Source: a virus | Taxonomy: Duplodnaviria; Heunggongvirae; Uroviricota; Caudoviricetes | IMG/VR virus record: IMGVR_UViG_3300030339_000005 | DNA length: 64,000 nucleotides | Direction: 5' to 3' (one strand) | Part shown: positions 1 to 64,000 of the stretch, piece after piece | How the letters are laid out: every line of letters begins with the position of its first letter | How positions within the stretch are numbered: the first letter of the stretch is position 1 | Translations under genes and position numbers: made by a program | Notes under the pieces: model-generated | Told to the model about the DNA's origin: nothing | Seen by the model: the letters and a program-made list of their open reading frames with translations, nothing else | Databases searched by the model: none

Positions 1-1048
1 TAACAGTTCCAGTATTTCCTACTGCATCTGTTGCTGTAATTACAGAAGTTCCGACTCCAACTAATGTTACTGCTCCAGTTGTAGCATTTACTGTAACAAC
101 TGTTGGAGTTGCTGATACGAAAGCAAGGGCTCCTACTGCATTAGTAGCAGTAATTGTTGTACCTGTATCACCATCACTAACATCTAAAGTAGATTTAGCA
201 GCAGTTAAAGCAACTTTAAAAGTTAAACTAGCATCAGTTAATTCTTGTTCAAATCCAGAAACTAAGTCAGATTTAACATAGAATACATGAGTTGTAATTG
301 CAGTTCCTCCAGATACGATTCCATCATCAATGTGTTTTTCAACTTGATAACGAAGTGTATATTGTGAATAGTTTCCGCCAATAATTGGTCTTTCTTCTTT
401 GTTAGTTCCAAAATATCTTGAATTTTCGTATGTAGGAAGCATGATTGATTTAATCATGTATTCGTCATCTCCGAATCCAACTTTACCAGCTGTAGCAATA
501 TGGAAAGTTCCACCTGTTACATCTTCATATTTAGGTTCAACTAATGAGTTATTTGTATAACCAGCTTCTTTAAGAACTTTTACAGAGAAAAATGCTTGAT
601 TAGAAGTAATAGCGGTTAAGATAATATCTGCTCCATTTGTAGAAGCTGTAATATAGGAGAATCCCCATCTGTCTTTCATACCATTGATTTGTGCTGCTAA
701 AGCAGTTGCATCAGTTGCAGGAGTTCCTGTAGCAAGAACTTCTACTACTACTGGTTTCTTGAAAAATTGAGAGAAGTTAGCGTATTCAGAATCAGTTTGG
801 TTTTGAACTAGTCTTACTTCAACTTCTAATCTAGCAACTAGGCCAGAAGTAATTGCTGGAACAGTTACATGAGCAATTTCTAAAACACCAGCTTGATAAG
901 CTCTTTTATAAACACTAACAATGTTAGCTTTTTTGAAGGTCCCTACACGAGTTACTGTTAGACCTGCGGCACTTCCTGTATATCTGTCGGTTGTACCATT
1001 TGAATCTTTGTTTGAATTTAGAATTGTTGTAGTCGTAAATTGATACAT
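1..1048 (-). CDS. virion structural protein, partial (C-terminal end runs past window start); Thr/Ala/Val-rich tail suggests Ig-like decoration or fiber domain
   Basis: ATG (reverse-complement of cat) at 1046-1048, frame open to position 1; absent from ORF track only because truncated. Confidence 0.45.
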   Translation of the reverse strand, partial: MYQFTTTTILNSNKDSNGTTDRYTGSAAGLTVTRVGTFKKANIVSVYKRAYQAGVLEIAHVTVPAITSGLVARLEVEVRLVQNQTDSEYANFSQFFKKPVVVEVLATGTPATDATALAAQINGMKDRWGFSYITASTNGADIILTAITSNQAFFSVKVLKEAGYTNNSLVEPKYEDVTGGTFHIATAGKVGFGDDEYMIKSIMLPTYENSRYFGTNKEERPIIGGNYSQYTLRYQVEKHIDDGIVSGGTAITTHVFYVKSDLVSGFEQELTDASLTFKVALTAAKSTLDVSDGDTGTTITATNAVGALAFVSATPTVVTVNATTGAVTLVGVGTSVITATDAVGNTGTV

Positions 1049-1081
1049 CTTGTATTAATTTTATGATTTAAAAATTTATAT

Positions 1082-2188
1082 CTATTTTTTGGGTTGTTGT
1101 TGTTCTGCTGGATTGGCAATAGTTGTATTAATTGGAATATGTGATTGTAATCTAGGATCACTAGCATTTTCCATTAATAATTTAATTAACTCATTGACAA
1201 TCTCCTGACAAACGTAATCTGGAAATTCTAATATTTGTGTATTATCTTCAACTTCATCTATCTGATCTTGCGAAAGTCTGATAAATTGTGGTGCTTTAAG
1301 ATAATCAATAAAGATCTTTTGTAATTGAAATACGGAATCGTCTTTACCATAACGAACTTCCATTCTTACTTTTGACTTATTTCCATATCTTGTAGAGGCT
1401 TCTTTTTCAATAAAACTATGAGAACTTGTAGTTTTTAGTAATCCTGCAGTTACAGTTACATCATAAACTCCTGTAATATAAATACATGTTGGAGTTACAG
1501 CATTATCCAAATAAACTTCTTCTGAAGTTAGTCCAATTTCTCGTTTAATAGCTACAACTAATGTTGCAAGCGTTGTTCAATCACCTGGATTAGCTACAGT
1601 AATTCCATCAGCTTCAACTGTTCTTCTAACTGTTAAAGTAGTAGAATTAGTTGGAGTATTAAATGTAATTTTATAAGTTGGATTAATTACTGCTTGATTT
1701 GTAGTAGTGGGAAAGGTACTACTTGTATTAACATTATTAATATAATAATAAGGTCTTTTATAACAAGGTCTTAAGTAATAGTTGTTAATAATTTGAGAGA
1801 ACATGTCGGCTGTAAGTCTTACAGCTCCTTGATGCCATGTTGAATTCGCATCATAACATTTAAAAGTCTTTAAAAGTCTATATTCTACAACACAATTTAG
1901 AACATGCAAATAGTCGTCTGGTAATTCAACTTCATACACTTTATCAAACAATGATGTAGTTCCATAGTCTGTGTTTCCAATAGCGCTAGGAGTAAGAACA
2001 GCTGAGCTCTTTAAAACACGTAGATCATCTGTCTTTTGTTGGTTGATATCATATACGTTGTATACGCGATTAATATATTGATTAACTGCCTTATTAATAA
2101 AATAATTATAATCTTCAAGTATTAGACTTGGAGCCTCTCTTTTATTTAGTTCAATAAGTGCATATTCAAACATTTGTTTTGCAGTCAT
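1082..2188 (-). CDS. hypothetical structural protein, about 368 aa, read through one in-frame TGA at 1577-1579; ends TAG
   Basis: ORFs 1082-1510 and 1577-2188 share a frame, 22 open codons apart, separated only by TGA. Confidence 0.6.
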
Positions 2189-2196
2189 TTATATTG

Positions 2197-3093
2197 CTAT
2201 TTTTTAGGTTGTACTTTTTTTGGATTTTCAGTAACCACTGAGTCCTCAAAGTACGGAATATCTTTTGTAATTTCACTTTCCATTTCTGCAATAACTTGTT
2301 TAGGTTGCAATTCTGGATAAGTTTCACGTTTTATGGAATCTAATAGAGCCTTATATCTAAGATCTCTTAAGAATGTAATAGTAGCTTCCATAGAACCACC
2401 AAGCATTTTATCGTCATATTTATAAATTCCATCAACTCTTCTAACAACATGTCTATCGACAGCATCCATTAGGAATAATTGCATCTTCCAATCTTCTCCT
2501 TCATAAAGATCCATGATCTTTTTAGGATTTTTTTCTGCAATTTCAATCAAGAAATCAAGAACATCAGCAGGAATAGCATTTGATAAATTACGACCTAATA
2601 CTCTACATTTTTTAATTCTTTCGGCTTCAGGATCTTCGTAAATGTATTGCATTGCTTTGAATACAACTTGTTTTTTATTCATTTTAAATTGTGTAATTTC
2701 ACCAGGTCTTTCAACATATAAGTCAGCGACTCCATACTTTCTAGCCCCACCATCAACAATTAAGTTACCTTCTGCATCCCTTTGAAATCTATCTTTAGCT
2801 ATTCAATTACAATATTCAATTGCTTCTCAATTAGCTTTATCAACAACATCGTCTAAATTATAACGTGTTCCATCAATAATTTCAAAAACATGATTTGCAG
2901 CAACAAAATGAATTTCACCTCTGCTCATTTGTCTAACATCTTCTTCGGATAAAATCATATCTCCGTTTGAATCAACCGTTCTTACACAGTCTGGAAGTCT
3001 TCCAGTTCTAGGGTTTGGACAAGGTTGTATAAAGTAGGTTTGATTAACTTTTCCGTAAGCACTTCTAAGAATTATTTCATTATTCATAATCAT
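2197..3093 (-). CDS. hypothetical structural protein, about 298 aa, two in-frame TGA (2803-2805, 2827-2829); ends TAG
   Basis: ORFs 2197-2682 and 2827-3093 same frame; hand translation of the gap shows only TGA interruptions; context ...EYCN[TGA]IAKDRF... Confidence 0.6.
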
Positions 3094-3175
3094 ATATTTT
3101 GTATTTTCTAATTTCTATCTTTGTGTAAGAATCTAAATAAGGGAGAGGGCGAACCCTCCCCCTATTTGATTATTA

Positions 3176-4606
3176 TTAAACTTCTTCAATAATAAATGAT
3201 TTGTAAGGTGCAAATGCAGCAATACCAGAATAACCAGCTACGATCAATTTAGATCCTGCTACTGGGCTAGATACGATACCACTTGTGATACCATCTACTC
3301 CACCAACACCTGGGTATTTAGAAGTAACGAATTCAGCTCCTTGAAGAGTGAATGCAGCAATTGCTGGTTGATTTGTAGAAATATCCGGAGACATGTCTAA
3401 GCAAATACCATAACCTTTTCTATCGTATTCTTTTGTAAGAGCACGATCCACCATGAAAGTAACCATATTACCGGCAATTTCATAAGATGTAAATGTTCCA
3501 CCAACTTTAATAGGATTATCAGCTTTAACCATTGATTGCGTAGCTTTTGAATACATAACCGTTGGAGTTGATCCCCATAATTTTAACCAGTCACCCAGTG
3601 TTGAGTTAATTTGACCCCATAATCTATCATTTACGATAAATGTATAGCTATTACCTGTAGCATTTGCAGCTTTTTGGTTCATTTGATCAATAACTGTGTT
3701 GATTACATTTACGTTAAGTTTAGCGTATTTGTATTTAGAAGCAAATCTTTCGATTTGAGGAATAAGACCATCACCAGCAATCAAAGGACGTCCATCTTCA
3801 GTTAGAACTGTTGATTTACCATTAATATCCATGGTTGATTTACCTCATAATAGGTGATTGTTTTTAACTGTATTAAAGTTTTCTAACAAATCTTTTTCCA
3901 TTTTATTTAATTTGAAAATCTTTTCTTTAAGTTCGCCTGCGCCATCGCCTTCAGCAATTTTAATGAATTGATCTTCCATCTGAGCGTAACGAGCAGAATA
4001 AGAAATGTCATTTCTATGTTCTGTAATCCACTGACGATGTTTTTCAATGTTAGATTGATATTTTGTATATCCTTCTTCATGGTATTCAGGCATGATATTT
4101 GACAAGAATCTTGTCGTCATTCCTAATTGACATGCTGTTGAGTCTAATACTGAAGAGAAATCACTGTCAATTAATTGAGCAGTATATTCCCAGAAGTTAT
4201 CTGCTTTTCTGGTTGGGGTTGCTTTTACAATGCATTGCTGACGTGAGCCATCAATTTTGAAAGTATCATATTTTTCATAATATCTTTCTTTAAAATACAT
4301 TGTGATATCTGCTCCTCCTGCGCCATTACCCGTAGGTGCGGCTGCAAATTCGATTCTTTTAACGAATTCAACATCAATTTCCCATTCGATCATGAGAGAA
4401 TTAATTGGTTGAAATTTGTTAGCAGTTTTCGAGTTATAATAAATGTTCATTAAGGCTTCTGTTAAGAAGGTCGCTGTATTATGTGTATACATGCGAGCCA
4501 TAACTCCCATTAATTTAGGTCTTGTGCCTAAAAGTTTGTAGAAATCTTCATAAGTTCTACTATGAGCCAATTCAGGCTTTACGTTAACGTAACTTGCTAC
4601 TACCAT
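3176..4606 (-). CDS. putative major capsid protein, about 476 aa, one in-frame TGA at 3845-3847
   Basis: ORFs 3176-3832 and 3845-4606 same frame 12 nt apart; size and position after scaffold-like gene; no homology search done. Confidence 0.45.
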
Positions 4607-4617
4607 TGTAATCTAGT

Positions 4618-5595
4618 TTAAATTAAGTCGTGAATACTATTTATTTTTCGTTCGTTGTTTTTGTGAACAACAGTTGGTTTATTATCTGGTTTTTTTAGTT
4701 TAGCAATCTCGGTTTCATATGCATTTTTTAGAGCATCAAAAGATTCTTTGCCATAACGCAAGAACCACGCAGCTTCATATAACTTTTTAGGATCATTTAG
4801 AGTCTTATAAAAGGTACTCGTACCATTGTCATCTAAATCCAATAAAAATGAAAGAACCTCATTCTTTTCATCATCTTCTAACTCAATCCCATAGAATTCT
4901 GGAGTTTCTAAGGCAACATTCACCATTGTTTCAGAGAAGCGATTATACTGCTCTTCTTGTTGCTGTGCAAATTCTTGTTTTTGAGTTTCTTTGTATTGAT
5001 CTTCTAATTGTTTATATTCTGCTCTAAGAATATCAACCTTTTTCTTAAAAAGATTTTCATCTTGTAATTCTTTGTCTAGCTCTTTAACTAGTTCCTCATC
5101 AGTTAGATCATATTTATTTTTTAGATCTAAAAGAAACAGTTCTTGATCGTCATAAGCATCAATATCGTAGTTTTGATCACTAGTATTGCCTAAAGAATCA
5201 ATAATAGATTGTTTATAGTTTTCTAAAAAGTCTTCAACAGTTCAATTATTTTCGCGCAAACGATTTATTAAATCAATTTCTGAATCATCAAGATTATTAT
5301 CTTCAGGTTCAGCAATAGGATTCAATATCTCCAGCTGCTCTTCTTTACTTAAATCATTAAAGTTAACTTTTTGTTCTACTCCCTTTTCATCTATTATAGT
5401 AATCTCAGAATTAGTAATTCCTTTTGCTTTAAGAAGCTCAGTTAAGATAGAATTATCTTCTTTAATCAGTTCTGTGGGTTCTCCGAAAAGATCCTCCTCA
5501 ACTGACACTGGTTCTATTATGTCGGTACCACTATCTGGTAAATCCTCTAAGTTTAATTCGTCATCAAAAATGTCGTCTAATTCATTCATAATCAT
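4618..5595 (-). CDS. scaffold-like acidic coiled-coil protein, about 325 aa, one in-frame TGA at 5242-5244
   Basis: ORFs 4618-4926 and 5242-5595 same frame; the 315-nt gap translated by hand is open and E/K/Q/L-rich. Confidence 0.5.
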
Positions 5596-5851
5596 TTATC
5601 ATTTACAATTGTTTGGTATTTAATATCTATTTTAATCTTATATCTATATTTTAATTTTAGTAATACTCTACTATTTTGTACAAAATTACAACTAATATTC
5701 TGATTAATTTTCATAAATGAGAAATATTTTTAAATTTTATACCTAGAATACTTTTAGATAAGATTTCTTAAAAAATATATTCATACTAAATCAATAGTTA
5801 CGAGTAGCCAATAATTAGCTACTCATAACTAAGATTTGTAAATTTAATAAT

Positions 5852-6061
5852 TTATTCTTTTTTATTTATTAAACTTGGATCATCTATTTCAGTAAAATAC
5901 TCAGGTTTTTCAAGAAATGGTTCATCTAATAATCTTCCACCTATATAATAAGTATATCCTAAATGAATTACACTTCCACACAGTTGATTGTCAAATATTC
6001 TTTTAAATACTTTACCTTCATCTGCAATAATCTTTAATGTTGTTATTGTTTCTATTGTCAT
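5852..6061 (-). CDS. hypothetical protein, 69 aa
   Basis: ORF track; compact spacing downstream of giant gene. Confidence 0.4.
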   Translation of the reverse strand: MTIETITTLKIIADEGKVFKRIFDNQLCGSVIHLGYTYYIGGRLLDEPFLEKPEYFTEIDDPSLINKKE

Positions 6062-6072
6062 ATTATTAATTA

Positions 6073-9000
6073 TTAAGGAATAGCTGAAATAATTGTTGAT
6101 TTAGCACTTCAGTTTGTTGCTACTTTATAAGCATTTACACTTGCAGTTGGTACATAAATATGAATTAAATTATTAGTGTAAAGAAAATTACCTGCGTCTA
6201 ATGTAGGCGGAATAACAGTTTTAATAGTAACTGTATTTAACATTGACTGATTAAAAAATATAGATTGTAAAATAGTTTTAACTAGTCTTCCAAAAGTAAC
6301 TGTTTGTAAATTAGAATTACTTCCTACAAAACCATCTTGAAATGTTGCACATATATTAGGTAATATAAAAGTTTGTAACCTATTTAAACTATCAAATGAA
6401 TATTTAGGCATTACATTATCTTTCGTTATTCAATATTTATTTCCACTAACATTATAATAATTTCCATATGAAGTTATTCTAACTCCTGAAATATCAATAT
6501 TTTGAAGATTTCCTCCAGTAGTAGAAGATGCCATTATTTTAAGACAACTAATATCATCACCGTCAATTGTTCCAAATAAATTTATAGACGTTAAACTTAA
6601 ATAATTACTTCCTAAAACAGATCGTAATGTTCCAAATTTTGTAACAACCGTCATTGCTAATCCGAGAATTAAAGAAGAATAAGTACTTCAATTAGTTTGA
6701 TAGTTTGAAACACTTGTAGTTCTAACATTAATAGTAGTTAAAGCAGGACAATTATTAAAAATTGTTGTTCCAATTGCAGGAGCACTACTCGGAAGAGATT
6801 TAACTTTTAACAATCCTGTACAACCATTAAAAACATTGTTTCCTAAAGTCGTAGTATTATTTGGAATAATTACTTCAGTTAAACTAGTACAGCCTGCAAA
6901 AGCAGAATCTCCAACTGTTGTGCAATTATCAGATATGAATATATCAGTTAATCCCGTACAACCATTGAAAGCGTTTGCTCCAATTGAAGTTACTCAATTT
7001 GGTATTATTAAATACCTTAATCCAGTGCATCCATTAAAAGCATTTGCTGGAATTGTTGTAATTCCTTTAAAAAACTCAAACTCAGGAAATGTAGTTATTG
7101 TAGTTTGTCCTTGAAATACAGTTCCAATTGTTGTAGCAGTGTTTAAATCGTCTGGTTGAATTACTCCATCAACATTTGTATCAAAATTATTTAAACATAA
7201 AGTTCCAGTTGCACTATCCTCAAAAGACATTGTTGTTACCATTCAAGATGATTGCGTACTTCAATTTGATGCAGATTGGTAAGCTGCTAAATTTGCAAGC
7301 GGAACATATATTTTAATTGGACTCATTGCATTAAATACACCAGTTCCTAATGTTGGTGGTGTTGCACTTTTACAAATTATATATTCTAGGTTAGAACTTG
7401 ATTGAAAAGCATAACTACTAATTGAAGTTACACTACTTGGAATCACCACTCTTCTAAGATTAATACAAGATGAAAATGCATTATCACTAATATTTGTTAT
7501 AGAATTTGGAATTATAATCGAACTAAGTTTAGTACAACCTTGAAAAAATGCCTGAGATAACATAGGAACATTGTTTGGTAAAACAACATTTATTAATTTT
7601 TCACAACTTTGACAAACACCTCTATTTAAATTAGTTATATTATTATTAAAAAGAATAGTTTCTAATTTTGTATAAGAAAACATTACTGAACCAAGAGTAT
7701 TATTAATATCAATAGAATATCCGTTATAATATGATCTTCCGCCAGCTTTAACATTAGCAGCAGATATATCAAGATAATATAATTTGTATAATTTTGATAA
7801 TTCTCTTATTACATAAACATCATCTCCATTAAAATCTCCTGTAAGTTTTAAGAAAGTTAAATTATAAAAATCATTAATTTTACTTTCTAAAGTTCCTGCA
7901 GAAGCTACAGTTATTGTTCCAATTGGAAAAATAATACTTGCATAACTTGACCATGTTGTTTTATATAAATCTATACTTTCGTAAGGTACATATATGGCCG
8001 TTAAATTAGTCCCACTAAATACATTAGAACCTAAAGTAGGTGGAGTAGAAGATCAAAAAGATATATTAGTTAATGCTATACAATTAAGAAATGCATTATC
8101 TCCAACATTTGTTATACCACTTGGTAAAACAATTGAATTTAATAAAGAACATCCAGAGAATGTATTATTATTAATTATTGTTAATCCAGAAGGTAATTTG
8201 ATATTTGTTAATCCACAATTTTCAAAAGCATTTGTTCCAATAGTTAAAATATTATTAGGTAATATAATACTTCCAATTAGATTAGTACAGCCACTAAATT
8301 CAGAATTATTTAATAAAGTTAATCCAATAAAGTGATTAATTTCACTAAATGAAGTAATTCCAGTATTTCCTTGAAAATGATTAGCCAAAGTTGTAATTGC
8401 AGCAACTTCATTTCCATCAACTATTCCATTAACATTTGTATCTCAATAAGTATTAAATACAGTATTTACAGCAGATGATTGAAAATAAGCAGTTCCAATT
8501 GTTATTGGGATTGATTTATATTTTACTCCATTATAATAAGCATTTAATATTTCAACTCCACTCATCGAATTAAAACTTGTGGTACCATTACCATTAATAG
8601 TAATTTTACTATTTGTTGCAGTTCAAGTAGTTCCTGTTGATACGCCAACTGTTACAACACTTTTTACATCAGTATAATCTTCAGAAGATTGTATTATTAC
8701 AGGTTCAGAACTACCAATTATGGCATCATAAGTTTCTAATCCTTTTGGAATTGGATATCTTCCAGAATTAAATACTCAGTTTGTATCAGTAAAACCAACT
8801 CCAGAACTTCCAGTTCTCAGGGCTGTACCTATTAATTGCAGAGTTGTTTTTTCTTCAATTTGATTAGTAATATCTAATTGTCTTCCTGGATTTTTAGCTA
8901 CTTGTTTATCATAATAATTTGACAATAGTGTGCTAGATACTATTGTTTCATTAAATAATCCGATGATACTACTACTGTAAGTATAATATAAATCTCCATA

Positions 9001-12000
9001 AACTTTTCCTAAATTTAAATTGTAACGAATAGTTCCATTAACAGAATCCCCACTTATAACTTTTCCCACAATTCCACCTATATATTCAGCAGTTGAATAA
9101 ATTAGCCCATAATTAGTATTGTATTCAACAGTGCCAAATCTTATACTTCCTAAAATTCCACCACTTCCTTTACCTGAAACATTTCCCAGATTTGAGCAAT
9201 ATCTAACTCCACAACCATCACCAACAATTCCCCCTGCTATACCTGTAGTTGCATTTATATTTCCAAGATTTATACAATATTCAACTCTTATAGAATTATT
9301 TTGAGAACCTCCTGAACTAGTTCCTAAAATTCCACCTGATCCATATTGTGAAGTAATATTAACTTCATTTATACAATTACTTACTATTATATTTAGTTCT
9401 CCAGCAGATCCTACTATTCCAGCAACATTAGAATAACCACTTATTGTTCCAGAAGAATAACAATTATTAATTAGTGAATTTATTTTAACACATCCACATA
9501 TAGCCGACATATAAGGTTGAGTAGTGGTAGATAAATTAACATTTGTTACTTTTAGATTTTGTATAACTGTATCAGATACAAAACCAAATAAAGCATTTCC
9601 ATTAACGCTAGGATTCTTAATATAAAGATTACTTATCGTGTGATTATTTCCATTAAATTGTCCTAAAAAACAATAAGAATAATCATTTCCAATGGGTAAC
9701 CAATTTCCAATTCCTACACCACAAACAGTATTTAAATTTATGTCAGTAGTTAAATTAAAAATAACAGAGGCCGCCATTGCAGGTAAATTAAATCCCTTAT
9801 AATTAAACCCTATATGAGAATTTACTCCATCTCTAAGAGATACTAAATCTGATACAGAATCAACAGTTGTAGTTAATAGTATAGATAACTGAGTTGATTT
9901 ATAAATAATTCCATTTTTTGCTGTGGTTATAATTTCAGTTCCTGCACCAGTTATATTAACTGTGCCTAATGTATTGTTAATTTCGAGTGTATTATTAGTG
10001 TCATTTCATTCCACATTATCACCAACTCCTACAGTAAAAGCATTTACATTAGTGTAGTTAATCGAAGAATCTAAAAGTATAGTTTTAGATCCTGCGATGG
10101 CATCATCATAAGTTTCTAATCCTTTTGGAATAGGATAAGCTCCAGTAGTAAATATTCAATTATCGTCAGTTCATCCAGCTCCAGTAGATCCACTTCTTAA
10201 TGAAGTCCCAATTAACTCAGAGGTTAATTTACCTAAGCAGTTTACAGTATCAACATTAGCTAATCCTTTTAATAAAGTAAATTGTTTATCATAATAATTT
10301 AATATTGCATCACTTACTGTTTCTGCAATACTACCTCCAGATGTAGTACTATAACCAGATGTATTAACAAAATTAGTATTTAAACAAAATTTAATACGAC
10401 CAGAATACCCAGCCCCATTAATATATCCTGCAATACCACCATATCTTCAATTACTAGCAGCAGTTATAATACGTCCATTATTTATACTATATTCAATATA
10501 TTCTAAATACGTAGCCATACCAATAATTCCTCCTATACTATATGCACTACTATTAGTTGTTGTTATTGCTCCATTATTAATACATTTAGATATTTTTAAT
10601 CATTGACTTATAGTATTTCCACTAATTCCTCCCATATAAGGACTACTATTATTACTTGACAAAGAAGCATTATTAATACATTTCGAAATATTTAAAGTAG
10701 TTCCTCCTAGACTACCTATTAATCCTCCTATATATTGAGCTGCTGAAATGGTTCCACTTACTCTGCAATTTGTTATTAATGCTCCTGCAATTGCGTCCAT
10801 TTGTCCAATTAATCCTCCAACATAATATTGAGCATTAATCATAACATTTGTTAATGTAATATCTTGTATAATACTACTACCTGATACATATCCAAATAAA
10901 CCTATATAATTACCGCCTGTATTATTAAAATATAAATTACTAATAGTATATCCATTTCCATAAAATTTTCCTTTAAAATTATTCGTAGCATTACCAATGG
11001 GAATTCAATTTCCAATTCCAGAGCCACAAATCGTACTTAGATTTAGGTTATTCATTAAATAAAATGGAGTATTTAAAGCATAAGCTGGAACAGTTGCACC
11101 ATTATAATTAAACGATACTCCAGAATTTACTCCATCTCTAAATGCAATTAAGTCTGCAGTTGTATAAATTTCAAATTTTAATTCTAAACCTATATTATAA
11201 GTAGTATCAATAAGAGAAGATGCATAATTAAATGTTTTAGTTACAGCAGCATTTCCTCCAACATTTCCATTAAGAGCTGCATTTGAGCGTAATGTAACTA
11301 CTCCTGAGCCATTAGCATATACTTTTTCACTTCCATTTAATTGTATTCATGAATTAGTAGGAACTCCTCCTAAATCATATGTAATATTAAAAGTTCGAAG
11401 TGCTAAAGTTGTTACAGTTGTATTAATAGTTCTATTAATTGTAGAAGTAAAACTTCCACTATAGGATTCATGAATATCTGCACCATATGTAAATGTTACA
11501 TTAGCACTTACTTCAGTATAAATTTTATAAATAGAATCAGAAATTTTTACAAAAGTTTGATTAGAACTAAAATTAGAATTTGTTAATGTTAAACCTCTAG
11601 ATGAAGTAAAAGTTAATGTTGTTTCAACTAATCCTCCTCAATCTGTGGGAATTGTATAATAATCAGTTAATCCTGAGCAGTGATAAAAACAACCAGTATG
11701 ATTTGTGATTGCTGTTCCTCTTTCTCATAGTTGAGTAGTTCCATTATGAGGTGATGCAGAAGTAATAGTAGAACAACTACTAAAACAATCAGTGACATCA
11801 GTCATAGTTAAACTAGCAATAAAGTAATTTTCAATATTAGATAATAATCCGCAATTTTTAAATGTACTATTAGCTGTTGTAAGAGTTGAGATATCATCAA
11901 AAGAAGTACAATATCTTAAACTACTATTTTTAAATGCTGAATTAGCATTAATTAAACCGCTGTTTCCAAAGAAATGTGTTCCAATAGTATCTATTTTAGT

Positions 12001-15000
12001 GCTATTTTCAAATAATGAGGCAATTGAAGTTACTCTAGTAGATTGATACATAAAGTAATTACCAATTGTAGTAATATTAGTTCCTGTAAATATTCCACTA
12101 ATTGTAGTAAGTCCTGTATTTCCTCTTAAAAAATTATCACTAACATTTATAATAGCATTGTTAGAGAAAACTCCAGCTAAACTATTAATTAAATGAGACG
12201 CATATACAAAGTTTATAGGTGTAGTGACAAAAGCAGTTCCATTAAATACATCAGTTATTGTTACCAATAAAGGACAATTAGATAGTAAATTACTTTCAAC
12301 TGAAGTTAAATTATTAGCTCCCATAAATAATCCAGAAACTGTTGTAAGTTTAGGACAACTTTGTAAGAAATTATTTCCGACTGAAGTTAGTCCAGTATTA
12401 TTTTGAAAAGCATTAATAGCTGATAATAACTCAGATGAATTTTGCATTACATTATTTCCAACATCGAATGATCTTGTAATTCCAGCAAATGCTGAATTTA
12501 AAGAAGTAATTTTATTATTAATTAAGAAATTATCTCCAATAGTGCTTATAATACTATTTGCAAGCATATTTGTTGCACTATTAATAGATGGATTTGTACT
12601 TAAAAAATTATTAGGAATATTAGCAATTTGAGTATTACTAAATAAATTATTAATATTTTCTAATATATTGTTTATAGATCCACCAACTGAATCACTTAAT
12701 AATATGTCTGAGTTAATTATAGATAAATTAGTTAATCCTAAATCAGAAAATTTAAAACTGCTTAATTGTGTAGATCTTAGAAATCCTGATGGTAAAGTAT
12801 TAATATTTAATCCATTAAAAACTCCAAAAATTGTATTTAATGATCCGAGTTCAGAGATAATACCTGATGGAATAGACGTAATATTTGTTCCACCAAAAGC
12901 ATAACTTAAATCTTCTAAATTAGAAGCTGTTTCAAATATAGAACTAGGAATAGTAGATAAACTAGAATTATTAAATAAATTACTAGCATTTAGTAATTCT
13001 GGACAAGTTTGAAATAAATTAGATTGTGTTGAAGCAATTCTACTATTTTCAAACATACTTGAAGCATCTCTTAAATCTGGATTATTTACAAATAAAGATC
13101 CTGTAACATTTAAACCTAAATAAGTTCCATCAAATTCACTATTTGTATTTACAATGTTTGCAAAACAATTAATAGCAGTAGTGATTGGCGATGTTAAAAA
13201 TAAATTAGCAGGAATATTAATTAATTCAGCCCCATTAAATGCATCATCAATTGTTCTTAATTTAGGACATTCTGAAAATACATTTCCAAATGTAGATTTA
13301 AATACATTATGTGAAGTAATTCCTGTAATAACATCTCCTGTATAAACTGGAGTATATGTTTGAAGTCTTGCTCCCATAAATATTTCAGAAATATCTTCTA
13401 AATTATCAAATTTAACTAAAGCTCCACTCGGAATATTTGTTAAATAGGTACAATTTTTAAATAATCCCTTCATTTCAACTAAAGCAGTACAACCTTTTAA
13501 GAATGACGTGCTAATTGAAGAAATTTTAGAGCCCTCAAACAAGTAATTTAAGCTTGTTAATCCAATACAATTTTCTAAAAAATTATCATTAATTACTACA
13601 GCATTTTCTCTATTTCTAAATAGATTTTCAACAGTAGTTAAATTAGGACAATTTGATATATTTAACGAATTTAAACTTGTAAAGGATGTTTCATCAAAAG
13701 TTAAATTAGTTAAACCTGTATTATTTATAATTGTTAATGTTTGTAAAGCAGTATATACATTAGCTAAGTTAAATCCTAATGCTGTTTCAGTTATAGAAGT
13801 GTTAGATATATTTAATGATGTAATTATATTTTTAGTAAATAATAATGAGGTTAAAGAGTTTAGTCCATCTACATTAATAGCTTGTTGAAAATTACAATTA
13901 GTTACATTAATAATCTCTAATCTTGGATTAGTTGAGAAACTTGTTACTTGTACAGCAGAACTTGCAGCGTAAAATTCTTTAAGTCTTAAGCAAGTATTTA
14001 AACCTACTAAGAAAGGAGTTTGACGTCCTAATCCACAACCTGTTAAATTAAGAATTTCAAGATTAGTTGTTCCAGTTAAATTTAAATAAGAGTTTTGATC
14101 TGTAAAATTAGATATACCACTTAAGTTTAAAACTTTTAAATTAGGGCAACTACTAAACTTACCAGTTTTTAAAGCTATATCATTTAGTCCTTCTATTTCA
14201 GTAATTACTCCACTATTATAAATTCTTAAAATATGTTGAGTAGTATTTGAGTAGCTATAAGAAAATTCAACTACTGCATCACCACCAGCACAATGTTTAG
14301 ACATTACTTGGTTTTGAGCAAATGAAACTCGTATAAATGAGGCTATAGCAGTTTTAATTCTTAAAGTAACAGTTCCATTATAGAAATGTTCAACATAAGC
14401 CATATCATCAGCATCAGGAACATATCCCATAATACCATCAACATAGTCTAGTCTTTTCTTTAAGAAGTTCTTCATAAACATTAATTTATTACCTCTAGCA
14501 TTAGAGATATAATTGCGTTTATTGTTTATATCAGGATCTCCATCAAAACCAATATATTTATATACTGCATCTTTATTAAAATATCTTTCTCCAATACGAG
14601 CAACCATTTGTTTACTATATGTTTGAAGAATACTTGAATAATCAAAAGGTGCAGAAATTCATGAACTTGGTTCTCTTGTTCCTTTTAATGGGTCATATGT
14701 ACCAGAACGTAATTCTTGATAACGTCTTGATAATGCAGGTCCATAACATTTTGACATCCTTTTGAAGAAGTTAGTACCAAAACAGTTATATTCCCAACCT
14801 GAAGTTGGTGTTGCTGTAAAATAGTTTTGATTAGGATCTTCTCTATTAGCTCCAGCAATTGTATAAGGTCATTCAATATAAGGAGTTGCATATAGTCCCC
14901 CTTGTACGTTAGTACCAAAGGCAGTATCTATATCATAGAATACAGGATGAAATTTAATTCTTTCTCTATTCATTACTCCAGGAGTTTCTGTTTCAACAGA

Positions 15001-18000
15001 GTTTTCATCCCAACCTAACATAGTTAAGTTACGACCAACACTATCAGTTAAACAGAATGTAAAACAACATAAAACATAATCAATACAATTTCTTAAATCA
15101 AAGAATTTTTCAAATGTTAAACTATCAGCAAAAGCTTCATCAGTTGCATTTGCCATCCAATAAATTGCATTCAAAAAGTCAGTATGTTGTTGTGTAGCAA
15201 ATATTGCCTTATTTTTATTAATTCTATAAAAAGTTGATCCAGGATTAGTTAATGAAGGAAGTGTTGGACTATACGTTTCAGTTCTTTCGGACTCATTTGC
15301 TAAAAGTGAAGTATAGTAATCAACTACTTGATTTCCCGATCTATCAGCTTTTCCTGTCGTTTCTAATTTATCTCAAACTCAACGTAATGTTTTTGTAGAA
15401 TTAGGAGCATTTAAATCAAGTTCATGAGGATTAATTAAATTATAAGTTCTTGTTCAAACTCCATTTAAATATTCTTCTCAATGTCCAATTCCAAAATCAC
15501 CCGGATCTCTACATTCTCAGTCCATTACTAATTCAGCACCTTGTCTTCAAGCTAATTCTTGAGCATCATTTGTCTTATTTCAATAGTCTACTCCTTGTTG
15601 CCAAATGTGTTTTTCAGCATTATAAATTATTCCTACATGAGATTTATTAGTTGGGGAAGTTCCTAAATTCGAACCTTGATCATCAGTTGCATATCTGATT
15701 AAAGTATATGTCCCATGAGAATTTGAAATACCTTCAGAAATACTAATAGAAGATCATGTATAATCATGATAATCAGTTGATTTAATATTAGTTGTTTTAT
15801 CAACAGCTATGCCAATATATAAGTTACCAATAGGACTATTTTCGAATTGTGTATTAGTTTTCGAAACAGAGTATACAACTCATGTATATTTTCCATTTGA
15901 TTGTAGTAAACCTTCTGATGAATTAATTGGAAATCAAGTATAATCAGATGCTACTTTATTTTCAAAGAGTTCATTATTTTGAGCTGTTTCAATATATGAT
16001 GTTGATAAAACTCTTCCATAATAATCAACTAATAACTGTTCAGAACGCATATCAAGAAATTTACAATAACCAGATCTTAATTCTTCATGAACAGAGTCAC
16101 CATTAGATTCAGAACGATAAATATAATATCTTCTATTAGGATCACTCTTTTCACTAGGCATTGAATATAACTTTCTATGCTGCTTTAAATTCCAAGTATA
16201 TAATCCGGTAAATCGTTTTGAGTATCAAGTTTGATCAATTTTATAATCTCCATTCATAATAAATGGAAATCCATCAACAGCTAATCTTAATGGATATACT
16301 GGATATCTACTTAAGTTATCAACTACTGTATCAGGACGTGTTACTGTATAATTTATAAAAGGATTAGCTCTACCAAACACAGGAGTGAATTGTTCTGCAC
16401 CTTCTGAATTTTCTCAGTTAAATGGATATCTAAAGACTTGTTCTGATAATTTTGCTATAATTAGATTATTACAATGTGAACTATCAATATAGTTTGCTTT
16501 TAAATGATAAGAATCCCAATCTGGTCATGGTCTAACAATAGGATCTCCATTATTATAAACCATATTATAAAATTTTGGTGTTTTAGTTTGAGTTAGATCT
16601 CAAGCTTGACCATCAAAAATATCAATACCATAATTCTTAATAGGATAAGATAATGATGAATTACCTTGTAAGTCAACATCAACTGGAAAAGGCATAACCA
16701 TAGTTTGATAAGCTCCATCAAATTCTCCTATAGCTTGAGGATCAGGGATATAAGTATCAGCAATGTTTTCTTCGTTACCAGGATTAAAACTTAATTCTAG
16801 TTGAGTCATAATATCTTTTTGTATAGCACTTCGATCACCCTCCATATAACCAGAGGAAAGAATTGGGGTAGCTACACTATTAAGTTCTTCTAATAATGCC
16901 CGTCCCCCATCTTCAGGATAACATGCAATATAATTAGCTAAAATGTCATCAGTTGTTAAACAAGTCTTATAAACTCTTAAAAATCTAATTTTTGTTTCAG
17001 CAATTCCTACAACTTCTCCTAATAAATTTTTATAACCATTAATATAAATATGTTCGTCAGCTTGAGTTAAGAATAATTCTTGATCAACAAATGTTCCAAA
17101 TGATGAAATAACACCATTTAAATAAACATATACTTCTTTAGTATCTATATTAAAAGTAATAACAACATGAGCATATTCTTGACCTTCAACTCATTCTCCA
17201 TTCTTAGTAAGTACTCTACTATCACAGATAATAGGAACACTAATATTTGTTGATAATCCATTAATTCTTAACTCATTTGCAGTTACATAAATACCTACAG
17301 ATGGAGTAATTTCTGGTCTACCAATACTTAATTGATAAACCCCTTCTCCAACTAAAGCACCCTCTCTAATTGAGAATTCAATAGTTAAACCAGTTGTATT
17401 ATTTTCAAATCCTGCAAGTGGTGCATAATTAACTTCAACATAAGCTGAACCATTCATTGAAAGATCATCACCTAAATGTTGATTTGCTCCAGTAATTTCT
17501 CAACCATTTAATTCAGTATTAAATCCGTTAAGAACTGCATAATTATCTGGTAAATTTAATGTATATTTATTTTCTCATAATCCTCAATTTGGAGAATTAT
17601 TAGTTTTACCTTTAGCATTTAGATATAATTCTAATTTAGATATTGGTGTTTCTAATACAATATAAGAAGATTTTTGTTGTAATGATAGATTTAATAAATT
17701 AGTATTAGCCCAATAGGTTTCATTTTCAGGTAACTCTAATAGCTCTGACGTGTATCTTATTGAGATACTATTTCCACTATCAGGTAGTAATAATACTACT
17801 TCATTACCTTTTTGTGAAAGACTTGGTGCAGAAATATAATAAGGACTAACTCTTAATCCATTAATTTCTAACCATGCTTTAGATTGATAAGTATATTGGC
17901 CAATATATTCTGAATTTTCATCATAATAAATGTTTACGGGAAGTACAATAGTATCTCCAACATAATATGATAAATTAGTATTAAAATCTGTAGAAGAATA

Positions 18001-18978
18001 TAAAATTCCTGATTTATTTACAACAATGTTAATAGTAAGAGTATTAGAAATAACTCCTAATCCAGTTGCTGAGATTGTTAAATTATAATCACCAATTTCT
18101 GTAAACTCTCTAGGTATAGTATAGTTAACAAAGAATACTTGACCTGATATAAAATTTGCATCATTTGGAGTAAGTTTGTAATTAGAAACTTTATCAACTA
18201 CAGCTGCATAATCTTGATAAACTAAATGTCCAGAATTATTTGGATCATCTACTAACATTCTTCCAGATAATGTATAAGTTAAATCAATTGTATTTATAAT
18301 AGAAGACACTCCAAAACCAACAACAATAGGTGTATTTTGTCTATATGTTTGTTCAGACAAAAAGTTTGAAGTTAATGTAATTGTTCCAACTATAATAGTT
18401 AAGTTTAAAGTTGCAACTGAAGACTTTCCAAATTTATCTGTTACGTGAACATCAGAAAATACATAAGTACCTTCTGGTAATGTTACTTGATATAAATCTG
18501 AATCAGGATTATAGTACTCACTTCCATAAATTAAAGCTGTTAAGTTTAGAGTATTATTTCCATTATGTAATCCTGATAAAATAAAGGAAGTTTGTCCTTG
18601 TGCAATGTTAGGATTAGTTCCGGTTAAAGTTAACTCTCCTCCTTCGGCATCGAATAACTCAATGTCTAAAAGTAACTCATCACCTATTTTATAAATAAAT
18701 GTTGAGTTTTTAATTTTAATTATTGGTGCTGTATTATTTGTTGGAGTTGCTGCACCATATTCTGCTATATATTCAATTAATGCTTCAATAGAGTCAATTA
18801 CAACACTAGTATTAGAATCAACAATAATAGTTGTTCTTCCTAATTTATTTGTTAAAGCATCAAATGTCTGTTGTAAGGTATCTGCATTTTCATTAATTGC
18901 TATAACTACAGCATTAAATTCAGGTGCTGTTAAAGTGCTACCTTCTACTTTTGTTGGTATGTTTAAATGTGTTGTCAT
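6073..18978 (-). CDS. giant virion/tail protein, about 4300 aa, dozens of in-frame TGA; BspA-type LRRs (about 14600-11700 and 8400-6100), Gly-rich beta-helix-like repeats (about 11700-8800); ATG 18976-18978, true stop TAA 6073-6075
   Basis: Sixteen ORF-track fragments all share one frame; hand scan of every gap found only TGA, no TAA/TAG; normal TGG Trp codons also present. Confidence 0.6.
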
Positions 18979-18980
18979 TT

Positions 18981-19259
18981 CTATCTTGTTAAATAATCAT
19001 TTTCAGTATTAGTATCACCTGATAAGTTCAAAGTAAACGAATAAGTAAAAGCTCCAGATCCAGCAGATCCAAGTTTTTTAAATCCTCCATTAAATCTTAC
19101 ATATACGTTTTCATCTTCTTTACAAGCTACAATTAATCCATCATATGCATTCTCTATTGTATCTAATTCATCAACTGTTTCACATAATGTGCGAACATCA
19201 ATTGGGGATTCGCTTTTTACATCGAATCCCGCAATTATTTCAATTCCTTGTTTAGCCAT
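18981..19259 (-). CDS. hypothetical protein, 92 aa; ends TAG
   Basis: ORF track; 2-nt spacing to giant gene start. Confidence 0.5.
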   Translation of the reverse strand: MAKQGIEIIAGFDVKSESPIDVRTLCETVDELDTIENAYDGLIVACKEDENVYVRFNGGFKKLGSAGSGAFTYSFTLNLSGDTNTENDYLTR

Positions 19260-20457
19260 TTCTTGAACTTTTTATTTCTGCTGTAACTGTTGTTGAATCT
19301 GTTAATAAACCTATGTTTAGAGATTCAAAATCAATTGCGTTATTATTTGTATCTTGATATATATTAGATACTTTCTTTCTATTTCAAAGTGTATTTTTAC
19401 TATTTCCACTTATTACAGTTCCTTCATATGCAGATGCTGTAAACTCATCTGCTTGTATTCCAACCATATCTACATATCCAGCTAAGCTTGTTGTTGGATT
19501 TATTGGAATTGTTCCTGCTTCAATATCTCTATCTGTAAGTAATACAGATCCTGATTTACTTGCTAAGAAGAATATATTTTGAGATAATGCTCAAGTAACT
19601 TTATCACCAACTGCTTGTGCTCAATTTACAGATAAATCTAAATCTGGAACTGCTATAGCTCAATCTGATAATATTACTACATCAGAAGCAATTGCTGTTG
19701 GACTTAATCCTCTAATTAAAAAGTACTTATTTGCTCCAATAGTTCCTGATAAATTAGCTTTAATTCAACCAGTTTGATCAGCATTCTTTCAATAAAGTTT
19801 TGCATTATTTAAACTTAAACTAGTATTAGAAGAATTATATAAAGTAATAAAAGAATGACTAATTTTAATCTTAGTTTGTTCATTATCAATAATTGAAGTT
19901 GGTGAGAATACTTGTACTATTCTTACTACTTCAGCAACTGTTGGTAATGATTGTCCTGTAGTTACACTTAAAATAGAACTATCTGCATGATTGCCATCTA
20001 AATCGTAAACTCTAATAACAACATTATAAGTAGCATTAGTTGTTAATCCTGATATAGTTGCTGTTAAATCACTAGTTGTCGTGCGTGATACACCATTTAT
20101 TAATACATCATAATAGTCAATTCCATTATCATCCGTTGAAGCACCTCAAACTATAGTAAATCCTGTTGTTGTTACTATTGTAGCCATTACATTAGTAGGA
20201 GCTGTTGGTATAACACTTGTTGGATTTAAAGTATATCTAAAAGTTTCTTGATAAACAGTAGATAAATTATAGGGATTTTTTAATTGAAAATATACAATAT
20301 AATCTCCCTCCGCATTTGGAAGGGAGAATTCTACTGTATAATCTTCTGGCAATAACTGCCATTCAGCCTCTTCTATATTTGTTAATGATGTTCTATAATG
20401 TGTAGCACCTAATCCTTTTAGTGTACCCTTTATAAAAATATCATTAAACTGGAACAT
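19252..20457 (-). CDS. structural protein, about 401 aa, about 9 in-frame TGA; ends TAA 19252-19254
   Basis: Frame of ORF 20146-20457 scanned open down to 19252 with only TGA interruptions. Confidence 0.55.
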
Positions 20458-21535
20458 ATAAAGAATTTCTAGGTCTCATTGTAGGTGTAGCAATAATAAC
20501 TGATGCAGTCTTACTCTTAATACTTGTTGCAGTATAATCAGTTAAGTTATCAATTGAAGCTACAGTTGGATTAATAATTGTTTTAAGTTTCTGCTTTGAG
20601 TTATCATTATAATAATGAGCAATATTTTGAGGAACCAAATAATCTTCAACTAATGGAAGTATATTTGCTGTAGCACCATATAAATCAATAAAGTGAGGAG
20701 TTAATGAACCTGTATTAAATATTGTTGATGGAGGAGTAACTAATGCATTATCAGCTACAAATATTTCTGTCATTTTACTTGATACAAAAATTGTAGGAGC
20801 ATCTAAATCATAATAAAATTTTACTCCTGCATTTGCAGCATCTTCTCCTGCAATTGAAGTAAATTTAATACCAAAATTAAATGTAGCATCATCTATTGGA
20901 TTACCATTAAGAATATCATAAAAATGATTATTCATAATCTTGGCTCCTCTAATTAAGAAATATCTTCCAGGTTGAATTGTTCCACTTAAAGTAGTCTTAA
21001 CTCAATTTGTCGCTAATGCAGGATAATCCGGAATAGTTGTATATTCTGTAGCAGGTGCAACAATTGTTGATGTTGCATTTTGATGTCTTGTCCAAATAGC
21101 AACTGAACTTAAATCTATTGGACTTGCTGAATTATTATATAATGAAATTCATGAGTAATTACAATTAATTCCATCAGCATAAGTATCAGCATCAGCATTA
21201 CAACCATATGATTGTGCTATTCTTAATTTAGAATATAATGTAGAAACTGAAGGATTTAAAGATCCTAATAAAAGAACTTCTGAAGAAGCAATATCTGATT
21301 CATCTAATGAATTATTTAATTTACATTTTACATAATATGTTCCAGGAACATTTGGTAAATCATGTCTAACAACAAAAGTGCCATCTTCTTCAGGAACTGG
21401 AAGTCTTGTTGCAGTTGTAATTGCGTCTAAATTTGTAGTAGACTCAACGCTAGTTTCATGAGAAACTTTATAATGGGTTGCCCCAGTGCCATTAATTCTA
21501 ACGGCTAAGAATGGATCATTTACTTGTGTTGCCAT
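20444..21535 (-). CDS. structural protein, about 363 aa, in-frame TGA at 21149 and 21002; ends TAA
   Basis: ORFs 20444-20935 and 21149-21535 same frame; gap open; real TAA at 21539-21541 bounds the start. Confidence 0.55.
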
Positions 21536-21538
21536 GCT

Positions 21539-22546
21539 TTAATTTCAATTATTTGTTGTTATGTTATTTAATATTGCTTTAATTCCTGTTGAGACAGTAA
21601 TATCAGTTAATAATGTATCTCCCCCTTTTTCTATGGATAATCCTCATATCTCTGCATAAATACCTTTTAGAATAGTCATTGAATTAAGAATAGCAGGAAG
21701 ATTAGCATTTTCTCCAATTACTTCATTTATAATGGCCTCAACATTTAAAGCTTCTATTGAAATTGAAGTTAATAATGTTTCTACAAATACTGTAGAAATA
21801 CTTAACGAATTTACAATCGCTTTTAAACCCTCAGTAATAGTTAATGCAGTTATAATTGGTTTAATATGATTTATTTCAAATGTTCCAGAAGTTAAAATTA
21901 CTTGTACTGGTGGTCCTATTTTAGTAGTAAATGTAAGTTCTAATTCAGAATTATATTTTAATTTTGGAGTTACATATACATTATAAATATCAGGTTCATT
22001 ATTAACTTCAATTGACTTATAGATTAATTCAAAAGCATTAACAATATTTATCCCATTTGAATCTTCAATTCTTTTTAAATATCATGTGGCTGGAAGAGCT
22101 ACAATTATATAGCCTTCTGTTGTTAATTCATGATAATCAAAAGAACTATAGTCATCTATTTTAGTAAGATTATTAATTATTGTAATTGTTGGATACTCTT
22201 CAGAAAATCCTAAATAAACTGATTTATTTGGGAATTCATTATCATAGTTTGGATATAAGATTTTATTAAAAAGATCTGAATATGTTATATTTGATAAATC
22301 AGATCCTTTTAATAAACCTCCTAATTTTTCTAATGATAGAATAGAAGAATTGTAAACTCCACCACCTCCACTTGAGCCAGAACCAAGAGTAACATAATCT
22401 TGATTATTTAATGCAAAGTATAAAGATGCTAAATGAGTTTCACTATCTATAATGACAACATATAATCCACCAGTAGTTAATCTTCTTTTAAATACTAAGT
22501 CATTAAAAGCAGATTGGGTTCTTATATAATGTATTGTTGTATTCAT
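21539..22546 (-). CDS. structural protein, about 335 aa, about 4 in-frame TGA
   Basis: Frame of ORF 22082-22546 continues through TGA to TAA at 21539. Confidence 0.5.
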
Positions 22547-22875
22547 TAAATATTATCTAAAATTGGCATTTTTACATAAAGCTCGCCTGCAGCATTTCTC
22601 ATTACAGGAAGATGTCCTAATAATAGAGTATCATCTGTGGGAACTTCTAATTTAATAATGTTTGTAGTTGCTACTGAAACAATAGAGTTATCTATAAAGT
22701 ATCCAGTTACCTCTAAATTATCTATATAATATTGAGTTAATGCTGGATTATTTACACCACTCTTTGCATATATTACAGCTTCATATAATAAATCATATTC
22801 TGGAAATATTCCTAAATTTAGTTTTCCTATATGCTCACTAAAACAATTTGTTAGTTGTGTTAAAAAACTATCCAT
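22546..22875 (-). CDS. hypothetical protein, 109 aa (no TGA)
   Basis: ORF track; TAATG-type overlap with next gene. Confidence 0.5.
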   Translation of the reverse strand: MDSFLTQLTNCFSEHIGKLNLGIFPEYDLLYEAVIYAKSGVNNPALTQYYIDNLEVTGYFIDNSIVSVATTNIIKLEVPTDDTLLLGHLPVMRNAAGELYVKMPILDNI

Positions 22876-23464
22876 TACAATTACATTGAAGGTTATTAAC
22901 TAAATCATTAAAATTTCCACAGATTTGTAGATTATGAACTAAAATATTTGCTGTATTTCATTGAGAGTTTAATACAAGTGTATCTATAACATAAATTCCC
23001 ATCATTAATGTATTATTAATTAAACTTAAGGATTTATCAATTGAACAACCACTAATATTCTTAGCAATTGTCTTTTTAATAGTATTATAGTTTCTAACTA
23101 TATTATATTTATGAATTATGAATCTTTCTTCAACATCATTAGCAAAACTAGTTTGACTAAAGTCCATGTTTAATAAATCTACAGCTGTATACTCAGTAGA
23201 ATCATTATATTGTAATATTACATTATTATGAATATAAAACACACCTGATTCAGTAGGAGTTATAGTAGGTAATTTAATTGATACAATATAATATAAACTA
23301 TCTGCATTTAACGTAAAGGTTGATGTAGAGTTAATTATATTACTGTCAACTAATGAGGCAGTTGAAAAATCTACTTTAACTACAGTATGTAAATATGCAA
23401 AACCATTACTAATTGGATTTGCGACTGTAATTACTTTGCTGGTATCAGATTGTGTAATAGTCAT
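22868..23464 (-). CDS. hypothetical structural protein, about 198 aa, TGA at 22958; ends TAG 22868
   Basis: ORF 22958-23464 frame continues to TAG at 22868-22870. Confidence 0.5.
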
Positions 23465-23468
23465 AAAC

Positions 23469-23969
23469 TTAATTATAAAATTTTAATTCTCCAGTTGTAA
23501 ATAATACTGCTTCTGATTTTCTTCTATACACTAATCCAGTCAATGGAATTCCACCACCTGTTACATAGTGAGTAGTTCACCAATCATATAACTGTGGTGA
23601 GCTAGAATTAATTAATGAGAATAGAGTTGCACTTCCACCAGTATTATAAATAAAAGAGGCTAATGCTGCAATCTGATTATCATTTAATTTTACTTTAATC
23701 TTTCTTTGGATAATTGCTAGAATTGGATTCATATCAACTTCTAATTGATGATTAGCTTCATCTAATGTGTGAATAATGGATAATTGATATGCTAGAACTT
23801 TATTTTTTGGTCCCTTTACAAACTGTTTATCTGAATCTAATATTGCATGACCCCATCCCTCAGTTCATATCCCTATGGGATCCATTTTAGGTTGTAAACC
23901 TATTTCATGTAAATCTCCATCATGAAGGGATTCATAATGAGAGATTAGTTTTATAAGATTATTTATCAT
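23469..23969 (-). CDS. endolysin, GH24 phage-lysozyme-like, 166 aa, TGA-recoded
   Basis: Hand translation MINNLIKLISHYESLHDGDLHEIGLQPKMDPIGI[TGA]TEGWGHAIL... matches the E/D/T and G-x-W-T-I-G-x-G-H pattern of phage lysozymes; not in ORF track due to TGAs. Confidence 0.6.
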
Positions 23970-24205
23970 TATTGTTTTGTAATTTGAGCTGATAATCCAA
24001 TTGCATAACAAGCAGCAATAGCGTATCCAGCAATTGTAAATATAATTGCAGGAACTCCTAAAGCAACTAATCCAAATGTAGCATTTGCAGTTACTAAGGC
24101 TACTCCAATTGTTCCCAAAGATACAGAAATATTACGAACTTTTTTTCAAAAGATAGGACTTTCTGCATTTCAGCGTTCTACTAATTCTAAAAATAGTTTT
24201 TTCAT
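23969..24205 (-). CDS. holin-like small membrane protein, 78 aa, two in-frame TGA
   Basis: Hand translation MKKLFLELVER[W]NAESPIF[W]KKVRNISVSLGTIGVALVTANATFGLVALGVPAIIFTIAGYAIAACYAIGL...; two hydrophobic helices; stop overlaps lysozyme ATG (TAATG). Confidence 0.45.
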
Positions 24206-24232
24206 TGTTTTATATATTATTTATTAAATTAA

Positions 24233-26683
24233 TTACTTTGTGGCTATTTGTCTTGAACCTATTGTATCTGATTGATAATGTACTCCAATAGAGTGTACAA
24301 ACGCATTACCTGTAAAAGCATCTCCCGTTGGTCTACTTAAAGCGAATACGCAAATATCCCCAATCTTCTTTCCAGTTCCTACAATAACTGAAGCAGCATT
24401 TGCTAATTGATGTGTACCAATGACTCCACTTCCAGCTTGAGAAATAGCCATTGATGTTGAAGTTGGAAAAACTGCATTTACATTAGTTATACTATATTCA
24501 AAAGTAAAATCACAACTTCCAGTATTAGTTGACTCTGGAGATCAGTGTAAATGTACATGTAGATCAGTTCCCTCTTTATATCCATGGGGTAATTCAAAGG
24601 ATCCATAAACAGTTTCTGTAGATGCGTTTTCAAATAAAACACCATAGATTCCATTTTTAAAGATAGCCATTGGAGGAACAGTTGCTCCACCACGTAAATT
24701 TGCCGCATGAATTATAATATCATTTCAAACAACTGTATCTAAAACCATAGTTTTTTCTGCACCTGTTGTAACATATAAATCCGTTGGTGCTGCAGCATTA
24801 GTTTTTATATTTGGAGTATTGATAATATGAGAATAAACAGCAGAGAATTGTTTTGATACACTTCCCATTGGTATTAAATTATCAAATGGGGGTAGTAGAT
24901 CATCTCTTGTATATTTAGATTCTGAAAATGTCTCAGATGAATAATCATCATTCATTATTACTGCATTAATAATGCCATTTCCATTCATATTTTTACTACC
25001 ATAATTATTTGTATCAATATGACTCTTAACAATTTGTCCTTGAGTTATATCAAACATATTATATGCAAATAAATCGCTATAATAAACACTATTTAGAGTA
25101 CAAGTAGCAATACTTCCACGAATATTGTTTCCATATAGAGAGCCATTATCAATAGTAGAATTGTATAATTTAGATGGTAATATACCATTTAAAAGAAAGT
25201 TATTTCCAATAATTGATGCTGTATTTGTTAAACTAATATTATAAATTATACCATACCCAATATTATTTAAAATAGAATAAGTTCCGCCACCAAATTCAGT
25301 ATCAATTATTACATTATAAAGACGTTCTAAATTATTATTTTCAAATTTACAATATCCTTCCGCATTTAAGTTTCAATCATTATATTCAACCAAGAATCCA
25401 TCACTAGGAACAGCGGCTTCACCAAGAGAGTTTCCCTTATTATCCCATTGTCTTGAGACATAACCATAAGTTCCTTGAGTAATATCATAAGTGCAATTAA
25501 AAATTTTATCTACATATCAATTAGTAGATGTATTAAGTAAAGTTCACTCAGTTGAATTTAGTGTTCAGGTATTAGTGGCATTTAAAGTATTGGTATTGCC
25601 TTTAGCTTCTCATAATCTTCCGCCCCAAATAGTCAGTGCGCCAGCAAATACAGTAGTATTTTTAACTCATACTCCAATAGAACTAGTCATTATTGGAGTT
25701 CCACTAACTGTTCCATAGGATCCCTTCATATATGTATATGGAACACGTCCAATACGTAATCCATTCGTAAAGAAACTAGTTGTAGTTGCTGCTTGAATAA
25801 TAATTCCACTGTCGTTGGGACGTCCCATAATTTTATATAATCGACCAGGTCTTAATGTTCCACCATTAGCAGCAGTTTTTGCATCACTTACTGTAATATT
25901 AACAATTGATGGCATAACTAAAGTTGATGTTCAAGTAAATGCAGGTTCTGTAACAGTTCCTTTAATCATATATAATCCTGAATCTTGTAGTTGTAAACCA
26001 CCTTCTCCAAAGTTAACATAATATCCTGGGATTGTTGTTAAATAAAAGCAATTTTTTACTGAAGTTGGCACTGTAGTTGGAGTTGCCATACCAATAAATG
26101 TATAGCCAGCGGTATCAGCTAAGACTCCTAAGTTATTAAGAAAGGATGCTTTATAAAAATCAGAAACAGGATTTTGATATGAAAGATATGTACTTAAATC
26201 ATCTCCTACTCAAGTTCAATTACTTCAGGTATTATTTTCAACATCAACTAAATTACGCATATAAATTTTACCAGTCTCAATATACTGAATTTGAATTGAT
26301 CCAGTAGTTTCTATTAAGTTACTAAATACAATTAATTTTAAATTTATTGTGTTATTTAGAGTAGTTTCTAAAGTGCCTTCATATAACCCAGATTCAGTTA
26401 AGTTATCTAAGGACTCAATAGTAAGTAATCCAACTAATTTAGCATTAACTAATGAATTAATATTAATTCTTGCTTGTCTTTTTTCATTTGATGTAAAAAT
26501 TTGATTTTCGTTAACTCCTACTTTCTTATCTAAAATTTCTGTAGTATTTGTTAAATCATCAACAACATCAATAATATCATTAATTTTACTAACAATAGCA
26601 TTTACTTCTGTTGAAGTTAAGCCGTATTCTGTATTAGGTAATGATTGTCTAGATCTTTTTTCTGTTATATTTAATGTTTCCAT
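24233..26683 (-). CDS. tailspike/tail fiber with right-handed beta-helix-like repeats, about 816 aa, about 15 in-frame TGA; ends TAA
   Basis: ORFs 24233-24451, 24725-25057, 25667-25915, 26225-26683 same frame; gaps scanned open except TGA. Confidence 0.55.
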
Positions 26684-26685
26684 TC

Positions 26686-28908
26686 TTATTCATTTTTAAT
26701 TTCATCATTACGAGGATTAGTATCAAGTAATTGAATAGCCTCTAACTGAACACGTTTCTTTTCCCACTCTAATTTTTCTTCATTATATTTACTTTCATCC
26801 TTAGCTTTAAATCATTCTAATTCTTTAGTAAATTGAAGACGATCTTGCTCTAATTTAATTTTCTCTTGATTTAAGAATTCAACTTGTTGTTTAAGTTTTT
26901 GAGCTTCAGAAGATACTTGTTGAAGTTGTTGATTTAATTGTTGAGCTTGTTGTTGTAATTTATTTAATTGATCATCCTCTTTCTTTTTCTTCTCAATAGA
27001 TGTTTTAACATCTTCTTTCATTTTTGTTAAGCCAGTTGCAGTAACGATTTCTATCAATGTTACTGGATCAATTAAATTATTCTTTGTTAACTCCATACCT
27101 AGTTGCTTAATAATTTCTTGTTCCTTAATTACTTCAGAACTATCAGAAATATTAATATCATAATCAGTTACTGAGTAATGTTCGGGAAGTGCTGTAAAGA
27201 TTTTATTTAATTTTTCACCTAAAACTAAAGTTCCAGAAATACCATTTTTATAGACACTCTTAGTTAAATTTAATATATCTAAAAGAATTTCTCGTGTTAA
27301 TAAGTCCATTACTTGATAATATTGTTTTGTAATATATCCAGATTGACGAACTCCTACTTGAACATTTGTAACAGCATCTTTTTGTTCAATTCCACCAAGT
27401 TTTTCTTTAAACACACCTGTAATCATAGAACAAGTTTCTTCATTTCTTTGAATAGCTAGATCAATAGCTTGAATAGTTTCTAATTTAATCGTATCATCAT
27501 AACCATTAAAAGAAGTGTTTCCCATAGGTAATCCTTCTTGAGAGGAATCAAATAATGCAATTCCAGATTTCTTATAAGCTTTTCACTTCATAAGTCTGTC
27601 TGCAGTTGTAGCTCCTAAAAATATAGGAAGATGAGCAACATCTAATCAATCTCCAGTTCCACCGGATTCAGAAATAACGTTATCTCTATAAAAATAAAGA
27701 ACATCATTCTTATCTTGTAAATTAGCAGTCTTTAAAATTAATGAATATGGATCTCCATTTCTATCTGAATAGAATAGACCATTTACAGATAGATCACATT
27801 CATATGGACTATCCATACTACGAATTGGATTCTCAATTTTACCTGTTGTAATATAAATTAAAGTTCCTATACGAGTCCCTTCATATCTATTAACTACTCA
27901 GTTATCTCCCTCTTTTTCAGTTTTTAATCACTCTACATCATAGACTGGAAACAATCTAAAATATTTGGATGTATTGCGTTCAAATGGCAATAGAGGAGTT
28001 ATTTCAAATCCACCTAGAATACCATCTGATATGGTATTTCCAGTTGTACTATCATAACTTCTCAAATATGTAGTTGTTGATCCATCAACAGAATAGTCTT
28101 GTAAATTTTCAAGCTCAGCTAAGTCCTCTCTTTTAAGATCTTTTCCATATTTAGCTAAGATCTGATCTTTAGTCATATAACGACGAATAACAGATCTATA
28201 AGACTTTTTAAGGTATGGTGACTCAGGATTTCTATCAATAAAAGTATTAATTGGATTAAGTACTTCTAATTCAATGTTAGTGTTACTTGGTGAAGCAAAG
28301 ACTTTATAATAACTTGTTCCACTAATTAATAGATCAGTTAATAATAATTTTCTTTTATTACTAAAGTCTACTGCTCTTGATTGCATTGTTCAATCGGTAA
28401 TATTTTGTCCAGCAATCTCATAATCTGAAATAAAATTTCTCTCAGTAGATTGTTGTAATTCATCTAATTTAGATCCAACTTCTGCATTTGGGCCAGCTGG
28501 TCCAGGAGTTCCTGGGCCTTGTTGATCATTAATAGCACTATATAATGTAGTTTTTAGATGGCGATTTAATTCAGCAGCCATTACATTATTTACTTGGATT
28601 TGTCTATCCTTAAAGATACTTGATAATGTTTCTTTATCTTTACAAGACACTCTAGGAAGAACAGGTGTTGATAAGTATTCACCAATTAATACATCAATAT
28701 GTTTTCTAGTAAGAGGAACAAATTCTACTGAAGTAGGAGTTCCAATTCCATAATTTTCTTCCAGATGTCTAAATTGTTCTGGATCTCGTTTACCATGATA
28801 ATAATTATATGCCTTAATGATTTGAGTCTTTTCATAGACTAATTCATTAATTGCTCTATCAATATTTTCAATGATTTCTTGTTCTGTATTATTCTTCTTT
28901 TGAGTCAT
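26686..28908 (-). CDS. portal protein (putative), about 740 aa, in-frame TGA at 28390, 27928, 26812 and others; ends TAA 26686
   Basis: ORFs 28390-28908, 27928-28386, 26812-27525 same frame; frame followed to TAA; size and position next to terminase. Confidence 0.5.
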
Positions 28909-29161
28909 TTGTTCTAATTACTTTATAAATGTCTAGTCTCATATAATTTCTACTTCGTAATTCTGCATATATGAAATCTAAAAACTCTTCGTCTGTTTCA
29001 CAGTCAATATTTAAAGTAGTTGGTGTCATATAACTTGGAATACCAATAGAAAATTTATATCCAGGATTTAATTTTTCTACAGTTAATAAGCCAATATAAT
29101 CAGCTTTATACCAAGTCTTTATATATTCACGAATCGTCTGAATTAATTCTTGTTCTTGCAT
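28889..29161 (-). CDS. hypothetical protein, 90 aa
   Basis: ORF track; ends TAA. Confidence 0.45.
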   Translation of the reverse strand: MQEQELIQTIREYIKTWYKADYIGLLTVEKLNPGYKFSIGIPSYMTPTTLNIDCETDEEFLDFIYAELRSRNYMRLDIYKVIRTNDSKEE

Positions 29162-31193
29162 CTCGTTCTTCTATTGTTTTTGGTATTATACCATAATGTT
29201 TATAACCTTTACTATCTTTATATCAACCTATGTCTTCGAATTTTTTACCAATTGGTTCTCTTGCAACAGGTTTCCTAACTGATAATTCTTCATCACCTAA
29301 TTCCGCCATACCCATTGCTGCTACAATATCAAACTCTTTTTTCTTTTCATCAGAATATTCTAGCAACTGTTCTACAATTTCTCTATAAGCAATTGTATAA
29401 CAATAATCTAAACAAAAATCGTAAATTAATTCTCGATAATGATCAATAACTTTAGGACTTGTTGGAGCTCCATACATATTTGCATTACCTTTTGTAACGT
29501 CAGACATTGTAGATCTCGGCCTTTTCATTAATAAATGAAGTAATTTTTGATCTCTAAAGTGAGTTAAGATAGCAGTTCTCGAAGATTCTAATACTGCTTG
29601 GCAGCCATAATGAGTTAACATCTTTGCAGCTATCTCATAAGCCTCTCTAGGATCTCTTGGTCTATCTTTATATAGTGCAACATAACATGGATCTGAAGTT
29701 CCAAATACCCTTTTCTTAATTACTATACAAAATTGTGATGGCTTTTTATCAGTTCCAGTAGAGTCTGCAGTTCCTATATCAATGGAGTCAATGCCACCAA
29801 CATATAAATTTCTATAAGATGTTTCTGCTTCTGAGACTAATGGTTGTTCTAATATAAGAATCTTTCCATTCTCATCATCTCGAACTCACTTTGTTCCAAT
29901 AATTTGATCGTGTTGATCTCGAGTTCAAATTAAATGTCCTCTAATAGGTACTGGAACATTTTTATAAATATCAATTCGAGCGGCTTGTTCTGCTAATTCT
30001 TCACGAGGAAACATATTATCACCTTGTTGAATTAAAGCCTCTTCAATTGTAAAACAATATTCAGCTTTATAAATTAATAATCCCTTAGGATCTTCAGCCT
30101 TTAATCGTCTTTGATATTCATAATATTCTTTAGCTTTCTGTGGATCGCACCATCCGCGCTTATCAAGTAAACTAATTACCATTCGATAAGCTGGAATAAA
30201 CATTGCAGTTTCTATTGTGCGACCATCAGGAGTATAATTATGTCTATAACGTAATACATTATATGCATCAGGCTTAGTAACAATATCTTTAATACCTTCA
30301 AGTGCTGGACCTTCGTCTCCTCCAGTTCCTCATACAATTCTAGTTCCTACACGCTCTCCTCCTAATACAGTTATTAAAGCTTCTCCTTGTAGATATTTTT
30401 TCTTTAAAACTTTATCAGATCCTGCTTCTTCAAAGAATAATCGTTCAACACGGTCACCTCTAATTTTTTCTGGAGAATCGGCAATTACACCCTCAATTTC
30501 TGACATATGTCCCATCTCAACTCCATCTCGTGTTTTTACAGAAGCTCTCTTATGACTATTTGTATTAATAACCATACGAACTCTTTTAAATGCACCTTCA
30601 GTTTCTTCATTTAAATAATCAAGTTGAAGCCAAATTTTTGTTAGCAATGGTTTAAGATGTTTTTCAGAATAGGCTGACGCAAGCACACGATAGTTTGGCG
30701 TCGTTACAAATGGTCGAGCACATAATTCTGCTGCCATTTCCGAAAAGCCCAAGGCACGAGCCTTAACGAGTGCTACATCTTTTCCCAAATATTCACATAA
30801 TTCAACATAATGAAAATATTCATATTGAAAAACTAAGAACATTGGGAAGCTAATCTTTCTACCAGCTGACGCTTTAGCTCCTTCAACAGATGATTTTAAT
30901 CTATAGAAATTTAATCAAAAATAATTATCACCAGTAATTCTATAACCATTGATAGTTAACCCTTCAGTACATCGTTTAAATCTTTCTTTTCAAAATTCGA
31001 TGTATCCTCGAGAACCATAAACAGTTTTACTATATTTACCTGTTTTAACTTTAGTAATTGCATCTTCACGAAACAAATCAGGATCAAAATCAAGTCCTTG
31101 AGATTCGTTTATAGGTCTATAACCAGTTATTTCATATGATAGTGTAGGATCAAAACATTCAATCGAATCACCCAATTTTATATCTCAGTCCAT
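29106..31193 (-). CDS. terL: terminase large subunit, about 695 aa, TGA-recoded (TGA at 31185, 30990, 30330, 29925, 29223); ends TAA 29106
   Basis: Five ORF-track fragments in one frame; merged sequence has ATPase-then-nuclease order typical of TerL; ATG 31191-31193 overlaps upstream stop. Confidence 0.6.
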
Positions 31194-31195
31194 AA

Positions 31196-31789
31196 TTAAA
31201 ATCTTATTTGACCTTGATCAAAGAATCCTGCTTCAGTACCACCACGTAATCCACTATCAGGTTCTAATTCTTTTTTAACTTGAGTTTCTAATTCATTTAA
31301 ACTAGCAACAAGTTCTTTAGCATTTTTAATATTACTAATTAAATCCTTAGAACTAAAAATTGGTTTCCCAGTTACAGCATCTCGTTCATTAATATCAACC
31401 GTCTCAAAGTAAAAAATTAATTTTTCTACCGCTGACATACATGCTCTAAGCATTCTAATATTAATACCTCCATTTTGTATAGATTCATACATTCTGCAAG
31501 CACTTTTAAATTCTGGATCTTCAAATTCTTCGTCTGTTAATCCAGAATTCTCCAGTGAACGTTGATGCCTATCTTGTTCAGGCTCATTAAAGAATGGACT
31601 TTCCCAATCAAAGAAAAGGAAAATGTATGCAAATTCTTTGTAAGCTCTTATTTTATTTTTTCCTAATGGATCGGCTGTACATTTATTACGTTGCTCATTC
31701 ATTAATATAGCAAATTCCTTAACAAGAAGAATTCCTTCTCTATTAATTACTACTTGCTCATTTACATTATCATATATAAAAAATTTCAT
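31196..31789 (-). CDS. hypothetical protein, 197 aa; possible small terminase subunit by position only
   Basis: ORF track; immediately upstream of terL. Confidence 0.35.
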   Translation of the reverse strand: MKFFIYDNVNEQVVINREGILLVKEFAILMNEQRNKCTADPLGKNKIRAYKEFAYIFLFFDWESPFFNEPEQDRHQRSLENSGLTDEEFEDPEFKSACRMYESIQNGGINIRMLRACMSAVEKLIFYFETVDINERDAVTGKPIFSSKDLISNIKNAKELVASLNELETQVKKELEPDSGLRGGTEAGFFDQGQIRF

Positions 31790-31824
31790 ATTTGTTGTAT
31801 TAAATTAACTATTAATTTTGTATC

Positions 31825-33387
31825 TTATTTTTTAAGTCTATTTTTAACTTTACCACCACATTTATCAACGCTTGGATTTGGTTTATTAATATCTCCACCA
31901 GATTGTTTCTTCTTCATCTTAGCTTTTACTTTACCACCACATTTAAATTCTTGTGGCCAAGTATTTAATTGATTTGCTAATACATTTGGAATTTGTACTT
32001 GTGGAGTATTTATTCTAGGTGTTGACATCAGAACATTTGGATTAATAGGTCTAGTATCATTATAAGTAACCATTCTTGAAATTGGGGGAGCAACTAAAGC
32101 TGTTGCAGGATTTGCTTGAGCATTATTCGTAAGCATCGCTTGTCTAGTTTGTGCCCCAATAATTCCATCAGCTGTTAATCCATGTGCTTGTTGAAAAGCA
32201 ATAATTCCAGCTTTAGTATTTTTTCCATAAATACCATCAGTCTTACCTGTATTATAGCCTAAATTATTTAATGTTTGTTGGTCCTGTTTTAACTTAGCAT
32301 CTACAGCAATTCTATTAACAACTGGCTTTGTATTCGTTGTTGCTTTTGGTGCAACTGTTTTAGTAGTTGGTTTATTAACTACAGGAGTTGTTTTATTTGA
32401 TGTTGATGTAGTTGATGTAGTTGATGCAACTCTATTTGGAACAGTTTTATTACTTGGAGTTGATTGTGTTGGTTGTGTTGATTGTCCTGGCTTAGTAGTT
32501 GACTTAATAACTGGCTTAGAAGTAGGTGCAGTTTTAGTTGAAGTTGGGGCTGAATTTGATTTTTGTGTAGGAGCCTGAGGAGCCTGAGGGGCTGGTCTTT
32601 GAACGCCAGGTCCAAAAGTAGGTGCTGTAGATGCTCCTGGTCTAGCAGTTCCTTTAGCAGTTACAACTGTATCAGGTAATGTTACATTATTAACAGTAGT
32701 TGGACGCATAGGAGATCTAACACCAGTAACGGCCATGGGTGGTTTATATGGATTAAAAGGAGCTACACTATCAAATTGTCTTGCAACCTGTACATTTGGT
32801 TTAGAAGGTCCTTGAGGTATATGATTTTGATGTTGTGGAGTAGCAGCAACAATTGATGGTGTAAACATACGTTCAATTAATGGACGATGTTCAGCACGTA
32901 ATCTTTGTGATTCTGCATTACTTCTATCTATAAATCCTTGTGGAGCTTGAGCACCATCTTTAGCTTTTAGAACTAATCCACCATTTTCTTTTTTAGCCAC
33001 TTTCTTTTTAACTTTACCTCCGCCACAATTACAAGCACATCTTTCCTCCATTTTACCACCAACTTTTCTTGATAGGATGTCACATCCACAAGCACATTTC
33101 TTTGACTTTGGTTTTGCTTTTAGTTTCTTTAACTTTGCACCTTTGGCAGCAAATTGTGCAGTAGCTTGTTGTGTTTGAGCTGTATATTGCTCATCTAATT
33201 TGTTCCAGTCGTCGTCAGATAAATTATCTGCTGCAGCTGAGATTGCATTAATATCATCTTCGTTAGACTGGATTAAGCTTGTCCATTCTTCGATAGAAGA
33301 TGTGTTGCCATACTTCTCTGGATCCATTTGTTGTGAATATATATAAGCAAAGTATGGAAATAATTCTTGTTTCTTTGTGTCGTCCAT
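31825..33387 (-). CDS. peptidoglycan-binding-domain protein with Pro/Thr-rich linker and repeated Cys-Gly-Gly-Lys motifs, 520 aa
   Basis: GIYGKNTKAGIIAFQQAHGLTADGIIGAQTRQAM resembles the PG_binding_1 repeat; several CGGKVK motifs; no in-frame TGA. Confidence 0.5.
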   Translation of the reverse strand: MDDTKKQELFPYFAYIYSQQMDPEKYGNTSSIEEWTSLIQSNEDDINAISAAADNLSDDDWNKLDEQYTAQTQQATAQFAAKGAKLKKLKAKPKSKKCACGCDILSRKVGGKMEERCACNCGGGKVKKKVAKKENGGLVLKAKDGAQAPQGFIDRSNAESQRLRAEHRPLIERMFTPSIVAATPQHQNHIPQGPSKPNVQVARQFDSVAPFNPYKPPMAVTGVRSPMRPTTVNNVTLPDTVVTAKGTARPGASTAPTFGPGVQRPAPQAPQAPTQKSNSAPTSTKTAPTSKPVIKSTTKPGQSTQPTQSTPSNKTVPNRVASTTSTTSTSNKTTPVVNKPTTKTVAPKATTNTKPVVNRIAVDAKLKQDQQTLNNLGYNTGKTDGIYGKNTKAGIIAFQQAHGLTADGIIGAQTRQAMLTNNAQANPATALVAPPISRMVTYNDTRPINPNVLMSTPRINTPQVQIPNVLANQLNTWPQEFKCGGKVKAKMKKKQSGGDINKPNPSVDKCGGKVKNRLKK

Positions 33388-33400
33388 TTTTTAAGAAAAA

Positions 33401-33625
33401 TTAAAGTTTTATTAAATCTTTTGTATTGAAGATACTTTCTTGAAGTTCTCCGTTTGCTGTGAATCATTTACATAGAATGCCTTGAAAGTAATCATTCTTT
33501 ACATCTTGAGTTCGAATAGTTTTAGTAACTTTACGAACTACCAACATTGTTGGTTTATTAGGAAGTTCTTGTCTTAGAGTCACAACGTCTCCAGGTAAGA
33601 AAAATTGTTTTGTGTCATTAATCAT
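33401..33625 (-). CDS. hypothetical small protein, 74 aa, one in-frame TGA at 33464-33466
   Basis: Hand translation MINDTKQFFLPGDVVTLRQ...GILCK[W]FTANGELQESIFNTKDLIKL; not in ORF track. Confidence 0.4.
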
Positions 33626-33679
33626 ATTTTATTATTTTGCATTTCGGTTATAAAAAATAACCATTCGTTTGTATACATA

Positions 33680-34231
33680 TTATTCCATATTTAAACGTTC
33701 TTTTAATTTGTCATTTAAGAAACATAGAATTTGTGGTTCACTAGTTAGGATATACCCAAGAGACATAAAGGGAATTGGATAAACTGTTCGTGTATCATAG
33801 AATACATCATCATTTGGTTTAACAAATTTACAATCAGGCCCTACTTCAATAACTTTAGCACAAGCTACAAGTTCTTTTAAGTTATCATTCTCTCCAGAAT
33901 CGGGATTTAAGAATTGTCCTTTATACTCTCCAATAAATAAGCCACCTTGCGATAAGGTTTTCTTATATGGATTAGAAGGATAGGGAAGTAAGATAACTTT
34001 ATTACCCATTGGTAACATCTCTAGAGTTTGAATTCTTGCTTCTAATTCTTTTTGTTTTTCTAATTCTAGTTCGTATTTTAATTTACGTGCCTCTTCTTTA
34101 ACCTTATTATCTTTCTCTAGTTCTAATTCTAATTTCTCTTTTGCAAAAGGTTCAGCCATTTGAATTAAATTCTTACCCATAAAATAACTTCCATTTGCTT
34201 CATTTAAAGTCTTATCCATAATCATTATCAT
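33680..34231 (-). CDS. hypothetical protein, 183 aa, coiled-coil N-terminal half
   Basis: ORF track. Confidence 0.4.
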   Translation of the reverse strand: MIMIMDKTLNEANGSYFMGKNLIQMAEPFAKEKLELELEKDNKVKEEARKLKYELELEKQKELEARIQTLEMLPMGNKVILLPYPSNPYKKTLSQGGLFIGEYKGQFLNPDSGENDNLKELVACAKVIEVGPDCKFVKPNDDVFYDTRTVYPIPFMSLGYILTSEPQILCFLNDKLKERLNME

Positions 34232-34497
34232 TTATTTATTATACATTTTTCTTCATCTACTCTAGTCTTACTTCCTAATACACATCCACATCCTTGAATA
34301 AATCCAGGTTGTTCAATTCTAGAAACATTTCCATCTTTATTTATATATTTAGATGCATCACACATCTCTCCTCATAATTTATCTACTTTATGTAAAGGAC
34401 ATTCTCGACAAATCGTTATACGACTTTTATAAAGTTCATCTTTTTTATTTAGTAGATTATTATAAAAGCCTTCTGCTATTTGAGTAATAGAAGACAT
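34225..34497 (-). CDS. small Cys-rich (CxxC...CxC) zinc-ribbon-like protein, about 90 aa, TGA-recoded
   Basis: Hand translation MSSITQIAEGFYNNLLNKKDELYKSRITICRECPLHKVDKL[W]GEMCDASKYINKDGNVSRIEQPGFIQGCGCVLGS... Confidence 0.4.
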
Positions 34498-34931
34498 GCT
34501 CCAACAAAGCCTACTACTGTACCTCCACCAAGCCAAGCTGGCCATAAGGACGCACGTTTTTTATATTTTATCTTTAGATTAGTTTCTTTTTCTATTCTAG
34601 CATCAGCTTTTTTTAGTTCTGATTTTTGAAAAGTAACAGCATCTTCTGCTATCTTTACAGATTCATCTCTATTCTTAACTTGAATTCTTAAATTGCCAAT
34701 TTCTTTAGATTGTGCTTCAATAGATTCTTGTCCAACATAATATAATTGTGAAGTTTCTTCAAGATTAGTGATATAAATTCTTAAGTCCATTAACTCTTGC
34801 TTAGTAAATGTATATACTATTGTTGTATCTTTTCCATCTGTACTAATTTTCCAAGTTATTGATGATTGAGTCCAACCATTTAGCGTGGTTAGCAGCAGAA
34901 GCATCATGGATAATATTAATTTCTTGATCAT
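34476..34931 (-). CDS. secreted or membrane protein, 151 aa, N-terminal signal and C-terminal TM helix; spanin-like by architecture
   Basis: MIKKLILSMMLLLLTTLNG... and C-terminal LWPAWLGGGTVVGFVGACLLLLK. Confidence 0.4.
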   Translation of the reverse strand: MIKKLILSMMLLLLTTLNGWTQSSITWKISTDGKDTTIVYTFTKQELMDLRIYITNLEETSQLYYVGQESIEAQSKEIGNLRIQVKNRDESVKIAEDAVTFQKSELKKADARIEKETNLKIKYKKRASLWPAWLGGGTVVGFVGACLLLLK

Positions 34932-35205
34932 GCTTAATAAGTATTTGTTGTTTAACTTTTTCTAATGAATCTAATTTGACTTCTAAAGTCTTTTGTTCCA
35001 ATTTTAACTCAGTATAAATACTATCTTTATCATGAATTTGCTTCATGTATAATTGAATAATTAAGTCCCTATCACTACGATATTCAATATCTTTATGATT
35101 AATTATATATGCTGTTCCACCTATAACTAATAGTAGACCTACCATATGTAATCCAAGTTTAGAACGTAATTTTTTCCCTAATTCTTTTAAATTCATCATA
35201 TTCAA
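34843..35205 (-). CDS. membrane protein, N-terminal TM helix plus coiled coil, 120 aa; overlaps 34476-34931 in another frame
   Basis: LGLHMVGLLLVIGGTAYII followed by coiled-coil-rich sequence. Confidence 0.4.
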   Translation of the reverse strand: MNMMNLKELGKKLRSKLGLHMVGLLLVIGGTAYIINHKDIEYRSDRDLIIQLYMKQIHDKDSIYTELKLEQKTLEVKLDSLEKVKQQILIKHDQEINIIHDASAANHAKWLDSIINNLEN

Positions 35206-36091
35206 TTTGTTTTCTATAAAATGTTAACATTCTCTCAACGTCATTCTTTAAATACTCACATTCATATGTTGTACATCCACCATCGTGATCATAGTGTACA
35301 AGAATTAATTCTTTAATAGTAACTCCTGGGAATTGTTTTTCAATCATCCAAGCATAAGTAGATAATTGTAAACTGTAATGCCAAAAGTTAGTATCTTGTA
35401 AGTTGTTTAAAGGATACTTCATCATTTGAGACTTCTTAGTTTTTCTATCAAAATAAGAAGCCTTTTTAATTTCTTTATTTGTTTTATAATCTAAAATATA
35501 AACATCAGTTCCATCAATAATAACTAAGTCTGCTTGACCTGCAATTCTTAAAACTCTATCTTCTGATACTCGAGATAATAATAATTCAGGATATACTCCT
35601 TGTTCTCCTAAGCATATTTGATTCGTTAATCTTGGAGTAAATTTTCCACCCAATCCAAGATGTTGTAATTCTTTAGTATTACCAGCCATATGTTCCAATT
35701 CTTGAAGTCTATGGATTGCTGTCCCTCGCATACAAGAAGCCTCACGTTTGGAGGCCCACTCTTGAAGAATTTCTGCCCTAGCTTCATTAAACTCATCCTC
35801 AGTTACAGCAACTTCATCTAAGTATTTTAAATGAAATCTTTTTGTATTTAATAAGGCAGGTTTAATATTTATAAAAGCGTCAGGTACTAAAGACTCTAAT
35901 GCTTTGTAAGCTGACCAAAACTCTTCGTCAAATGTTGTAAATTGATGTATTAAAGTTGTTACTGAGATACAAGGTTCTCTGGAACTCTTTGTCCAGTATT
36001 TATGCATTTTATCATTATAACTAACAGCTGAATTTTCTTTATCAATTTCTAATTCACCATAGTTAATTTCATTTTCATTTATCATTATCAT
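35159..36091 (-). CDS. PD-(D/E)XK-family nuclease (exonuclease or Cas4-like), 310 aa
   Basis: Motif AGQADLVIIDGTDVYILDYKT (D...D-x-K) and C-terminal Cys pair. Confidence 0.5.
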   Translation of the reverse strand: MIMINENEINYGELEIDKENSAVSYNDKMHKYWTKSSREPCISVTTLIHQFTTFDEEFWSAYKALESLVPDAFINIKPALLNTKRFHLKYLDEVAVTEDEFNEARAEILQEWASKREASCMRGTAIHRLQELEHMAGNTKELQHLGLGGKFTPRLTNQICLGEQGVYPELLLSRVSEDRVLRIAGQADLVIIDGTDVYILDYKTNKEIKKASYFDRKTKKSQMMKYPLNNLQDTNFWHYSLQLSTYAWMIEKQFPGVTIKELILVHYDHDGGCTTYECEYLKNDVERMLTFYRKQIEYDEFKRIREKITF

Positions 36092-36095
36092 TATT

Positions 36096-36788
36096 TTAAT
36101 TTACAAGTTCTTCCCAATTTTCTAAACAAAGAAGTCCACTAATTTTTTGAGATGCTTCAGCGATATTAGCTATTACATCATCTACACTAAATATGTGCCC
36201 TTCTTTAACTGTTAACAATAGAACTCCTAATAATTGATCCACTCCATAAATAGCATAAAATACTGCCGATCCACAAGTATGTTGTTTTAATAAGTTATAA
36301 ATAGCTGGAAAAGTAAGTCTAATATCTTCTGAATGCCCAATATAAATATAACCAATATTTTCAACTTCCAGTAAAAAATCTGCAAAGAGAGATACATTAA
36401 CTCGTTGATATGCATATGCTATGCTTGTTGAGCCAACTGCAAAACATTCACATGTAGCATTTACAAATAAAAAAGGTAAGCCTGCTAAATTTGAACTGCC
36501 GTTTGAAAATTCAAAAAGTATAGCTCTATTAATCTTTGTATTCACAATTAAATCAGAAAGAGTTCGTGATACTTCGGCAGCTATATTTTTTCTTTTAAGA
36601 TTTGCTTTAACATGTTCTTGGGCTTGTTGTGTTTCTCGTCTATCTATATACTTCTCAATTAAAGTCGGAGACGCTTTAATAAGAGTATGTATTCCAAAGA
36701 AGACGCCTCCTAATAATAAGCACGCGATTGCAGTAGTCATTCCATAAGTTTCAGCAATCTGTTTAAAAAAAGTAAGTAGGTGTTCCAT
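36096..36788 (-). CDS. membrane-anchored protein, 230 aa
   Basis: N-terminal hydrophobic segment TAIACLLLGGVFFGIHTLI. Confidence 0.4.
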   Translation of the reverse strand: MEHLLTFFKQIAETYGMTTAIACLLLGGVFFGIHTLIKASPTLIEKYIDRRETQQAQEHVKANLKRKNIAAEVSRTLSDLIVNTKINRAILFEFSNGSSNLAGLPFLFVNATCECFAVGSTSIAYAYQRVNVSLFADFLLEVENIGYIYIGHSEDIRLTFPAIYNLLKQHTCGSAVFYAIYGVDQLLGVLLLTVKEGHIFSVDDVIANIAEASQKISGLLCLENWEELVN

Positions 36789-36964
36789 TAATTGTCGTTG
36801 GTTTAAAGTGAGTACACTATTTATTATTTATACAAAGGTATTAATAAATTTTACAACAAAAATAAGATTCAATAAAAATCTTAAACAGAATTAATCTCGT
36901 TATTGTCATTGAAATTTTTTTGCATATTAACAAAAAAGGAGGCAAATTAATTGCCTCCTCACTT

Positions 36965-37657
36965 TTATATTTGGTGTTCTCGTAAAACTGCTAAAATATC
37001 TTTAATAATTGGATTCCTAACACTATCACTATCTTCAAATTCTACTACTGAAACTACAGAACTATCTTGAAAAATCTTTGCAACTTTTAATAAACAAGAT
37101 TCTTCAATTTTTTTTCTATCTACTTGTTCAGTATCACCTAGAAAAATAAATTTACAATTACTTCCGATACGAGTAATTAAAGATTTAAATGTATGGGTAT
37201 CTATGTTCTGCGTTTCATCAACAATTACTATACAATCGTCTTGTGTAACTCCACGTACATAAGCTATAGGGAGAATATCTATCAGACCTTTCTTAATAAA
37301 GTCATTTGATACACCTTTTTTGGCAAATAATTTATCTATGTTACCTGTAAAAGAAACAATATAAGGTTCCATTTTTTCTTCCATAGATCCTGGAAGATAA
37401 CCAATGTTTTCACCTGTAATAGTTTGGACTGATTTTACAATTACAATACGTTTATACTTGTTTCCAAGTAATCCAAATGCTGTTCCTAAAGCACAATACG
37501 TTTTTCCCGTACCTGCTGGACCTGTGCAGATTGTTATTTCGCTGCTAGTAATAGCATCACGAAACTCTTCTTGTTTGTCGTTCAGACAGTGAAACCTGTG
37601 TAAATTCTGAACTTGTTCGTCTGGGACTCGTCCCTTTTCTTTGCCTTCTTTTCTCAT
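36965..37657 (-). CDS. phoH: PhoH-like ATPase, 230 aa
   Basis: Walker A ICTGPAGTGKTYCALG, Walker B IVIVDETQN, typical PhoH length. Confidence 0.7.
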   Translation of the reverse strand: MRKEGKEKGRVPDEQVQNLHRFHCLNDKQEEFRDAITSSEITICTGPAGTGKTYCALGTAFGLLGNKYKRIVIVKSVQTITGENIGYLPGSMEEKMEPYIVSFTGNIDKLFAKKGVSNDFIKKGLIDILPIAYVRGVTQDDCIVIVDETQNIDTHTFKSLITRIGSNCKFIFLGDTEQVDRKKIEESCLLKVAKIFQDSSVVSVVEFEDSDSVRNPIIKDILAVLREHQI

Positions 37658-37707
37658 AAGTTGTTGTTTAGTTCACTAAAAATATCTATCGCTATAGATA
37701 AGTAGTT

Positions 37708-37742
37708 TTAAAAAGTAGGGCCGCCTAATAACTAAGCGGCCC
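37708..37742 (-). terminator. rho-independent terminator (minus-strand orientation)
   Basis: GGGCCGC-11 nt-GCGGCCC hairpin followed by TTTTT on minus strand, downstream of the tRNA gene. Confidence 0.55.
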
Positions 37743-37817
37743 GATGGTTAATGCGAGATATCTCGTTATGCATATATATATTTATTACATCATGTGTCGC
37801 ATACCATTTAAATTTCT

Positions 37818-37913
37818 TGGCACGGGTATCAGGACTCGAACCCGAATAATGAAGTTTGGACCTCCACGTGTGGTTTTGAAGACCACTTCTATTCCCAATA
37901 GGAAAGTACCCGC
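37818..37913 (-). tRNA. suppressor tRNA reading UGA (anticodon UCA); long variable arm, G73 discriminator, encoded CCA, irregular D-arm
   Basis: Minus strand GCGGGTA...GTGGT-CTTCAAA-ACCAC...TGGAG-GTCCAAA-CTTCA...TCGGG-TTCGAGT-CCTGA-TACCCGT-G-CCA; 7-bp acceptor, 5-bp anticodon stem with loop CUUCAAA, canonical T-arm. Confidence 0.6.
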
Positions 37914-37920
37914 ATATTGT

Positions 37921-38133
37921 TTAATTTAAACTATCAATATAATCAATGTCTTTAAGTAGTTCCTCAAAGTCAATCTTACTAATTGGCCCAATATAATATT
38001 TTCCAACAGTCTTGTCCGGATCATTAAATACTTCCATAGTATTTCCATCTATTCTTACCGTCCAGTCATTTCTAGTCCATTCATTTTCATCTATATCCTT
38101 TGTAAAGCCATTTTTTCTTAAAATCATTTCCAT
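37921..38133 (-). CDS. hypothetical protein, 70 aa
   Basis: ORF track. Confidence 0.35.
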   Translation of the reverse strand: MEMILRKNGFTKDIDENEWTRNDWTVRIDGNTMEVFNDPDKTVGKYYIGPISKIDFEELLKDIDYIDSLN

Positions 38134-38392
38134 ATCATTCTCTAATTTTATAATACAAATATACGAGATTATTTTTAGAAAAAATCTACATTTTTTGCTT
38201 ATCTAAAAATTCTTTATTTAAAACTAATTACGTTAAGTTTTTTCTAAAAAAAGAGAGATCTTTAAACTACACGTAACATGAGTGACATTTAATATCATCC
38301 AATAAATAAAATTTAATAAAGATAAATTTTTTTAAAATATTTGTTATAACTTTGTGCATTAAACAAGATTATAAATAAAATCATTATAAGTT

Positions 38393-40204
38393 ATGCCAAA
38401 ACTATTAATCAATAAATCAAAGGAAAGACAAATTGCTCCGCCTGATAATATTGTCTCGCCAAATAAATTTGTTATACCTGAGGCTAAAGTATTAACTAAG
38501 ACACCTATAGGTCAAGGAATACGAATGAATTATGTGGATGCTAGTAAAGCTCCATATCAGGATCGTTATGCTGCAGAAAAAGAAGCACAAATGGCAAGAG
38601 CAAATGCTCCACTAGAAAATGTATATCCAGAATTTGATATTATTACTATGGCTGGCGGATTAGGAGAAGTAGGCAAATCTTTATTACAGAATACTTATAA
38701 AATTAATCCTCTTGCTAAGAGAGTTGTTGGGGAAGGAGATTTCTTAATGAATCCAAAACCTAATTGACTTACAGGATATAAAGTAGCACCAACTCTTGAC
38801 GATATTATTGCTCGAAATCAAGGACTTAGACCTAAGTTAAATAAGTTATTAGTTAAAGATCGTGGTATGGTGTATGGCAATGATGAAGCTTTAGTAAATT
38901 CTGCACCTATAGCATATGAAACTCATCCTAAAGGTGAGATGATTCTATATCAAGACATGGCTAATCCAGCACATCATTTCTTTGATGCTAATATGCCAGG
39001 CCAACCTTTACAAGCAGGAAGATCTTTTAATAGATTAATGACTAAAGTTCCTGTAGATGGTTATGTTGAAGAGGCTGGGACATTAAGTTTAGATGCCCTT
39101 AAGACAACTCTTAAACAAACTACAAAACCTGGCTTTAAAGGTGAATTACCTGGCACTAAAATTTCCTTAAATAATTCTGCCTTTATAAAGAAGCTGCCTG
39201 GTACTATTGATAATGGTAAAAGTCCTATTACATTTGACTCTTATTTTAAAGCAAGGGCTGGAGCTAAAGAAGTTACTAAGATGTATCAAGAATTTGGATT
39301 TCCTAAAGCTAAAGCCACTTTATATAGAAGTAATATGGATACTCAGTTTGGAATTAATGTTCCTAATATTCGTTTATCTCGAGTTCCACCAGTTAAAGAT
39401 GTATCAGGAATAACTTTAGAAGATTTTAAGAAAGTTAATTGATATAAAGAGTTAACCGCTATTCCTAATGGCGCCGCTAAAAATGCAAGAACACTTCTTG
39501 GAGAAGTCCAAGATCGTTTAAGAACTCCTGAAGGAATTCGTCGAGCTAAATCATTGGGAGTGGATTCTAGAGATTTAAATAGTAGTGTTGTAATAGATAG
39601 TTATTTAAGTCCAGCCTATCATGGTACAACTTCAATTGGAAATGGAAATGTTTTTGGCATTAGTCCAATATTAAAGAACCCAGATGTTCGTCCTATTATG
39701 CGACATGAAATTGAACACTCTTTCCAAAAGGTTAATAGTTTAGATACTAAAATGCCTACAGTTATTGATGATATATTAAAAGACTTAGAACTACAAGAGC
39801 CATTAAAAAATGTAACTCAATTAGAAAAGGCTCCAACATTAAAACAAGAGTCGTATCTAACTAAGTTACGAAATGATGAAAATGCCGCAGATTATTTTAA
39901 TTTTGGAAATAGGAAAGGGCCTTCATTAGAAAGAGCGCCTATGTTAGCAGAAGTGCAACAATATGCTTTAGATCAAGGATTAACAAAGCACCCATATGAT
40001 CCAGTTACACCTGATAAAGTTAGAGAAATATTTAACTTCTATCAATCTTCTCCCAAAGAATTTCCATTAAGAATCTTTAATATAATGCAGCCGTCAGATA
40101 ATAATATGTATACTATAGCTAAAGGATTGAATAGAATGTTATCTGTTCCTGCAGCTGGTTTAGCAGCCAAAACATTAATACCAAAAAAGAAAGCCGAGCA
40201 GTAA
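38393..40204 (+). CDS. HExxH zinc-metallopeptidase-like protein, about 603 aa, plus-strand, two in-frame TGA (38765-38767, 39440-39442); ends TAA
   Basis: ORFs 38393, 38867, 39554 share a frame with open gaps; motif PIMRHEIEHSF. Confidence 0.55.
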
Positions 40205-40218
40205 TGCCCGGCTTTTTC
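40192..40218. terminator. bidirectional rho-independent terminator
   Basis: AGCCGAGCA-GTAA-TGCCCGGCT hairpin with T-runs on both strands, between convergent genes. Confidence 0.5.
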
Positions 40219-40460
40219 TATTTAGTCTCACCACAACATGTAGTTGTAAAAGGTGGATAAAATGGAGATGCTGTTGATGATCTATTATATATGTATGTAG
40301 GATATTGTTGCCAAGAAGGTTGTGCTGGTTCTGATGTCCACCATCCTTGTATCTTCCATCCTTGTAGATTAAATTCTTCTATAAACTTACTTAACTCTGT
40401 AAGTGTAGTTAGAGATTTTAATTTAATTACTTTATCGTTTGTGTCTATTTCTACTAGCAT
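40218..40460 (-). CDS. hypothetical protein, 80 aa
   Basis: ORF track. Confidence 0.4.
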   Translation of the reverse strand: MLVEIDTNDKVIKLKSLTTLTELSKFIEEFNLQGWKIQGWWTSEPAQPSWQQYPTYIYNRSSTASPFYPPFTTTCCGETK

Positions 40461-40843
40461 TGATCAAATTGTATATTAATATGTATATCATTATCTACTA
40501 AGTTGTCATTTATCTTAGTTTGTTCTTGAATAGTAAAGGCTTCATTAATTCGAATAAGTTTTAAGAGCTCTTTCTTAATAACTTTAAGCATCTCTTCTAA
40601 TTCTTCATTAAGATTTTTTATAATCTCTTCAGTTGTAAACTCTGATTCTTCTAAGTTTTCTGTAAAGACCATCTTAGATGGTTTTCTTGTGCTATCAAAG
40701 AAGGGTGGTATTGTAACTAGTACCATTATTTCAGTACATGATGTTACTTGAGTAATAAAAAAGTCTCGAGGTTTGCCGACATTTTCCAGGAGATCATTAA
40801 GATCATCCAATAGTTTATAATTTTTGGGAGTTACTAGTTCCAT
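40454..40843 (-). CDS. hypothetical protein, 129 aa
   Basis: ORF track. Confidence 0.4.
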   Translation of the reverse strand: MELVTPKNYKLLDDLNDLLENVGKPRDFFITQVTSCTEIMVLVTIPPFFDSTRKPSKMVFTENLEESEFTTEEIIKNLNEELEEMLKVIKKELLKLIRINEAFTIQEQTKINDNLVDNDIHINIQFDQC

Positions 40844-40998
40844 ATTATTTGTATAGTATTTTAAAGATTTCTAATGGTTCATGTTTTTTAAATGTTTGAT
40901 AGAAGTATCAATTTTCATATCAATCTTCTATATACGCTAGTGTTTTAGGTTGAGGATCTATTAAATCCAACAATTTAATAATTTGTTGTAGTTCTACT

Positions 40999-41430
40999 TT
41001 ATCCATTATTACATTCTTTAAATTTTGCTATACAGTATTTTAAGGTTTTTCTCAAATATTTTAGAGTAGTTTCATAGAATGGAAATGCTCTAGACGAGTT
41101 TGCATTATTCATTACACTCATTGTAGTATCTATTTCCATCTGTGCATGTTCTATGGCTGCAGCTAATGATTGTGAATCAGATCCAAATTCATATGATTGA
41201 AATTGTTCTGACCATGGAGAAGAAATTGTTAGGTATGGGGTTAACATAAGTTTAATAATTTCCATCTCTGGTAATTCTATAAGAGATGCTGGCACAAATA
41301 CATTACTAAATGCGCATCCATTTAAATTAACTAATCCCATAACTATTGTGGCAAAATCTAACTCGTCTATATAGAGGGATACGATTGCTATCTTCCCATC
41401 ACCTGAAGTTTCACTTCTAAGTATTTCCAT
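40999..41430 (-). CDS. hypothetical protein, 143 aa
   Basis: ORF track. Confidence 0.4.
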   Translation of the reverse strand: MEILRSETSGDGKIAIVSLYIDELDFATIVMGLVNLNGCAFSNVFVPASLIELPEMEIIKLMLTPYLTISSPWSEQFQSYEFGSDSQSLAAAIEHAQMEIDTTMSVMNNANSSRAFPFYETTLKYLRKTLKYCIAKFKECNNG

Positions 41431-41729
41431 TATTTAATGTATAATAGTAAATTATAATCATCTGTATTTATTACTACGCCGCCCTCTATTACTTCGCTTT
41501 GCTGCAGTAGATAAGGTCGCGGGAGAGTTAGACATTGGAGAATAACTGTTATAACATGGTTCATAGTTTCAAGAGTTTCCTTACGGTATTCTATTTCTTG
41601 ATTCTGTTCTGGCGTTGCCATGCGGTAATTATGGAATTCTATAGATTCTATATATTCTCTCTTACGTCTTATTCTTGCTATTAGTTCTTGCTCAAGAGCA
41701 CTAATTATCTTTTCTATCTCTGTATCCAT
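41430..41729 (-). CDS. hypothetical protein, 99 aa
   Basis: ORF track; 1-nt overlap with downstream gene. Confidence 0.4.
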   Translation of the reverse strand: MDTEIEKIISALEQELIARIRRKREYIESIEFHNYRMATPEQNQEIEYRKETLETMNHVITVILQCLTLPRPYLLQQSEVIEGGVVINTDDYNLLLYIK

Positions 41730-41734
41730 TTTCT

Positions 41735-42028
41735 TTATAATAAATTAGTTAAAATTGTATCAGTAGGAACTAGTTCTACTTCTGATCTTATTAAAGATGT
41801 GTATTCATAGATGTGTGCAAACATAATTCCATTAACTTCATAAGTTGGGCTTAAAATTTCTAGTACTACTTTTTTGACATCAGGTTTTATAAATGCAGGT
41901 AAAAATATCTGATTAAATCTCTGACCTCTAAATTGATCTTTATAGTTATTAGGATTACGAGCAATATAAATACAATCTATTAGATTTAATACTAAATCCT
42001 TGACTTCACTATTCTCCACTATTTGCAT
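41735..42028 (-). CDS. hypothetical protein, 97 aa
   Basis: ORF track. Confidence 0.4.
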   Translation of the reverse strand: MQIVENSEVKDLVLNLIDCIYIARNPNNYKDQFRGQRFNQIFLPAFIKPDVKKVVLEILSPTYEVNGIMFAHIYEYTSLIRSEVELVPTDTILTNLL

Positions 42029-42220
42029 GGCTCTAATAAGGATAAAATGTTAAATTCTTCTGATGGTTTTGTATCTACTAATTCTGCTGGCATAATCTGA
42101 GCAGTCTTCATTGGATTAATAATCCCAACGCCCTGTATTTTATGTGGTCCTAATCGTTCTGCCATTACTTCTTCTCATTCTGAAGCATTGTCATATAGTG
42201 CTAAGTGTTCCCACTTTCCG

Positions 42221-42445
42221 TTATGATACATTTTCATTATTTTCTTTATTTGGTTCACTAAGCTTCCTTAGATTAAATTGTTTAATTTCACTTCCATCTT
42301 CTGTCTTAATAATAGTAAGGTAGCCCTTGGCTATTAATGATTTGTGGTATTTCTTTATTGTCTGAACACTCATTCCAATCTTCTGACTTATTTCTTCGTC
42401 CGACAATAATACATAACCAAATTCTAATTTGTTTTCTTCTTCCAT
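42221..42445 (-). CDS. small HTH DNA-binding protein, 74 aa
   Basis: LSDEEISQKIGMSVQTIKKYHKSLIAKGYL helix-turn-helix-like. Confidence 0.45.
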   Translation of the reverse strand: MEEENKLEFGYVLLSDEEISQKIGMSVQTIKKYHKSLIAKGYLTIIKTEDGSEIKQFNLRKLSEPNKENNENVS

Positions 42446-43212
42446 TATAATAATATTTCATCATTATTTTCTAAATCTCCTGTCTCTAAACGATATATTC
42501 GTTTCTTGAGCTCTTCCATCTCTAATTTAAGATTATCATTCTCTCTTAATACTACCTTTAAATCCTTAGTATTAGATTCTGTGACTTCTTTTAGTTCCTC
42601 AATATCTTCTTCATGCTTCTGAAGTGTCCAAATAATAGCCTGGCCTAGCTCATCTAAGTGAAAGAACTTCTCATTAATATGAAGGCCTGTAATTGGATCT
42701 TTAGACTCGGTCTTTACTATATTCAGGTATCCTTTCCTCACTAAAGAGTTATCAAGTCTGGATATAGTTCTGGCTGAAATATTTAGTTTCTCACTAAGCT
42801 GCTCGTTTGTAAATGTAGTCTTGCCAAATCCATCTTGATCCTTCATCATAAATTGTTGATGTGCAATTAAATAAGCTTTTTCATTTGTCTCTAAAGTCTT
42901 ATTCTCTAGAAACTTATAACTAAATGGCTCAAAGTTTTTATGAGGATTAAACTTATAGATATTTCTTCGGCCGTCTTTACGAATTGAGATGTAATTATCT
43001 GCGGATAGTAACGAGATTGCATTCCTAATAGTATTAATACTATATCCAGTATCCTTTGATAAAGTTGCCAAGGAAGGAAAGCACTCTTTTGTTTCATTAT
43101 TCATATACTTTCGAAGTGTCGCATAAACTAATAAATCTTTAGGCTCTAAACCGTCCTTTTTAGTCATATTATTTGGCACCTGAATATGTTGTTTGTTTAG
43201 TTTTTCACCCAT
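42445..43212 (-). CDS. DNA-binding protein with two winged-HTH-like segments and C-terminal coiled coil, 255 aa; candidate regulator or replication initiator
   Basis: Two LATLSKDTGYSINTIRNAISLL / LSEKLNISARTISRLDNSLVRKGYL type segments. Confidence 0.45.
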   Translation of the reverse strand: MGEKLNKQHIQVPNNMTKKDGLEPKDLLVYATLRKYMNNETKECFPSLATLSKDTGYSINTIRNAISLLSADNYISIRKDGRRNIYKFNPHKNFEPFSYKFLENKTLETNEKAYLIAHQQFMMKDQDGFGKTTFTNEQLSEKLNISARTISRLDNSLVRKGYLNIVKTESKDPITGLHINEKFFHLDELGQAIIWTLQKHEEDIEELKEVTESNTKDLKVVLRENDNLKLEMEELKKRIYRLETGDLENNDEILL

Positions 43213-43394
43213 TCTTAATTTTTATTATAAGACAAATTTAATACAATTGTATCAATAAAATTGTATAATCGTATCAATTTTTAAATTAAGAAATTTAGAG
43301 TATTCTCTAAAGAAGAATTAAAGTTTTCTATATGTCTTCTCTAAAATAAATAAAGTAAGTAAATGTTTCAAAGTATGAGGACAAAAATGATACA

Positions 43395-43460
43395 ATCTTT
43401 TGACAAAAGTGATTGAGCTTTTGGACAAAATTGATATGATGGCGAACAAAATTGATATCT
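43395..43460. promoter_or_regulatory. direct repeats (GACAAAA-TGAT-type, three copies) in divergent intergenic region; candidate operator or iterons
   Basis: GACAAAAGTGATTGAGCTTTTGGACAAAATTGATATGATGGCGAACAAAATTGATATC. Confidence 0.35.
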
Positions 43461-43709
43461 AACTATACTTATACTATACTTACTAAAACTATACATAATG
43501 ACCTCCGGCCCAAAAAAATCTTGGCAGCCATCCATTTTAGAAAGAAAGAAAGTTGGGATAACCATGATGTGCATAAATTTTTAAAAAAATTTTTTATATT
43601 TTTTCTGAGAACGAGTGGCCTGTTTCCCCATTTACCCCCTGCCTCAAAGGGCGAGAAACCGTGTTCGAATCCCAAAATCCAATTTTCAAAATCTAAAAAA
43701 TTAAGCGTC

Positions 43710-44207
43710 ATGGCTGAAATTAAAGTTTTCACAAAAGAAGAACTCAAAGGCTACGCCAATGGTTCGACCAAAAACATGGGCAAGGTCACTTTGCCGAGTG
43801 GTAAGTATCGGGTTGAAAGACTTGAACTCCGTGAACAAATGATTAAAGGTGCAGATGGCACCGAAGACAACCGTAAATGGGTTGATGTTCATTTGTCAGG
43901 TGTTGCCAAGTCAGGTGTCATCAGTGGTTCACGTTTTGCTACAGCAGGATTCGCCAAAGAACCCGTCAAAGGGAACACATCAGGCAATTATTACTTCCCG
44001 TCAGTTGCCATTGGTAGCTGTTACGAAGGTGATTTGGCTGACATGTTGGTGGACATCCAAGGCAAAGACATTGAAATTGTCATTGTTGAAGGCAACACTC
44101 CGAAGTTTACATTGAAGTCTTGGAAGACCAAAGAAGAAGCAAAAACAGCTTCTGCTGCTGGTTGGAATGCCAAACAATTTATGCGTGTTTCAAAGATTCA
44201 CGCCTAA
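43710..44207 (+). CDS. hypothetical protein, 165 aa
   Basis: ATG at 43710 (MAEIKVFTKEEL...) in frame of ORF 43452-44207; upstream part looks noncoding. Confidence 0.5.
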   Translation: MAEIKVFTKEELKGYANGSTKNMGKVTLPSGKYRVERLELREQMIKGADGTEDNRKWVDVHLSGVAKSGVISGSRFATAGFAKEPVKGNTSGNYYFPSVAIGSCYEGDLADMLVDIQGKDIEIVIVEGNTPKFTLKSWKTKEEAKTASAAGWNAKQFMRVSKIHA

Positions 44208-44286
44208 AATTTGGGCATTAAGAGGATACACCCTTCGGGGTGTATCTCTCTCTTAAAAAATAGTATATTCACTAAAGCTTATTAGT

Positions 44287-44493
44287 ATGATCACAGTGCT
44301 TGGCACATTTGGTGATTACAATATTCTCAAAGGCGATGATGGACAAGAATATAATGCTTATCCATATGCTCTTGATGCGGATAGAGTTAGTCACAAGCAT
44401 GGGTTCTTCCTTTTAAATAAGAAGAATTTTGCAGATGGTACAGAGGGGTATGTAATCACAAACTACCTTGTTGACGAAGATAACAACCAATAG
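44287..44493 (+). CDS. hypothetical protein, 68 aa
   Basis: ORF track. Confidence 0.35.
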   Translation: MITVLGTFGDYNILKGDDGQEYNAYPYALDADRVSHKHGFFLLNKKNFADGTEGYVITNYLVDEDNNQ

Positions 44494-44798
44494 ATAATTT
44501 TATCAATTTTGGTTGAGTGTTAAAAGAGTAAGTGGTCTAGCAATCCTTATTCTACACTCACCAAAAATTGTATAATCACAAGCTCTCATTTTCAACCCAA
44601 TAAAATTCGCTATATCATAATGAACACAAATGATTGGATGGTTGCCATATAATAACTGATTAAAAGTTTGTCAGTATAATCTAAAAAGAATCGCAAGGCT
44701 AGTGCTATGTTTGAAACAACATAAGCAGCTCAACTTGAAAACTCAGCATAACTGAGTGCAAAGTAAAAATATTATCAACCAACTTAAACTCAGCTAAA

Positions 44799-45239
44799 GT
44801 GAAAGTACAATCAACAATCGGTGAAGGCCTATTAGGTCAGACCATATCTTTGAACATTCAAGAAATGATTATTTTGGCAGATTTGCTTCAAGTATTTGAT
44901 GCAAGGATCTCAAAAGAATCTGATCTTGCTTTCCATAACGTCTCAGCCTTCTTGCACAAAGCTCTTGGCAATGATGTCAAAACTTTGGATCAAACAACGG
45001 AAGAAATGTTTGGTAATGCCATTCAGTTCTCATACAACCAGAAAATCAAGTGTTTGGCCAATCGTTATCAAAGCAAATCATCCCTGTTGGCCAGAGTAGA
45101 ATCTACCTTTGGCAAGGATGCAATTTTCGAAAAAGAAGAAGCTCTTAACGGAATGATGTATGTCTCTTATCAAAAGAGTAAAGATGAGCTTGAATACAGA
45201 TTCTGTGCTTGTTATCCTATTCCTCCTGTTGAAAAATAG
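44799..45239 (+). CDS. hypothetical protein, 146 aa
   Basis: ORF track. Confidence 0.45.
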   Translation: MKVQSTIGEGLLGQTISLNIQEMIILADLLQVFDARISKESDLAFHNVSAFLHKALGNDVKTLDQTTEEMFGNAIQFSYNQKIKCLANRYQSKSSLLARVESTFGKDAIFEKEEALNGMMYVSYQKSKDELEYRFCACYPIPPVEK

Positions 45240-45241
45240 CC

Positions 45242-45583
45242 ATGGAATCAGATACAAAAGATATCATGCTTGTATTAGGGAGACTCAACGCCGTTGTGCC
45301 TGAGTCTACCCTACAAGCAATTCAAGATGGAAAGCCTCTTATCATTTTTATAGACGATGAAGTAGCATTTAATAATACTGATTTGTCTGATGAAGACGCT
45401 CTTGCATTAAGAAAGATCACAGAGCAACCAGCTCTTGCACCCATAGTGAGAAGAACTTTATCAACTCACAGAATGGAACCTCTTGAGATGCCTCCATTGT
45501 ATGATGTATCTCATGATAATTTTCGTGAGCTTCAGCCTTGGCAAAAGCATGGTAAACACTGTAAACGTGGAAGATCTTACTAA
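45242..45583 (+). CDS. hypothetical protein, 113 aa
   Basis: ORF track; 2-nt spacing from previous gene. Confidence 0.45.
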   Translation: MESDTKDIMLVLGRLNAVVPESTLQAIQDGKPLIIFIDDEVAFNNTDLSDEDALALRKITEQPALAPIVRRTLSTHRMEPLEMPPLYDVSHDNFRELQPWQKHGKHCKRGRSY

Positions 45584-45788
45584 GCCTCTTAGCACACTCT
45601 TTACTCCATTAGAAGTTGAGAGTTGTGAGATGCATACTTACGTTAGTAAAGTTGATGCTTATAATTATGCGCACAAGTGTATTCCTCATGGTATGAACCT
45701 TCAAAAGATTGAAGCCATAGGACACACCACATACTACTTATTTGGTAACAATGACTGCAAATGCTATTGTTGTCTTATCGATAAGTGA
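45483..45788 (+). CDS. hypothetical Cys-rich small protein; true start probably downstream of the overlap
   Basis: ORF track; overlaps previous ORF by 100 nt. Confidence 0.3.
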   Translation: MRCLHCMMYLMIIFVSFSLGKSMVNTVNVEDLTKPLSTLFTPLEVESCEMHTYVSKVDAYNYAHKCIPHGMNLQKIEAIGHTTYYLFGNNDCKCYCCLIDK

Positions 45789-46011
45789 TCTCGTTTGAAC
45801 GCACGGAAACGTTATAACGAGAGTCTGCTTCCCCATGACTGGCAGGCAACAATGATAGATGAGTGTATCGACTCAACGGCACATTTCCGAAAACATAAAC
45901 ATTTTCTTACCTCAATATCTATTTGTACATTTGAACGATGAACAAAAGGGCCACTCATCGCGTTGTGAAACGCGGTGAGTTTTCCAATTCACTAAACAAT
46001 AATACTCTACA

Positions 46012-46275
46012 ATGCAAAAGGTCAGAACTCTCACGGATGTTGAGATAAAAGTCATAAAGACTAATCATCCGAAGTCCAACATTAAGACTCCTGAAGAAGG
46101 TTTGGAAGAAATCAAAGATCTGTTGGATCCAATAGTTTACGAGCGCTTGAGAAATGCGCCTGAACTCAAACTAGCTCTTAGAGAAGAGTTAAAGAAAGCC
46201 TATAATGTGAATTTAGACTGGGTATACGCGTTATATCACCAGTATTCATTACTTAAGAAAATAGAACTCAAGTAG
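46012..46275 (+). CDS. hypothetical protein, 87 aa
   Basis: ORF track. Confidence 0.4.
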   Translation: MQKVRTLTDVEIKVIKTNHPKSNIKTPEEGLEEIKDLLDPIVYERLRNAPELKLALREELKKAYNVNLDWVYALYHQYSLLKKIELK

Positions 46276-46276
46276 C

Positions 46277-46522
46277 ATGAAACAATTCAATAATCTTCAT
46301 ATCAAAGAACTCACAGGTTTTACTAGTGAGACTATCGTTGCCTCTTATGCTTTTGTTATAGATATGAAGACAACAAAATCTGCTCGAATCATCATTCTGA
46401 ATTCTATCAATGTATTCCGTCAGCTCTCATCAATATTAGTTGTTGAGAGGGATAACGTTGCTGTTTACAGAACACACTCTTTGCCTAAGGCTCTCAAAGT
46501 CTATAACGCAATTATACATTAA
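46277..46522 (+). CDS. hypothetical protein, 81 aa
   Basis: ORF track; 1-nt spacing. Confidence 0.4.
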   Translation: MKQFNNLHIKELTGFTSETIVASYAFVIDMKTTKSARIIILNSINVFRQLSSILVVERDNVAVYRTHSLPKALKVYNAIIH

Positions 46523-47658
46523 AACAATCCTGGTGATAAATGGTCTTAGCTGAGTGCCAAATATCTTTATTCGCAATATGCGTTACAGGAGGCTCATACG
46601 ACAACATCCAATCGTCGAGAACACTACACGCGCAAACAATATTTTTGAATGAAATGAATGAAGAACGTGATGTAGCCGTGTAAGTCGGCAGTATTTGAAC
46701 TAGATAGTTTAGTGCTAATTTTCAAGTCCTACTGGGTATGCTCATATTGAGTACGGTAATGATACTAGAGATTGGTTAAATAGCTAGTTCTTGGGTAGGG
46801 CAAACACACACGTAGTGGTGGTGAACACTGATAGAGGTAAAAAGGCTCGGGATGGGGCTACATTTGTCGGCAGTGGAGTTAATGGCATCCTATTGCTCCA
46901 TGTATTAAAGTCCGGTCTGAAGACACCTTCCTTACCCATTCCCATTTCTCTCCACAATTAATCAAGACACGAAGTCTGACGACGATTCGCCTTGGATCAC
47001 TTCACTAAGATACTTTGCTAAAGCCGAGTAGCTCAGAGCGTGGAGTATGGAGAGAGAAATCTCATTTAGTTGTACGCAACTACACATAGTAAGAATGAGG
47101 TACGAAACGTATTAAATTGTAGCGGTAGATTTAAGGCTTAGGATAAGTCCTTATCTAAAAGTATGTCTTTGACATATATACTAATTCAGACAATTAAGTA
47201 GTACGCAATATCACCACTATGTGATGAACTTTTAAGCTAGTTTTTAGAAAACAGCAACCATTGTAAACCACCGGCGCTGCAAGCTCGGACTCGGATAGAT
47301 GGAACGGTGTGATTCCCAATGCGCTAATTTGTTGAGATACTATCATGTTTGGATTATTCTGGGTAATGTTAATTCATTCTTGGGATGGACAAGACCACGA
47401 AATTCGCGGTGGCCATGATTGATATGTGGCGAGCAATTCTCAACAACCTGTGGTGGCCCATTTACTTGCGCCGATCTCCACAATGCGTTTGGCAGTCGAT
47501 TAACATTCTCTAACGAGTCTAAACATCCTCTCCCTGACACCGTTAAGCCGGGACCAGCTGCTGTAGTCATCCATCGATCTCGTGCGCTTAGCATGAGCCC
47601 ATCCTTGGATGACCGGCAGTTTTTAGTTGCCACTTCAAACCTAAAACATGTTGCCTAT
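46523..47658. other. 1.1-kb ORF-poor, GC-richer region with many stem-forming segments and a tRNA D-arm-like motif at about 47021-47045; candidate structured ncRNA or decayed tRNA array
   Basis: No credible ORF on either strand; TAGCTCAGAGCGTGGAG motif; repeated GTCGGCAGT. Confidence 0.3.
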
Positions 47659-48270
47659 ATGATTAAGATTGGATTTACCCCTCTTGAACAAGAACTCATG
47701 AAAGAGTATAATGCAGCTAATCGCTTGCATCTGCTCTTTATCCAACACCCTGAATGCGAAGAAATGATGCGTAACACAATTGAAGAACACTTTACTTGTG
47801 CTACTTTTGAAAACATCAAAGCTCGCGTTGTTGGTGTCCTTACTGGCGAAATGAATCGCCTTCATGGTACTAAGTGTCTAATCAATGATACCTTAACAGG
47901 TGTTATTCGTGCAGGCGCAGCAGTATCTGTATCATTTTCCTTTAACGAATCAGGTGATTACGAATTGGAACTCTATGTAGATACTGCGAATAAGTATACC
48001 TCTCGTATGTACAAGGTGAGCGAACTAACTATTGATGAATCCGTGTTGACAATTGCCAAGGTGGTGATTGGACAATATTCTAGTTACGCAGACTGTATTC
48101 GTGACCTAAGGCTACAAGGTTGTAAAGATCTTGGTTGGCTAAATTCTGATAACTTCACAATGCCAGCGGGCGCACACTTCACAGTGGCTTATCACACGGA
48201 TCGTGCTAAGTCGGACGTGTATTGTGATGTAATTCGGAGATTGTATTATTCAGTGGATGAAGGCGACTAA
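47659..48270 (+). CDS. hypothetical protein, 203 aa
   Basis: ATG at 47659 (MIKIGFTPLEQELMKEY...) in frame of ORF 47419-48270; upstream part looks noncoding. Confidence 0.45.
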   Translation: MIKIGFTPLEQELMKEYNAANRLHLLFIQHPECEEMMRNTIEEHFTCATFENIKARVVGVLTGEMNRLHGTKCLINDTLTGVIRAGAAVSVSFSFNESGDYELELYVDTANKYTSRMYKVSELTIDESVLTIAKVVIGQYSSYADCIRDLRLQGCKDLGWLNSDNFTMPAGAHFTVAYHTDRAKSDVYCDVIRRLYYSVDEGD

Positions 48271-48282
48271 TCGTTTAATACT

Positions 48283-48714
48283 ATGACTAAGACACAATTC
48301 AAAATCATGGCTGGCGTTCTATTGACACTAGCCATGGTTGCTTTAGTGGGATGCAGATCTCAAAAAAGCAACGAAACTCAAATCATGGAGTTGTTTAATG
48401 CTTATGATTATCATACAATTGATATGTCACCAGCAATCAATAACTTTCAACTTGAGTTTATTGAGGGCAAGTTAACTGTCCTGGACTCAACCCAATCTCG
48501 AGTGAATTCCACATCATGTGATTTTCATCAGAGCCGGTTTACCTACGTAGTATCATGCCGTAATGAGGCTTTCCTCATAAAGCAAAATCGACACAGTTTG
48601 TTATTCACCTTTCCAGATAGTATCTTATTAGGTGGAAGAATTTACTTTAAAAACTCGTGGGCTCAGCCCGATGGACATCATCAAAACAGCTCAGTGCTAG
48701 CCTTAGGATCGTAA
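48283..48714 (+). CDS. lipoprotein, 143 aa (signal peptide with lipobox LVGC)
   Basis: MTKTQFKIMAGVLLTLAMVALVGCRSQ. Confidence 0.5.
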   Translation: MTKTQFKIMAGVLLTLAMVALVGCRSQKSNETQIMELFNAYDYHTIDMSPAINNFQLEFIEGKLTVLDSTQSRVNSTSCDFHQSRFTYVVSCRNEAFLIKQNRHSLLFTFPDSILLGGRIYFKNSWAQPDGHHQNSSVLALGS

Positions 48715-48784
48715 GATCTACATACCTCTAACGAGGATGATGAATGCACACTATTGCCCGCGTAATCGTATCCGTGGGCACCTT

Positions 48785-48881
48785 TTGACAGTAGCTCAGC
48801 TTGGTTAGAGTGCAACATGGACAAAATCCTTGAGGAGTTTGGTCTATGTTGAGGTCACAGGTTCAAATCCTGTCTGTCAAT
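48785..48881 (+). ncRNA. tRNA-like element with canonical acceptor stem, D-arm and T-arm, but the anticodon arm replaced by a ~17-bp hairpin with a 4-nt loop
   Basis: TTGACAG-TA-GCTCAGCTTGGTTAGAGT...CAACATGGACAAAATCC-TTGA-GGAGTTTGGTCTATGTTG-AGGTC-ACAGGTTCAAATCCTGT-CTGTCAA. Confidence 0.5.
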
Positions 48882-49522
48882 CAATATTATAACAATTACT
48901 ACCAGTTCCATGGCGGACCGAAGGATGCTATCTGGTAGGGTAACTCTTGCACGTACGGGGCAAGGGAGTCAGATTATTGTTATTGTTTTCTTTAGCGTGC
49001 TGCTAGCTTCACTAGGCTCAGTAGACAATAGAGAGAGCATAAATCCCCGACGCAGCTTTTAGGGACTTATTGCGCTAGCTGCTATGACAACCACTCCAGG
49101 TTGAAGTGCGTGAAACTCGTAACTTACAAATCTATGGCATTCTAAACCATGAGGATTTGTAATCCGTAACAAGCCCTGCCCACATGATGGGATTTGCGCA
49201 AGAGTCGGACCTATAAAGCAAAGTAGATACAACTTGAAGAGAGCCTATGAATTCCTTCTCTTGAGGGTGAAAAGGTGGAAATATTATCATAACCTAGGAA
49301 GTGTGGTACTAAAGTAAATGTAATCTAATGTGTCAATTCATACCTGCATTAGTGCATTTGTTTTTGCTTTTAACTATTAGAAAGGACGTGATCATCGTCG
49401 TATCCCTAAGCAAGGAGAAAAACTGCAGTTACAGGTTGGGCGTCTTTAGATTATATCTAAGGAAGTCCTCATAGAAGTCAGCGATGCGCAAGCTAGCTGT
49501 GCCCAGTAACAAAAAAATTCTG
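48882..49522. other. 640-nt noncoding stretch between two tRNA-like elements; candidate large structured RNA
   Basis: No ORFs of 60 aa or more; several local hairpins, e.g. CTTGC-N9-GCAAG. Confidence 0.3.
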
Positions 49523-49593
49523 GTTGGGGTGTCGTCTAGTGGTTAGGACGGGCATCGCGAGCTAAACATGGGTTCGAATCCCAGCTCCTCCTC
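49523..49593 (+). ncRNA. second tRNA-like element or fragment: D-arm (TCGTC-TAGTGGTTAG-GACGG) and T-arm (TGGG-TTCGAAT-CCCA) present, no anticodon arm or clean acceptor pairing
   Basis: GGTTGGGGTGTCGTCTAGTGGTTAGGACGGGCATCGCGAGCTAAACATGGGTTCGAATCCCAGCTCC. Confidence 0.35.
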
Positions 49594-49691
49594 AAAGTCA
49601 GAGACCTCGAAAGAGCTCTGTGCCAGAACTCATTAAAATCGTTTATTTGTGTGGTCACATGGTGCAACACGAATGGACTTAGTGAAGTATA

Positions 49692-50012
49692 TTGAACAAA
49701 ATCTATAAAATCATGAAAAATACTAAAGAATTATTGCAGCTGGTTCTTAAAGAACTTGAGGAGGGTGAACTTTTTACCTCTGGATTGTGCATGTTAGTTG
49801 TTAATATGAAAGGTGCTAATGTATTTACTTTTAAAGAAGAAATGCAGATGTATCATTATATTCACAAGTATGGCGCACCAAAAAGGTTTACAAAACGTGC
49901 ATCTGATCAACGTGGTTCTGCTTATTACTGGCCCATGGGTCAGAAAGCTCCCAGAATTGCTTGGCTTAAGAGAAGAATTAAATGGTATAAATTCCTAAAT
50001 CATATAGTATGA
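49692..50012 (+). CDS. hypothetical small protein, 106 aa; paralog of next gene
   Basis: ORF track; ATGA overlap with next gene; shared Y-W...APR..WLK..I motif. Confidence 0.5.
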   Translation: MNKIYKIMKNTKELLQLVLKELEEGELFTSGLCMLVVNMKGANVFTFKEEMQMYHYIHKYGAPKRFTKRASDQRGSAYYWPMGQKAPRIAWLKRRIKWYKFLNHIV

Positions 50013-50320
50013 ATACTCCAAAAGTATTATTTCAATTGTTGTTAGACAACGTTGATATGATTGCAAATGAATGTCCTGGATTATGCTCATTAATTCATGC
50101 TTTATGTCGCAAAGGATATATTGATCCAGAAGAATCAAACTTTCTATTTGATGTAATATATGATCATGCTCCAAGATGGTACATGCTTCGATATTATGTT
50201 GAAGATGGTATGTTTCAAAGACGTGATTGGGATAATGCTAAGAACTATGCTTTCTATTGGAAGAAACATTCAGTGGCTCCAAGAAAAAGGTGGTTAAAGA
50301 AACAAATTGCTAAGCTATGA
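50009..50320 (+). CDS. hypothetical small protein, 103 aa; paralog of previous gene
   Basis: ORF track; ATGA overlaps at both ends. Confidence 0.5.
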   Translation: MNTPKVLFQLLLDNVDMIANECPGLCSLIHALCRKGYIDPEESNFLFDVIYDHAPRWYMLRYYVEDGMFQRRDWDNAKNYAFYWKKHSVAPRKRWLKKQIAKL

Positions 50321-50538
50321 AAAGTTTAATCTTTGAAGCTCGGCTAATAGCCCTTGGTCAATACAAAAATCTTGATGAGTGTTTGTCTGATTTACATCAG
50401 CAAAATGCTGTTGAACTTAGTGGTAATAAACCATTCCTTCCCAAGGCAGTATTTACTTGTGCATATAAAGATCCAAAAGGAGAAATATGTGTATATGTTG
50501 ATTGCTATTATGGATTGTTTTACACTGTAAACAATTAA
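50317..50538 (+). CDS. hypothetical protein, 73 aa
   Basis: ORF track. Confidence 0.4.
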   Translation: MKSLIFEARLIALGQYKNLDECLSDLHQQNAVELSGNKPFLPKAVFTCAYKDPKGEICVYVDCYYGLFYTVNN

Positions 50539-50816
50539 GTATGTTTAAAATTATCAAATTCTTAGACAAGATCTCTATTTGGACTGATGATGCAAATCAA
50601 ATTTTCAACATAGAATACCGTTATACAAAATTTGTGCCTTTATTACCTAAAGAGCATCTTATTGAGTTAAATTGCTTTGAAAGCGAGTTGTGGATAGCGG
50701 CACAACACAATCGTTACCAGTTTGAATCAAAGCTCAAAGAAAGCTTTGTTCCTGAACTTACTATTGCTTACTTAAAACAAGTGCATAGTAGACTTCAAAC
50801 AGTAACATCTGAATGA
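50502..50816 (+). CDS. hypothetical protein, 104 aa
   Basis: ORF track. Confidence 0.4.
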   Translation: MLLWIVLHCKQLSMFKIIKFLDKISIWTDDANQIFNIEYRYTKFVPLLPKEHLIELNCFESELWIAAQHNRYQFESKLKESFVPELTIAYLKQVHSRLQTVTSE

Positions 50817-51020
50817 TCTCTGTGTTTTCAATTATAAGGTGCAATCGTGAGATTGCTTTTCAATTGTCATAGGCATTGTCTATGATATACAAAAGGTTAG
50901 GTCGTGATGGCGTTGTGAAACGAAATCACCTCATCAAGGTTAGTAATCCTTGACAACGAAAGTGGGGCTGGTATTAGATTCTGGAAACAGTACTAAACAT
51001 GAAAATGTAATCTAAACTTA

Positions 51021-51557
51021 GTGCGGAGAATATGTTATTTAATTGGAAAACACATGACAGTAAGAGATGAAATTATGAAAATCTGTCTCAATGAAAGATT
51101 GGAAGGGCTTGACTTTGTAAAAGCTGTTGAGAAACAGTTAAAAGAAGTGTGCCCTTATAACCATTCTTTAGAAGGGACTTCTGAAAGCTGTGGAATTACA
51201 GGTGAATCTATGAGATTTGCTTTGGATGCTAATGGCAAAGTTTCAGAAGTAATTGAGCGTATCGAAGACCAGGCAACAAAAAGAGAATTAGCATTAGCTA
51301 ACTTCCATCTCTTAATTGAGGCTGGCAAAATTCCTGACCCAAGGAAAAGTAAATCTAGTCTGAATCAATTCGTAGCTAGTATTATGGGACAAAGAAAATC
51401 CTCAGTCCATTCTATCTCTAGCAGAGATATGCCTCCTGAGTTATTAGACATGTTATCAAAGCTTGCAGGTCATGAAGATGAGAATGAAGATCCTGATTGT
51501 GATGACGGCGAATGTTGGAAATGTTCTAAACGTGATGGCTGTAAGAAAAAGAAATAA
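51021..51557 (+). CDS. hypothetical protein with acidic, Cys-rich C-terminus (CDDGECWKCSKRDGCKKKK); start may be at 51053
   Basis: ORF track. Confidence 0.45.
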   Translation: MRRICYLIGKHMTVRDEIMKICLNERLEGLDFVKAVEKQLKEVCPYNHSLEGTSESCGITGESMRFALDANGKVSEVIERIEDQATKRELALANFHLLIEAGKIPDPRKSKSSLNQFVASIMGQRKSSVHSISSRDMPPELLDMLSKLAGHEDENEDPDCDDGECWKCSKRDGCKKKK

Positions 51558-51902
51558 AAGTTTTTGGTAACAACCACTGAGAGGTAACCAACCCAAAGTT
51601 AAAAAGCGAGTGCCCCTAGACTCGAGACTATCGGCAGCAACTGACAGCATAATATCCCTTGGTAAAGGATGGCTGGCACCAAGAACTTTTACCTAGTTGG
51701 ACACTTAGTTCAACTAGTCGCCTATTAGATAGGGAATCTGCAACAGGCGTAATACATACAAGCGAGTATGTTAATCGTGCGGAAATAGCAGACAAAGAAC
51801 GTGTGAGAAGCATGGATAAAGTTTTTATTAGATTTATGATTGCCCACCTTGAAAACCTGCGAAGGCAAGTAGAGGTTTCTTTGAAACCTAATACACAAAT
51901 AT

Positions 51903-52139
51903 ATGTCGCCATCCATTCTAATTATTGCAAAGGATTATGAACTGTTAGTTGATTCTCTTATGTGTCATATTGGTTTAGACCAATCTCTGATTGTAAAGAT
52001 TCGACCTGCAATTCATCCAACTGTAACCAATCATTATCAGGAACTTATTCGAAAGAATTATGTTAAACGCCTCTCTATTGTGGGCGGAGAATTTCTGTCG
52101 ATTGCATTAGACTCTGGATATGAGGTGCAATTGAAATAA
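51903..52139 (+). CDS. hypothetical protein, 78 aa
   Basis: ORF track. Confidence 0.35.
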   Translation: MSPSILIIAKDYELLVDSLMCHIGLDQSLIVKIRPAIHPTVTNHYQELIRKNYVKRLSIVGGEFLSIALDSGYEVQLK

Positions 52140-52202
52140 TGTTTTAGGTTCCGAACTGGAGATAATATCAAAGGGGAGGAACCTAATCTAACTTAACATC
52201 CT

Positions 52203-52499
52203 ATGACAAAAAAGGACCTGATTGAAAAACGAACAAACTATGAAAGCCTCATTATCAAAATGATTAATGAGATTGAAAGTGGTGCCCAAGACACTATTAT
52301 TGGTATCTGTATGCGAATCACAAATAACCCACGTGATTTACTAAACTTATTTAACTATTTATTTCATTGGTACATGATGTTGAAACATAACTCTGTTATA
52401 ATTTCAAGTGATGCTACCGAGTTGGGTTACAAAAATGAATTTAATTTAAGCACTGAACAAGTGCCGTTTCTTCAGCAAATTTTGATCACTGATAAATAA
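52203..52499 (+). CDS. hypothetical protein, 98 aa
   Basis: ORF track. Confidence 0.4.
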   Translation: MTKKDLIEKRTNYESLIIKMINEIESGAQDTIIGICMRITNNPRDLLNLFNYLFHWYMMLKHNSVIISSDATELGYKNEFNLSTEQVPFLQQILITDK

Positions 52500-52526
52500 C
52501 TTTTTGTCAATTAAACCTAAAACAAA

Positions 52527-53033
52527 ATGACTAAGAGCCCTTCTTCAACAGCTTTTCAAATTTCATCAGCTGTTAAACTCCTTTCTAATTTGGATAAAAA
52601 AGACTTTGATGCTAAATCTCTAACTAAGATGCTTCAAAGTGCTGGTTGTCCATACATTCAAGCTGTGCAACCTGCTTTAATTGTATCAGGGTATATTGCC
52701 AAGTTTCGCCCGAAGCATGGTGTGCCTTATTATAATTTTACAGGTAAAACTGCCTACATCAATGACTTTATTGATATGGCAGCAAAAGCTCGTGGTTCTG
52801 CGACTACAGCTACGAAAAAGTCAAAGAAAAAACTTGCACTTGTTGAAATTCCAACTGAAGATCTGGTAACAGAAATTATGTTGAGAGTTGAGAAAGTGGA
52901 GGATCTTCTCATGGATGGCCCACTCAAGCAATTGTTTGGTGAATTTTGTAAAAGAACTAATTGTGAAGTATTCCAAAAGACTCCTCCACAATATGGTTTA
53001 TTACCACCATCCTATCAACAAGTAAGATTTTAA
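52527..53033 (+). CDS. hypothetical protein, 168 aa
   Basis: ORF track. Confidence 0.45.
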   Translation: MTKSPSSTAFQISSAVKLLSNLDKKDFDAKSLTKMLQSAGCPYIQAVQPALIVSGYIAKFRPKHGVPYYNFTGKTAYINDFIDMAAKARGSATTATKKSKKKLALVEIPTEDLVTEIMLRVEKVEDLLMDGPLKQLFGEFCKRTNCEVFQKTPPQYGLLPPSYQQVRF

Positions 53034-53460
53034 CATAAGAGAGAGGACGACAAGGTCGTGGTTGCGGATGTGGCTTAGGCCCTATGAGGTGGCCTAAGGA
53101 GTAGTTGTCCTCTCTTCTTAAAAATTAACAAGATGAAACAAGAAGATAAGAGCAAGAGCTCTAGCTTTGTGAAAGAAAAGCATGATCCGTTTATTTTTGA
53201 GGGAAGTAAACTTCCTAAAGAATTGCAAAACAAAAATGTACAAGAAAAAAAGCCTAAAGAAATACATGAACATTTCTTTTAGGATTACCTAACCTTATAA
53301 CTGAAAACATGAATCCTTTTGACGAAATTTTGAACAAGATTTTAGATTCTCCACTACCTGTGGAGATTTTTACTGATGTGTTTACTAACTTAGGTCTTGA
53401 ACCCTCTGCAGTCATCAAGCAACTTGAAGAAACTTATGATGACTGGGATAAATAATTACT

Positions 53461-53811
53461 ATGGAAAATCCAATTTGGACTACGTTATGTGTTATTGCAT
53501 TAATTTTTCTGTATAGTTTTTTAACTAATCGACCTGTACTGTATCGGCATGAACTGAAAAGAATGATTGGATTATTCCGTAGACATCCTGAATTGGATGC
53601 TATGTCAGCATGCAGACAAGTGACCCATTTAGACATACAAGCTCGTAAACTCTTTCAATTTTTGGATGAGTTGTTTGTATTGTTTGACTATAATTCCAGT
53701 GCTTTTCATTGGGATGAATTGATTGAATACAAATCCCGAGAGAAATTCTTGAAGGATGCAATGGCTTATATCAAATCTACTAAGTTACCTCCTAAAAAAT
53801 CTATTATTTAA
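53461..53811 (+). CDS. hypothetical protein, 116 aa, N-terminal hydrophobic segment
   Basis: ORF track. Confidence 0.4.
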   Translation: MENPIWTTLCVIALIFLYSFLTNRPVLYRHELKRMIGLFRRHPELDAMSACRQVTHLDIQARKLFQFLDELFVLFDYNSSAFHWDELIEYKSREKFLKDAMAYIKSTKLPPKKSII

Positions 53812-53841
53812 TATGGATTACACTAAACTTAAATTAATAGT

Positions 53842-54324
53842 ATGTGGACGATGATTATTGTCGGCATTATTGCTGTGATTATTTTCTTTATCTGTGTTGC
53901 TATTTGCAGTCCTGTAGAAGAAATTGGATGTGTTCCAGCTATTATTGTTCTAATTATAGGTTTTATAATTGGAATTTGGATTGATGGAACTATCGTTCAA
54001 AAGACAACTAGGTATGAAATACTTTCTTTACAAGATGTAAGTCAAGTAAAAGGTAGATTCTTCTTAGGGTCTGGAACTATTAATGGTCAGATGGTTTATA
54101 CCTTCTACTATAAAAGTGGTCAAGACATTGTGGGTCAACAATTAAATTGGGGTGAGGTAACTCTTAGGGAAACTACAGATAAACCTCATTTTGATATCAT
54201 TACTTACAAGCAAGGAGATACTCCTAAAGATGCTTTCGCTATTGATCATATTCCTTCGGATCAGTACATTATTTACATTCCTAAGGGCACTATCAAACAA
54301 GATTTTGTCCTTGATGCCTTATAG
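53842..54324 (+). CDS. membrane protein, 160 aa (two N-terminal TM helices)
   Basis: MWTMIIVGIIAVIIFFICVAICSPVEEIGCVPAIIVLIIGFIIGIWI. Confidence 0.45.
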   Translation: MWTMIIVGIIAVIIFFICVAICSPVEEIGCVPAIIVLIIGFIIGIWIDGTIVQKTTRYEILSLQDVSQVKGRFFLGSGTINGQMVYTFYYKSGQDIVGQQLNWGEVTLRETTDKPHFDIITYKQGDTPKDAFAIDHIPSDQYIIYIPKGTIKQDFVLDAL

Positions 54325-54556
54325 TGAGAACTTAACCAATTCTTACTATCTTAAGTATTCTGCCAATATTTAAGTATTTTACCGGATGGAAGTGGCAGCT
54401 TCACAAGAACAAATAAAACTTAATGAAACAGCAAGTTCACTTCCTATTACAATCGCAATGATGAGTGCACCAAGTTCGGTAATAAGCTTCGGCTGAATAA
54501 TTCCGATAATTTGAAGTTTAGCTGATTATTTTTACAACCTTAGAAAACACAGAAAG

Positions 54557-55864
54557 ATGGGTAAAATTTGGAGATTAAAGAACCAAGAAGAATTTACAAG
54601 TACAGGGCGCTGGGACGTAGCAAAAGGAATGCCAGTTGGTTGGAATTCTGAGAAGAAAATGAACTATTTATTAGGTAAAAGACTTCCTAACTCTCAATAC
54701 AGCGCTTGCCGTAATAGTGAAGTAGTGGTTGTTGATAACTGGAAAATTGGTCCATTGGATTATATTCAAGATGAAGAACCGTTTGCAGTTACAGGAACAC
54801 CTGAAGCTCCGCATTTTGACTTTGATCGTTTGTCTAAAGAGATTAATACTATGTTTCAGAGTAAGCTTGATAAAGCTAAGGCTGATCATACCACTCTGAC
54901 TACGGGCTACAATACGCAGCTTAAAGCAATACTTGAATCTTATAAAGGACAAGTTGCTTCGATTTTTCCAGAAATCAAAAATGCTTTAATAGCAGAGATC
55001 CAACGTGGGCATACAACGATTGTAATGCCGGATCAAAGGGAAGTTAGTATCCAAGAAATGGATCATCCCAAAATGGCTGATGTTGTTCAATCTTTACAAT
55101 TGAATCATAAAGCTATGTTAGTAGGACCAGCTGGAACTGGTAAGACCTACATGGTTGCAGAAATTGCAGACCGTTTGAATTTACCTTTTTATAAATACTC
55201 TTGTTCAAGAGACTCTTCTGTTCATGATTTGCTTGGTTATAAACAACCACAATCAGAAACTTATTTGGAAACTGTCTTTTTGAAAGCTTATGAAGGTGGT
55301 GGTATCTTCTTAGTGGATGAATATGATGCTATGTCTGGTGATATGGCCCTGTTCTTTAATGGTGTAGCAGATAACTCTAAGTTTATCTCTATTCCTCATA
55401 GGGATGATAAGCCCATTGCTAAAAAGCATAAAGATTTTTATTTGATTATGTGTGGTAACACTTGGGGTAAAGGATCTGTAGAGTATTCTGGTAGAGACTT
55501 TCAAGATATGGCCTTGATGGATAGATTTAGATTCTGCCGTCATTTTATTGGCTATCACACAATCTTTGAAAAGCATGTCATGGCTAATAACTATGAATTT
55601 GCCATGTCATTAAGAGGAAGACTTGAGAAGTTTGGCAGTTACTTATCAACTAGAAATGTTGAGGATATTTCAAACTTAATCAGATGTCGTCAGACACGTG
55701 ATCAGATTGTTGAAATGATTGCTCAAGATTTATTAAAGTCTGATCAACAGAGTTTGATGGGTGAAATGAGAGATTATACGATTAAGTATGAAACTGTAGG
55801 TTCTACAACTAATTTTGATACTCATGGCAGAACAACATCAGGACAAAAAAGAGCCACTCTTTAA
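54557..55864 (+). CDS. MoxR/CobS-like AAA+ ATPase (AAA_5-like), 435 aa, with about 180-aa N-terminal extension
   Basis: Walker A VGPAGTGKTY, Walker B IFLVDEYDA, FYLIMCGNTWG and ALMDRFRF sensor-region motifs. Confidence 0.65.
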   Translation: MGKIWRLKNQEEFTSTGRWDVAKGMPVGWNSEKKMNYLLGKRLPNSQYSACRNSEVVVVDNWKIGPLDYIQDEEPFAVTGTPEAPHFDFDRLSKEINTMFQSKLDKAKADHTTLTTGYNTQLKAILESYKGQVASIFPEIKNALIAEIQRGHTTIVMPDQREVSIQEMDHPKMADVVQSLQLNHKAMLVGPAGTGKTYMVAEIADRLNLPFYKYSCSRDSSVHDLLGYKQPQSETYLETVFLKAYEGGGIFLVDEYDAMSGDMALFFNGVADNSKFISIPHRDDKPIAKKHKDFYLIMCGNTWGKGSVEYSGRDFQDMALMDRFRFCRHFIGYHTIFEKHVMANNYEFAMSLRGRLEKFGSYLSTRNVEDISNLIRCRQTRDQIVEMIAQDLLKSDQQSLMGEMRDYTIKYETVGSTTNFDTHGRTTSGQKRATL

Positions 55865-56660
55865 GTACAAAACATTACCGAGTGGCTCAAGGTTCTTGAG
55901 GTTTTCTAGTCTAGAAGATATTTTCTATTATGATGATCGTGCAGTTAATCCACATGGATTGGGTATGGGATATGATGATTATCGAGAAGGAGCTATGCAG
56001 TATTTTCAAGAAAGATTAATCTTAACGCCAACAAAAATGGCGATAATTGAAAGAGCACAAAAGGAAGTGTCCATGGATCCAGAGTTTCTAGAATTAGTTT
56101 ATAAAGGAAAGTCTCTTAAAAGACAATTCGAATTAAATCGATTCGTAGGAAATCTATCGATCCCGCATTACGCAATGCAAAATGAAAAGATATTCAAGAA
56201 AAGTGAACCTGGTGCTAAGAAGCAAACGCTTAATATGGCATTTCAGGTAGGAACTTTTGTTGGAGGAAACTATACAGAGTCTTTTGTTCGAATACTTAAG
56301 ACTATTATGATGTGTCAGGCTATGAACATTAGTGTTAATATTGATATGTTTGATTCAGATACAAGGGCCATTAATAATGGAGCTTGTTATGTTGTAGCAA
56401 ATGTTGCTCAATCTTGTGAGAAATTAAACATGAAAGCGGTGTTAGCAGCATCGCATTCAGAATTCTTTAGGATCACTCTTTTTAATGGCTATTCAGCCTC
56501 TGGTTGCCAGAAATCTATTGGAACATTTTTAGACCAAGATCGGATTATAAAGGATTTAGCTCCTATGTATGATGTCATTGGAGGTAATATGTTACCTAAT
56601 TCTAGTGCTCAGGGTAATGACATGGTTGCAAAAATATTAAAAATTGGATTAAGGAGATGA
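55815..56660 (+). CDS. hypothetical protein, about 270-281 aa, between the AAA+ and acidic genes
   Basis: ORF track; overlaps AAA+ gene end; ATGA overlap with next gene. Confidence 0.45.
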   Translation: MILMAEQHQDKKEPLFKYKTLPSGSRFLRFSSLEDIFYYDDRAVNPHGLGMGYDDYREGAMQYFQERLILTPTKMAIIERAQKEVSMDPEFLELVYKGKSLKRQFELNRFVGNLSIPHYAMQNEKIFKKSEPGAKKQTLNMAFQVGTFVGGNYTESFVRILKTIMMCQAMNISVNIDMFDSDTRAINNGACYVVANVAQSCEKLNMKAVLAASHSEFFRITLFNGYSASGCQKSIGTFLDQDRIIKDLAPMYDVIGGNMLPNSSAQGNDMVAKILKIGLRR

Positions 56661-57148
56661 GTATGATGGAAGAAGCCTCAGGGTTAAATGAATATGAGTA
56701 TGTTTCTTTTGAAGAAATTGCTACAGTTCACTCTACGATAAATACGGAATGCACTCATGCTGAATTCATGGAAGAACATCCAGAAGCAGCTGAAAATCTT
56801 TTTCCAGTAATAGCTGAGGCGGAGAGCGTTGAAGTTGAAACTATTACTGATGATGAAGAAGACTGCGGCGAAGTGGATCCCACTGAAGCAGTATGGGATG
56901 TAATTATTGATAAAACCTACTTCGAACCTCAAAAGGGTGGAGGCAATGGTCAAGGAAGTTCTGATGATAGTGGCGACGGAGATTCTGATGGCTCAGCAGA
57001 CTCAGATAATGAGGATATTGATTTAGATCCTGATGGACTAGATCCTGCCGAAGGTGGGAAGAATAGTACAGCGGGGGATAGAGAAGTAAAAGCTGTTGAT
57101 TCTGAAAGAATTAATGTTGAAACAAAGAATCGGAATTGGTTCCTGTAA
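56657..57148 (+). CDS. highly acidic Asp/Glu/Ser-rich protein, 163 aa; DNA-mimic-like composition
   Basis: GGGNGQGSSDDSGDGDSDGSADSDNEDIDLDPDGLDPAEGG. Confidence 0.5.
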   Translation: MSMMEEASGLNEYEYVSFEEIATVHSTINTECTHAEFMEEHPEAAENLFPVIAEAESVEVETITDDEEDCGEVDPTEAVWDVIIDKTYFEPQKGGGNGQGSSDDSGDGDSDGSADSDNEDIDLDPDGLDPAEGGKNSTAGDREVKAVDSERINVETKNRNWFL

Positions 57149-57627
57149 CGAACTGCAGAAGTTATAAATTAAACTGCAGAGTTAAGAGTCTTTACTGGAT
57201 TCGTCTAGTAAGTGGGTTAAACACCTGGATGTATGCTAACTCAGAGGTTCATACACGTCTAAATGCCAGAACAATTTCCTTATTGCTGGCTACGTTTGCA
57301 TGGGTCAGGACACCGCATCGGCTGTTGACGGTTGTTGCTAGAGCTCTTTTCGTGATTGTTGGTCTTGCATTGCGCGAGTTGCCCAGCCTTCGACGAATAT
57401 CTCATTCCCGGCAGTGATGTGTGTAGAAAAGCATCCGTTGGCTACGTTAGTAAATGTGGCAACCGAGAAATGGTGTAGATCTCTCGTTAAAACTTATCTC
57501 TTGTCTAGCTCTAACATTGATGAGCTCGTGCACAATGTGAAGTGTCCTTGTTTTCCACGTATTGTACGTCGGAGGTTTCGGGGTGGACAAATGAAACCTA
57601 TTTTTTTTTAAATTATAACCTTATAAT

Positions 57628-57984
57628 ATGGGAAAGACAGAAGTCAGCCATAAAATGGATCCTATGGTCCTTGTTGATGCTGTATTAGATAATCAAGATA
57701 AGTCTGACTTTGAGATTATTCATGCAGTAGAAAGTTCTATTTCGCACCAATTTCCTTATAATCATGAAGCTGATAGTGTAGACGAAGCTTGCAATCGTAT
57801 ACCTGGTGGTGATGAGAGGGATAGTACATACATGGAAAAAGAGTATGATACACTGTCTGAAGAAATTGAAGCTTTAGAGTCAACGTTTACAAAGAGAGAG
57901 ATGGCTATTATGTTAGGCCACTGTAAAAGAAAACTTGTTCGTATTAAACGAGCTGAGGAGAGCCTTGCCGAATTGATTGGATAA
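57628..57984 (+). CDS. hypothetical protein, 118 aa
   Basis: ORF track. Confidence 0.4.
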   Translation: MGKTEVSHKMDPMVLVDAVLDNQDKSDFEIIHAVESSISHQFPYNHEADSVDEACNRIPGGDERDSTYMEKEYDTLSEEIEALESTFTKREMAIMLGHCKRKLVRIKRAEESLAELIG

Positions 57985-58001
57985 CCTTAATAAAAACACA
58001 A

Positions 58002-58286
58002 ATGCCGAATATTGGACCATTGATGATGCTCTTAGCAGCATCTCTTAGTAAAGAAGATATCTTAGACAAATTACGTGAAGACTTAGCAAAGTATGACGCA
58101 TTGCCTACAGGAAAAGCAAAAGAAGAAGCATATGACTCCGTGGAAATGGATTGTGTGATTCTCATGACAAAGCGTGTAGCTCCTGATGCAGTAGCTGCAG
58201 CTAAAGTTGGGAAAGAAATGGATGAATTGGAAGCATTAAGAAGTGTTTCTCAATACAACAGCAATAACAACAACAACAAAAATTAA
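58002..58286 (+). CDS. hypothetical protein, 94 aa, Asn-rich C-terminus
   Basis: ORF track. Confidence 0.4.
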   Translation: MPNIGPLMMLLAASLSKEDILDKLREDLAKYDALPTGKAKEEAYDSVEMDCVILMTKRVAPDAVAAAKVGKEMDELEALRSVSQYNSNNNNNKN

Positions 58287-58304
58287 TCATTAATTTTTAT
58301 AAAG

Positions 58305-64000: not shown

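What the first reader, a model, noticed from the sequence alone, without database searches (positions are those of the whole stretch)
1..40204. Late-gene block uses TGA as a sense codon (code-4-like stop-codon recoding)
Across about 37 kb of minus-strand genes and the plus gene 38393-40204, consecutive standard-code ORFs fall in the same frame with short open gaps. Every internal stop I checked is TGA (reverse-complement tca), never TAA or TAG. TAA and TAG terminate the merged genes normally. Reading TGA as sense gives plausible single proteins: TerL 29106-31193, portal-sized 26686-28908, MCP-sized 3176-4606, and a single 12.9-kb ORF 6073-18978. Standard annotation would shred this module into about 60 fragments. 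Stop-codon recoding of late genes is known in Crassvirales and Lak-type phages; the extent here and the choice of TGA are worth documenting.
Basis: partly seen in the sequence, partly recalled or inferred. Interest (0 to 1): 0.85.

Follow-up and report, generated by a model that had tools for sequence, protein, structure and literature searches.

The report
TGA-as-tryptophan late genes, odd suppressor tRNA
This is part of a 178-kb crAss-like phage whose structural and lysis genes read the stop codon TGA as tryptophan, a phenomenon already known in such phages. The less ordinary part is that the phage's own TGA-reading tRNA has an unusual long-armed shape that standard annotation misses.

Summary
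Fourteen complete late genes (1082-31193 minus strand, plus 38393-40204 plus strand) carry 87 in-frame TGA, no in-frame TAA or TAG, and all end in TAA or TAG. Under the standard code they break into 101 fragments.

TGA means tryptophan. It lies opposite W, F or Y in TerL, portal and MCP homologs, and TGA+TGG (1.11%) matches the TGG frequency of the unrecoded genes (1.05%).

The recoding is partitioned. Eight genes at 31196-37657 and about 35 right-arm genes have no sense TGA, and six right-arm genes stop at TGA.

A tRNA with anticodon UCA (37818-37913, minus strand) heads the late-strand block, just after a conserved 70-aa ORF. More than 60 related contigs are recoded in the same way, with the tRNA at the same position.

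TGA-to-Trp late-gene recoding in crAss-like phages is published, so the core finding is a new member of a known kind.

The new element is the tRNA. It is 96 nt with a 7-bp extra arm and covariation-supported, but falls below Rfam thresholds. It has G73, a 1-72 pair of A-U (G.U in the window) and C35-A36, as in the tryptophan identity set. Long-armed forms occur in three separated branches beside short-type relatives. Tryptophan charging is inferred, not shown.

The parts
29106..31193 (-). Terminase large subunit (695 aa) with 8 in-frame TGA. The first is codon 3.
   Evidence: PHROG 6681, E=1.8e-60. Single-piece tblastn match at 45.6% identity to standard-code MT835470. Its TGA columns hold W, F or Y in 41 distinct homologs.
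26686..28908 (-). Portal protein (740 aa) with 6 TGA.
   Evidence: PHROG 6547, E=4.6e-46. Opposite its TGA in relatives: TGA 112, W 92, Y 38, F 32.
24233..26683 (-). Late protein of 816 aa with 12 TGA and no family match.
23469..23969 (-). GH24-type endolysin (166 aa) with 2 TGA and 2 TGG.
   Evidence: PHROG 7, E=3.4e-16. PDB 8b2s GH24 muramidase aligns across both TGA.
19252..23464 (-). Four late genes (19252-20457, 20444-21535, 21539-22546, 22868-23464) carrying 7, 2, 3 and 1 TGA. One has an fn3 domain and one a weak, sub-threshold lamin-tail match; likely tail or fibre proteins.
6073..18978 (-). Single 12.9-kb gene encoding 4,301 aa with 39 TGA. BspA-type leucine-rich repeats and internal paralogous domains suggest a giant adhesin or tail protein.
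   Evidence: Pfam LRR_5, E=8.9e-66. Stop-codon counts for all six frames. Paralogous repeats put TGA opposite W, for example GIGNxIPIGN against GIGNWLPIGN.
3176..4606 (-). crAss-type major capsid protein (476 aa) with 1 TGA.
   Evidence: Pfam Crass_capsid, 44.8 bits against a cutoff of 27. Full-length matches at about 52% identity to MT835470 and MT835492. The TGA lies opposite F in both.
1082..5595 (-). Three further late genes beside the MCP (1082-2188, 2197-3093, 4618-5595) carrying 1, 2 and 1 TGA.
38393..40204 (+). Divergently transcribed gene of 603 aa with 2 TGA and an HExxH motif. Function unknown.
   Evidence: The ENA assembly calls it as one 603-aa product under code 4.
37818..37913 (-). 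Phage-encoded tRNA with anticodon UCA (96 nt, encoded CCA). It has a 7/5 acceptor/T domain, a 5-bp D stem with a 3-nt loop, a 7-bp variable arm with one bulge, G73 and G1.U72.
   Evidence: ARAGORN. Rfam tRNA-Sec model at 38 bits, below the gathering score of 47, and no Rfam hit at gathering level. In 7 distinct homologs, 99% of cells pair and 13 of 29 pairs show compensatory changes. The position upstream of PhoH is the same across the clade.
37923..38133 (-). Conserved 70-aa ORF that ends 10 nt before the tRNA. Function unknown; possible partner in the code-switch cassette.
   Evidence: Present directly upstream of the tRNA(UCA) in nearly all clade members whatever the tRNA type. 63 representative homologs, nearly all 58-100 aa. 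No Pfam, PHROG or PDB-fold match.
37718..37742 (-). Intrinsic-terminator-like hairpin with a T run, 75 nt after the tRNA.
   Evidence: 11-bp stem with 7 G-C pairs; the shuffle expectation is 0.2 sites.
31196..37657 (-). TGA-free middle block of 8 genes between the tRNA and TerL. It includes PhoH, a PD-(D/E)XK nuclease, a peptidoglycan-binding protein and small membrane proteins.
   Evidence: 0 TGA in 1,939 codons. Pfam hits. The gene order is conserved, and relatives carry 0-5 TGA per gene here.
40218..63607 (.). Standard-code arm with no sense TGA in 6,010 codons. Six ORFs end in TGA, at 50010-50012, 50318-50320, 50814-50816, 51938-51940, 56658-56660 and 57415-57417. Three of these have ATGA overlaps with the next gene. 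Five of the six have a back-up stop 2-10 codons downstream; the sixth has one 41 codons downstream.

Best explanation
The window is 64 kb of a roughly 178-kb crAss-like phage that runs two genetic codes.

Shown:
- In 14 late genes (packaging, capsid, tail or adhesin, endolysin), three quarters of the tryptophan codons are written TGA.
- The early arm and a middle block use only TGG for tryptophan, and some of their genes terminate at TGA.
- The phage carries its own tRNA with anticodon UCA at the head of the late-strand block.
- The same arrangement is found in more than 60 related contigs.

Inferred mechanism:
- The host uses the standard code.
- Early after infection only the TGA-free genes can be completed.
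- The tRNA(UCA) cassette (small ORF, tRNA, terminator) is then expressed.
- The tRNA is charged with tryptophan by the host TrpRS, which would recognise G73, the 1-72 pair and C35-A36.
- The charged tRNA competes with release factor 2 at UGA and so licenses full-length late proteins.
- Early genes that end in TGA gain only short tails (2-10 residues in five of six), because back-up stops follow closely.

The suppressor here is not the usual 73-nt tRNA-Trp derivative. It is a 96-nt tRNA with a long variable arm, and forms of this kind sit at the same locus in three separated branches of the clade, next to relatives with the short form.
For: TGA is a sense codon:
- 87 in-frame TGA and 0 TAA or TAG in 10,434 late codons.
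- Six-frame stop counts for the giant ORF.
- Coding density of 94.6% under code 4.

TGA means Trp:
- In 41 distinct TerL sequences, columns containing TGA hold 20.6% W against a background of 0.7%, plus Y and F; S is depleted.
- Opposite the window's TGA in relatives: TGA 339, W 218, F 91, Y 45, S 1, G 2.
- Against the standard-code relative MT835470: W 4, F 3, Y 3, L 2, R 1.
- Within the window's own subclade, the pairwise partner of TGA is W 141 times and S once.
- TGA+TGG is 1.11% of late codons, against TGG at 1.05% in the right arm.

The recoding is partitioned:
- 0 TGA against 78 TGG outside the late set, and 87 TGA against 29 TGG inside it (Fisher p=5e-30).
- Six right-arm ORFs end in TGA, three with ATGA overlaps.

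The tRNA:
- Detection and scores; structure and covariation.
- It is syntenic with tRNA(UCA) genes upstream of PhoH in relatives.
- G73 is present in all types. The 1-72 pair is A-U in 6 of 7 long-A variants and G.U in the window. G1-C72 occurs in 0 of 7 and C2-G71 in 4 of 7.
- These match the bacterial Trp identity set and miss the conserved tRNA-Ser acceptor pairs listed in PMC9976931.

Precedent: the same phenomenon is described in crAss-like phages in PMC7886860, 10.1101/2021.08.26.457843 and PMC12386605.
Against: - No experiment exists. Neither the inserted residue nor the timing of tRNA expression has been observed.
- A long variable arm plus G73 is the main serine determinant (PMC9976931, PMC5389517). 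By textbook rules this tRNA could therefore be serylated at least in part.
- The Trp identity elements A9 and G2-C71 are absent in the window tRNA.
- Only about 84 kb of the 178-kb genome was visible (the window plus flanks). A second, canonical tRNA-Trp(UCA), a TrpRS or a release factor elsewhere in the genome cannot be excluded.
- Relatives carry a few TGA in the middle block, so the early/late boundary is not absolute.
- The host is unknown.
Confidence: 0.85

Rival explanations
1. The host itself uses code 4 (TGA = Trp), and the phage simply mirrors it. There would then be no code switch.
For: The genome is AT-rich at 33% GC, like many code-4 lineages. The host was not identified.
Against: 78 Trp codons outside the late set are all TGG and none is TGA. 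Six right-arm ORFs end in TGA, three with the ATGA stop/start overlap typical of the standard code. The phage encodes its own tRNA(UCA). crAss-type MCP, TerL and portal point to standard-code hosts such as Bacteroidota, and the published cases infer standard-code hosts.
Confidence: 0.04
2. The long-armed tRNA(UCA) is charged by SerRS, so TGA is read as serine, or ambiguously as Ser and Trp, in this phage.
For: A long variable arm and G73 are the principal serine determinants, and SerRS ignores the anticodon (PMC9976931; PMC5389517). The long-C variant in a relative (L043) looks, by eye against tRNA-Ser(UGA) sequences recalled from memory, like tRNA-Ser(UGA) with a G35-to-C change.
Against: Ser is almost never opposite TGA: 1 of 747 aligned residues, and 1 against 141 W within the window's subclade. 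TGA occupies nearly invariant Trp columns of TerL. TGA+TGG equals the normal Trp frequency. The G1-C72 pair, conserved in most bacterial tRNA-Ser, is absent in all 7 long-A variants. C2-G71, a known SerRS antideterminant in E. coli tRNA-Leu, is present in 4 of 7 including the window.
Confidence: 0.07
3. TGA is read as glycine (code 25), as in Absconditabacteria or Gracilibacteria and their phages.
For: Code-25 phages exist.
Against: Gly is opposite TGA in 2 of 747 aligned residues and is depleted in TGA columns (0.7% against a background of 7.0%).
Confidence: 0.01
4. The TGA codons reflect selenocysteine insertion, pseudogenes or assembly errors.
For: ARAGORN labels the tRNA 'SeC', and the best Rfam model is tRNA-Sec.
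Against: There are 87 sites in 14 genes, all lying on aromatic columns. The tRNA has a 7/5 rather than an 8/5 acceptor/T domain and lacks the C7-G66 and G49.U65 pairs that reject EF-Tu. The same genome was assembled independently at 178,281 and 178,286 bp and is seen in at least 55 blocks of the assembly collection. More than 60 related contigs share the pattern.
Confidence: 0.01

Closest known systems
TGA-to-Trp (code 4) recoding of late genes in crAss-like phages, especially the large Zeta group (Yutin et al. 2021, PMC7886860; Babkin et al. 2025, PMC12386605)
   Same: Large genome of about 178 kb. crAss-type MCP, TerL and portal, and a PD-(D/E)XK nuclease. In-frame TGA confined mostly to late genes and aligned with Trp. 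A phage-encoded tRNA(UCA). Close relatives that differ in code: MT835470 is standard, and MT835492 has four in-frame TAG in its MCP.
   Different: TerL is only about 28% identical to classified Crassvirales and 46% to the nearest GenBank record. Membership of the Zeta group was not tested. The relatives come from IMG/VR and from unclassified metagenome assemblies whose habitat was not determined. The suppressor here has a long variable arm, whereas the described ones are typed as Trp or Arg-like by tRNAscan-SE.
Stop-codon recoding as a lytic-stage switch (Borges et al., 10.1101/2021.08.26.457843)
   Same: Early genes are standard-code compatible. Structural and lysis genes, including the endolysin, are recoded. 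The suppressor tRNA gene lies in standard-code context upstream of the recoded block.
   Different: No RF1 or TrpRS 'code-change module' was found in the roughly 84 kb inspected. Instead, a conserved 70-aa ORF is tightly linked to the tRNA.
tRNA-Sec and allo-tRNAs (Mukai et al. 2017, PMC5389517)
   Same: UCA anticodon, G73, long variable arm, and an elongated D stem with a very small loop. The Rfam tRNA-Sec model scores higher than the general tRNA model.
   Different: The acceptor/T domain is 7/5, not 8/5, 8/4 or 9/3. It lacks the C7-G66 and G49.U65 EF-Tu antideterminants. It decodes 87 ordinary Trp positions rather than rare SECIS-directed sites. The score is below the Rfam gathering threshold.
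Canonical opal-suppressor tRNA-Trp(UCA), as in Mycoplasma, E. coli suppressors and most relatives in this clade
   Same: UCA anticodon in a CUUCAAA loop, G73, and A-U or G.U at positions 1-72. The locus is the same as that of the 72-75-nt tRNAs in most relatives.
   Different: About 22 extra nucleotides form a 7-bp variable arm. The D stem is 5 bp with a 3-6-nt loop. A 5-nt linker replaces U8-N9. A9 is absent.

Membership tests
Code-4-type stop-codon recoding in phages | In-frame TGA in conserved late genes (TerL, portal, MCP), with TAA and TAG kept as terminators | tested here: met
   8, 6 and 1 TGA in TerL, portal and MCP. No TAA or TAG in frame. Terminators are TAA or TAG.
Code-4-type stop-codon recoding in phages | TGA aligns with tryptophan in homologs | tested here: met
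   W and other aromatics dominate, while S and G are near zero.
Code-4-type stop-codon recoding in phages | Phage-encoded suppressor tRNA with anticodon UCA | tested here: met
   The tRNA at 37818-37913(-). It is syntenic in relatives.
Code-4-type stop-codon recoding in phages | Early genes remain compatible with the standard code | tested here: met
   0 TGA in 7,949 codons of the middle block plus right arm. Six ORFs stop at TGA.
Code-4-type stop-codon recoding in phages | Tryptophan actually inserted at UGA (proteomics) | not testable with these tools
   Needs mass spectrometry of virions or infected cells.
Crassvirales / crAss-like phages | crAss-type major capsid protein | tested here: met
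   Pfam PF23898 Crass_capsid, 44.8 bits against a cutoff of 27.
Crassvirales / crAss-like phages | TerL and portal related to those of crAss-like phages | tested here: met
   tblastn hits of 26-29% identity over about 85% of TerL to many classified Crassvirales. PHROG 6681 and 6547.
Crassvirales / crAss-like phages | Giant virion RNA-polymerase proteins and placement within the order in a phylogeny | not tested
   The 4,301-aa protein matched only LRR domains. No formal order-level phylogeny was made.
Bacterial tRNA-Trp identity set (PMC9976931) | G73 discriminator | tested here: met
   G73 in the window tRNA, in all 7 long-A variants, in long-B and long-C, and in the short-type relatives read by eye.
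Bacterial tRNA-Trp identity set (PMC9976931) | A1-U72 pair | tested here: inconclusive
   A-U in 6 of 7 long-A variants, and G.U in the window itself. G1-U72 is reported as an identity element for a rice mitochondrial tRNA-Trp.
Bacterial tRNA-Trp identity set (PMC9976931) | C35 and A36 (C34 replaced by U34 to read UGA) | tested here: met
   Anticodon loop CUUCAAA is invariant.
Bacterial tRNA-Trp identity set (PMC9976931) | G2-C71 to G5-C68, and A9 | tested here: not met
   The window has C2-G71, G3-C70, G4-C69 and G5-C68, with U at position 9. This is a partial match only.
Bacterial tRNA-Ser | Long variable arm and G73 | tested here: met
   7-bp arm with covariation.
Bacterial tRNA-Ser | Conserved G1-C72 and G2-C71 | tested here: not met
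   G1-C72 in 0 of 7. G2-C71 in 2 of 7, and the window has C2-G71.
tRNA-Sec | 13-bp acceptor/T domain (8/5 in bacteria) and the EF-Tu antideterminants C7-G66 and G49.U65 | tested here: not met
   The domain is 7/5. The 7-66 pair is G-C or A-U, and the 49-65 pair is U-A in all 7. Rfam tRNA-Sec scores 38 bits against a gathering score of 47.
allo-tRNA (Mukai 2017) | 8/4 or 9/3 acceptor/T configuration | tested here: not met
   An eighth pair would be a C.A mismatch in 6 of 7 variants. The T stem is 5 bp in all.

The most novel reading that the evidence does not exclude
The 93-100-nt tRNAs(UCA) with long variable arms, found in the window and in parts of its clade, may be tryptophan acceptors. That would make them a type-II, Sec-like architecture for tRNA-Trp. 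On this reading:
- they have replaced the canonical tRNA-Trp-derived opal suppressor at the same locus at least three times;
- they work together with the tightly linked 70-aa protein;
- they are one reason why most TGA-recoded phages appear to lack a suppressor tRNA in standard annotation.
Probability: 0.35. Interest if true: 0.7.

Novelty: new variant of a known kind. Interest (0 to 1): 0.5.

Why it matters
The recoding itself matters for annotation. One public assembly of this same genome is called correctly under code 4, while another is shredded into fragments. Any catalogue built from the shredded calls loses TerL, portal, MCP and a 4,301-aa adhesin-like protein.

The scientific interest lies in the suppressor. 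Surveys detect suppressor tRNAs in only about 35-40% of recoded phages and have guessed that the rest are too divergent to find. Here a covariation-supported tRNA(UCA) scores below Rfam thresholds, and ARAGORN missed two of its variants.

If a long-armed tRNA is really charged with tryptophan, it breaks the rule that a long variable arm plus G73 means serine. It would then be a natural example of tRNA identity being re-engineered, and possibly a useful orthogonal opal suppressor.

The clade also lets one compare short, long and intron-split versions of one suppressor gene at one locus.

Tried and rejected
- Near-identity DNA search of 24-44 kb against GenBank phages found nothing.
- A single-protein PhoH scan of IMG/VR returned only distant PhoH genes. 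It was replaced by an alignment-based scan.
- A pattern for the long-A variable loop and T arm found nothing in 185,579 species-representative genomes. No bacterial source of the tRNA was therefore identified.
- I looked for a theta or HDV-like ribozyme after the tRNA, as described for phage suppressor tRNAs (10.1101/2023.06.13.544163). None appeared in permissive Rfam scans.
- There is no special nucleotide context after sense TGA. The +4 base distribution resembles that of all codons.
- In distant solved GH24 lysozymes, the residues opposite the endolysin's TGA are P and E, not W. That gene supports contiguity but not the amino-acid assignment.
- The small ORF has no Pfam or PHROG family. 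The word-indexed protein search gave 2 hits. The single-sequence AlphaFold model (pLDDT 79.6) has no significant PDB match.
- No RF1, RF2 or TrpRS domain was found among the window proteins scanned, or in the precomputed Pfam labels of the flanking 10 kb.
- Rfam at gathering level found no group I intron model in the split tRNA genes of relatives.

Full report
**1. The observation**

The window is AT-rich, at 33% GC overall. The first 44 kb are about 29-33% GC and the last 20 kb are 36-43%.

Treating only TAA and TAG as stops merges the minus-strand ORFs between 1082 and 31253 into 13 genes. It also turns 38390-40204(+) into a single gene. ORFs to the right of 40.2 kb barely change.

Counted from the first ATG, the late set has 10,434 codons. 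These contain 87 in-frame TGA, 29 TGG and no TAA or TAG. Every complete gene ends in TAA (11 genes) or TAG (3 genes).

The 12.9-kb ORF at 6073-18978 is real. Its frame contains one TAA, the terminator, no TAG and 41 TGA. The other five frames of the same DNA contain 141-439 TAA+TAG.

Under the standard code the 14 genes become 101 fragments. Under code 4 the block is 94.6% coding.

**2. What the genes are**

| Gene | Identity | Evidence |
|---|---|---|
| 29106-31193 | Large terminase | PHROG 6681, E=1.8e-60, one stretch over residues 50-637 |
| 26686-28908 | Portal | PHROG 6547 |
| 23469-23969 | GH24 endolysin | |
| 3176-4606 | crAss-type major capsid protein | Pfam Crass_capsid above its cutoff |
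| 6073-18978 | Giant protein with BspA-type leucine-rich repeats | |

TerL is about 28% identical to many classified Crassvirales. It is 46% identical, in one piece, to MT835470.1, an unannotated human-gut phage contig. The MCP matches MT835470.1 and MT835492.1 over its full length at about 52% identity.

The exact PhoH protein of the window occurs in 55 blocks of the public assembly collection. Two independent contigs measure 178,281 and 178,286 bp, so the genome is about 178 kb. In one of these assemblies the genes were called under code 4, giving a 695-aa TerL. In the other they are shredded.

**3. Which amino acid TGA encodes**

- An IMG/VR scan with TerL gave 64 related loci at 57-76% identity (one more distant, at 27%). 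All 57 clade TerL genes examined contain 6-19 in-frame TGA.
- In a MAFFT alignment of 41 distinct TerL sequences, columns holding a TGA contain 20.6% W against a background of 0.7%, plus Y and F. S and G are depleted. Eight columns are nearly invariant W or TGA.
- Over all window proteins with homologs, the residues opposite the window's TGA are TGA 339, W 218, F 91, Y 45, L 16, G 2 and S 1.
- Against the standard-code relative MT835470, whose homologous genes have no TGA, they are W 4, F 3, Y 3, L 2 and R 1. Every alignment runs through the TGA positions.
- Inside the window's own subclade, TGA pairs with W 141 times and with S once.
- TGA+TGG makes up 1.11% of late codons. TGG alone makes up 1.05% of right-arm codons.

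TGA is therefore a tryptophan codon, as in code 4.

**4. The partition**

The eight genes between 31196 and 37657 have no TGA in 1,939 codons. They include PhoH, a PD-(D/E)XK nuclease, a peptidoglycan-binding protein and small membrane proteins. The roughly 35 right-arm genes have none in 6,010 codons. All 78 Trp codons in these two sets are TGG (Fisher p=5e-30 against the late set).

Six right-arm ORFs end in TGA. Three of them have ATGA overlaps with the next gene. Five of the six have a back-up TAA or TAG 2-10 codons downstream; the sixth has one 41 codons downstream.

This argues for a standard-code host and a switch during infection. In relatives the middle block carries 0-5 TGA per gene, so the boundary is soft.

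**5. The suppressor**

ARAGORN finds a 96-nt tRNA with anticodon UCA at 37818-37913(-). Rfam finds nothing at gathering thresholds. A permissive scan gives tRNA-Sec at 38 bits, below its gathering score of 47.

The tRNA lies 10 nt after a 70-aa ORF (37923-38133). A terminator-like hairpin follows 75 nt downstream (37742-37718), just before PhoH.

The gene order is conserved across the clade: small ORF, tRNA(UCA), PhoH, further middle-block genes, TerL, portal.

Most relatives have an ordinary 72-75-nt tRNA(UCA) at this position. The long forms are:

| Form | Where found | Length |
|---|---|---|
| Long-A | Window, L061 and L102 | 95-96 nt |
| Long-B | L019 and L023 | 100 nt |
| Long-C | L043 | 93 nt |

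The L043 tRNA has a D arm and anticodon loop that look, by eye against tRNA-Ser(UGA) sequences recalled from memory, like tRNA-Ser(UGA) with a G35-to-C change.

On a TerL neighbour-joining tree the three long forms sit in separate branches, and long-C is sister to a short-type genome. This suggests at least three switches at one locus.

A metagenome pattern scan added four more distinct long-A variants. Several lie on contigs with the same small ORF-tRNA-PhoH order.

On the seven distinct long-A sequences, my proposed cloverleaf pairs in 99% of cells. It has compensatory changes at 13 of 29 pairs. No shuffle out of 500 reached these values, and the slid controls are far lower. The proposed structure is:
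- a 7-bp acceptor stem
- a 5-bp D stem with a 3-6-nt loop
- a 5-bp anticodon stem
- a 7-bp variable arm with one bulge
- a 5-bp T stem

One caveat applies. The invariance of the T stem and the variable loop is partly imposed by the search pattern.

**6. Which amino acid the tRNA carries (inference)**

The review of tRNA identity (PMC9976931) gives these rules:
- Bacterial Trp: G73, A1-U72, G2-C71 to G5-C68, A9, C34-C35-A36.
- Bacterial Ser: the variable arm as main determinant, G73, and G1-C72 and G2-C71 conserved in most bacterial tRNA-Ser. C2-G71 acts as an antideterminant against SerRS in E. coli tRNA-Leu.
- tRNA-Sec: C7-G66, G49.U65 and C50-G64 reject EF-Tu.

The long-A tRNAs compare as follows:

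| Feature | Long-A tRNAs |
|---|---|
| Discriminator | G73 in 7 of 7 |
| Pair 1-72 | A-U in 6, G.U in the window, never G-C |
| Pair 2-71 | C-G in 4 (including the window), G-C in 2, U-A in 1 |
| Pair 7-66 | G-C or A-U |
| Pair 49-65 | U-A |
| Anticodon | C35-A36 |

They therefore carry the main Trp elements. They lack the conserved Ser acceptor pairs and two of the three EF-Tu-rejecting pairs of tRNA-Sec. Together with section 3, this makes Trp charging by the host TrpRS the most likely reading. It is not shown, and partial serylation cannot be excluded.

**7. Comparison with what is known**

- TGA-to-Trp and TAG-to-Gln recoding, mostly of late genes, with suppressor tRNAs, was described for 243 crAss-like phages. 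That work included code switches over short phylogenetic distances (PMC7886860).
- Borges et al. generalised this and proposed recoding as a switch for the lytic stage. They detected TGA suppressors in only 35% of code-4 genomes and suggested that non-canonical tRNAs escape detection.
- Babkin et al. described TGA recoding in 160-180-kb Zeta crAss-like phages.
- The window's relatives show the same flexibility. MT835470 uses the standard code, while MT835492 has four in-frame TAG in its MCP.

Two full-text literature searches found no description of a long-variable-arm opal suppressor used for Trp positions in phages. The nearest structural precedents are tRNA-Sec and the allo-tRNAs, which are serine or cysteine acceptors with 8/4 or 9/3 domains. 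The tRNA here does not meet their defining features.

**8. Verdict**

The added value is the code-switch cassette of a conserved small ORF plus a non-canonical tRNA(UCA), together with the diversity of that tRNA gene across the clade. Interest is moderate at 0.5. It would be higher if the long-armed tRNA proves to be a true tryptophan acceptor.

Noticed in passing
window 37923-38133 (-): A 70-aa ORF ends 10 nt before the suppressor tRNA. Homologs sit directly upstream of the tRNA(UCA) in nearly every clade member, whatever the tRNA type. The family has 63 representative homologs, nearly all 58-100 aa. It has no Pfam or PHROG hit, and the single-sequence AlphaFold model (pLDDT 79.6, helix, four strands, helix) has no PDB fold match.
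   Followed up: partly
L087:1648-2560 and L100:4070-4760 (relatives): In two relatives the tRNA(UCA) gene is split inside the anticodon, after CUU between U34 and C35. The insertions are about 650 and 850 nt long and end in ...GTAAG. One carries an ORF. This looks like a group I intron. From memory, the position matches that of the cyanobacterial tRNA-Leu(UAA) intron. Rfam gathering thresholds report no intron.
   Followed up: partly
window 48785-48882 (+): A tRNA-like element has perfect acceptor, D and T arms, but a 40-nt region forming a long hairpin of about 15 bp where the anticodon arm should be. ARAGORN calls it 'tRNA-Cys(aca)'. It lies in a roughly 1-kb non-coding, GC-richer stretch at 48715-49691.
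   Followed up: partly
window 49525-49592 (+): A second tRNA-like sequence lies in the same non-coding stretch. It scores 24.8 bits on the Rfam tRNA model, below the gathering score of 29, and has a shortened anticodon arm.
   Followed up: no
window 50930-51034 (+): Weak match to the Hatchet self-cleaving ribozyme (32.8 bits, gathering score 51, E=0.011). It lies in and just before the start of ORF 51021-51557.
   Followed up: no
L173 (MT835492.1 113763-115184): The MCP of this 52%-identical relative has four in-frame TAG and no TGA. It thus appears to be TAG-recoded, while MT835470.1 uses the standard code. Three codes therefore occur among close relatives.
   Followed up: partly
L161:2121-2225 and L162:1654-1758: ARAGORN did not call the long-A tRNA(UCA) in these two metagenome contigs, although the sequence fits the covariation-supported structure. 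In L161 it sits inside an array of 11 other tRNA genes.
   Followed up: partly
L030/L031 and L058/L059 (TerL region): In some relatives the TerL match is split into two pieces 0.7-1.1 kb apart. This suggests an intron or intein insertion in TerL, as reported for large crAss-like phages.
   Followed up: no
L100:209-1263 (-): Three copies of the Rfam DUF805b RNA motif score above the gathering threshold (37-47 bits) upstream of the tRNA region in one relative.
   Followed up: no
L170:12884-15450 (10 kb beyond the window's right end): The genome continues with nucleotide-metabolism genes, according to precomputed Pfam labels: adenylosuccinate synthetase, an IMPDH-family enzyme and a NUDIX hydrolase.
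   Followed up: no

Follow-up and report, generated by a model that had tools for sequence, protein, structure and literature searches.

Recoding of TGA to tryptophan (genetic code 4) in the late genes of gut phages has been described by Borges/Peters et al., by Yutin et al. 2021, and in the Zeta-crAss paper of 2025, which gives a Trp/Arg isotype for its suppressor tRNA. Phages also encode domains related to the CotH kinases of bacterial spore coats; Benler et al. 2021 reported them as fusions to DGR-diversified C-type lectins and called them 'currently unstudied'. In CotH of Bacillus subtilis, D228 and D251 are the catalytic and metal-binding aspartates, which are required for activity (PMC7821199). 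Large phage proteins with a CotH-like domain include gp353 of Bacillus phage G (2,055 aa), gp86 of Bacteroides phage DAC16 (DAC16_86, 2,657 aa), and gp56 of the crAss-like phage cr113_1 (2,646 aa), all of which belong to a family related to PHROG 9915. The designation of cr113_1 gp56 as an 'internalin-like, receptor-binding protein' is an annotation and not an experimental result, and no proteomic or structural paper on any PHROG 9915-like family member was found in the literature.

The 64,000-nucleotide stretch of viral DNA analysed here (the window) contains a gene for a much longer protein that combines a core of this family with a C-terminal add-on. The protein is probably (at roughly 0.68) one 4,301-residue tail-tip fibre or adhesin of a gut phage that reads TGA as Trp and has a distant relationship to Crassvirales.

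A single open reading frame of 4,301 codons

6073–18978, minus strand: whole gene, 4,301 codons plus TAA, with 39 in-frame TGA read as Trp

The giant gene starts with an ATG at positions 18978–18976 and ends with a TAA at 6075–6073. The predicted product has a mass of 469 kDa and a pI of 4.8. The density of TAA and TAG in the other five frames is 0.079 per codon, the probability that 4,301 codons are free of both by chance is log10 P = −154, and 200 shuffles gave no such run longer than 168 codons. The ORF is real and lies in one frame, and chance is excluded as its origin. The initial annotation had proposed a single recoded ORF with exactly these coordinates and named a genuine TAA or TAG in the frame as what would refute it; there are no TAG and no internal TAA codons, and the single open frame is borne out. 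The number of ORF fragments differs from the sixteen originally given, as splitting at the TGA codons yields 40 pieces, of which 19 are at least 60 aa long. Codons 1–464 contain no TGA.

Collapsed repeats had been raised as a possible assembly artefact. No DNA repeat in the gene exceeds 77 nt or 90% identity, and for repeats of more than 30 nt the identity does not go beyond 78%, so that long near-identical repeats are absent. An independent MEGAHIT contig (ERZ27248696 in ENA, L011) matches positions 23036–16446 of the window at 99.95% and confirms the first ~840 codons (~2.5 kb) only, TGA sites included. No second assembly was found for the 3′ part of the gene, which makes up about two-thirds of it (8.7 kb).

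TGA codons and the phage-encoded tRNA(UCA)

37818–37913, minus strand: tRNA with anticodon UCA, which reads UGA (ARAGORN); type-II shape with a long variable arm

Sequence alignments indicate that TGA is read as Trp in the late genes of this gut phage, which is distantly related to crAssphage. TGA sites were compared with two contigs, L006 and L007, encoding homologues that are 47–50% identical to the giant protein. Nine of the 14 sites aligned with L006 are Trp encoded by TGG, three are TGA, one is F, and one is E; for L007, six of seven are Trp encoded by TGG. The TGA sites of TerL align with W, F, or Y in five crAss-like terminases, and at one site the residue is W in 5/5. Within the giant protein, the sequence GIGNxIPIGN, in which x is TGA, has an internal paralogue GIGNWLPIGN, and TGA coincides with the W of the GLUG family consensus 'GWxPIG'. 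The TGA:TGG counts are 39:10 in the giant gene, 10:5 in the TerL ORF, 6:1 in the portal ORF, and 13:2 in an 816-aa ORF. TGA is thus concentrated in structural genes, and the long right-hand ORFs of 586 and 782 aa have none. The crAss-like TerL suggests a host from the Bacteroidota.

The tRNA(UCA), the sole suppressor tRNA seen, probably decodes the 39 TGA codons. Its fold is selenocysteine-like, unlike that of a Trp tRNA, with a 4-nt D-loop in addition to the long variable arm, and among Rfam families it matches tRNA-Sec best, with 38 bits where the gathering score is 47. All 39 codons may be read by this selenocysteine-shaped tRNA charged with Trp, an arrangement that could prove new. By our own arithmetic, UGA readthrough at 90% per site over 39 sites yields only ~1.6% of finished chains. 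Because the 469-kDa product needs 39 consecutive readthroughs, UGA must become sense almost completely.

The core is a member of a phage protein family

Residues 1–2447 (57% of the protein) are an ordinary member of a family of 2,000–3,400-residue phage proteins, a relationship that the initial annotation had missed. The core is collinear in BLASTP with phage G gp353 (giant residues 454–934 and 1259–2447), DAC16_86, and cr113_1 gp56, and PHROG 9915 is matched in order by four consecutive segments. Three further, metagenomic relatives, P0139, P0140, and P0141 (2,210–3,104 aa), are 32–37% identical to the giant protein and collinear with it from residue ~59. With 4,301 aa, the giant exceeds every protein among the best 150 of 877 family representatives (maximum 3,394 aa). 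The core contains, in order, a β-sandwich array, a ConA-like lectin, a CotH kinase-like domain with an insert, and two tracts of leucine-rich repeats (LRRs); the lectin, the CotH-like domain, and the insert had been missed in the initial annotation.

17569–18978, minus strand: residues 1–470, N-terminal helix (about 18–46), then β-sandwich array (homologues, AF2)
16879–17541, minus strand: residues ~480–700, ConA-like lectin, Laminin_G_3-like (Pfam, 22.3 bits)
16069–16701, minus strand: residues ~760–970, N-terminal part of the CotH-like domain, motif YHLKANYIDSSH (profile to 5jd9)
15526–16068, minus strand: residues 971–1151, tail-fibre-type repeat insert with YTW... motifs (tblastn, PHROG, alignment gap)
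14299–15525, minus strand: residues 1152–1560, C-terminal part of the CotH-like domain (Pfam CotH, profile to 5jd9)
13609–14181, minus strand: residues ~1600–1790, LRR tract A, short classical LRRs (weak Pfam LRR_4, LRR_EndoS, and other LRR matches)
11638–13608, minus strand: residues 1791–2447, LRR tract B with a period of ~26 residues (autocorrelation peak at lag 26, PHROG 9915)

Residues 1–470 are likely the attachment or shaft part of the protein. The AF2 prediction of this region has low confidence (pLDDT 62.6), and its secondary structure alone was used. The N-terminal ~460 residues had been called unique; they have homologues, P0001 and P0002, at 47–50% identity, and from residue ~59 onward they align with P0139–P0141 at 32–34%, while the first ~58 residues are unlike those of these distant relatives. 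The protein has no N-terminal hydrophobic signal-like segment. The lectin scores below the Pfam cut-off of 27.6 bits in the giant (E = 1.6e-4), and the corresponding stretch in phage G gp353 exceeds it with 29.9 bits.

The Pfam CotH profile (PF08757) matches residues 1254–1392 with 23.6 bits, just below the cut-off of 23.8, and the homologous gp353 with 60.3 bits. A profile of the family (A1) matches B. cereus CotH (PDB 5jd9) with E = 1.1e-9 over chain residues 32–354 of 359. D1312 (LTDSVGRN) and D1349 (FYDID) align with FDGFVHN and WDYD of 5jd9 and are the equivalents of B. subtilis D228 and D251. Since both aspartates are kept, the domain may still be an enzyme. It is split by the 181-residue insert, which occurs neither in phage G gp353 nor in DAC16_86 nor in the CotH homologues of the alignment. 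The insert is 30–42% identical in tblastn to annotated tail and tail-fibre proteins of Vibrio, Streptococcus, Enterococcus, and Microcystis phages, and matches PHROG 2189 'tail protein' and PHROG 19691 'virion structural protein'.

LRR tract A is collinear with positions 1140–1484 of PHROG 9915, and tract B matches positions 1454–1719 with E = 5.5e-29. Tract B aligns with gp353 up to the last residues of gp353 and stops at a conserved 'IP..W', where family members end; the W is the TGA codon 2447. The two tracts give only weak generic LRR matches, and their relatives weak DUF285 matches. There is no LRR_5 match to residues 1600–2447 in Pfam at E values up to 1, and NCBIfam gives nothing.

The C-terminal add-on contains β-helix and BspA-type modules

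11179–11637, minus strand: residues 2448–2600, β-rich linker at the start of the add-on (P0140, 29% identity over giant residues 2315–2598)
10099–11178, minus strand: residues ~2601–2960, GLUG-motif β-helix module 1 (homologues with PF07581)
8719–9867, minus strand: residues ~3038–3420, GLUG-motif β-helix module 2 (AF2 and Foldseek)
6076–8448, minus strand: residues 3511–4301, four BspA-type LRR_5 modules (Pfam, PDB, 23-residue period)

The 1,854 residues of the add-on (2448–4301) are absent from the retrieved relatives, except for the linker, which is common to P0140 alone and has no family match in Pfam or NCBIfam. GLUG module 1 has 472 homologues (E ≤ 1e-5), many of them with PF07581; the best is a protein from a Bacteroidales MAG with 33% identity over 84% of the query. 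In the giant itself, the Pfam profiles Glug (19.8 bits, cut-off 20.5) and Peptidase_M26_N (14.7 bits, cut-off 27.7) remain below threshold. The AF2 prediction of residues 2992–3400 has a pLDDT of 83.7 and a pTM of 0.84. The structure most similar to module 2 in Foldseek is 3n6z, a 'putative IgA1 protease' of B. ovatus (E = 3e-7), and the matches include the IgA1 proteases 7uvl (1.2e-4), 6xja (4.9e-4), and 7uvk. The GLUG modules are thus predicted to have the β-helix fold of the IgA1-protease N-domain. The Gly-rich β-helix turns reported in the initial annotation are real and correspond to these two modules. The 4,301 residues contain no HExxH or HxxEH motif and no match to Peptidase_M26_C. Therefore, the GLUG part should be a binding or structural module and not a protease.

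The LRR_5 profile (PF13306) matches residues 3511–4301 in four stretches with 220 bits (cut-off 27.7, E = 8.9e-66). The modules, with limits at about 3511–3690, 3691–3915, 3916–4106, and 4107–4301, each close with a '...YVP....Y....W' cap. The tract matches PDB structures 4fs7 (9e-44), TpLRR 6mlx (1.5e-19), 4gt6, and 4h09. BspA-type repeats had been assigned to the middle of the protein as well as to its C-terminus; the assignment holds for residues ~3511–4301, with their period of 23, and fails for ~1600–2447, where LRR_5 is lacking and the period is ~26. The remark that such repeats are unusual in a phage agrees with the occurrence of LRR_5 in 24 of 50,697 deposited phage genome records, nearly all of which are unannotated faecal contigs. 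The proposed mimicry of the host surface is not supported. The nearest genomic relatives of the LRR_5 modules are only 25–39% identical and scattered across phyla (Oscillospiraceae, Muribaculaceae, Prevotellaceae, Spirochaetales, and Bacilli); therefore, neither a donor nor a mimicked host protein can be named.

Gene neighbourhood

19252–21538, minus strand: two upstream recoded genes, encoding 401 aa with fn3 and 363 aa with a Lamin-tail-like domain (LTD)
5795–5831, minus strand: terminator-like 17-bp hairpin and T-run, downstream of the giant gene and a 69-aa ORF

The giant gene is located in a late or structural block with the genes for MCP, portal, TerL, and endolysin, which are the basis for identifying the phage; the terminase is crAss-like. 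It lies between the fn3 and LTD genes and the scaffold-like and MCP genes. The products of the upstream pair (Pfam fn3 30.5 bits; LTD 23 bits, below the cut-off) are likely tail partners. Candidate tail proteins in the window besides the giant are encoded by the 816-aa ORF (24233–26695) and by ORFs of 335, 363, and 401 aa. In phage G, gp352, which adjoins gp353, contains LTD, Metallophos, and Mtd_N; in both phage G and cr113_1 the family member adjoins a large phosphatase or metallophosphoesterase gene. In siphophage contigs, the genes for P0139 and P0140 directly follow tape-measure-sized and Dit-position genes, which supports a role at the tail tip; the P0141 gene lies between portal-side genes and a holin. 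The closest GenBank relatives by MCP and TerL, MT835470 and MT835492 (46–52% identity), lack a homologue of giant residues 1–1600. Thus, the lineage does not depend on the gene as a conserved structural component. The code of MT835470 is the standard one.

Function of the giant protein

The initial annotation had read the protein as a tail or virion protein, and the collinear phage family, the position of P0139 and P0140, and the insert resembling tail-fibre proteins support a role in the tail. Synthesis of the full-length product would have to await the late phase of infection, when UGA is decoded as Trp, probably by the phage tRNA(UCA). The N-terminal helix and β-sandwich array would provide tail attachment and the shaft. 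To the family core, the phage appears to have fused the two GLUG β-helices and the four BspA-type modules, which would form a long, multivalent, non-catalytic binding arm, most likely touching the surface of the host cell. Several observations speak against this reading: a kinase fold outside the virion would find no ATP, the two relatives by MCP and TerL lack a homologue of residues 1–1600, readthrough has to be near-complete at 39 sites, the sole suppressor tRNA seen is not shaped like a Trp tRNA, and the 3′ 8.7 kb of the gene come from one assembly.

As an alternative to a tail fibre, the protein could be packaged and delivered into the host. Giant virion proteins are ejected by N4-like and crAss-like podophages (N4 vRNAP, ΦcrAss001). 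The CotH-type kinase could then use cytoplasmic ATP on host or phage proteins, with the repeats as scaffolds; the retained D1312 and D1349, the crAss-like terminase, and the phosphatase or metallophosphoesterase neighbours in phage G and cr113_1, which suggest a phospho-transfer theme, are consistent with this. By contrast, lectin, LRR, β-helix, and BspA modules typically belong to proteins that bind outside the cell, the relatives in two siphophages are placed at the tail tip, behind the tape-measure gene, residues 971–1151 match tail fibres, and the upstream neighbours here encode fn3 and LTD-like domains and no phosphatase, so that ejection is very unlikely. A binding protein at the virion surface could also serve retention in the gut, with the GLUG and BspA modules attached to mucus, IgA, epithelium, or other bacteria and with other tail proteins recognising the host. 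This is the mimicry of the initial annotation in the form of a 'bacteriophage adherence to mucus'-type model. Such modules do occur in adhesins of mucosal bacteria and in IgA1-protease N-domains, the window offers further candidate tail proteins, and the absence of the gene from MCP and TerL relatives is as expected for an accessory function. However, the comparisons gave no specific similarity to a host or animal-binding protein, the nearest relatives are distant and scattered, and the family core takes the tail-tip or receptor-binding position in siphophages; this role is as improbable as ejection.

It is quite unlikely that the ORF does not yield one functional protein, either because incomplete suppression produces a ladder of fragments or because the 3′ part is mis-joined or decaying (a chimera or pseudogene fusion). 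A product ending at codon 2446 would have about the normal length of the family, since TGA 2447 falls on the 'IP..W' motif, after whose W gp353 ends with one more residue and DAC16_86 and cr113_1 gp56 with six. The add-on is missing from every retrieved relative, the homologue on the related contig L006 stops at about residue 1,262, where inverted genes follow, and the independent assembly ends ~2.5 kb into the gene. However, the 1,854 codons of the add-on are open, with no TAA or TAG, and the 17 TGAs in it coincide with Trp positions that the GLUG and LRR_5 families conserve, which argues that the add-on is under selection in this frame and code. With 21 further TGAs upstream of it, codon 2447 has no special status. 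The gene also lacks long near-identical repeats that could mis-join the assembly, and directly downstream of it come an ordinary small ORF and then a terminator.

The tail-tip reading of the giant may be extended to the whole family. PHROG 9915-like proteins might constitute a widespread class of tail-tip proteins with a competent CotH-type kinase, performing phospho-transfer at or across the envelope during adsorption or entry, with the six-module GLUG/BspA arm widening or retargeting the host range. This extension is speculative and, as a whole, unlikely.

Comparison with known systems

As a test case for stop-codon recoding, the giant gene is both clean and extreme, with a tRNA of odd shape as the sole decoder in sight. 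Like the code-4 gut phages (crAss-like epsilon and zeta, Agate, and Jade), the phage has TGA at Trp positions in structural and lysis genes, an adjoining block that fits the standard code, and its own tRNA(UCA). Unlike the Zeta-crAss suppressor with its Trp/Arg isotype, this tRNA best matches tRNA-Sec.

Members of the PHROG 9915 family share with the giant the β-sandwich array, ConA-like lectin, CotH-like domain, short LRRs, ~26-residue LRRs, and 'IP..W' end. They are 22–37% identical to it and all are encoded in late or structural gene blocks. The likeness to phage G extends to the neighbouring gene, as that of gp353 carries LTD and that of the giant a sub-threshold LTD-like domain. By contrast, cr113_1 gp56 is TAG-recoded and the giant TGA-recoded, and, among the proteins retrieved, the giant alone adds the two GLUG and four LRR_5 modules. 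The family unites the crAss 'internalin-like RBP', phage G gp353, DAC16 gp86, and PHROG 9915, and its tail-tip position together with the unstudied CotH kinase-like domain is an entry point to kinase folds in phage tails.

With the atypical protein kinases of the CotH type, known from B. subtilis and B. cereus spore coats, the phage family shares a profile match (A1) over nearly the whole chain of 5jd9, and both aspartates are conserved, whereas the copy in the giant is embedded in a 469-kDa multidomain protein and split by the insert. The C-type lectin domain to which other phage CotH domains are fused was not detected in the giant with Pfam. The LRR_5 modules share 23-residue repeats and strong matches with BspA-type surface proteins (Tannerella BspA, Treponema TpLRR 6mlx, Bacteroides 4fs7, and PcpA 4cp6) but, apart from their low identity to them, are C-terminal in a late phage protein with neither a signal peptide nor a cell-wall anchor. 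The GLUG modules share a predicted right-handed β-helix and PF07581-containing homologues with the N-domain of M26 IgA1 metalloproteases (ZmpA/B; 6xja, 7uvl, and 3n6z), without the catalytic domain of these enzymes. The add-on illustrates how gut phages can recruit the gut-bacterial BspA and GLUG adhesin repertoire as modular binding arms, which bears on the prediction of host range in uncultured crAss-like phages. The individual elements (recoding, giant tail proteins, and binding modules of the LRR or β-helix type) are known already, and the giant gene does not overturn current understanding; it adds an unusual extension of ~1,850 residues to a known, uncharacterised phage family.

A single recoded reading frame

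The giant gene extends from an ATG at 18978 to a TAA at 6075–6073 on the minus strand and comprises 4,301 sense codons. The frame contains 39 TGA codons, no TAG, and no internal TAA, which bears out the proposal of the initial annotation that the gene is one recoded ORF. The coordinates proposed there, 6073–18978, are exact, but the gene lies on the minus strand, and the 39 TGAs break it up into 40 pieces rather than sixteen fragments; 19 of these pieces reach 60 aa or more. The region has a G+C content of 29%, and the combined frequency of TAA and TAG across the other five frames is 0.079 per codon. The log10 probability of encountering neither codon over 4,301 codons is −154, and the longest run free of TAA and TAG from 200 shuffles is 168 codons. 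Therefore, a chance origin of the ORF is excluded. The predicted product has a mass of 469 kDa, a pI of 4.8, and a composition rich in Asn, Thr, and Ser.

The core belongs to an existing phage family

Over residues 1–2447 (the core), the giant protein is collinear with an established phage family and is an unexceptional member of it. In BLASTP alignments, gp353 of Bacillus phage G (2,055 aa) covers residues 454–934 and 1259–2447, reaching the final residues of gp353. Further alignments were obtained with gp86 of Bacteroides phage DAC16 (2,657 aa) and gp56 of the crAss-like phage cr113_1 (2,646 aa), which is TAG-recoded and annotated as "internalin-like; receptor-binding protein". All three proteins stop a few residues past the conserved motif IP..W, located at residues 2443–2447 of the giant protein. 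Four consecutive segments of the giant protein match, in order, PHROG 9915, a phage protein family of unknown function. An exhaustive HMMER search with residues 1441–2417 retrieved 877 cluster representatives with E ≤ 1e-3, including 238 with E ≤ 1e-10; the longest protein among the best 150 of the 877 has 3,394 aa.

Three full-length metagenomic relatives, P0139, P0140, and P0141 (2,210–3,104 aa), align with the giant protein from about residue 59 onwards at 32–37% identity. Therefore, the N-terminal array is not the unique domain that it had been taken for. A scan of IMG/VR with the N-terminal 464 aa returned zero relatives. The literature yielded no characterization of phage G gp353, of the crAss "internalin" receptor-binding protein, or of BspA LRRs in phage tails, and no experiment on any family member. 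The giant protein is a novel form within a known, unstudied family.

In both phage G and cr113_1, a very large phosphatase/metallophosphoesterase gene directly precedes the giant CotH-LRR gene (gp352 before gp353 in phage G, gp57 before gp56 in cr113_1); LTD and Mtd_N domains are further components of gp352. Giant tail genes of kinase-like and phosphatase-like type recur as a pair in very different phages.

Domain organization

Domains of the giant protein
Residues 1–470: N-terminal helix (about 18–46) followed by β-sandwiches; from the secondary structure of a low-confidence model
Residues ~480–700: ConA-like lectin; Pfam Laminin_G_3 under the cut-off, over the cut-off in the aligned part of gp353
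Residues ~760–1560: CotH kinase-like domain; Pfam 23.6 bits (cut-off 23.8) and profile match
Residues 971–1151: insert within CotH; 30–42% identity to annotated tail-fibre proteins
Residues ~1600–1790: short LRRs
Residues 1791–2447: LRRs with a ~26-residue period
Residues 2448–2600: β-rich linker; no family match
Residues ~2601–2960 and ~3038–3420: two GLUG-motif β-helices
Residues 3511–4301: four BspA-type LRR_5 modules; Pfam E 8.9e-66, PDB 4fs7 9e-44, TpLRR, 23-residue period

Structures were predicted with AF2 for the TGA-free stretches 1–464 and 2992–3400. The model of residues 1–464 has a low-confidence pLDDT of 62.6, and its secondary structure alone was used. Single-sequence phmmer searches of the PDB gave no informative match to either the CotH region or a GLUG module; the assignment of CotH needed a family profile and that of GLUG a fold search. 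The profile of seven family sequences matches residues 32–354 of the 359 of Bacillus cereus CotH (5jd9) with an E value of 1.1e-9. Residues D1312 and D1349 of the giant protein align with D228 and D251 of B. subtilis CotH, and mutation of the latter inactivates that enzyme (PMC7821199). CotH domains in phages have been described as "currently unstudied" by Benler et al. The relatives of the insert within CotH are tail-fibre proteins of Vibrio, Streptococcus, Enterococcus, and Microcystis phages. An NCBIfam search of the middle LRR tract added no family.

The GLUG modules have 472 homologues, many of them with PF07581. The model of residues 2992–3400 (pLDDT 83.7) has as its top Foldseek matches B. 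ovatus 3n6z and the N-domains of IgA1 proteases. Unlike those proteases, the giant protein lacks the HExxH motif throughout its 4,301 residues, and a function as an M26 protease was therefore rejected. Ahead of each LRR_5 module, at residues ~3513, 3715, 3933, and 4137 (window ~8400, 7800, 7180, and 6570, minus strand), is a dockerin/EF-hand-like loop, DxNxDGxIxxxD. Judging from the motif, these loops may be calcium-binding sites.

The C-terminal add-on

By sequence comparison, the new part of the giant protein is an add-on of 1,854 residues (2448–4301) carrying the two GLUG and four LRR_5 modules, which is absent from every relative retrieved. Its first ~150 residues past IP..W are common only to P0140 among the retrieved relatives. 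LRR_5 occurs in 24 of 50,697 deposited phage records, nearly all of them unannotated faecal contigs, and in two PHROGs. The nearest GenBank relatives by major capsid protein (MCP) and large terminase (TerL) lack the giant gene, and the closest of them, MT835470.1 (TerL 46%, MCP 52% identity), is not recoded, with the standard code in those genes. This makes the giant gene an accessory, lineage-specific acquisition, and both it and the recoding are recent traits peculiar to the lineage. Mid-sized ORFs occupy the TerL-to-MCP interval of MT835470.1 where the giant gene would stand.

The closest genomic relatives of the LRR_5 modules are 25–39% identical and come from Oscillospiraceae, Muribaculaceae, Prevotellaceae, Spirochaetales, Bacilli, and others; the top relative of the GLUG modules is a protein from a Bacteroidales MAG with 33% identity. 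Recent capture of LRR_5 from an identifiable host was rejected because of this low identity and the spread of the relatives across several phyla. The same scatter indicates no particular host protein, and the mimicry of a host surface suggested by the initial annotation is not borne out. The sequence relationships place the LRR_5 and GLUG modules in a pan-gut adhesin repertoire.

Assembly integrity

No internal DNA repeat of the giant gene exceeds 77 nt or 90% identity, repeats longer than 30 nt reach 78% identity at most, and noteworthy tandem arrays are absent. Since the repeats are short and diverged, collapse or mis-joining, which had been considered as a source of artefact, is unlikely. 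A 6,714-nt MEGAHIT contig from a separate ENA assembly (ERZ27248696) provides an independent match to window 23036–16446, at 99.95%. It runs through the upstream genes and into the giant gene for ~840 codons, several TGAs included; independent coverage ends there. A 38-nt string across the junction of core and add-on had no exact match in scans of IMG/VR and the JGI metagenomes, so the junction is without an independent assembly. The 3′ part is supported indirectly, because the add-on is an uninterrupted frame of 1,854 codons in which the 17 TGAs coincide with family-conserved Trp positions.

A 47%-identical TGA-recoded homologue, L006 (JGI 3300020045, Ga0206662_1000284, locus ~8300), is collinear to about residue 1,262, and comparison was limited to the part before that point. 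Beyond it lie genes on the opposite strand, an endolysin among them; the break may reflect a misassembly, or the contig may carry a rearrangement or a truncated variant.

Gene neighbourhood and probable tail role

Features around the giant gene
18981–19259, minus strand: 92-aa ORF with a terminal TAG two bases ahead of the giant ATG; also gene-called on the MEGAHIT contig
5853–6061, minus strand: 69-aa ORF beginning 12 nt past the giant stop
5795–5831, minus strand: strong terminator-like 17-bp hairpin and T-run after the 69-aa ORF; one found, 0.1 expected

The siphophage module of P0139 runs through capsid, connector, head-closure, and tail-tube genes to a tape measure of 1,374 aa (PhageMin_Tail), an 804-aa protein, and then P0139 itself. 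P0140 comes after genes for a tail tube, for a protein of tape-measure size (1,326 aa), and for a protein of 307 aa. P0141 has portal-side genes on one side and a holin on the other. This placement is a tail-tip/receptor-binding position. The tail-module position of the relatives, the insert resembling tail fibres, and the presence of lectin, LRR, and β-helix domains support the earlier tail-protein reading and suggest a role as a tail fibre or adhesin. The giant gene is preceded by two recoded genes, one with fn3 and one with a sub-threshold Lamin-tail-like match, and its transcription unit ends at the hairpin, ahead of scaffold-like and MCP genes. The giant protein would be located in the virion, attached through its N-terminus and binding by its C-terminal arm, and its expression may be restricted to the late phase through UGA suppression.

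Recoding of TGA in the late block

Window 1–37,700 is a minus-strand block encoding phage hallmark proteins. The MCP-like protein is 52% identical to those of two ~120-kb "Bacteriophage sp." faecal contigs, and the terminase is crAss-like, with 27–31% identity to Suoliviridae and other crAss-like phages and 46% to MT835470. An endolysin, portal, exonuclease, and PhoH are also encoded. Reading TGA as sense raises the minus-strand content of ORFs of at least 200 aa from 6,450 to 12,475 aa, roughly doubling it; reading TAG as sense gives zero gain. TAG is a working stop in this phage, because the 92-aa ORF terminates at it.

The plus-strand block at 44000–64000 differs abruptly from 1–37700 in G+C content (0.36–0.43 versus ~0.29) and in code use. 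Its long ORFs have no in-frame TGA; among them are those for an HTH/DnaD-like protein, an AAA_5 ATPase, a DUF2828/TROVE-like protein sharing 45% identity with one from a Leptolyngbya phage, and an SPFH/Band-7 protein of 782 aa. It looks like a standard-code block adjoining the recoded late block. A code-4 bacterium, such as a Mollicute, was rejected as the source of the window, given the phage hallmarks and the right-hand ORFs, which avoid TGA and use TGG.

At the TGA sites of TerL, five crAss-like terminases have W, F, or Y, with W in all five at one site. L006 and a second locus, L007, carry the closest homologues of the giant gene, at 47–50% identity. L006 has TGG-Trp at 9 of 14 aligned giant TGA sites and TGA at three more; L007 has TGG-Trp at 6 of 7. 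Paralogous modules inside the giant protein read GIGNxIPIGN versus GIGNWLPIGN, and TGA codons coincide with the GLUG family consensus GWxPIG and W......GYPxL. These alignments identify Trp as the residue at the TGA sites of the giant gene and TerL; the code-4 translation GIGNWIPIGNATNNFK is an example peptide with Trp at such a site. Gly, Ser, Sec, Cys, and Tyr were rejected, since close homologues show Trp there and never those residues.

Candidate tRNAs
37818–37913, minus strand: tRNA with anticodon UCA, 96 nt
48785–48882, plus strand: 98-nt "tRNA-Cys (ACA)" called by ARAGORN

The tRNA(UCA) has a type-II shape with a long variable arm (6-bp stem), 5-bp D stem, 4-nt loop, G73, and encoded CCA. 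Its top Rfam family is tRNA-Sec, with 38 bits, short of the gathering score of 47, yet the alignments give Trp as the reading of TGA. It presumably decodes the TGAs of the giant gene. Rfam at the gathering threshold finds no tRNA at 48785–48882, and that call could be spurious or point to a further atypical tRNA. By arithmetic over 39 sites, 90% readthrough per site would let only ~1.6% of ribosomes complete the giant protein; near-complete reassignment of UGA is therefore implied.

TGA and TGG codons in long ORFs
Giant gene: TGA 39, TGG 10
TerL ORF: TGA 10, TGG 5
Portal ORF: TGA 6, TGG 1
816-aa ORF: TGA 13, TGG 2
586-aa right-hand ORF, plus strand: TGA 0, TGG 10
782-aa right-hand ORF, plus strand: TGA 0, TGG 6

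A strong excess of TGA over TGG marks the structural ORFs here, which is the pattern reported for code-4 gut phages.

What the first reader, a model, noticed from the sequence alone, without database searches (positions are those of the whole stretch)
23469..23969. TGA falls on conserved Trp positions of an embedded GH24-type endolysin
The unannotated minus-strand gene translates to a phage-lysozyme-like protein. Its first TGA lies in the conserved G-x-W-T-I-G-x-G-H motif (here G-I-[TGA]-T-E-G-W-G-H), where Trp is common in this family. The second lies in a D-W-[TGA] aromatic patch. This is direct sequence-level evidence that TGA means Trp rather than stop or Ser. It also shows lysis genes are under the recoding regime.
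Basis: partly seen in the sequence, partly recalled or inferred. Interest (0 to 1): 0.55.

Follow-up and report, generated by a model that had tools for sequence, protein, structure and literature searches.

The report
Recoded TGA-Trp codons in phage endolysin

Summary
Window 23969..23469 (-) is a 166-codon ATG..TAA gene with in-frame TGA at codons 35 and 131. It matches Pfam PF00959 (E 2.3e-17). An AlphaFold model (pLDDT 91.5) has the GH24/T4-lysozyme fold.

- **Codon 35:** this column is Trp in 120/120 homologues. It is TGG in 42/42 loci from bacterial genome assemblies, and only TGG or TGA in related phages. It precedes the invariant Thr that aligns with the catalytic Thr26 of T4 lysozyme.
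- **Codon 131:** this column is aromatic and only partly conserved (W 89, F 23, I 7, M 1).
- **Other genes:** across 28 TGA sites in 13 window genes, a likelihood test gives Trp lnL -48.5, Tyr -92, Gly -160 and Ser -186.
- **Lysis genes:** the overlapping 78-aa holin-like gene also has two TGAs.
- **Blocks:** the late block has 87 TGA to 29 TGG. The block upstream has 1 to 14. Other genes end in TGA.

A tRNA(UCA) heads the late-strand genes. The window matches a 178-kb contig with a Crassvirus capsid and terminase. TGA-to-Trp recoding of late and lysis genes is already published for such phages, so this is a new member of a known kind. The one unusual item is the suppressor tRNA, which has a long variable arm and fails Rfam's tRNA threshold.

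The parts
23469..23969 (-). GH24 (PF00959) endolysin gene, 166 codons, ATG..TAA, with 2 in-frame TGA and 2 TGG
   Evidence: PF00959, E 2.3e-17. (AF2 pLDDT 91.5). (Foldseek PDB top hits are phage endolysins 9kbq, 8app and 6et6, then P22 and T4 lysozyme). An identical 166-aa protein is already in the public protein collection (P0001).
23865..23867 (-). TGA codon 35, on an invariant Trp that precedes the invariant Thr36 (aligns with T4L Tyr25-Thr26)
   Evidence: W in 120/120 homologues. TGG in 42/42 loci from bacterial genome assemblies, and TGG or TGA only in viral loci. The hhalign motif alignment to T4 lysozyme pairs D30/W35/T36 with D20/Y25/T26. The residue lies in strand 34-37 of the model.
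23577..23579 (-). TGA codon 131, on a partly conserved aromatic column (W/F) next to the near-invariant W130
   Evidence: W 89, F 23, I 7, M 1 of 120. W, F, Y, I and others in more distant loci. The residue lies in helix 127-133 of the model.
23969..24205 (-). 78-aa holin-like gene. Its TAA overlaps the endolysin ATG (TAATG). TGA lies at codons 12 (24172-24170) and 20 (24148-24146). About 50 hydrophobic residues form the C-terminal two thirds.
   Evidence: hydropathy. Relatives have W or TGA at site 12, and F, TGA or W at site 20. No PHROG family matched, so 'holin' is inferred from size, hydrophobicity and position.
37818..37913 (-). tRNA with anticodon UCA (reads UGA): 96 nt, 7/5 cloverleaf, about 24-nt variable arm, G73, encoded CCA. 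It lies at the head of the late-strand genes, directly upstream of PhoH.
   Evidence: ARAGORN. Rfam best match is tRNA-Sec at 38 bits, below the gathering score of 47, and nothing passes gathering. Relatives carry a tRNA(UCA) upstream of PhoH, directly so in about half of them, with the same anticodon loop CTTCAAA and G73.
29106..31193 (-). Terminase large subunit, 695 aa, 8 in-frame TGA
   Evidence: phrog_6681, E 3e-63. All 8 TGA columns are W-dominant in 120 homologues (W 77-119; the rest mostly F or Y). 27 of the 83 sequences in the terminase alignment are TGA-free.
26686..28908 (-). Portal protein, 740 aa, 6 in-frame TGA
   Evidence: phrog_6547, E 3e-50. TGA sites align to W or Y in relatives.
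3176..4606 (-). Major capsid protein of crAss type, 1 in-frame TGA aligned to TGG in 11/11 relatives
   Evidence: PF23898 Crass_capsid, 44.8 bits against a cut-off of 27. Site 254.
31196..37657 (-). TGA-poor block between the tRNA and the terminase (PhoH, exonuclease, a PG_binding_1 protein and others): 1 TGA against 14 TGG
   Evidence: The late block (1082-31193) has 87 TGA against 29 TGG.

Best explanation
The window is part of a roughly 178-kb crAss-like phage genome whose late genes are written in a code-4-like dialect, with UGA meaning Trp. These late genes include terminase, portal, capsid, tail and giant proteins, and a holin-like plus GH24 endolysin pair.

The endolysin cannot be made under the standard code. 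Termination at codon 35 leaves a 34-residue peptide without the invariant Thr36, and the holin-like gene stops at codon 12. A phage tRNA with anticodon UCA is encoded at the head of the same strand. It lies upstream of a nearly TGA-free block that precedes the TGA-rich genes.

Once this tRNA is made and charged with Trp, UGA is read through and the structural and lysis proteins appear. The charging enzyme is most likely the host TrpRS, which recognises the anticodon and G73.

**Shown here:**
- the gene, its fold and its conserved residues;
- TGA on Trp or aromatic columns;
- TGA/TGG interchange among relatives;
- the block structure;
- the presence and conserved position of the tRNA.

**Inferred:**
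- that this tRNA is the decoder;
- that it carries Trp;
- that the host uses the standard code;
- that recoding delays lysis.
For: **The gene and its two TGA sites.**
- Gene structure and TGA positions.
- PF00959 match. GH24 fold.
- W35 is invariant (120/120) and is TGG in 42/42 loci from bacterial genome assemblies, while related phages alternate TGG and TGA at that column.

**Other genes.**
- All 8 terminase TGA columns are W-dominant.
- Using queries masked with X at TGA against 202 related loci, 28 sites could be aligned. The majority residue is W at 16, Y at 4, F at 4 and N, L or R at one each; one site has only TGA in relatives. It is never S, G or C.
- Log-likelihoods: W -48.5, Y -92.2, R -146.1, G -160.0, C -162.7, S -185.9.
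- Counting TGA as Trp gives 1.17% Trp in the late block. Without it the figure is 0.29%.

**Blocks.**
- 87 TGA to 29 TGG in 1082-31193, against 1 to 14 in 31196-37657.
- TGA is used as a stop, with ATGA start/stop overlaps, at 50009-50012, 50317-50320 and 56657-56660.

**The tRNA.**
- tRNA(UCA) at 37913-37818.
- 14 of the 24 tRNAs found in related loci also carry UCA. All lie upstream of PhoH on the late strand, directly upstream in about half.

**Lineage.** Crass_capsid Pfam match, and a terminase closest to crAss-like and Bacteroides or Flavobacterium phages.

**Literature describing the same pattern.** PMC7886860, bioRxiv 10.1101/2021.08.26.457843 and PMC12386605.
Against: - No direct evidence shows which amino acid is inserted. 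Conservation reflects selection, not chemistry.
- The only UCA tRNA in the window is not Trp-like in shape. It has a long variable arm and an odd D arm, and its best Rfam match is tRNA-Sec. A long variable arm is the main recognition feature for SerRS.
- About 114 kb of the genome lies outside the window. I could read only a further 9.6 kb of it, and that stretch holds no tRNA. Another suppressor tRNA, a TrpRS or a release factor may lie in the rest.
- The second lysozyme site would tolerate Phe or Tyr.
- The host and its genetic code are not identified.
Confidence: 0.88

Rival explanations
1. UGA is read as Ser. The long-variable-arm tRNA(UCA) would be charged by SerRS, which ignores the anticodon. 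The TGAs would sit on Trp columns only because TGG-to-TGA is an easy mutation.
For: The window's tRNA(UCA) has a roughly 24-nt variable arm and G73, and scores best against Rfam tRNA-Sec (38 bits). Relatives L141, L143 and L156 also carry long-arm UCA tRNAs.
Against: - Ser is among the worst-fitting amino acids (lnL -185.9 against -48.5 for Trp).
- None of the 28 sites has Ser as the majority residue, and P(W | query Ser) is 0.0002 in the same alignments.
- W35 is invariant and lies next to the invariant Thr36, which aligns with the catalytic Thr26 of T4 lysozyme.
- Relatives with Trp-like class I tRNAs and relatives with long-arm tRNAs place TGA on the same W/F/Y columns.
- The acceptor stem has C2-G71. 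The G2-C71 pair is used by E. coli SerRS (my knowledge, not tested here).
Confidence: 0.04
2. TGA is a true stop. The lysozyme would be a decayed, fragmented pseudogene, or would be made only by rare leaky read-through.
For: Under table 11 the gene breaks into ORFs of 34, 95 and 35 codons.
Against: - Frame and homology run unbroken across both TGAs, with 55-75% identity to full-length homologues.
- The identical protein occurs on at least 24 contigs.
- TGAs occur at 87 in-frame positions of the late genes, including 8 in the terminase and 39 in a 4301-codon ORF. Leaky read-through could not serve these.
- A UCA tRNA is encoded nearby.
Confidence: 0.01
3. The whole system, host included, uses a TGA-sense code: code 4 as in Mycoplasma-like bacteria, or code 25 (TGA = Gly) as in Absconditabacteria. 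The phage would then simply mirror its host rather than recode late genes.
For: The late block has low GC (27-33%). Phages of code-25 hosts are known (Borges preprint).
Against: - Gly fits poorly (lnL -160.0).
- The block next to the tRNA avoids TGA (1 against 14 TGG), and other genes terminate in TGA with ATGA overlaps.
- The phage carries its own UCA tRNA.
- The capsid and terminase are crAss-type, and the closest cellular lysozymes are from Bacteroidota, namely Chryseobacterium, Flavobacterium and Bacteroidales. These use the standard code (established knowledge).
Confidence: 0.04
4. UGA is Trp, but the decoder is not the 96-nt tRNA. It would instead be a canonical Trp-like tRNA(UCA) elsewhere in the 178-kb genome, or a modified host tRNA-Trp. 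The long-arm tRNA would then have another role or be a relic.
For: - Zeta crAss-like genomes carry 4-34 tRNAs, usually about 20 or more (PMC12386605 Table 1), yet the window holds only two.
- The 96-nt tRNA fails Rfam's tRNA threshold.
- Most relatives use a class I tRNA.
Against: - The 96-nt tRNA occupies the same slot as the suppressors of relatives: 70-aa ORF, then tRNA, then PhoH.
- It shares their CTTCAAA anticodon loop and G73, and has a good T arm and an encoded CCA.
- The extra 9.6 kb fetched beyond the right end of the window holds no tRNA.
Confidence: 0.25

Closest known systems
TGA-to-Trp recoded gut phages (Borges et al., bioRxiv 10.1101/2021.08.26.457843, later Nat Microbiol 2022; Ivanova et al. 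2014)
   Same: In-frame TGA aligns with Trp. The TGAs are concentrated in structural and lysis genes and absent from neighbouring genes. A phage-encoded UCA suppressor tRNA is present. Close relatives switch between the standard and the recoded state; here 27 of the 83 sequences in the terminase alignment are TGA-free.
   Different: This genome is not one of their named examples as far as I could test. There was no megablast hit in GenBank phages. Its suppressor tRNA is non-canonical. No RF1 or TrpRS gene lies in the window.
Zeta-group crAss-like phages, e.g. phage Lera, 179,624 bp (PMC12386605; Yutin et al. 2021, PMC7886860)
   Same: - CrAss-type capsid and terminase.
- Genome size of 178 kb, within the 145-192 kb range.
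- GC of about 32%.
- Opal suppression of terminase and structural genes.
[quoted passage not shown]
   Different: Placement in the Zeta group was not tested phylogenetically. The nearest GenBank terminase is only 46% identical (MT835470). Lera's tRNA-SUP-TCA was typed as Trp or Arg by tRNAscan-SE, whereas the one here has a long variable arm.
T4 lysozyme, P22 lysozyme and the endolysins PHAb10 and AbLys1 (GH24, PF00959)
   Same: Same fold (Foldseek probability 1.0, TM 0.6-0.7). The motif D-x4-[aromatic]-T-x-G-x-G-H is shared: D30, W35 and T36 here correspond to D20, Y25 and T26 in T4L. PHAb10 (9kbq) and PHAb11 (9kbs) also have G-[VI]-W-T-I-G.
   Different: This protein belongs to a Bacteroidota-type subfamily (LHDGDL..GLQPKMDP.GIWTEGWG) that is only 19-29% identical to solved structures. 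Two of its four Trp residues are encoded by TGA.
Code 4 of Mycoplasma and Spiroplasma
   Same: UGA is read as Trp by a tRNA with anticodon UCA.
   Different: In those bacteria the whole organism uses the code and the tRNA is an ordinary class I tRNA-Trp. Here only part of a phage genome does, TGA still ends other genes, and the tRNA scaffold is different.

Membership tests
GH24 / PF00959 phage lysozyme | Sequence match to the family profile above the curated threshold | tested here: met
   63.9 bits against a cut-off of 22.3, E 2.3e-17, profile positions 8-125 of 125. phmmer hits to solved GH24 muramidases.
GH24 / PF00959 phage lysozyme | T4-lysozyme-like two-lobe fold | tested here: met
   AF2 pLDDT 91.5, pTM 0.86. 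Foldseek against the PDB: 34 hits with E <= 1e-3. The top hits are phage endolysins and T4, P22 and R21 lysozymes, all at probability 1.0.
GH24 / PF00959 phage lysozyme | Catalytic Glu, Asp and Thr (T4L E11, D20, T26) | tested here: met
   D30 and T36 align with T4L D20 and T26 (the motif alignment has low hhalign probability). T36 is invariant and D30 and E13 are nearly invariant in the subfamily. The equivalence of E13 to E11 is inferred from position, not from an alignment.
GH24 / PF00959 phage lysozyme | Muramidase activity | not testable with these tools
   Needs an enzyme assay.
Stop-codon-recoded phage, TGA to Trp (code 4 type) | In-frame TGAs in conserved essential genes that are intact under table 4 | tested here: met
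   Terminase 8, portal 6, capsid 1, endolysin 2. The late block has 87 TGA.
Stop-codon-recoded phage, TGA to Trp (code 4 type) | TGA positions align with Trp in standard-code homologues | tested here: met
   Trp is the maximum-likelihood assignment by more than 40 log units.
Stop-codon-recoded phage, TGA to Trp (code 4 type) | Phage-encoded suppressor tRNA with anticodon UCA | tested here: met
   37913-37818. Its position is conserved in relatives. Its charging identity was not tested.
Stop-codon-recoded phage, TGA to Trp (code 4 type) | Recoding confined to late genes, with other genes compatible with the standard code | tested here: met
   1 TGA to 14 TGG in 31196-37657. TGA stops with ATGA overlaps in the plus-strand block. 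The large plus-strand ORFs 58305-60047 and 60345-62672 have 0 TGA. Timing of expression was not tested.
Stop-codon-recoded phage, TGA to Trp (code 4 type) | Host uses the standard code | not testable with these tools
   Inferred from the crAss-like lineage and from Bacteroidota lysozyme homologues. No host link was obtained.
Crassvirales (crAss-like phages), possibly the Zeta group | CrAss-type major capsid protein and terminase | tested here: met
   PF23898 Crass_capsid, 44.8 bits against a cut-off of 27. The terminase hits crAss-like phages at 27-30% identity with E 1e-41 to 1e-54.
Crassvirales (crAss-like phages), possibly the Zeta group | Phylogenetic placement within the Zeta clade (genomes of 145-192 kb) | not tested
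   Only the contig length of 178,281 bp is consistent. No tree was built.
Canonical bacterial tRNA-Trp (class I) | Short variable loop and a standard D arm, detected by the general tRNA model | tested here: not met
   96 nt with a roughly 24-nt variable arm. No Rfam tRNA hit at the gathering score. The suppressors of relatives L131 and L166 score 63-67 bits.
Canonical bacterial tRNA-Trp (class I) | TrpRS identity elements: G73 and C35-A36 (my knowledge of E. coli and B. subtilis TrpRS) | tested here: met
   The discriminator is G and the anticodon loop is C-U-U-C-A-A-A, as in all 14 relatives' suppressors.
tRNA-Sec (RF01852) | 8/5 acceptor/T structure and a score above the family threshold | tested here: not met
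   7/5 structure. 38 bits against a gathering score of 47. 87 TGAs without any possible SECIS context, and Cys fits poorly (lnL -162.7).

The most novel reading that the evidence does not exclude
The decoder of UGA as Trp in this phage is the 96-nt tRNA(UCA), which has a long variable arm. Within one phage lineage, the same genomic slot upstream of PhoH holds interchangeable suppressor scaffolds: a Trp-like class I tRNA, a class II tRNA, and an 8/5 tRNA-Sec-like tRNA. They share only the CUUCAAA anticodon loop and G73, yet all support TGA on Trp or aromatic columns.

This would mean that TrpRS, or a phage factor, can charge very un-Trp-like tRNAs. It would also help explain why most TGA-recoded phages appear to lack a suppressor tRNA, because such tRNAs escape standard detection.
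Probability: 0.35. Interest if true: 0.55.

Novelty: new member of a known kind. Interest (0 to 1): 0.22.

Why it matters
**For annotation.** Table 11 breaks this endolysin, the holin-like gene, the terminase, the portal and a 4301-codon gene into fragments. The same genome has been called in code 4 by one public resource and in code 11 by another. Recognising the code is therefore needed to see the lysis cassette at all.

**For biology.** This adds one clean case to the published idea that recoded stop codons gate the production of lysis proteins until a phage suppressor tRNA is available. Here both members of the holin-like/endolysin pair are unmakeable under the standard code. It does not change what is known. 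Only the odd suppressor tRNA could lead to something new.

Tried and rejected
- **Relatives of the 96-nt tRNA.** I searched by exact or gapped patterns in IMG/VR and in JGI metagenome contigs. Nothing was found, so I could not test covariation for its fold.
- **PhoH-anchored loci in IMG/VR.** Only distant relatives (32-45% identity) came back. They were not useful.
- **Megablast of window 22000-30000 against GenBank phages.** No match.
- **PHROGs on ten late proteins.** Almost no families matched. The holin-like gene and the genes around the lysozyme remain unnamed.
- **Walking left of the window with a TGA-containing protein.** The right-hand extension (L205) holds no tRNA. I therefore could not check the rest of the genome for another suppressor, a TrpRS or RF1.
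- **Pfam on ten other window proteins (nine of the remaining large ORFs plus the capsid).** No release factor and no aminoacyl-tRNA synthetase.
- **Repeat search over the whole window.** Only internal repeats of the giant ORF were found. There was no DGR-like pair.
- **hhalign of the subfamily against T4 lysozyme.** The probability was low (20.6%), so I use only the motif register, which the fold search backs.
- **Rejected readings.** Selenocysteine, Gly (code 25), Ser, a pseudogene, and leaky read-through are dealt with under the rival explanations and the membership tests.

Full report
**1. The observation**

The minus-strand gene runs from ATG (23969-23967) to TAA (23471-23469) and has 166 codons. 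In-frame TGA lies at codon 35 (23867-23865) and codon 131 (23579-23577). TGG lies at codons 39 and 130. Under table 11 the gene falls into three short ORFs.

**2. What the gene is**

- With Trp at both TGAs, the protein matches Pfam PF00959 (Phage_lysozyme) at 63.9 bits against a cut-off of 22.3, E 2.3e-17.
- It matches solved GH24 muramidases by sequence (8b2s, 9kbq, 6h9d, 7m5i).
- An AlphaFold2 model built on 32 homologues has mean pLDDT 91.5. Its best PDB matches are phage endolysins (PHAb10 9kbq, AbLys1 8app, 6et6), followed by R21, P22, P1 and T4 lysozymes, all at Foldseek probability 1.0.
- A profile alignment to T4 lysozyme puts D30, W35 and T36 opposite D20, Y25 and T26. The overall probability is low, so I use only the motif register. 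D20 and T26 are catalytic residues of T4 lysozyme (established knowledge).
- So the first TGA encodes the aromatic residue just before the invariant Thr that aligns with the catalytic Thr26. In the model it lies in strand 34-37. Codon 131 lies in helix 127-133.
- There is no N-terminal hydrophobic segment.

Directly upstream is a 78-codon gene (24205-23969). Its TAA overlaps the lysozyme ATG (TAATG). It is hydrophobic from about residue 25 to 75 and itself has TGA at codons 12 and 20. No PHROG family matches it. From size, hydrophobicity and position I read it as the holin.

**3. Do the TGAs sit on Trp columns?**

Among the 120 best database homologues, column 35 is W in 120/120. Column 131 is W 89, F 23, I 7, M 1.

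Some of those proteins come from code-4 gene calls, so I went to the DNA.
- In 42/42 loci from bacterial genome assemblies, column 35 is TGG. The set includes cultured Chryseobacterium, Mesonia and Petrimonas isolates.
- 27 of the 42 have Y or F at column 39. They therefore cannot have been picked up through the W-containing search pattern.
- In 80 viral loci, column 35 is TGG (69) or TGA (11) and nothing else. Close relatives at 60-67% identity differ only in using TGG or TGA.
- Column 131 is W, F, Y, I or more variable in distant members.

Only 4 of the 166 columns are W-dominant. Two random codons would both land on such columns with a probability of about 4e-4.

**4. Is this general in the window?**

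- Under table 4 the minus-strand genes from 1082 to 31193 carry 87 in-frame TGA against 29 TGG. That gives 1.17% Trp if TGA is Trp, and 0.29% if it is not.
- These genes include the terminase large subunit (8 TGA), the portal (6 TGA), the crAss-type major capsid protein (1 TGA) and a 4301-codon ORF with 39 TGA.
- All 8 terminase TGA columns are W-dominant in 120 homologues. W ranges from 77 to 119 of 120, and the rest are mostly F or Y.
- I masked TGA as X in the queries so that it could not drive the alignment. I then aligned all window genes against 202 related loci.
- 28 TGA sites in 13 genes have aligned relatives. The majority unambiguous residue is W at 16, Y at 4, F at 4 and N, L or R at one each; one site has only TGA in relatives. 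It is never Ser, Gly or Cys.
- I took substitution frequencies from the same alignments and weighted each site equally. The log-likelihoods are W -48.5, Y -92.2, H -97.5, F -120.5, R -146.1, G -160.0, C -162.7 and S -185.9.
- The result is unchanged without the lysozyme (W -44.6).
- True TGG codons of the window align to W in 68% of cases, and TGA codons in 56%. For TGA codons, W, F and Y together make 89%.

**5. Block structure and the tRNA**

- The block 31196-37657 has 1 TGA against 14 TGG. It holds PhoH, an exonuclease, a PG_binding_1 protein and others.
- In the plus-strand region, large ORFs have no TGA. Several genes end in TGA with ATGA start/stop overlaps: 49713-50012/50009-50320/50317..., and 55824-56660/56657-57148.
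- So TGA is a stop in one part of the genome and a sense codon in another, as described for crAss-like phages with multiple codes.
- ARAGORN finds a tRNA with anticodon UCA at 37913-37818. It is on the late strand, directly upstream of PhoH.
- In related loci, 14 of 24 detected tRNAs also carry UCA. All 14 lie upstream of PhoH on the late strand, directly upstream in about half of the loci.
- The order on the strand is therefore: tRNA(UCA), a TGA-poor block, terminase and portal, then the holin-like and endolysin genes and the other structural genes.

**6. The odd suppressor tRNA**

- The window's tRNA is 96 nt. It has a 7/5 acceptor/T structure, a roughly 24-nt variable arm, an unusual D arm, G73 and an encoded CCA.
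- It does not reach any Rfam gathering score. Its best match is tRNA-Sec at 38 bits, below that family's threshold of 47.
- Eleven relatives carry ordinary 72-75-nt tRNAs. The two tested score 63-67 bits on the Rfam tRNA model.
- L156 carries a 93-nt long-arm tRNA (46.9 bits).
- L141 and L143 carry a 100-nt 8/5 tRNA-Sec-like tRNA that Rfam does not report.
- All 15 share the anticodon loop CTTCAAA and G73.
- Phages of both kinds place TGA on columns that are W, F or Y in TGA-free relatives.
- A long variable arm is what SerRS recognises.
- The codon data argue strongly against Ser.
- G73 plus C35-A36 are the main TrpRS identity elements in E. coli (my knowledge). Borges et al. also cite work showing that UGA suppressor tRNAs are tryptophanylated in E. 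coli.
- So charging with Trp is plausible but unproven.
- About 114 kb of the genome lies outside the window, and it may hold another suppressor. I could read 9.6 kb more on one side, and it has no tRNA.

**7. What the genome is**

- The window is identical (0 mismatches over 20.5 kb) to ENA contig ERZ27249210 k141_1798632, which is 178,281 bp.
- The endolysin protein is on record in 46 blocks of the assembly collection.
- The capsid matches Pfam Crass_capsid.
- The terminase is 27-30% identical to crAss-like phages. Its nearest GenBank phage is an unannotated human-faecal contig at 46%.
- Nothing in GenBank phages matches at the megablast level.
- Size and GC fit the Zeta group of crAss-like phages (145-192 kb; PMC7886860). 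I did not build a tree.

**8. Comparison with what is known**

- Yutin et al. 2021 (PMC7886860) report TGA-to-Trp and TAG-to-Gln reassignment 'mostly in late genes' of crAss-like phages, together with suppressor tRNAs.
- Borges et al. [quoted passage not shown] They report close relatives with different codes, and suppressor tRNAs detected in only 35% of TGA-recoded genomes. They propose that recoding regulates lysis.
- The metaproteomics paper I checked (PMC9523058) validated TAG-to-Gln. It mentions TGA-to-Trp only as a prediction.

The finding is therefore correct and well supported, but it is another member of a known kind.

**9. Mechanism**

*Shown:*
- the endolysin and the holin-like gene cannot be completed under the standard code;
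- TGA stands where Trp is required;
- a UCA tRNA is encoded upstream on the same strand, in a conserved position.

*Inferred:*
- the host terminates at UGA until the phage tRNA accumulates and is charged with Trp by host TrpRS;
- the late and lysis proteins are then made, which ties lysis to the late phase;
- suppression must be efficient, because 39 TGAs lie in one ORF. At 90% read-through per codon, only about 1.6% of ribosomes would finish that ORF. Some further measure against RF2 is therefore likely, but none was seen in the window.

**10. Verdict**

Novelty is low, as a new member of a known kind, and I score interest at about 0.2. The non-canonical suppressor tRNA and the scaffold swapping at its conserved position are the only parts worth following up.

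Noticed in passing
window 37818-37913 (-); L141 1555-1654; L143 3836-3935; L156 1005-1097; L131 1948-2020: The opal-suppressor tRNA lies upstream of PhoH in this phage lineage, directly upstream in about half of the loci. That position holds very different scaffolds: class I tRNAs of 72-75 nt, long-variable-arm tRNAs of 93-96 nt, and a 100-nt 8/5 tRNA-Sec-like tRNA. All have the loop CTTCAAA and G73. The window's copy and the L141 type escape Rfam's tRNA model.
   Followed up: partly
window 48785-48882 (+): A tRNA-like gene with good acceptor, D and T arms but an anticodon loop of about 29 nt. With introns allowed, ARAGORN calls it tRNA-Thr(GGT) carrying a 20-nt insertion in the anticodon loop. 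It has no Rfam match at gathering.
   Followed up: partly
window 49713-50538 and 55824-57148 (+): Genes here end in TGA with ATGA start/stop overlaps, so TGA is still a stop in this part of the genome. The same genome was gene-called with code 4 in the ENA assembly and with code 11 in a Logan assembly, which gives different protein lengths: 492 against 435 aa, and 287 against 278 aa.
   Followed up: partly
window 6073-18978 (-): A giant 4301-codon ORF with 39 in-frame TGA against 10 TGG. It has internal diverged repeats and a precomputed LRR_5 Pfam hit. It needs near-complete UGA suppression to be made.
   Followed up: no
window 1-44000 versus 44000-64000: Base composition steps from 26-35% GC to 34-43% GC at about 44 kb within one phage genome. 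The stretch 45.8-47.5 kb has no ORF of 90 aa or more in code 11.
   Followed up: no
window 31825-33387 (-): A 520-aa protein with a PG_binding_1 domain, long low-complexity Pro/Thr/Ser-rich stretches and no TGA. It sits in the TGA-poor block. It may be a second cell-wall-directed protein that can be made under the standard code.
   Followed up: no
window 33401-33625 (-): The only TGA-containing gene inside the otherwise TGA-free block (74 aa, TGA at codon 54). Relatives split almost evenly at that codon: TGA 33, TGG 32.
   Followed up: no
L205 12884-15450 (beyond the right end of the window): The phage contig encodes adenylosuccinate synthetase-like and IMPDH-like proteins, a NUDIX protein and a GSP_synth fragment. 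These are auxiliary nucleotide-metabolism genes.
   Followed up: no

What the first reader, a model, noticed from the sequence alone, without database searches (positions are those of the whole stretch)
37818..37913. Candidate opal-suppressor tRNA (anticodon UCA) with type-II, Ser/Sec-like architecture
The minus strand between the structural block and the plus-strand recoded gene encodes a 93-nt tRNA-like molecule. It has a 7-bp acceptor stem, G73 discriminator, encoded CCA, perfect 5-bp anticodon stem with loop CUUCAAA (anticodon UCA reads UGA), a 5-bp extra-arm hairpin and a canonical T-arm. A rho-independent terminator follows it. It would supply the decoding activity needed for the TGA-containing late genes. 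The long extra arm plus G73 are seryl-tRNA-like identity elements. Several TGA positions sit where Trp is expected, so the inserted amino acid is an open question. The D-arm does not fold canonically in my hands.
Basis: seen in the sequence. Interest (0 to 1): 0.8.

Follow-up and report, generated by a model that had tools for sequence, protein, structure and literature searches.

The report
Stop-codon tRNA carrying a second anticodon arm
This phage gene encodes a real tRNA that reads the stop codon UGA as tryptophan, and its "extra arm" copies the anticodon hairpin of normal tryptophan tRNA, which probably lets the host charging enzyme still recognise it; dozens of phages share this apparently undescribed design.

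Summary
ARAGORN calls a 96-nt tRNA(UCA) at 37818-37913 (-). Rfam tRNA-Sec scores 38 bits (E 4.5e-6, below its cut-off of 47). An intrinsic terminator follows. Eight homologues give strong covariation for five helices: 96% of cells paired, 18 of 28 pairs compensatory.

The Ser/Sec reading fails. The acceptor/T branch is 7/5, not 8/5. In-frame TGA in the terminase aligns with TGG-Trp, Phe or Tyr in relatives, and never with Ser.

The extra arm is a 6-bp stem with the 7-nt loop GUCCAAA. That is U33-CCA-A37-A38, the tRNA-Trp anticodon loop. In scans blind to that loop, 54 of 55 non-Sec long phage tRNA(UCA) carry UCCA there. Genuine tRNA-Sec score 0 of 18, and Ser/Leu/Tyr extra arms 1 of 56. There are 45 different stems. 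G73 occurs in 48 of 49, and A1-U72 or G1·U72 in 43 of 49.

Best explanation: an opal-suppressor tRNA-Trp whose pseudo-anticodon arm presents CCA to the host TrpRS while UCA decodes UGA. That it is a tRNA, and that UGA is read as Trp, are well supported. The TrpRS role is inferred.

I found no description of a natural case. An engineered analogue exists (Mukai 2020).

The parts
37818..37913 (-). Complete five-arm tRNA(UCA) gene, 96 nt including the encoded CCA
   Evidence: ARAGORN. Rfam tRNA-Sec 38 bits, E 4.5e-6. Custom covariance model R1, 104.6 bits. Covariation.
37907..37913 (-). Acceptor stem, 5' strand GCGGGUA. It pairs with 37822-37828 (UACCCGU), giving G1.U72 and C2-G71.
   Evidence: Sequence. 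All 7 pairs are 100% paired in 8 homologues, and 6 of the 7 show changes on both sides.
37887..37903 (-). D arm UCCUAUU-GGG-AAUAGAA: a long stem (5-bp core, 7 bp across a C.A mismatch) with a 3-nt loop
   Evidence: Sequence. Core helix 95% paired, and 2 of 5 pairs show changes on both sides.
37870..37886 (-). Anticodon arm GUGGU-CUUCAAA-ACCAC. The anticodon UCA at 37877-37879 reads UGA.
   Evidence: ARAGORN places the anticodon at tRNA position 35. Helix 97.5% paired, and 3 of 5 pairs are compensatory.
37849..37867 (-). Extra (pseudo-anticodon) arm GUGGAG-GUCCAAA-CUUCAU. The loop is N32-U33-C34-C35-A36-A37-A38 of tRNA-Trp, with CCA at 37857-37859.
   Evidence: All 5 core pairs show changes on both sides. 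UCCA is invariant in the loop in 55 of 55 family members. UCCA is present in 54/55 non-Sec long tRNA(UCA), against 0/18 tRNA-Sec and 1/56 Ser/Leu/Tyr extra arms.
37829..37845 (-). T arm UCGGG-UUCGAGU-CCUGA
   Evidence: Sequence. Helix 100% paired.
37818..37821 (-). Discriminator G73 and the encoded CCA end
   Evidence: Sequence. G73 occurs in 48 of 49 members of the class.
37708..37742 (-). Intrinsic terminator-like hairpin with T tract, about 75 nt downstream of the tRNA and just upstream of the PhoH-like gene
   Evidence: Terminator scan: 11-bp stem with 7 G-C pairs, then TACTTTTT. Two sites were found against 0.3 expected.
31196..37657 (-). Run of co-directional genes with no in-frame TGA, lying between the tRNA and the recoded block. 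It includes a PhoH-like ATPase (36965-37657) and a PD-(D/E)XK nuclease.
   Evidence: ORF and TGA counts. Pfam: PhoH 2.3e-52, PDDEXK_1 2.7e-07.
1082..31253 (-). Late-gene block read with TGA as a sense codon. It holds the terminase large subunit (29106-31193, 8 TGA), a portal-like ORF, and a 4311-codon ORF (6073-19008) with 41 TGA and 10 TGG. These are the tRNA's presumed clients.
   Evidence: ORF statistics. TGA columns align with Trp, Phe or Tyr.

Best explanation
The gene encodes a five-arm opal-suppressor tRNA-Trp of a crAss-like phage that most likely infects Bacteroidota.

It is transcribed ahead of a TGA-free gene run and the TGA-rich late genes. Its 5-bp/7-nt anticodon arm (UCA) pairs with UGA on the ribosome and inserts tryptophan.

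Changing the anticodon from CCA to UCA removes C34, which is one of the major identity nucleotides read by bacterial TrpRS. The tRNA compensates by carrying, in the position of a class-II variable arm, a second hairpin. That hairpin's 7-nt loop reproduces the tRNA-Trp anticodon loop (U33-C34-C35-A36-A37-A38).

This pseudo-anticodon arm, together with G73 and a G1.U72/A1-U72 first pair, is proposed to recruit or orient the host TrpRS. Identity (CCA, read by the synthetase) and decoding (UCA, read by the ribosome) are thereby split between two arms. G73 and C2-G71 would at the same time keep the class-II synthetases LeuRS, TyrRS and SerRS off.

Shown here: it is a conserved, structured tRNA; UGA occupies Trp positions; and the CCA loop is under strong selection across many lineages.
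For: (1) It is a real tRNA. Evidence: ARAGORN, Rfam, covariation in 8 homologues and in 59.

(2) UGA means Trp.
- Under TGA read-through the window's ORF content rises from 17.6k to 27.2k codons, and a 4311-codon ORF appears.
- The 8 TGA in the terminase align with TGA, TGG-Trp, Phe or Tyr in 45 relatives, and never with Ser.
- They align with W/F/Y in the TGA-free crAss-like terminases cr55_1, cr115_1 and MT835470.

(3) The extra-arm loop is GUCCAAA.
- Two collection scans fixed only the anticodon arm and the T loop. In them, 54 of 55 unique non-Sec long tRNA(UCA) carry UCCA in the extra region, against 0 of 18 genuine 8/5 tRNA-Sec (Fisher p 3e-16) and 1 of 56 Ser/Leu/Tyr extra arms.
- The loops are 7 nt long, N-U-C-C-A-A-A, whereas ordinary extra arms mostly have 3-5-nt loops.
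- 45 distinct stems carry the same loop.

(4) In the synteny-defined sample of terminase relatives, which is unbiased, all 4 distinct long tRNA(UCA) have the loop. Their three body types are different.

(5) Trp identity elements are retained: G73 in 48 of 49, A1-U72 in 35, and G1.U72 in 8. The identity rules come from PMC9976931.

(6) In phage tRNA arrays the five-arm tRNA sits beside an ordinary tRNA-Trp(CCA) whose anticodon stem-loop (GGU-CUCCAAA-ACC) is what the extra arm copies. The two halves of a five-arm tRNA hit ordinary annotated tRNA-Trp genes in GenBank phages.

(7) No TrpRS-like ORF was found in the window or in any locus (Pfam). That is consistent with reliance on the host enzyme.

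(8) Experimental background. Thirteen phage tRNA(UCA) all inserted Trp in E. coli extract, while 11 others were inactive (PMC12636597). An engineered pseudo-anticodon V-arm improved charging by a HisRS fused to an extra anticodon-binding domain (PMC7590224).
Against: - No biochemical evidence shows that TrpRS touches the extra arm.
- The tip of a variable arm does not occupy the position of the anticodon in the L-shape, so direct binding to the same anticodon-binding site would need a different docking mode or the second subunit of the dimer.
- Close relatives of this phage use ordinary 72-75-nt tRNA(UCA) without any extra arm. The arm is therefore not obligatory for opal suppression.
- Position 32 of the window's loop is G, whereas true anticodon loops usually have a pyrimidine there.
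- A scan that forced the motif also pulled out genuine bacterial tRNA-Sec with UCCAAA in the extra-arm loop. By a rough estimate of my own this is about chance level, but it shows the motif alone is not diagnostic.
- One Trp-like long tRNA(UCA), in L083, lacks the motif.
- No analogous Gln pseudo-anticodon arm was found on amber suppressors, though the scan was restrictive.
- The host, expression and charging state are all unobserved.
Confidence: 0.55

Rival explanations
1. This is a class-II, seryl- or selenocysteinyl-type suppressor: SerRS charges it through the long extra arm and G73, and UGA is read as Ser (or as Sec after conversion).
For: It has a long extra arm, G73 and a long D stem with a short loop. 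ARAGORN labels it SeC. Its best Rfam match is tRNA-Sec. SerRS ignores the anticodon (established knowledge; PMC9976931).
Against: - The branch is 7/5, not 8/5.
- The Rfam score of 38 is below the cut-off of 47.
- C2-G71 is an anti-determinant for E. coli SerRS.
- The window has dozens of in-frame TGA per gene, 41 in one ORF, which is incompatible with SECIS-dependent Sec insertion.
- TGA columns hold Trp, Phe or Tyr and never Ser.
- Genuine phage-borne tRNA-Sec form a separate group without the CCA loop.
Confidence: 0.04
2. It is an opal-suppressor tRNA-Trp charged through G73, the first pair and U34-C35-A36 alone. The extra arm is a leftover or a structural module. Its conserved loop is read by something other than TrpRS, such as an anticodon-loop modification enzyme like MiaA (which recognises A36-A37-A38), a phage factor, or a tertiary contact. 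Alternatively it tunes ribosomal decoding or competition with RF2.
For: Related phages manage with short tRNA(UCA). E. coli TrpRS is reported to charge UCA suppressors (bioRxiv 10.1101/2021.08.26.457843; PMC12636597). The two halves look like a tRNA-Trp with a doubled anticodon arm, which suggests an origin by duplication.
Against: A relic would not keep U-C-C-A invariant over 45 different stems and three different tRNA bodies. The stems of the two arms are no more alike within a tRNA than between tRNAs (3.69 vs 3.56 of 8 positions), which argues against recent duplication. Among enzymes known to read the tRNA-Trp anticodon loop, only TrpRS is specific for the CCA triplet (established knowledge).
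Confidence: 0.22
3. Arm-swap or dual-decoder model. The two anticodon-type hairpins can each stack under the D stem. TrpRS selects the conformer that presents CCA as the anticodon. The ribosome uses the UCA conformer at UGA and possibly the CCA conformer at UGG.
For: In the members with a Trp-like body both hairpins have exact anticodon-arm dimensions (5 bp plus 7 nt). The D-arm/first-hairpin junction and the second-hairpin/4-nt-spacer/T-arm junction are each canonical. GenBank tRNA-Trp genes align separately to the 5' half and to the 3' half that includes the second hairpin.
Against: In the window tRNA the spacer between the two hairpins is only 2 nt and the extra stem is 6 bp. That resembles an ordinary class-II variable arm and would make a swap strained. 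No natural tRNA is known to switch arms. U34 can already wobble-read UGG.
Confidence: 0.1
4. It is not a translational adaptor but a tRNA-like decoy or regulator. For example, it might titrate TrpRS or a tRNA-targeting defence nuclease, while UGA is read by a host or other phage factor outside the window.
For: The window covers only part of the genome. A second, clearly non-decoding tRNA-like RNA lies at 48785-48882.
Against: The anticodon loop CUUCAAA, the T loop, G73 and the encoded CCA are all intact. In the terminase-defined clade, whose terminases all carry in-frame TGA, 19 of 65 sequences (18 of 64 loci plus the window) hold a tRNA(UCA) upstream of the terminase on the same strand, and the others are mostly too short to reach that region. 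No other candidate decoder exists in the 64 kb.
Confidence: 0.05

Closest known systems
Phage-encoded opal suppressor tRNA-Trp(UCA) of TGA-recoded (code 4) phages, including crAss-like phages (Yutin 2021 PMC7886860; Borges 2021 bioRxiv 10.1101/2021.08.26.457843; Seki 2025 PMC12636597)
   Same: Anticodon loop CUUCAAA, G73, and UGA read as Trp in late genes. Standard-code genes lie next to the tRNA. The tRNA depends on host TrpRS when no phage TrpRS is present. Relatives of this phage carry the ordinary 72-75-nt form at the same genomic position.
   Different: The described suppressors are treated as ordinary tRNAs with a changed anticodon. None of the papers I could search mentions an extra arm or a second CCA loop. 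Here the tRNA has five arms, and standard tools mistype it as SeC or score it below threshold.
Bacterial tRNA-Sec (Rfam RF01852)
   Same: UCA anticodon, G73, length of about 95 nt, a long extra arm, and a long D stem with a very short loop. It is the best Rfam match.
   Different: The acceptor/T branch is 7/5 rather than 8/5, and the score is below gathering. UGA occurs dozens of times per gene at Trp positions. The extra-arm loop is a 7-nt anticodon mimic that genuine phage-borne tRNA-Sec lack (0/18).
Engineered pseudo-anticodon V-arm tRNAs (Mukai 2020, Int J Mol Sci, PMC7590224)
   Same: The same design principle: a suppressor anticodon in the anticodon arm, and the cognate anticodon displayed on the variable arm to recruit an anticodon-binding domain. 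In that study a GUG pseudo-anticodon enhanced histidylation.
   Different: That system is synthetic. It is built on a 9/3 allo-tRNA chassis and needs a HisRS fused to an additional anticodon-binding domain. The tRNAs here are natural, 7/5, specific for Trp, widespread in phages, and presumably use an unmodified host enzyme.
Class-II tRNAs whose identity resides in the extra arm: tRNA-Ser, allo-tRNAs (Mukai 2017 PMC5389517), and nematode nev-tRNAs (PMC3333845, known to me only from its abstract)
   Same: A long extra arm, and an uncoupling of anticodon from amino-acid identity.
   Different: In those tRNAs the arm is recognised by its length and orientation (by SerRS or LeuRS), and the loop sequence is unimportant. 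Here the loop sequence is what is conserved, and it spells the anticodon of a class-I, anticodon-reading synthetase.
Anticodon-arm mimics outside tRNAs: the thrS operator and viral tRNA-like structures (reviewed in PMC9976931)
   Same: A hairpin that copies a cognate anticodon loop in order to bind a synthetase.
   Different: Those are mRNA or genomic RNA elements used for regulation or 3'-end charging. They are not a second arm inside a decoding tRNA.

Membership tests
tRNA (general; Rfam RF00005 / ARAGORN) | Cloverleaf with acceptor, D, anticodon and T arms; a 7-nt anticodon loop with U33; a T loop of the form UUCRANY | tested here: met
   ARAGORN call. All helices are supported by covariation. 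The loop is CUUCAAA and the T loop is UUCGAGU. Neither RF00005 nor RF01852 reaches its gathering score on the 64-kb run.
Bacterial tRNA-Sec (RF01852) | A 13-bp acceptor/T branch (8/5) | tested here: not met
   The acceptor stem is 7 bp and the T stem 5 bp. C8 has no partner. The Rfam alignment needs a deletion and mismatches to force a 9/4 fold.
Bacterial tRNA-Sec (RF01852) | Score at or above the Rfam gathering cut-off (47 bits) | tested here: not met
   38.0 bits, E 4.5e-6. No hit at gathering thresholds.
Bacterial tRNA-Sec (RF01852) | UGA read as Sec at rare, SECIS-dependent sites | tested here: not met
   There are 41 in-frame TGA in one ORF and 8 in the terminase, all at Trp/aromatic columns.
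Bacterial tRNA-Sec (RF01852) | A 6-bp D stem with a 4-nt loop | tested here: inconclusive
   The D stem has a 5-bp core (7 bp across a C.A mismatch) and a 3-nt loop. This is similar but not identical.
tRNA-Ser (class II, charged by SerRS) | Long extra arm plus G73 | tested here: met
   The extra arm is 19 nt, and G73 is present.
tRNA-Ser (class II, charged by SerRS) | Acceptor-stem determinants (G2-C71 in E. coli; C2-G71 is an anti-determinant there) | tested here: not met
   The window tRNA has C2-G71. The rule comes from PMC9976931. The rules for Bacteroidota SerRS are unknown.
tRNA-Ser (class II, charged by SerRS) | The codon it reads occupies Ser positions in proteins | tested here: not met
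   Columns aligned to TGA in the three long-tRNA phages hold TGA 661, W 258, F 113, Y 63 and no Ser. W/F/Y is also seen in terminases that have no in-frame TGA.
Bacterial tRNA-Trp / opal-suppressor tRNA-Trp(UCA) | Discriminator G73 | tested here: met
   G73 in the window and in 48 of 49 class members.
Bacterial tRNA-Trp / opal-suppressor tRNA-Trp(UCA) | First pair A1-U72 (G1-U72 is also reported as a Trp determinant, in rice mitochondrial tRNA-Trp) | tested here: met
   The window has G1.U72. In the class, A-U occurs in 35 and G.U in 8 of 49. Rules from PMC9976931.
Bacterial tRNA-Trp / opal-suppressor tRNA-Trp(UCA) | Anticodon C34-C35-A36 presented to TrpRS | tested here: inconclusive
   The decoding anticodon is U34-C35-A36. 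A full U33-C-C-A-A37-A38 loop is present on the extra arm. Whether TrpRS reads it was not testable.
Bacterial tRNA-Trp / opal-suppressor tRNA-Trp(UCA) | The codon it reads occupies Trp positions | tested here: met
Bacterial tRNA-Trp / opal-suppressor tRNA-Trp(UCA) | Class-I architecture with a 4-5-nt variable loop | tested here: not met
   The variable region is 24 nt long and contains a 6-bp/7-nt hairpin.
Bacterial tRNA-Trp / opal-suppressor tRNA-Trp(UCA) | Aminoacylation with Trp | not testable with these tools
   This needs charging assays or proteomics.
allo-tRNA (Mukai 2017) | A 12-bp branch split 8/4 or 9/3 | tested here: not met
   The branch is 7/5.

The most novel reading that the evidence does not exclude
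Phages have evolved a natural split-anticodon tRNA. One arm (UCA) is read by the ribosome. A second, anticodon-shaped arm (CCA) is read by the aminoacyl-tRNA synthetase. The tRNA can therefore decode a stop codon without losing its amino-acid identity. This design recurs on at least three different tRNA bodies across dozens of phage lineages, and standard tools have filed it as tRNA-SeC. A bolder version holds that the two arms can exchange places in the L-shape.
Probability: 0.5. Interest if true: 0.9.

Novelty: new variant of a known kind. Interest (0 to 1): 0.8.

Why it matters
Stop-codon recoding in phages is well documented, but how the suppressor tRNAs stay good substrates for host synthetases is described as an open question (Borges et al.). 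Many recoded phages also seem to lack a detectable suppressor.

This tRNA, and the roughly 50 relatives found here, suggest a simple answer for UGA read as Trp. The cognate anticodon is kept on a second arm for the synthetase, and the decoding arm is free to change.

If this is confirmed, four things follow.
- It would be the first natural tRNA in which identity and decoding triplets sit on separate arms.
- It would explain some missing or mistyped (tRNA-SeC) suppressors in phage annotation.
- It would give a ready sequence signature for finding code-4 phages.
- It would hand synthetic biology a natural template for efficient suppressor tRNAs for anticodon-reading synthetases. That idea has so far only been engineered (Mukai 2020).

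Tried and rejected
- **Rfam at gathering thresholds on the whole window.** No hit. Only the permissive search showed tRNA-Sec at 38 bits.
- **GenBank phage searches.** A 15-kb piece gave no match with megablast. The tRNA itself with blastn gave only partial T-arm hits. There are no close cultured relatives.
- **Hidden tRNA(UCA) in terminase-related loci without an ARAGORN call.** A regex scan and the covariance model found none.
- **ORF-length gain under TGA read-through as a way to link the five-arm class to recoding across all loci.** It did not discriminate, because the Sec-like control loci, which come from GC-richer sequence, showed the same gain. I dropped it.
- **Recent tandem duplication of the anticodon arm.** The stems of the two arms are no more similar within a tRNA than between tRNAs. 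Recent duplication is therefore not supported, although the half-matches to tRNA-Trp genes are compatible with an old duplication.
- **A phage TrpRS near these tRNAs.** A motif scan of all loci found none, and Pfam on 10 window proteins found no synthetase or release factor.
- **Generalisation to amber suppressors with a Gln pseudo-anticodon.** The three hits were all ordinary tRNA-Gln. The pattern was restrictive.
- **A kissing interaction between the D loop and the extra-arm loop.** UUGGG and UCCAA are complementary in the window, but this is not conserved in L061 or other members (my reading). Rejected.
- **The Seki 2025 tRNA library.** The supplement is not held, so I could not check whether five-arm tRNAs were among those tested.
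- **Literature.** Six full-text searches for a natural pseudo-anticodon, second anticodon or long-arm tRNA-Trp found none.
Full report
**1. The observation**

ARAGORN reports two tRNA-like genes in the window. One is tRNA-SeC(tca) at exactly 37818-37913 on the minus strand. The sequence reads:

GCGGGUA CUU UCCUAUU GGG AAUAGAA GUGGU CUUCAAA ACCAC AC GUGGAG GUCCAAA CUUCAU UAU UCGGG UUCGAGU CCUGA UACCCGU G CCA

This gives:
- a 7-bp acceptor stem with G1.U72, then G73 and an encoded CCA
- a 5-bp anticodon stem with loop CUUCAAA
- a canonical T arm
- an extra hairpin, 6 bp with a 7-nt loop

Rfam finds nothing at gathering thresholds. A permissive search gives tRNA-Sec at 38 bits (cut-off 47) with E 4.5e-6. 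A G+C-rich hairpin followed by a T tract lies at 37742-37718, about 75 nt downstream. The single-sequence fold is only marginally better than shuffles (z = -1.9), so the case for a real structured RNA rests on comparison with relatives.

**2. Context**

The window is 33% G+C. If TGA is read through, total ORF content rises from 17.6k to 27.2k codons and a 4311-codon ORF appears.

In-frame TGA is concentrated in the minus-strand block 1082-31253. That block holds the terminase, a portal-like ORF, and the giant ORF with 41 TGA against 10 TGG. The co-directional genes between that block and the tRNA (31196-37657) have no in-frame TGA. They include a PhoH-like ATPase and a PD-(D/E)XK nuclease.

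The terminase is about 29% identical to Crassvirales terminases and 46% identical to an uncultured gut phage. Named hosts among the hits are Bacteroides and Flavobacterium. This is a divergent crAss-like phage with a TGA-recoded late module, which is a known situation (PMC7886860; bioRxiv 10.1101/2021.08.26.457843).

**3. Which amino acid**

Sixty-four viral contigs encode terminases related to the window's; all but one are 57-76% identical. All 45 full-length copies carry in-frame TGA.

The window's eight TGA columns hold only TGA, TGG-Trp, Phe or Tyr in the others, apart from one Arg and alignment gaps. One column, for example, has 43 TGA and 2 TGG. The same holds for the TGA codons of L019 and L043, which carry other long tRNA(UCA). 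Pooled over the three phages the aligned residues are TGA 661, W 258, F 113, Y 63, and no Ser.

Three crAss-like terminases have no in-frame TGA: cr55_1, cr115_1 and MT835470. Against these, the alignable window TGA positions fall on W/W/W, Y/Y/F, F/F/W, W/-/Y and W/-/Y. UGA is therefore read as Trp, or at least as an aromatic residue, and not as Ser or Sec.

**4. Relatives of the tRNA**

Eighteen of the terminase loci hold a tRNA(UCA) on the terminase strand, 6-10 kb upstream of the terminase and upstream of the PhoH gene where that gene is present.

Ten distinct ones are ordinary 72-75-nt tRNAs with a Trp-like D arm and G73. The long ones are L061 (95 nt, a clear homologue of the window tRNA), L019 = L023 (100 nt) and L043 (93 nt, with a Ser/Tyr-like D arm).

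Eight window-type sequences were aligned: window, L061, L073, L149, L104, L097, L146 and L180.
- The five-helix structure is 96.4% paired.
- 18 of 28 pairs change on both sides.
- None of 500 shuffles reaches these values, and slid controls give 37-49% paired.
- The extra-arm helix has compensatory changes at all five core pairs.

A covariance model built from this alignment scores the window at 104.6 bits and finds further members (L133, L182). On 59 aligned hits the structure is 94.4% paired, and again all five extra-arm pairs covary. That alignment is fitted to the model.

**5. The extra arm is an anticodon-arm mimic**

The loop of the window's extra arm is GUCCAAA. L061 also has GUCCAAA. 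L019 has CUCCAAA, the exact anticodon loop of tRNA-Trp. L043 has CUUCCAACC.

To test this without bias I scanned the viral collection with patterns that fix only the UCA anticodon arm and the T loop and require a long spacing. ARAGORN on all loci gave 73 unique tRNA(UCA) of at least 85 nt. They split cleanly into two groups.
- Eighteen are typical 8/5 tRNA-Sec: GGAAG or GGGAG acceptors, a 6-bp D stem with a CUGGUG-type loop, and a ...CCGCCA end. None has UCCA in the extra region.
- Of the other 55, 54 have it (Fisher p = 3e-16).

Only 1 of 56 Ser/Leu/Tyr extra arms from the same loci has UCCA anywhere. None has it in the hairpin loop, and their loops are mostly 3-5 nt.

In the class, the motif sits in a 7-nt loop N-U-C-C-A-A-A/C, closed by 4-8 bp, on 45 distinct stems. 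U, C, C and A are invariant in 55 of 55 aligned members. That is the pattern U33, C34-C35-A36, A37, A38.

The class uses at least three bodies:
- a Trp-like D arm, GUGUAAUGGUAGCAC
- the long-D-stem body of the window
- a Ser/Tyr-like D arm

All are 7/5. G73 occurs in 48 of 49, and the first pair is A-U in 35 and G.U in 8. G73 and the first pair are the bacterial tRNA-Trp identity elements outside the anticodon (PMC9976931).

In phage tRNA arrays the five-arm tRNA lies next to, or within a few kb of, an ordinary tRNA-Trp(CCA). That tRNA's anticodon stem-loop (GGU-CUCCAAA-ACC) is what the extra arm reproduces. When a five-arm tRNA is blasted against GenBank phages, its 5' third and its 3' half (extra arm, short spacer, T arm and acceptor) each hit annotated tRNA-Trp genes. 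No record matches full length.

**6. Mechanism**

*Shown:*
- It is a conserved five-arm tRNA.
- It lies upstream of the recoded genes.
- UGA occupies Trp positions.
- Trp identity elements are retained.
- The CCA loop is under strong purifying selection across many lineages while its stem covaries.

*Inferred:* bacterial TrpRS uses C34-C35-A36 and G73 as major determinants. Changing C34 to U to read UGA weakens recognition. The extra arm offers the enzyme an intact CCA loop, so identity and decoding are separated.

Three further points fit this.
- G73 is an anti-determinant for LeuRS and TyrRS, and the window's C2-G71 is one for E. coli SerRS. This would keep class-II synthetases off a tRNA with a long arm.
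- No TrpRS-like ORF occurs in the window or in any locus, which fits the use of the host enzyme.
- In E. coli extract, 13 phage tRNA(UCA) inserted Trp and 11 were inactive. Charging by a given TrpRS is evidently not guaranteed. An engineered pseudo-anticodon V-arm did enhance charging by a HisRS fused to an extra anticodon-binding domain.

*Weak points:*
- There is no biochemistry.
- The tip of a variable arm is not where the anticodon sits, so the docking mode is unknown.
- Close relatives use short suppressors.
- The window's loop has G at position 32.
- A scan that forced the motif retrieved genuine tRNA-Sec of Caulobacteraceae, Bryobacterales and others with UCCAAA in the arm. By a rough estimate of my own this is about chance level.
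- One Trp-like long tRNA(UCA), L083, lacks the motif.
- A restrictive search for an analogous Gln arm on amber suppressors was negative.

*My estimates:*

| Claim | Probability |
|---|---|
| It is a real tRNA | about 0.97 |
| It decodes UGA as Trp | about 0.85 |
| The extra arm acts as a TrpRS handle | about 0.5 |

**7. Rivals**

- **Ser/Sec identity** is contradicted by the 7/5 branch, the sub-threshold score, the codon alignments and the number of TGA codons.
- **A relic or purely structural arm** does not explain an invariant loop on 45 different stems. The two arms' stems are also no more alike within a tRNA than between tRNAs.
- **An arm-swap model** is conceivable for the Trp-body members, where both hairpins are 5 bp plus 7 nt with canonical outer junctions. 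It is strained for the window tRNA, where the spacer is 2 nt.
- **A non-decoding decoy** is unlikely given the intact decoding and acceptor features and the conserved position of a tRNA(UCA) in this clade of phages with TGA-recoded terminases.

**8. Hosts and spread**

A window-type tRNA (L180) is identical to one in the Bacteroides neonati MS4 assembly (L199), across 8 kb of flanking sequence. Others lie in an uncultured Bacteroides MAG contig of 163 kb and in Coriobacteriia and Bacilli MAG contigs. The class is therefore not confined to crAss-like phages.

**9. Comparison with the literature**

TGA-to-Trp recoding and suppressor tRNAs in crAss-like and other phages are known. The five-arm architecture with a Trp pseudo-anticodon was not found in six full-text searches, nor in the papers read. 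The nearest thing is Mukai's synthetic pseudo-anticodon V-arm. The library lacks most subscription-journal papers, so a prior description cannot be excluded.

**10. Verdict**

The Ser/Sec interpretation is wrong. The real finding is a widespread, apparently undescribed class of phage tRNA-Trp(UCA) with a second, CCA-bearing anticodon-type arm.

Noticed in passing
window 48785-48882 (+): A second tRNA-like gene. Rfam tRNA scores it at 49.5 bits and ARAGORN calls it 'Cys(aca)'. The acceptor, D and T arms are normal and the discriminator is U. The anticodon arm, however, is replaced by a roughly 17-bp extended hairpin ending in a UUGA tetraloop, so there is no 7-nt anticodon loop. It could be a tRNA-like decoy or a processed precursor. 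The gathering-threshold Rfam run did not report it, although its score exceeds the cut-off.
   Followed up: partly
L065 11311-11401: A 91-nt tRNA-Ile(UAU) in a phage tRNA array. It has an extra hairpin, CGA-CAGAUAA-UCG, whose loop carries GAU, the ordinary Ile anticodon. This may be a second instance of the pseudo-anticodon principle for another anticodon-reading synthetase. It is a single case with only a 3-bp stem and A in place of U33.
   Followed up: partly
window about 37921-38037 (-), directly upstream of the tRNA: A small ORF, MEVFNDPDKTVGKYYIGPISKIDFEELLKDIDYIDSLN. It has tblastn matches (56-62% identity) only in L019, L023 and L043, upstream of the tRNA in each. These three loci are among the terminase-related loci that carry long five-arm tRNAs.
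   Followed up: no
L192-L223 (bacterial genome contigs): Genuine 8/5 tRNA-Sec of Caulobacteraceae/Phenylobacterium, Bryobacterales, Skermanella, Rubripirellula, Terriglobia and others have UCCAAA(A) in the extra-arm loop. The search pattern forced the motif, so this may be chance, but it recurs in several lineages.
   Followed up: partly
L083 2905-3002: A Trp-like body with a UCA anticodon arm and a 29-nt extra region that has no UCCA motif. ARAGORN miscalls it Phe(aaa). It is an exception to the class rule.
   Followed up: no
L070, L081, L092: Long tRNA(UCA) with discriminator U73 instead of G73. The extra-arm loops are 5 nt long: AACCA in L070 and AUCCA in L081/L092. They may form a separate identity class.
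   Followed up: no
window 44000-52000: Coding density is unusually low under any stop-codon reading: ORF coverage is 0.48-0.55 under the standard code and 0.62-0.76 with TGA read through. The odd tRNA-like gene lies in this region, so it may hold other non-coding RNAs.
   Followed up: no
L199 (Bacteroides neonati MS4, NZ_HG726020.1) = L180: A window-type five-arm tRNA(UCA) lies on a 1.48-Mb scaffold of a cultured Bacteroides isolate, with 8 kb identical to an IMG/VR viral contig. This could be an experimentally tractable host-phage system.
   Followed up: partly

What the first reader, a model, noticed from the sequence alone, without database searches (positions are those of the whole stretch)
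48715..49690. About 1 kb of noncoding sequence bracketed by tRNA-like elements: candidate large structured RNA
The interval lacks ORFs on both strands and is richer in G+C than the flanks. It carries tRNA-like elements at both ends (48785-48881, 49523-49593) and several local hairpins. Large ornate phage ncRNAs of the GOLLD and ROOL type are typically 0.6-0.8 kb and sit next to tRNA genes in phage genomes. This locus has that layout. This is a hypothesis only.
Basis: inference. Interest (0 to 1): 0.5.

Follow-up and report, generated by a model that had tools for sequence, protein, structure and literature searches.

The report
Intergenic patchwork with tRNA look-alikes
This 1-kb gene-free, G+C-rich stretch of a roughly 178-kb bacteriophage genome is real and holds a well-folded tRNA look-alike that cannot decode, a decayed second one and short conserved RNA or regulatory blocks, but the evidence points to separately evolving modules (most likely RNA-processing signals), not one large ornate RNA of the GOLLD/ROOL kind.

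Summary
Window 48715-49712 has stops in all six frames, even if any one stop codon is recoded. Its G+C is 0.43 against a window mean of 0.33. It is flanked by a strong tRNA-like element (el1, 48785-48881, 49.5 bits) and a sub-threshold one (el2, 49525-49592, 24.8 bits).

The GOLLD/ROOL reading is not backed. Sensitive Rfam scans gave no hit to any large RNA or intron model. The 643-nt spacer folds no better than shuffles on the + strand. The parts are conserved separately:
- el1 has homologues in related phages.
- el2's T hairpin plus a GAAA-capped trailer hairpin recurs in one relative, in a different gene context and order.
- Only 49105-49375 is conserved, in one other relative, where it abuts a gene start.

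el1 belongs to a small clade-specific set of tRNA-like genes. Their acceptor, D and T arms are kept with compensatory changes, but the anticodon arm is 10, 10, 28 or 39 nt. Neighbouring intergenic gaps in this clade carry hatchet, hammerhead and pistol ribozymes.

Best reading: a composite intergenic region whose tRNA-like modules act as RNase P/Z cleavage signals in a polycistronic transcript, plus a conserved regulatory or RNA block. This mechanism is inferred, not shown.

The parts
48756..48786 (+). G+C-rich hairpin (GCCCGCG / 10-nt loop / CGUGGGC) followed by ACCUUUU. It looks like a terminator or a 3'-end-protecting hairpin of the upstream 143-aa gene. Its U run overlaps the first two bases of el1.
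   Evidence: Sequence read directly. 48715-48784 folds at z -2.8 on the + strand against -1.0 on the - strand. The consensus terminator scan did not call it because the loop exceeds 8 nt.
48785..48881 (+). el1, a tRNA-like gene with an expanded anticodon arm. Acceptor 48785-91/48874-80, D arm 48794-811, T arm 48857-73. The 5-bp 'anticodon' stem (48813-17/48847-51) encloses 29 nt instead of 7, extendable to a 10-bp stem with a 19-nt loop. No CCA is encoded.
   Evidence: Rfam tRNA 49.5 bits with a 28-nt insertion. ARAGORN calls 'tRNA-Cys(aca)' only by assuming an intron. Fold z -3.1. Homologues in L036/L040, L166 and L165 keep the acceptor, D and T helices, with 11 of 16 pairs compensatory.
48882..49104 (+). 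Lineage-specific spacer with local hairpins (for example 48899-48938 and 48944-48968). No homologue was found.
   Evidence: z -2.1 on + against -0.5 on -. No nhmmer, blastn or tblastx match in 37 related loci.
49105..49375 (+). Block conserved with relative L165 (1160-1585). It has small hairpins at 49107-49200, with a variable-length tip and compensatory pairs. It also has hairpin 49237-49270, an identical 29-mer (GAAAUAUUAUCAYAACCUAGGAAGUGUGG, 49278-49306), promoter-like hexamers (49261-49290, or TAGGAA-N18-TGTAAT), and a possible closing helix at 49215-22/49363-70. It could be a regulatory region or an RNA domain.
   Evidence: nhmmer E 1.6e-10 and 3e-4; 73% identity over 165 nt, which matches the 70% nt identity of the AAA ATPase gene. 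Five compensatory pairs and several G-U pairs favour the + strand. The 29-mer is unique in the window. No excess folding energy. In L165 the block ends 20 nt before a start codon.
49376..49524 (+). Unconserved spacer with a hairpin (UUUAGAU-UAU-AUCUAAG).
   Evidence: z -1.5 on +. No homologue.
49525..49592 (+). el2, a degenerate tRNA-like element. It has a canonical D arm (CGUC/GACG) and T hairpin (49569-49583), no anticodon stem, and two acceptor mismatches.
   Evidence: Rfam tRNA 24.8 bits, below gathering 29. Not called by ARAGORN. The T hairpin is conserved in L036 with one compensatory pair.
49593..49626 (+). Conserved trailer of el2: AAGUCAGAGA, then a 10-bp hairpin with a GAAA tetraloop (49597-49623).
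   Evidence: Conserved with L036/L040 544-649. Two compensatory pairs in the hairpin.
49627..49712 (+). A+T-rich leader of the next gene (ATG at 49713).
   Evidence: G+C 0.31. ORF 49713-50012.

Best explanation
The region is a composite intergenic segment inside a rightward, multi-gene transcription unit of a ~178-kb bacteriophage. It is not one RNA gene. In order, it contains a hairpin at the end of the upstream gene, an anticodon-less tRNA-like module (el1), about 220 nt of lineage-specific structured spacer, and a 270-nt block. Next come a short unconserved spacer and a decayed tRNA-like module whose T hairpin and GNRA-capped trailer hairpin are conserved (el2). The 270-nt block is conserved with the nearest relative and looks like a promoter or operator plus leader, or a small RNA domain. 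Proposed mechanism (inferred): the tRNA-like modules keep only what RNase P, RNase Z and the CCA enzyme recognise, namely the acceptor-T minihelix and the D/T elbow, with no encoded CCA. They would therefore serve as host-nuclease cleavage signals that cut the polycistronic RNA, as tRNA punctuation does in mitochondria and as t-elements and mascRNA do. This would play the same role as the self-cleaving hatchet, hammerhead and pistol ribozymes in neighbouring intergenic gaps of this phage clade. They are probably exapted remnants of the large tRNA array that more distant relatives carry at this position. Shown here: the anatomy, the noncoding status, the conservation and covariation of the modules, their independent distribution, and the ribozyme neighbourhood. 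Inferred: transcription of the region, cleavage by RNase P/Z, and the regulatory role of the conserved block.
For: Noncoding and G+C-rich. The el1 cloverleaf scores 49.5 bits, but 29 nt lie between the anticodon-stem strands. Five related elements keep the acceptor, D and T helices: 91% of cells are paired, 11 of 16 pairs are compensatory, and 0 of 500 shuffles reach this. Slid controls give 26-44% paired. Anticodon arms are 39, 28, 10, 10 and 17 nt. None encodes CCA, whereas the genome's genuine tRNA(UCA) does. L166 6312-6378 is near-syntenic with el1. Modules are independent: el2 and el1 are reversed and 2.8 kb apart in L036, and the block stands alone before a gene in L165. The same gene block carries ribozymes: Hatchet in L165 (83 bits), with a syntenic weak hit in the window at 50930-51034. 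It also carries RAGATH-1 hammerhead in L166 and L167 and Pistol in L044. More distant relatives have 10-22 tRNAs upstream of the same DUF2828-family gene. The literature proposes that ribozymes process polycistronic transcripts (PMC6765202).
Against: There are no transcript or cleavage data. Each module has only one to four homologues, so covariation is thin. The five tRNA-like elements could descend from different functional tRNAs, in which case their 'compensatory' differences were inherited and not selected after anticodon loss. The punctuation idea does not explain why about 640 nt lie between the two modules, nor why the el2 trailer hairpin is conserved. The conserved block has no thermodynamic signal and could act purely at the DNA level. 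One member (L166 17916) lacks an acceptor stem.
Confidence: 0.45

Rival explanations
1. One large structured noncoding RNA (about 0.65-0.85 kb), analogous to GOLLD or ROOL, either bracketed by or including the tRNA-like ends. It could be released from the precursor by RNase Z after el1 and RNase P before el2.
For: Gene-free, 10 points richer in G+C than the genome, and tRNA-like at both ends. The + strand shows hairpins with z -2 in 48882-49104. A 270-nt interior block is conserved as strongly as a core gene, with a few compensatory pairs. No degraded ORFs.
Against: No Rfam large-RNA or intron hit at E<=10. Whole-spacer z is -0.6 on the + strand. The conserved block folds no better than shuffles. 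The flanks and interior are not co-inherited. In L165 the block abuts a start codon. 220 + 150 nt of the spacer have no homologue anywhere searched.
Confidence: 0.15
2. Evolutionary debris: decaying pseudogenes of a former tRNA array plus neutral spacer, with no present function.
For: Distant relatives have large tRNA arrays at the equivalent place, while the window's clade has none. el2 is sub-threshold with broken stems. Most of the spacer is unconserved.
Against: Against phages whose conserved ATPase is only 60-67% identical, ordinary intergenic DNA is unalignable. Yet the el1 D and T arms are essentially identical and its stems stay paired. The el2 T hairpin plus trailer and the 49105-49375 block are also retained. 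Damage is confined to the anticodon arm, not spread randomly.
Confidence: 0.15
3. The tRNA-like RNAs act in trans as protein-binding mimics. They could be Y-RNA-like partners of the phage DUF2828/DUF7788 protein (PHROG 850 'RNA-binding protein', window 58305-60047), or decoys or substrates for host tRNA-binding enzymes or defence nucleases.
For: The top half of the tRNA is conserved without an anticodon. In L165 and L166 a tRNA-like gene lies 0.3-1 kb downstream of the DUF2828-family gene. That protein matches a PHROG annotated as RNA-binding. From my own knowledge, bacterial Y RNAs (YrlA) contain tRNA-like modules.
Against: No Y-RNA family hit in Rfam. el1 has open acceptor ends, unlike the closed, permuted YrlA layout. 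The protein could not be linked to Ro60: there was no PDB sequence hit, even with a profile, and the single-sequence model failed at pLDDT 36. Anticodon-targeting nucleases would not be decoyed by RNAs that lack an anticodon loop.
Confidence: 0.1
4. el1 is a working tRNA whose 22-nt insertion is an intron, or whose enlarged loop still decodes (ARAGORN: Cys, ACA).
For: ARAGORN call and a high tRNA score. The phage appears to recode UGA and carries its own tRNA(UCA).
Against: No 7-nt loop with U33 can be drawn. The insertion forms a plain helix extension with no bulge-helix-bulge and is far too short for a group I intron. This differs from the archaeal intron-containing tRNAs recovered. Homologues have 10-nt mini-arms or an 18-nt loop and share no anticodon. 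No CCA is encoded.
Confidence: 0.05

Closest known systems
GOLLD, ROOL and HEARO large ncRNAs of phages and bacteria
   Same: Phage genome, gene-free, G+C-enriched, next to tRNA-type genes, on the coding strand.
   Different: No covariance-model match. No 0.6-0.8 kb unit is conserved across relatives. No global folding signal. The flanking and interior pieces occur separately in relatives.
tRNA-like processing elements (mitochondrial tRNA punctuation, plant mitochondrial t-elements, MALAT1/mascRNA)
   Same: A cloverleaf top half with acceptor, T and D arms intact, an anticodon arm that is reduced or aberrant, and no CCA encoded. It sits between genes on the sense strand, where RNase P/Z cleavage would separate RNAs.
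   Different: Those systems are eukaryotic or organellar and have been shown experimentally. Here cleavage is only inferred, the setting is a bacteriophage, and the anticodon arm is enlarged in el1 where those elements have it reduced.
Phage tRNA arrays and phage pseudo-tRNAs
   Same: Same genomic neighbourhood as the arrays of distant relatives. The D-loop, variable-loop and T-loop sequences are those of ordinary class I tRNAs.
   Different: Only two elements, and neither can decode. Selection is visible on the top half only.
Self-cleaving ribozyme-rich phage loci (hatchet, pistol, twister/hammerhead 'RAGATH' neighbourhoods) and theta (HDV-like) ribozymes 3' of phage tRNAs
   Same: The same gene block in this clade carries hatchet, RAGATH-1 hammerhead and pistol ribozymes in its intergenic gaps. 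el2 has a conserved structured trailer directly 3' of a tRNA-like element, as theta ribozymes do (PMC10879173).
   Different: No ribozyme model hits inside 48715-49712. The trailer is a simple GNRA hairpin. Drawn by hand, it has no partner for a P2 helix and no cytosine at the first J4/2 position, so it does not fit the HDV fold.
Bacterial and phage Y RNAs (YrlA) with Ro60/Rsr
   Same: A noncoding RNA with a tRNA-like module that is not a tRNA. A candidate RNA-binding protein is encoded about 9 kb away.
   Different: No Rfam hit and no Ro-binding stem formed by the RNA ends. The layout is that of a normal tRNA, not a permuted one. The protein's relation to Ro60 could not be established.

Membership tests
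GOLLD / ROOL / HEARO | Match to the family covariance model | tested here: not met
   Rfam 15 cmscan at gathering on the whole window gave 0 hits. The E<=10 scan with lax filters on 48400-50000 returned only the two tRNA matches and three chance matches to small RNAs at E above 1. Scans of 46400-52600 and 37000-64000 gave none.
GOLLD / ROOL / HEARO | A 0.5-0.8 kb unit conserved as a whole, with multi-stem covariation | tested here: not met
   Only 270 nt is conserved, and in one relative. el1, el2 and the interior occur separately.
GOLLD / ROOL / HEARO | Phage or prophage location next to tRNA genes | tested here: met
   Phage context: PG-binding protein, DnaD-like protein, relatives in IMG/VR, and ~178-kb contigs. 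tRNA-like elements lie at both ends.
Group I / group II intron | Match to the intron covariance models, and interruption of a host gene | tested here: not met
   No hit at E<=10. The flanks are not halves of one gene.
tRNA (el1) | Cloverleaf with acceptor, D and T arms and conserved D/T-loop residues | tested here: met
   49.5 bits against gathering 29. Covariation across five homologues.
tRNA (el1) | 5-bp anticodon stem closing a 7-nt loop with an anticodon | tested here: not met
   29 nt lie between the stem strands and fold into a 10-bp stem with a 19-nt loop. Homologues have 10, 10 and 28 nt.
tRNA (el1) | 3' CCA and aminoacylation | not testable with these tools
   CCA is not encoded. Addition and charging need experiments.
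tRNA (el2) | Reaches the Rfam gathering score, with paired acceptor and anticodon stems | tested here: not met
   24.8 bits, below 29. The alignment marks non-standard pairs in the acceptor stem and one in the T stem, and the anticodon stem is absent. ARAGORN is silent.
tmRNA (standard or permuted) | tRNA-like domain plus tag reading frame detectable by ARAGORN or Rfam | tested here: not met
   None in the window, although relatives L011 and L036 encode tmRNA.
HDV-like theta ribozyme | Nested double pseudoknot with a catalytic C at the first J4/2 position, directly 3' of a tRNA | tested here: not met
   No HDV-family hit. Drawn by hand, the trailer is a single hairpin followed by UGUGC, with no P2 partner. 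The published RNArobo descriptor itself was not run.
Bacterial Y RNA (YrlA) | Ro-binding stem formed by the 5' and 3' ends, plus a tRNA-like module, encoded next to rsr | tested here: inconclusive
   No Rfam hit. The layout is not permuted. The Ro60 relationship of the DUF2828-family protein could not be resolved.
tRNA-like processing element (t-element / mascRNA type) | Intact acceptor-T minihelix and elbow, with a dispensable anticodon arm | tested here: met
tRNA-like processing element (t-element / mascRNA type) | Cleavage by RNase P at the 5' end and RNase Z at the 3' end in vivo | not testable with these tools
   Needs end-mapping RNA-seq or in-vitro cleavage.

The most novel reading that the evidence does not exclude
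A previously undescribed class of phage noncoding RNAs. One form would be anticodon-less tRNA mimics, with mini (10-nt) or maxi (28-39-nt) anticodon arms, that work together with a tRNA-flanked ~640-nt RNA released by RNase P/Z. The other would be these mimics acting in trans on a host or phage tRNA-binding protein. One supporting hint is that the enlarged el1 loop (UUGAGGAG, 48830-37) is complementary to the el2 tail (CUCCUCAA, 49588-95). A 6-bp counterpart (AAGACA/UGUCUU) sits at the homologous columns in the L036 phage, so the two modules might pair.
Probability: 0.15. Interest if true: 0.75.

Novelty: new variant of a known kind. Interest (0 to 1): 0.42.

Why it matters
If the tRNA-like modules are host-nuclease cleavage signals, this phage clade would use two interchangeable ways of cutting its long transcripts. 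One is self-cleaving ribozymes and the other is tRNA mimics recycled from a lost tRNA array. That would give a testable function both to orphan phage ribozymes and to the 'pseudo-tRNAs' that annotation pipelines either miss or mislabel. Here ARAGORN calls el1 tRNA-Cys and misses its relatives entirely. It also warns that G+C-rich, gene-free, tRNA-flanked intervals in phages are not automatically GOLLD/ROOL-like RNAs.

Tried and rejected
- **Rfam:** gathering and E-value scans of the region, of 27 kb around it and of relatives gave no large-RNA, intron, riboswitch or ribozyme hit inside the region.
- **Coding potential:** six-frame stop counts, TGA-as-sense ORFs and tblastx in codes 11 and 4 against 37 related loci and the rest of the window found nothing.
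- **Repeats, iterons and intragenomic copies:** none of note.
- **INPHARED phages by blastn:** no match.
- **Flanking proteins as anchors:** the 143-aa, the 99-aa and the L165 203-aa proteins have no relatives beyond their own phage.
- **DNA patterns for the el2 trailer, for el1 and for the 29-mer in IMG/VR:** the first two found only the L036-type phage and the 29-mer pattern found nothing. A mini-arm pattern also found nothing.
- **The 29-mer pattern in GTDB genomes:** one chance hit, L169, with no further similarity.
- **Further AAA-ATPase relatives:** the contigs were too short upstream.
- **el1-loop/el2-tail pairing:** a duplex scan found many better chance partners, so it is not significant on energy grounds.
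- **Ro60 test of the DUF2828-family protein:** no PDB sequence hit even with a profile, the alignment was not accepted for AlphaFold, and the single-sequence model was unusable.
- **Theta/HDV fold for the el2 trailer:** rejected by hand.
- **tmRNA, including permuted forms:** rejected.

Full report
**What the window is.** The flanking proteins occur, 100% identical, on contigs of 178,281-178,286 bp in several metagenome assemblies. The 1.9 kb around the finding is identical in all ten copies fetched. Gene content points to a large bacteriophage: a PG_binding_1 protein, a PD-(D/E)XK nuclease, a DnaD/HTH_36 protein, a MoxR-type AAA ATPase and a DUF2828/DUF7788 protein. The nearest INPHARED relative is Leptolyngbya phage Lbo-JY46, at 45% identity for one protein. 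Genes left of about 43,300 run leftward and those to the right run rightward, so the finding lies inside the rightward block.

**Checking the observation.**
- From the stop at 48714 to the ATG at 49713, every frame holds all three stop codons.
- The genome carries a tRNA(UCA), and a neighbouring ORF has two in-frame TGAs. I therefore repeated the ORF search with TGA read as sense. The longest frames (98 and 138 codons) overlap the tRNA-like element and have no relatives by tblastx in code 11 or code 4.
- G+C is 0.43 against a window mean of 0.329, which puts the region in the top 2.5% of windows of that size.
- The element at 48785-48881 matches the Rfam tRNA model at 49.5 bits. The element at 49525-49592 matches at only 24.8 bits, below gathering.
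- Local hairpins exist, and they are concentrated in 48715-49104 on the + strand.

**Testing the large-RNA reading.**
- Rfam 15 gave nothing at gathering thresholds. At E<=10 with lax filters on the 1.6 kb, it returned only the two tRNA matches and three chance matches to small RNAs at E above 1.
- The 643-nt spacer folds at z -0.6 on the + strand. The - strand gave -2.8, but from 20 shuffles only.
- To find relatives I used neighbouring conserved proteins as anchors. This gave 33 IMG/VR loci and nine further loci from closer relatives found through the AAA ATPase.
- The nearest relative overall shares only 67% identity in that ATPase, so ordinary intergenic DNA is unalignable.

**Three pieces of the region have homologues, each in a different place.**
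1. *el1.* It matches L036/L040 3438-3523: the D and T arms are the same, four acceptor pairs are changed compensatorily, and the anticodon loop is 18 nt. Related elements that ARAGORN does not call occur at three further sites:
   - L166 6312-6378, near-syntenic with el1, where the anticodon arm is GUC-AAAU-GAC.
   - L165 16047-16113, where the arm is GUA-GAAA-UAC.
   - L166 17916-17983, with a 17-nt arm but no acceptor 3' strand.
   
   Across the five, 91% of cells pair and 11 of 16 pairs show double changes. No shuffle out of 500 reaches this, and slid controls fall to 26-44% paired. One caveat applies. If the five descend from different tRNAs, part of this covariation is inherited and was not selected after anticodon loss.
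2. *The el2 T hairpin and the following AAGUCAGAGA-hairpin(GAAA)-UGUGC trailer.* They are conserved in L036/L040 544-649, with three compensatory pairs. There, however, the element lies 2.8 kb upstream of the el1 homologue, three genes sit between them, and a different gene lies upstream.
3. *Block 49105-49375.* It matches L165 1160-1585 (nhmmer E 1.6e-10; 73% identity, like the 70% of the ATPase gene). This includes an identical 29-mer, five compensatory pairs in small hairpins, and a helix whose tip varies in length. In L165 the block has no tRNA-like flanks and ends 20 nt before a start codon. It contains promoter-like hexamers and shows no excess folding energy.

The remaining 220 + 150 nt have no homologue anywhere I could search. 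So the 'brackets' and the interior are separate modules.

**Context.**
- In more distant relatives, the 10 kb upstream of the DUF2828-family gene holds 10-22 ordinary tRNA genes. The window's own clade has none there, only these aberrant elements.
- The same rightward gene block in the clade is dotted with self-cleaving ribozymes in intergenic gaps: Hatchet in L165 (83 bits), RAGATH-1 hammerhead in L166 and L167, and Pistol in the L036-type phage.
- The window has a weak hatchet-like match at the syntenic gap, 50930-51034.

**Mechanism.** The selected features of el1 and its relatives are the acceptor-T minihelix, the D/T elbow and the absence of encoded CCA. From established knowledge of tRNA processing, these are the features that RNase P, RNase Z and the CCA-adding enzyme recognise. 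The anticodon arm is free to shrink or grow. The elements sit between genes on the sense strand, next to gaps that hold ribozymes. Such ribozymes have been proposed to process polycistronic transcripts (PMC6765202). I therefore consider it most likely that the tRNA-like modules are exapted remnants of a tRNA array now serving as cleavage signals. In this reading the conserved block is a regulatory region or leader, or a small RNA domain. This is inference, since there are no transcript data.

**Rivals, in order of weight.**
- A released ~640-nt RNA.
- Functionless debris. This is contradicted by the retention of the modules at a divergence where neutral DNA is unalignable.
- Trans-acting tRNA mimics, such as Y-RNA-like partners of the DUF2828-family protein. 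I could not test this, because the profile search of the PDB was empty and the single-sequence model failed.
- A genuine intron-containing tRNA. This is contradicted by the lack of any drawable anticodon loop and by the mini-arm homologues.

**Verdict.** The specific GOLLD/ROOL-type interpretation is not supported, although structured, selected RNA elements are present. What is there is a new variant of known kinds: tRNA-like elements, in a phage neighbourhood rich in intergenic ribozymes. Interest is moderate. It would rise if end-mapping showed RNase P/Z punctuation or a stable tRNA-flanked RNA.

Noticed in passing
window 37818-37913 (-) and 38393-40204 (+): A tRNA with anticodon UCA has a SeC-like 5-bp D stem with a 4-nt loop, a long variable arm and an encoded CCA. 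It scores 38 bits against the tRNA-Sec model, below gathering. It lies next to a 603-codon reading frame with two in-frame TGA codons (38765, 39440) that ends in TAA. Some public gene calls already read this frame through. This suggests UGA recoding of at least some genes.
   Followed up: partly
window 50930-51034 (+); L165 4874-5004: A hatchet-ribozyme-like sequence (32.8 bits, below gathering 51). P1 and the core UGGGGC/GUGC are present, P2 pairing is missing, and the 3' end overlaps the next start codon. It sits in the gap syntenic with a strong Hatchet ribozyme (83.4 bits) in relative L165.
   Followed up: partly
L166 2963-3028, L167 3280-3346, L044 10491-10552: RAGATH-1 hammerhead matches (44-50 bits, just under gathering) and a Pistol ribozyme (41.6 bits, above gathering) lie in intergenic gaps of the same rightward gene block in related phages. 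The window's syntenic gap, 44494-44798, gave no hit.
   Followed up: partly
window 46522-47419, core 46823-46913; L165 4052-4144: A second G+C-rich (0.41) stretch with no called gene contains a 95-nt block 86% identical to relative L165. It is predicted to form two hairpins, with G-U changes only. No Rfam match. A further conserved noncoding island lies at window 51720-51790, matching L165 6186-6256.
   Followed up: partly
L013-L032 (IMG/VR relatives), upstream of the DUF2828-family gene: Arrays of 10-22 tRNA genes. Several class I isoacceptors carry long variable arms (Pro 92 nt, Lys 88, Asn 87, Arg 88, Thr 83). CUA and UCA suppressor-type tRNAs are also present.
   Followed up: partly
L011 12922-13279; L036/L040 17646-18052: Phage-encoded tmRNA genes in two groups of relatives. 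None was detected in the window.
   Followed up: no
window 48830-48837 and 49588-49595; L036 about 3471-3476 and 587-592: The enlarged el1 loop (UUGAGGAG) is perfectly complementary to the tail just 3' of the el2 T hairpin (CUCCUCAA). The L036 phage has a different 6-bp complement (AAGACA/UGUCUU) at the homologous alignment columns. A duplex-energy scan finds many better chance partners, so this stays an unexplained coincidence or a weak lead.
   Followed up: partly
window about 49031 (locus L004 end): One 158-kb assembly of the same phage (ERZ27250296 k141_902737) ends inside the region. This could reflect strain variation or a coverage break at this locus.
   Followed up: no
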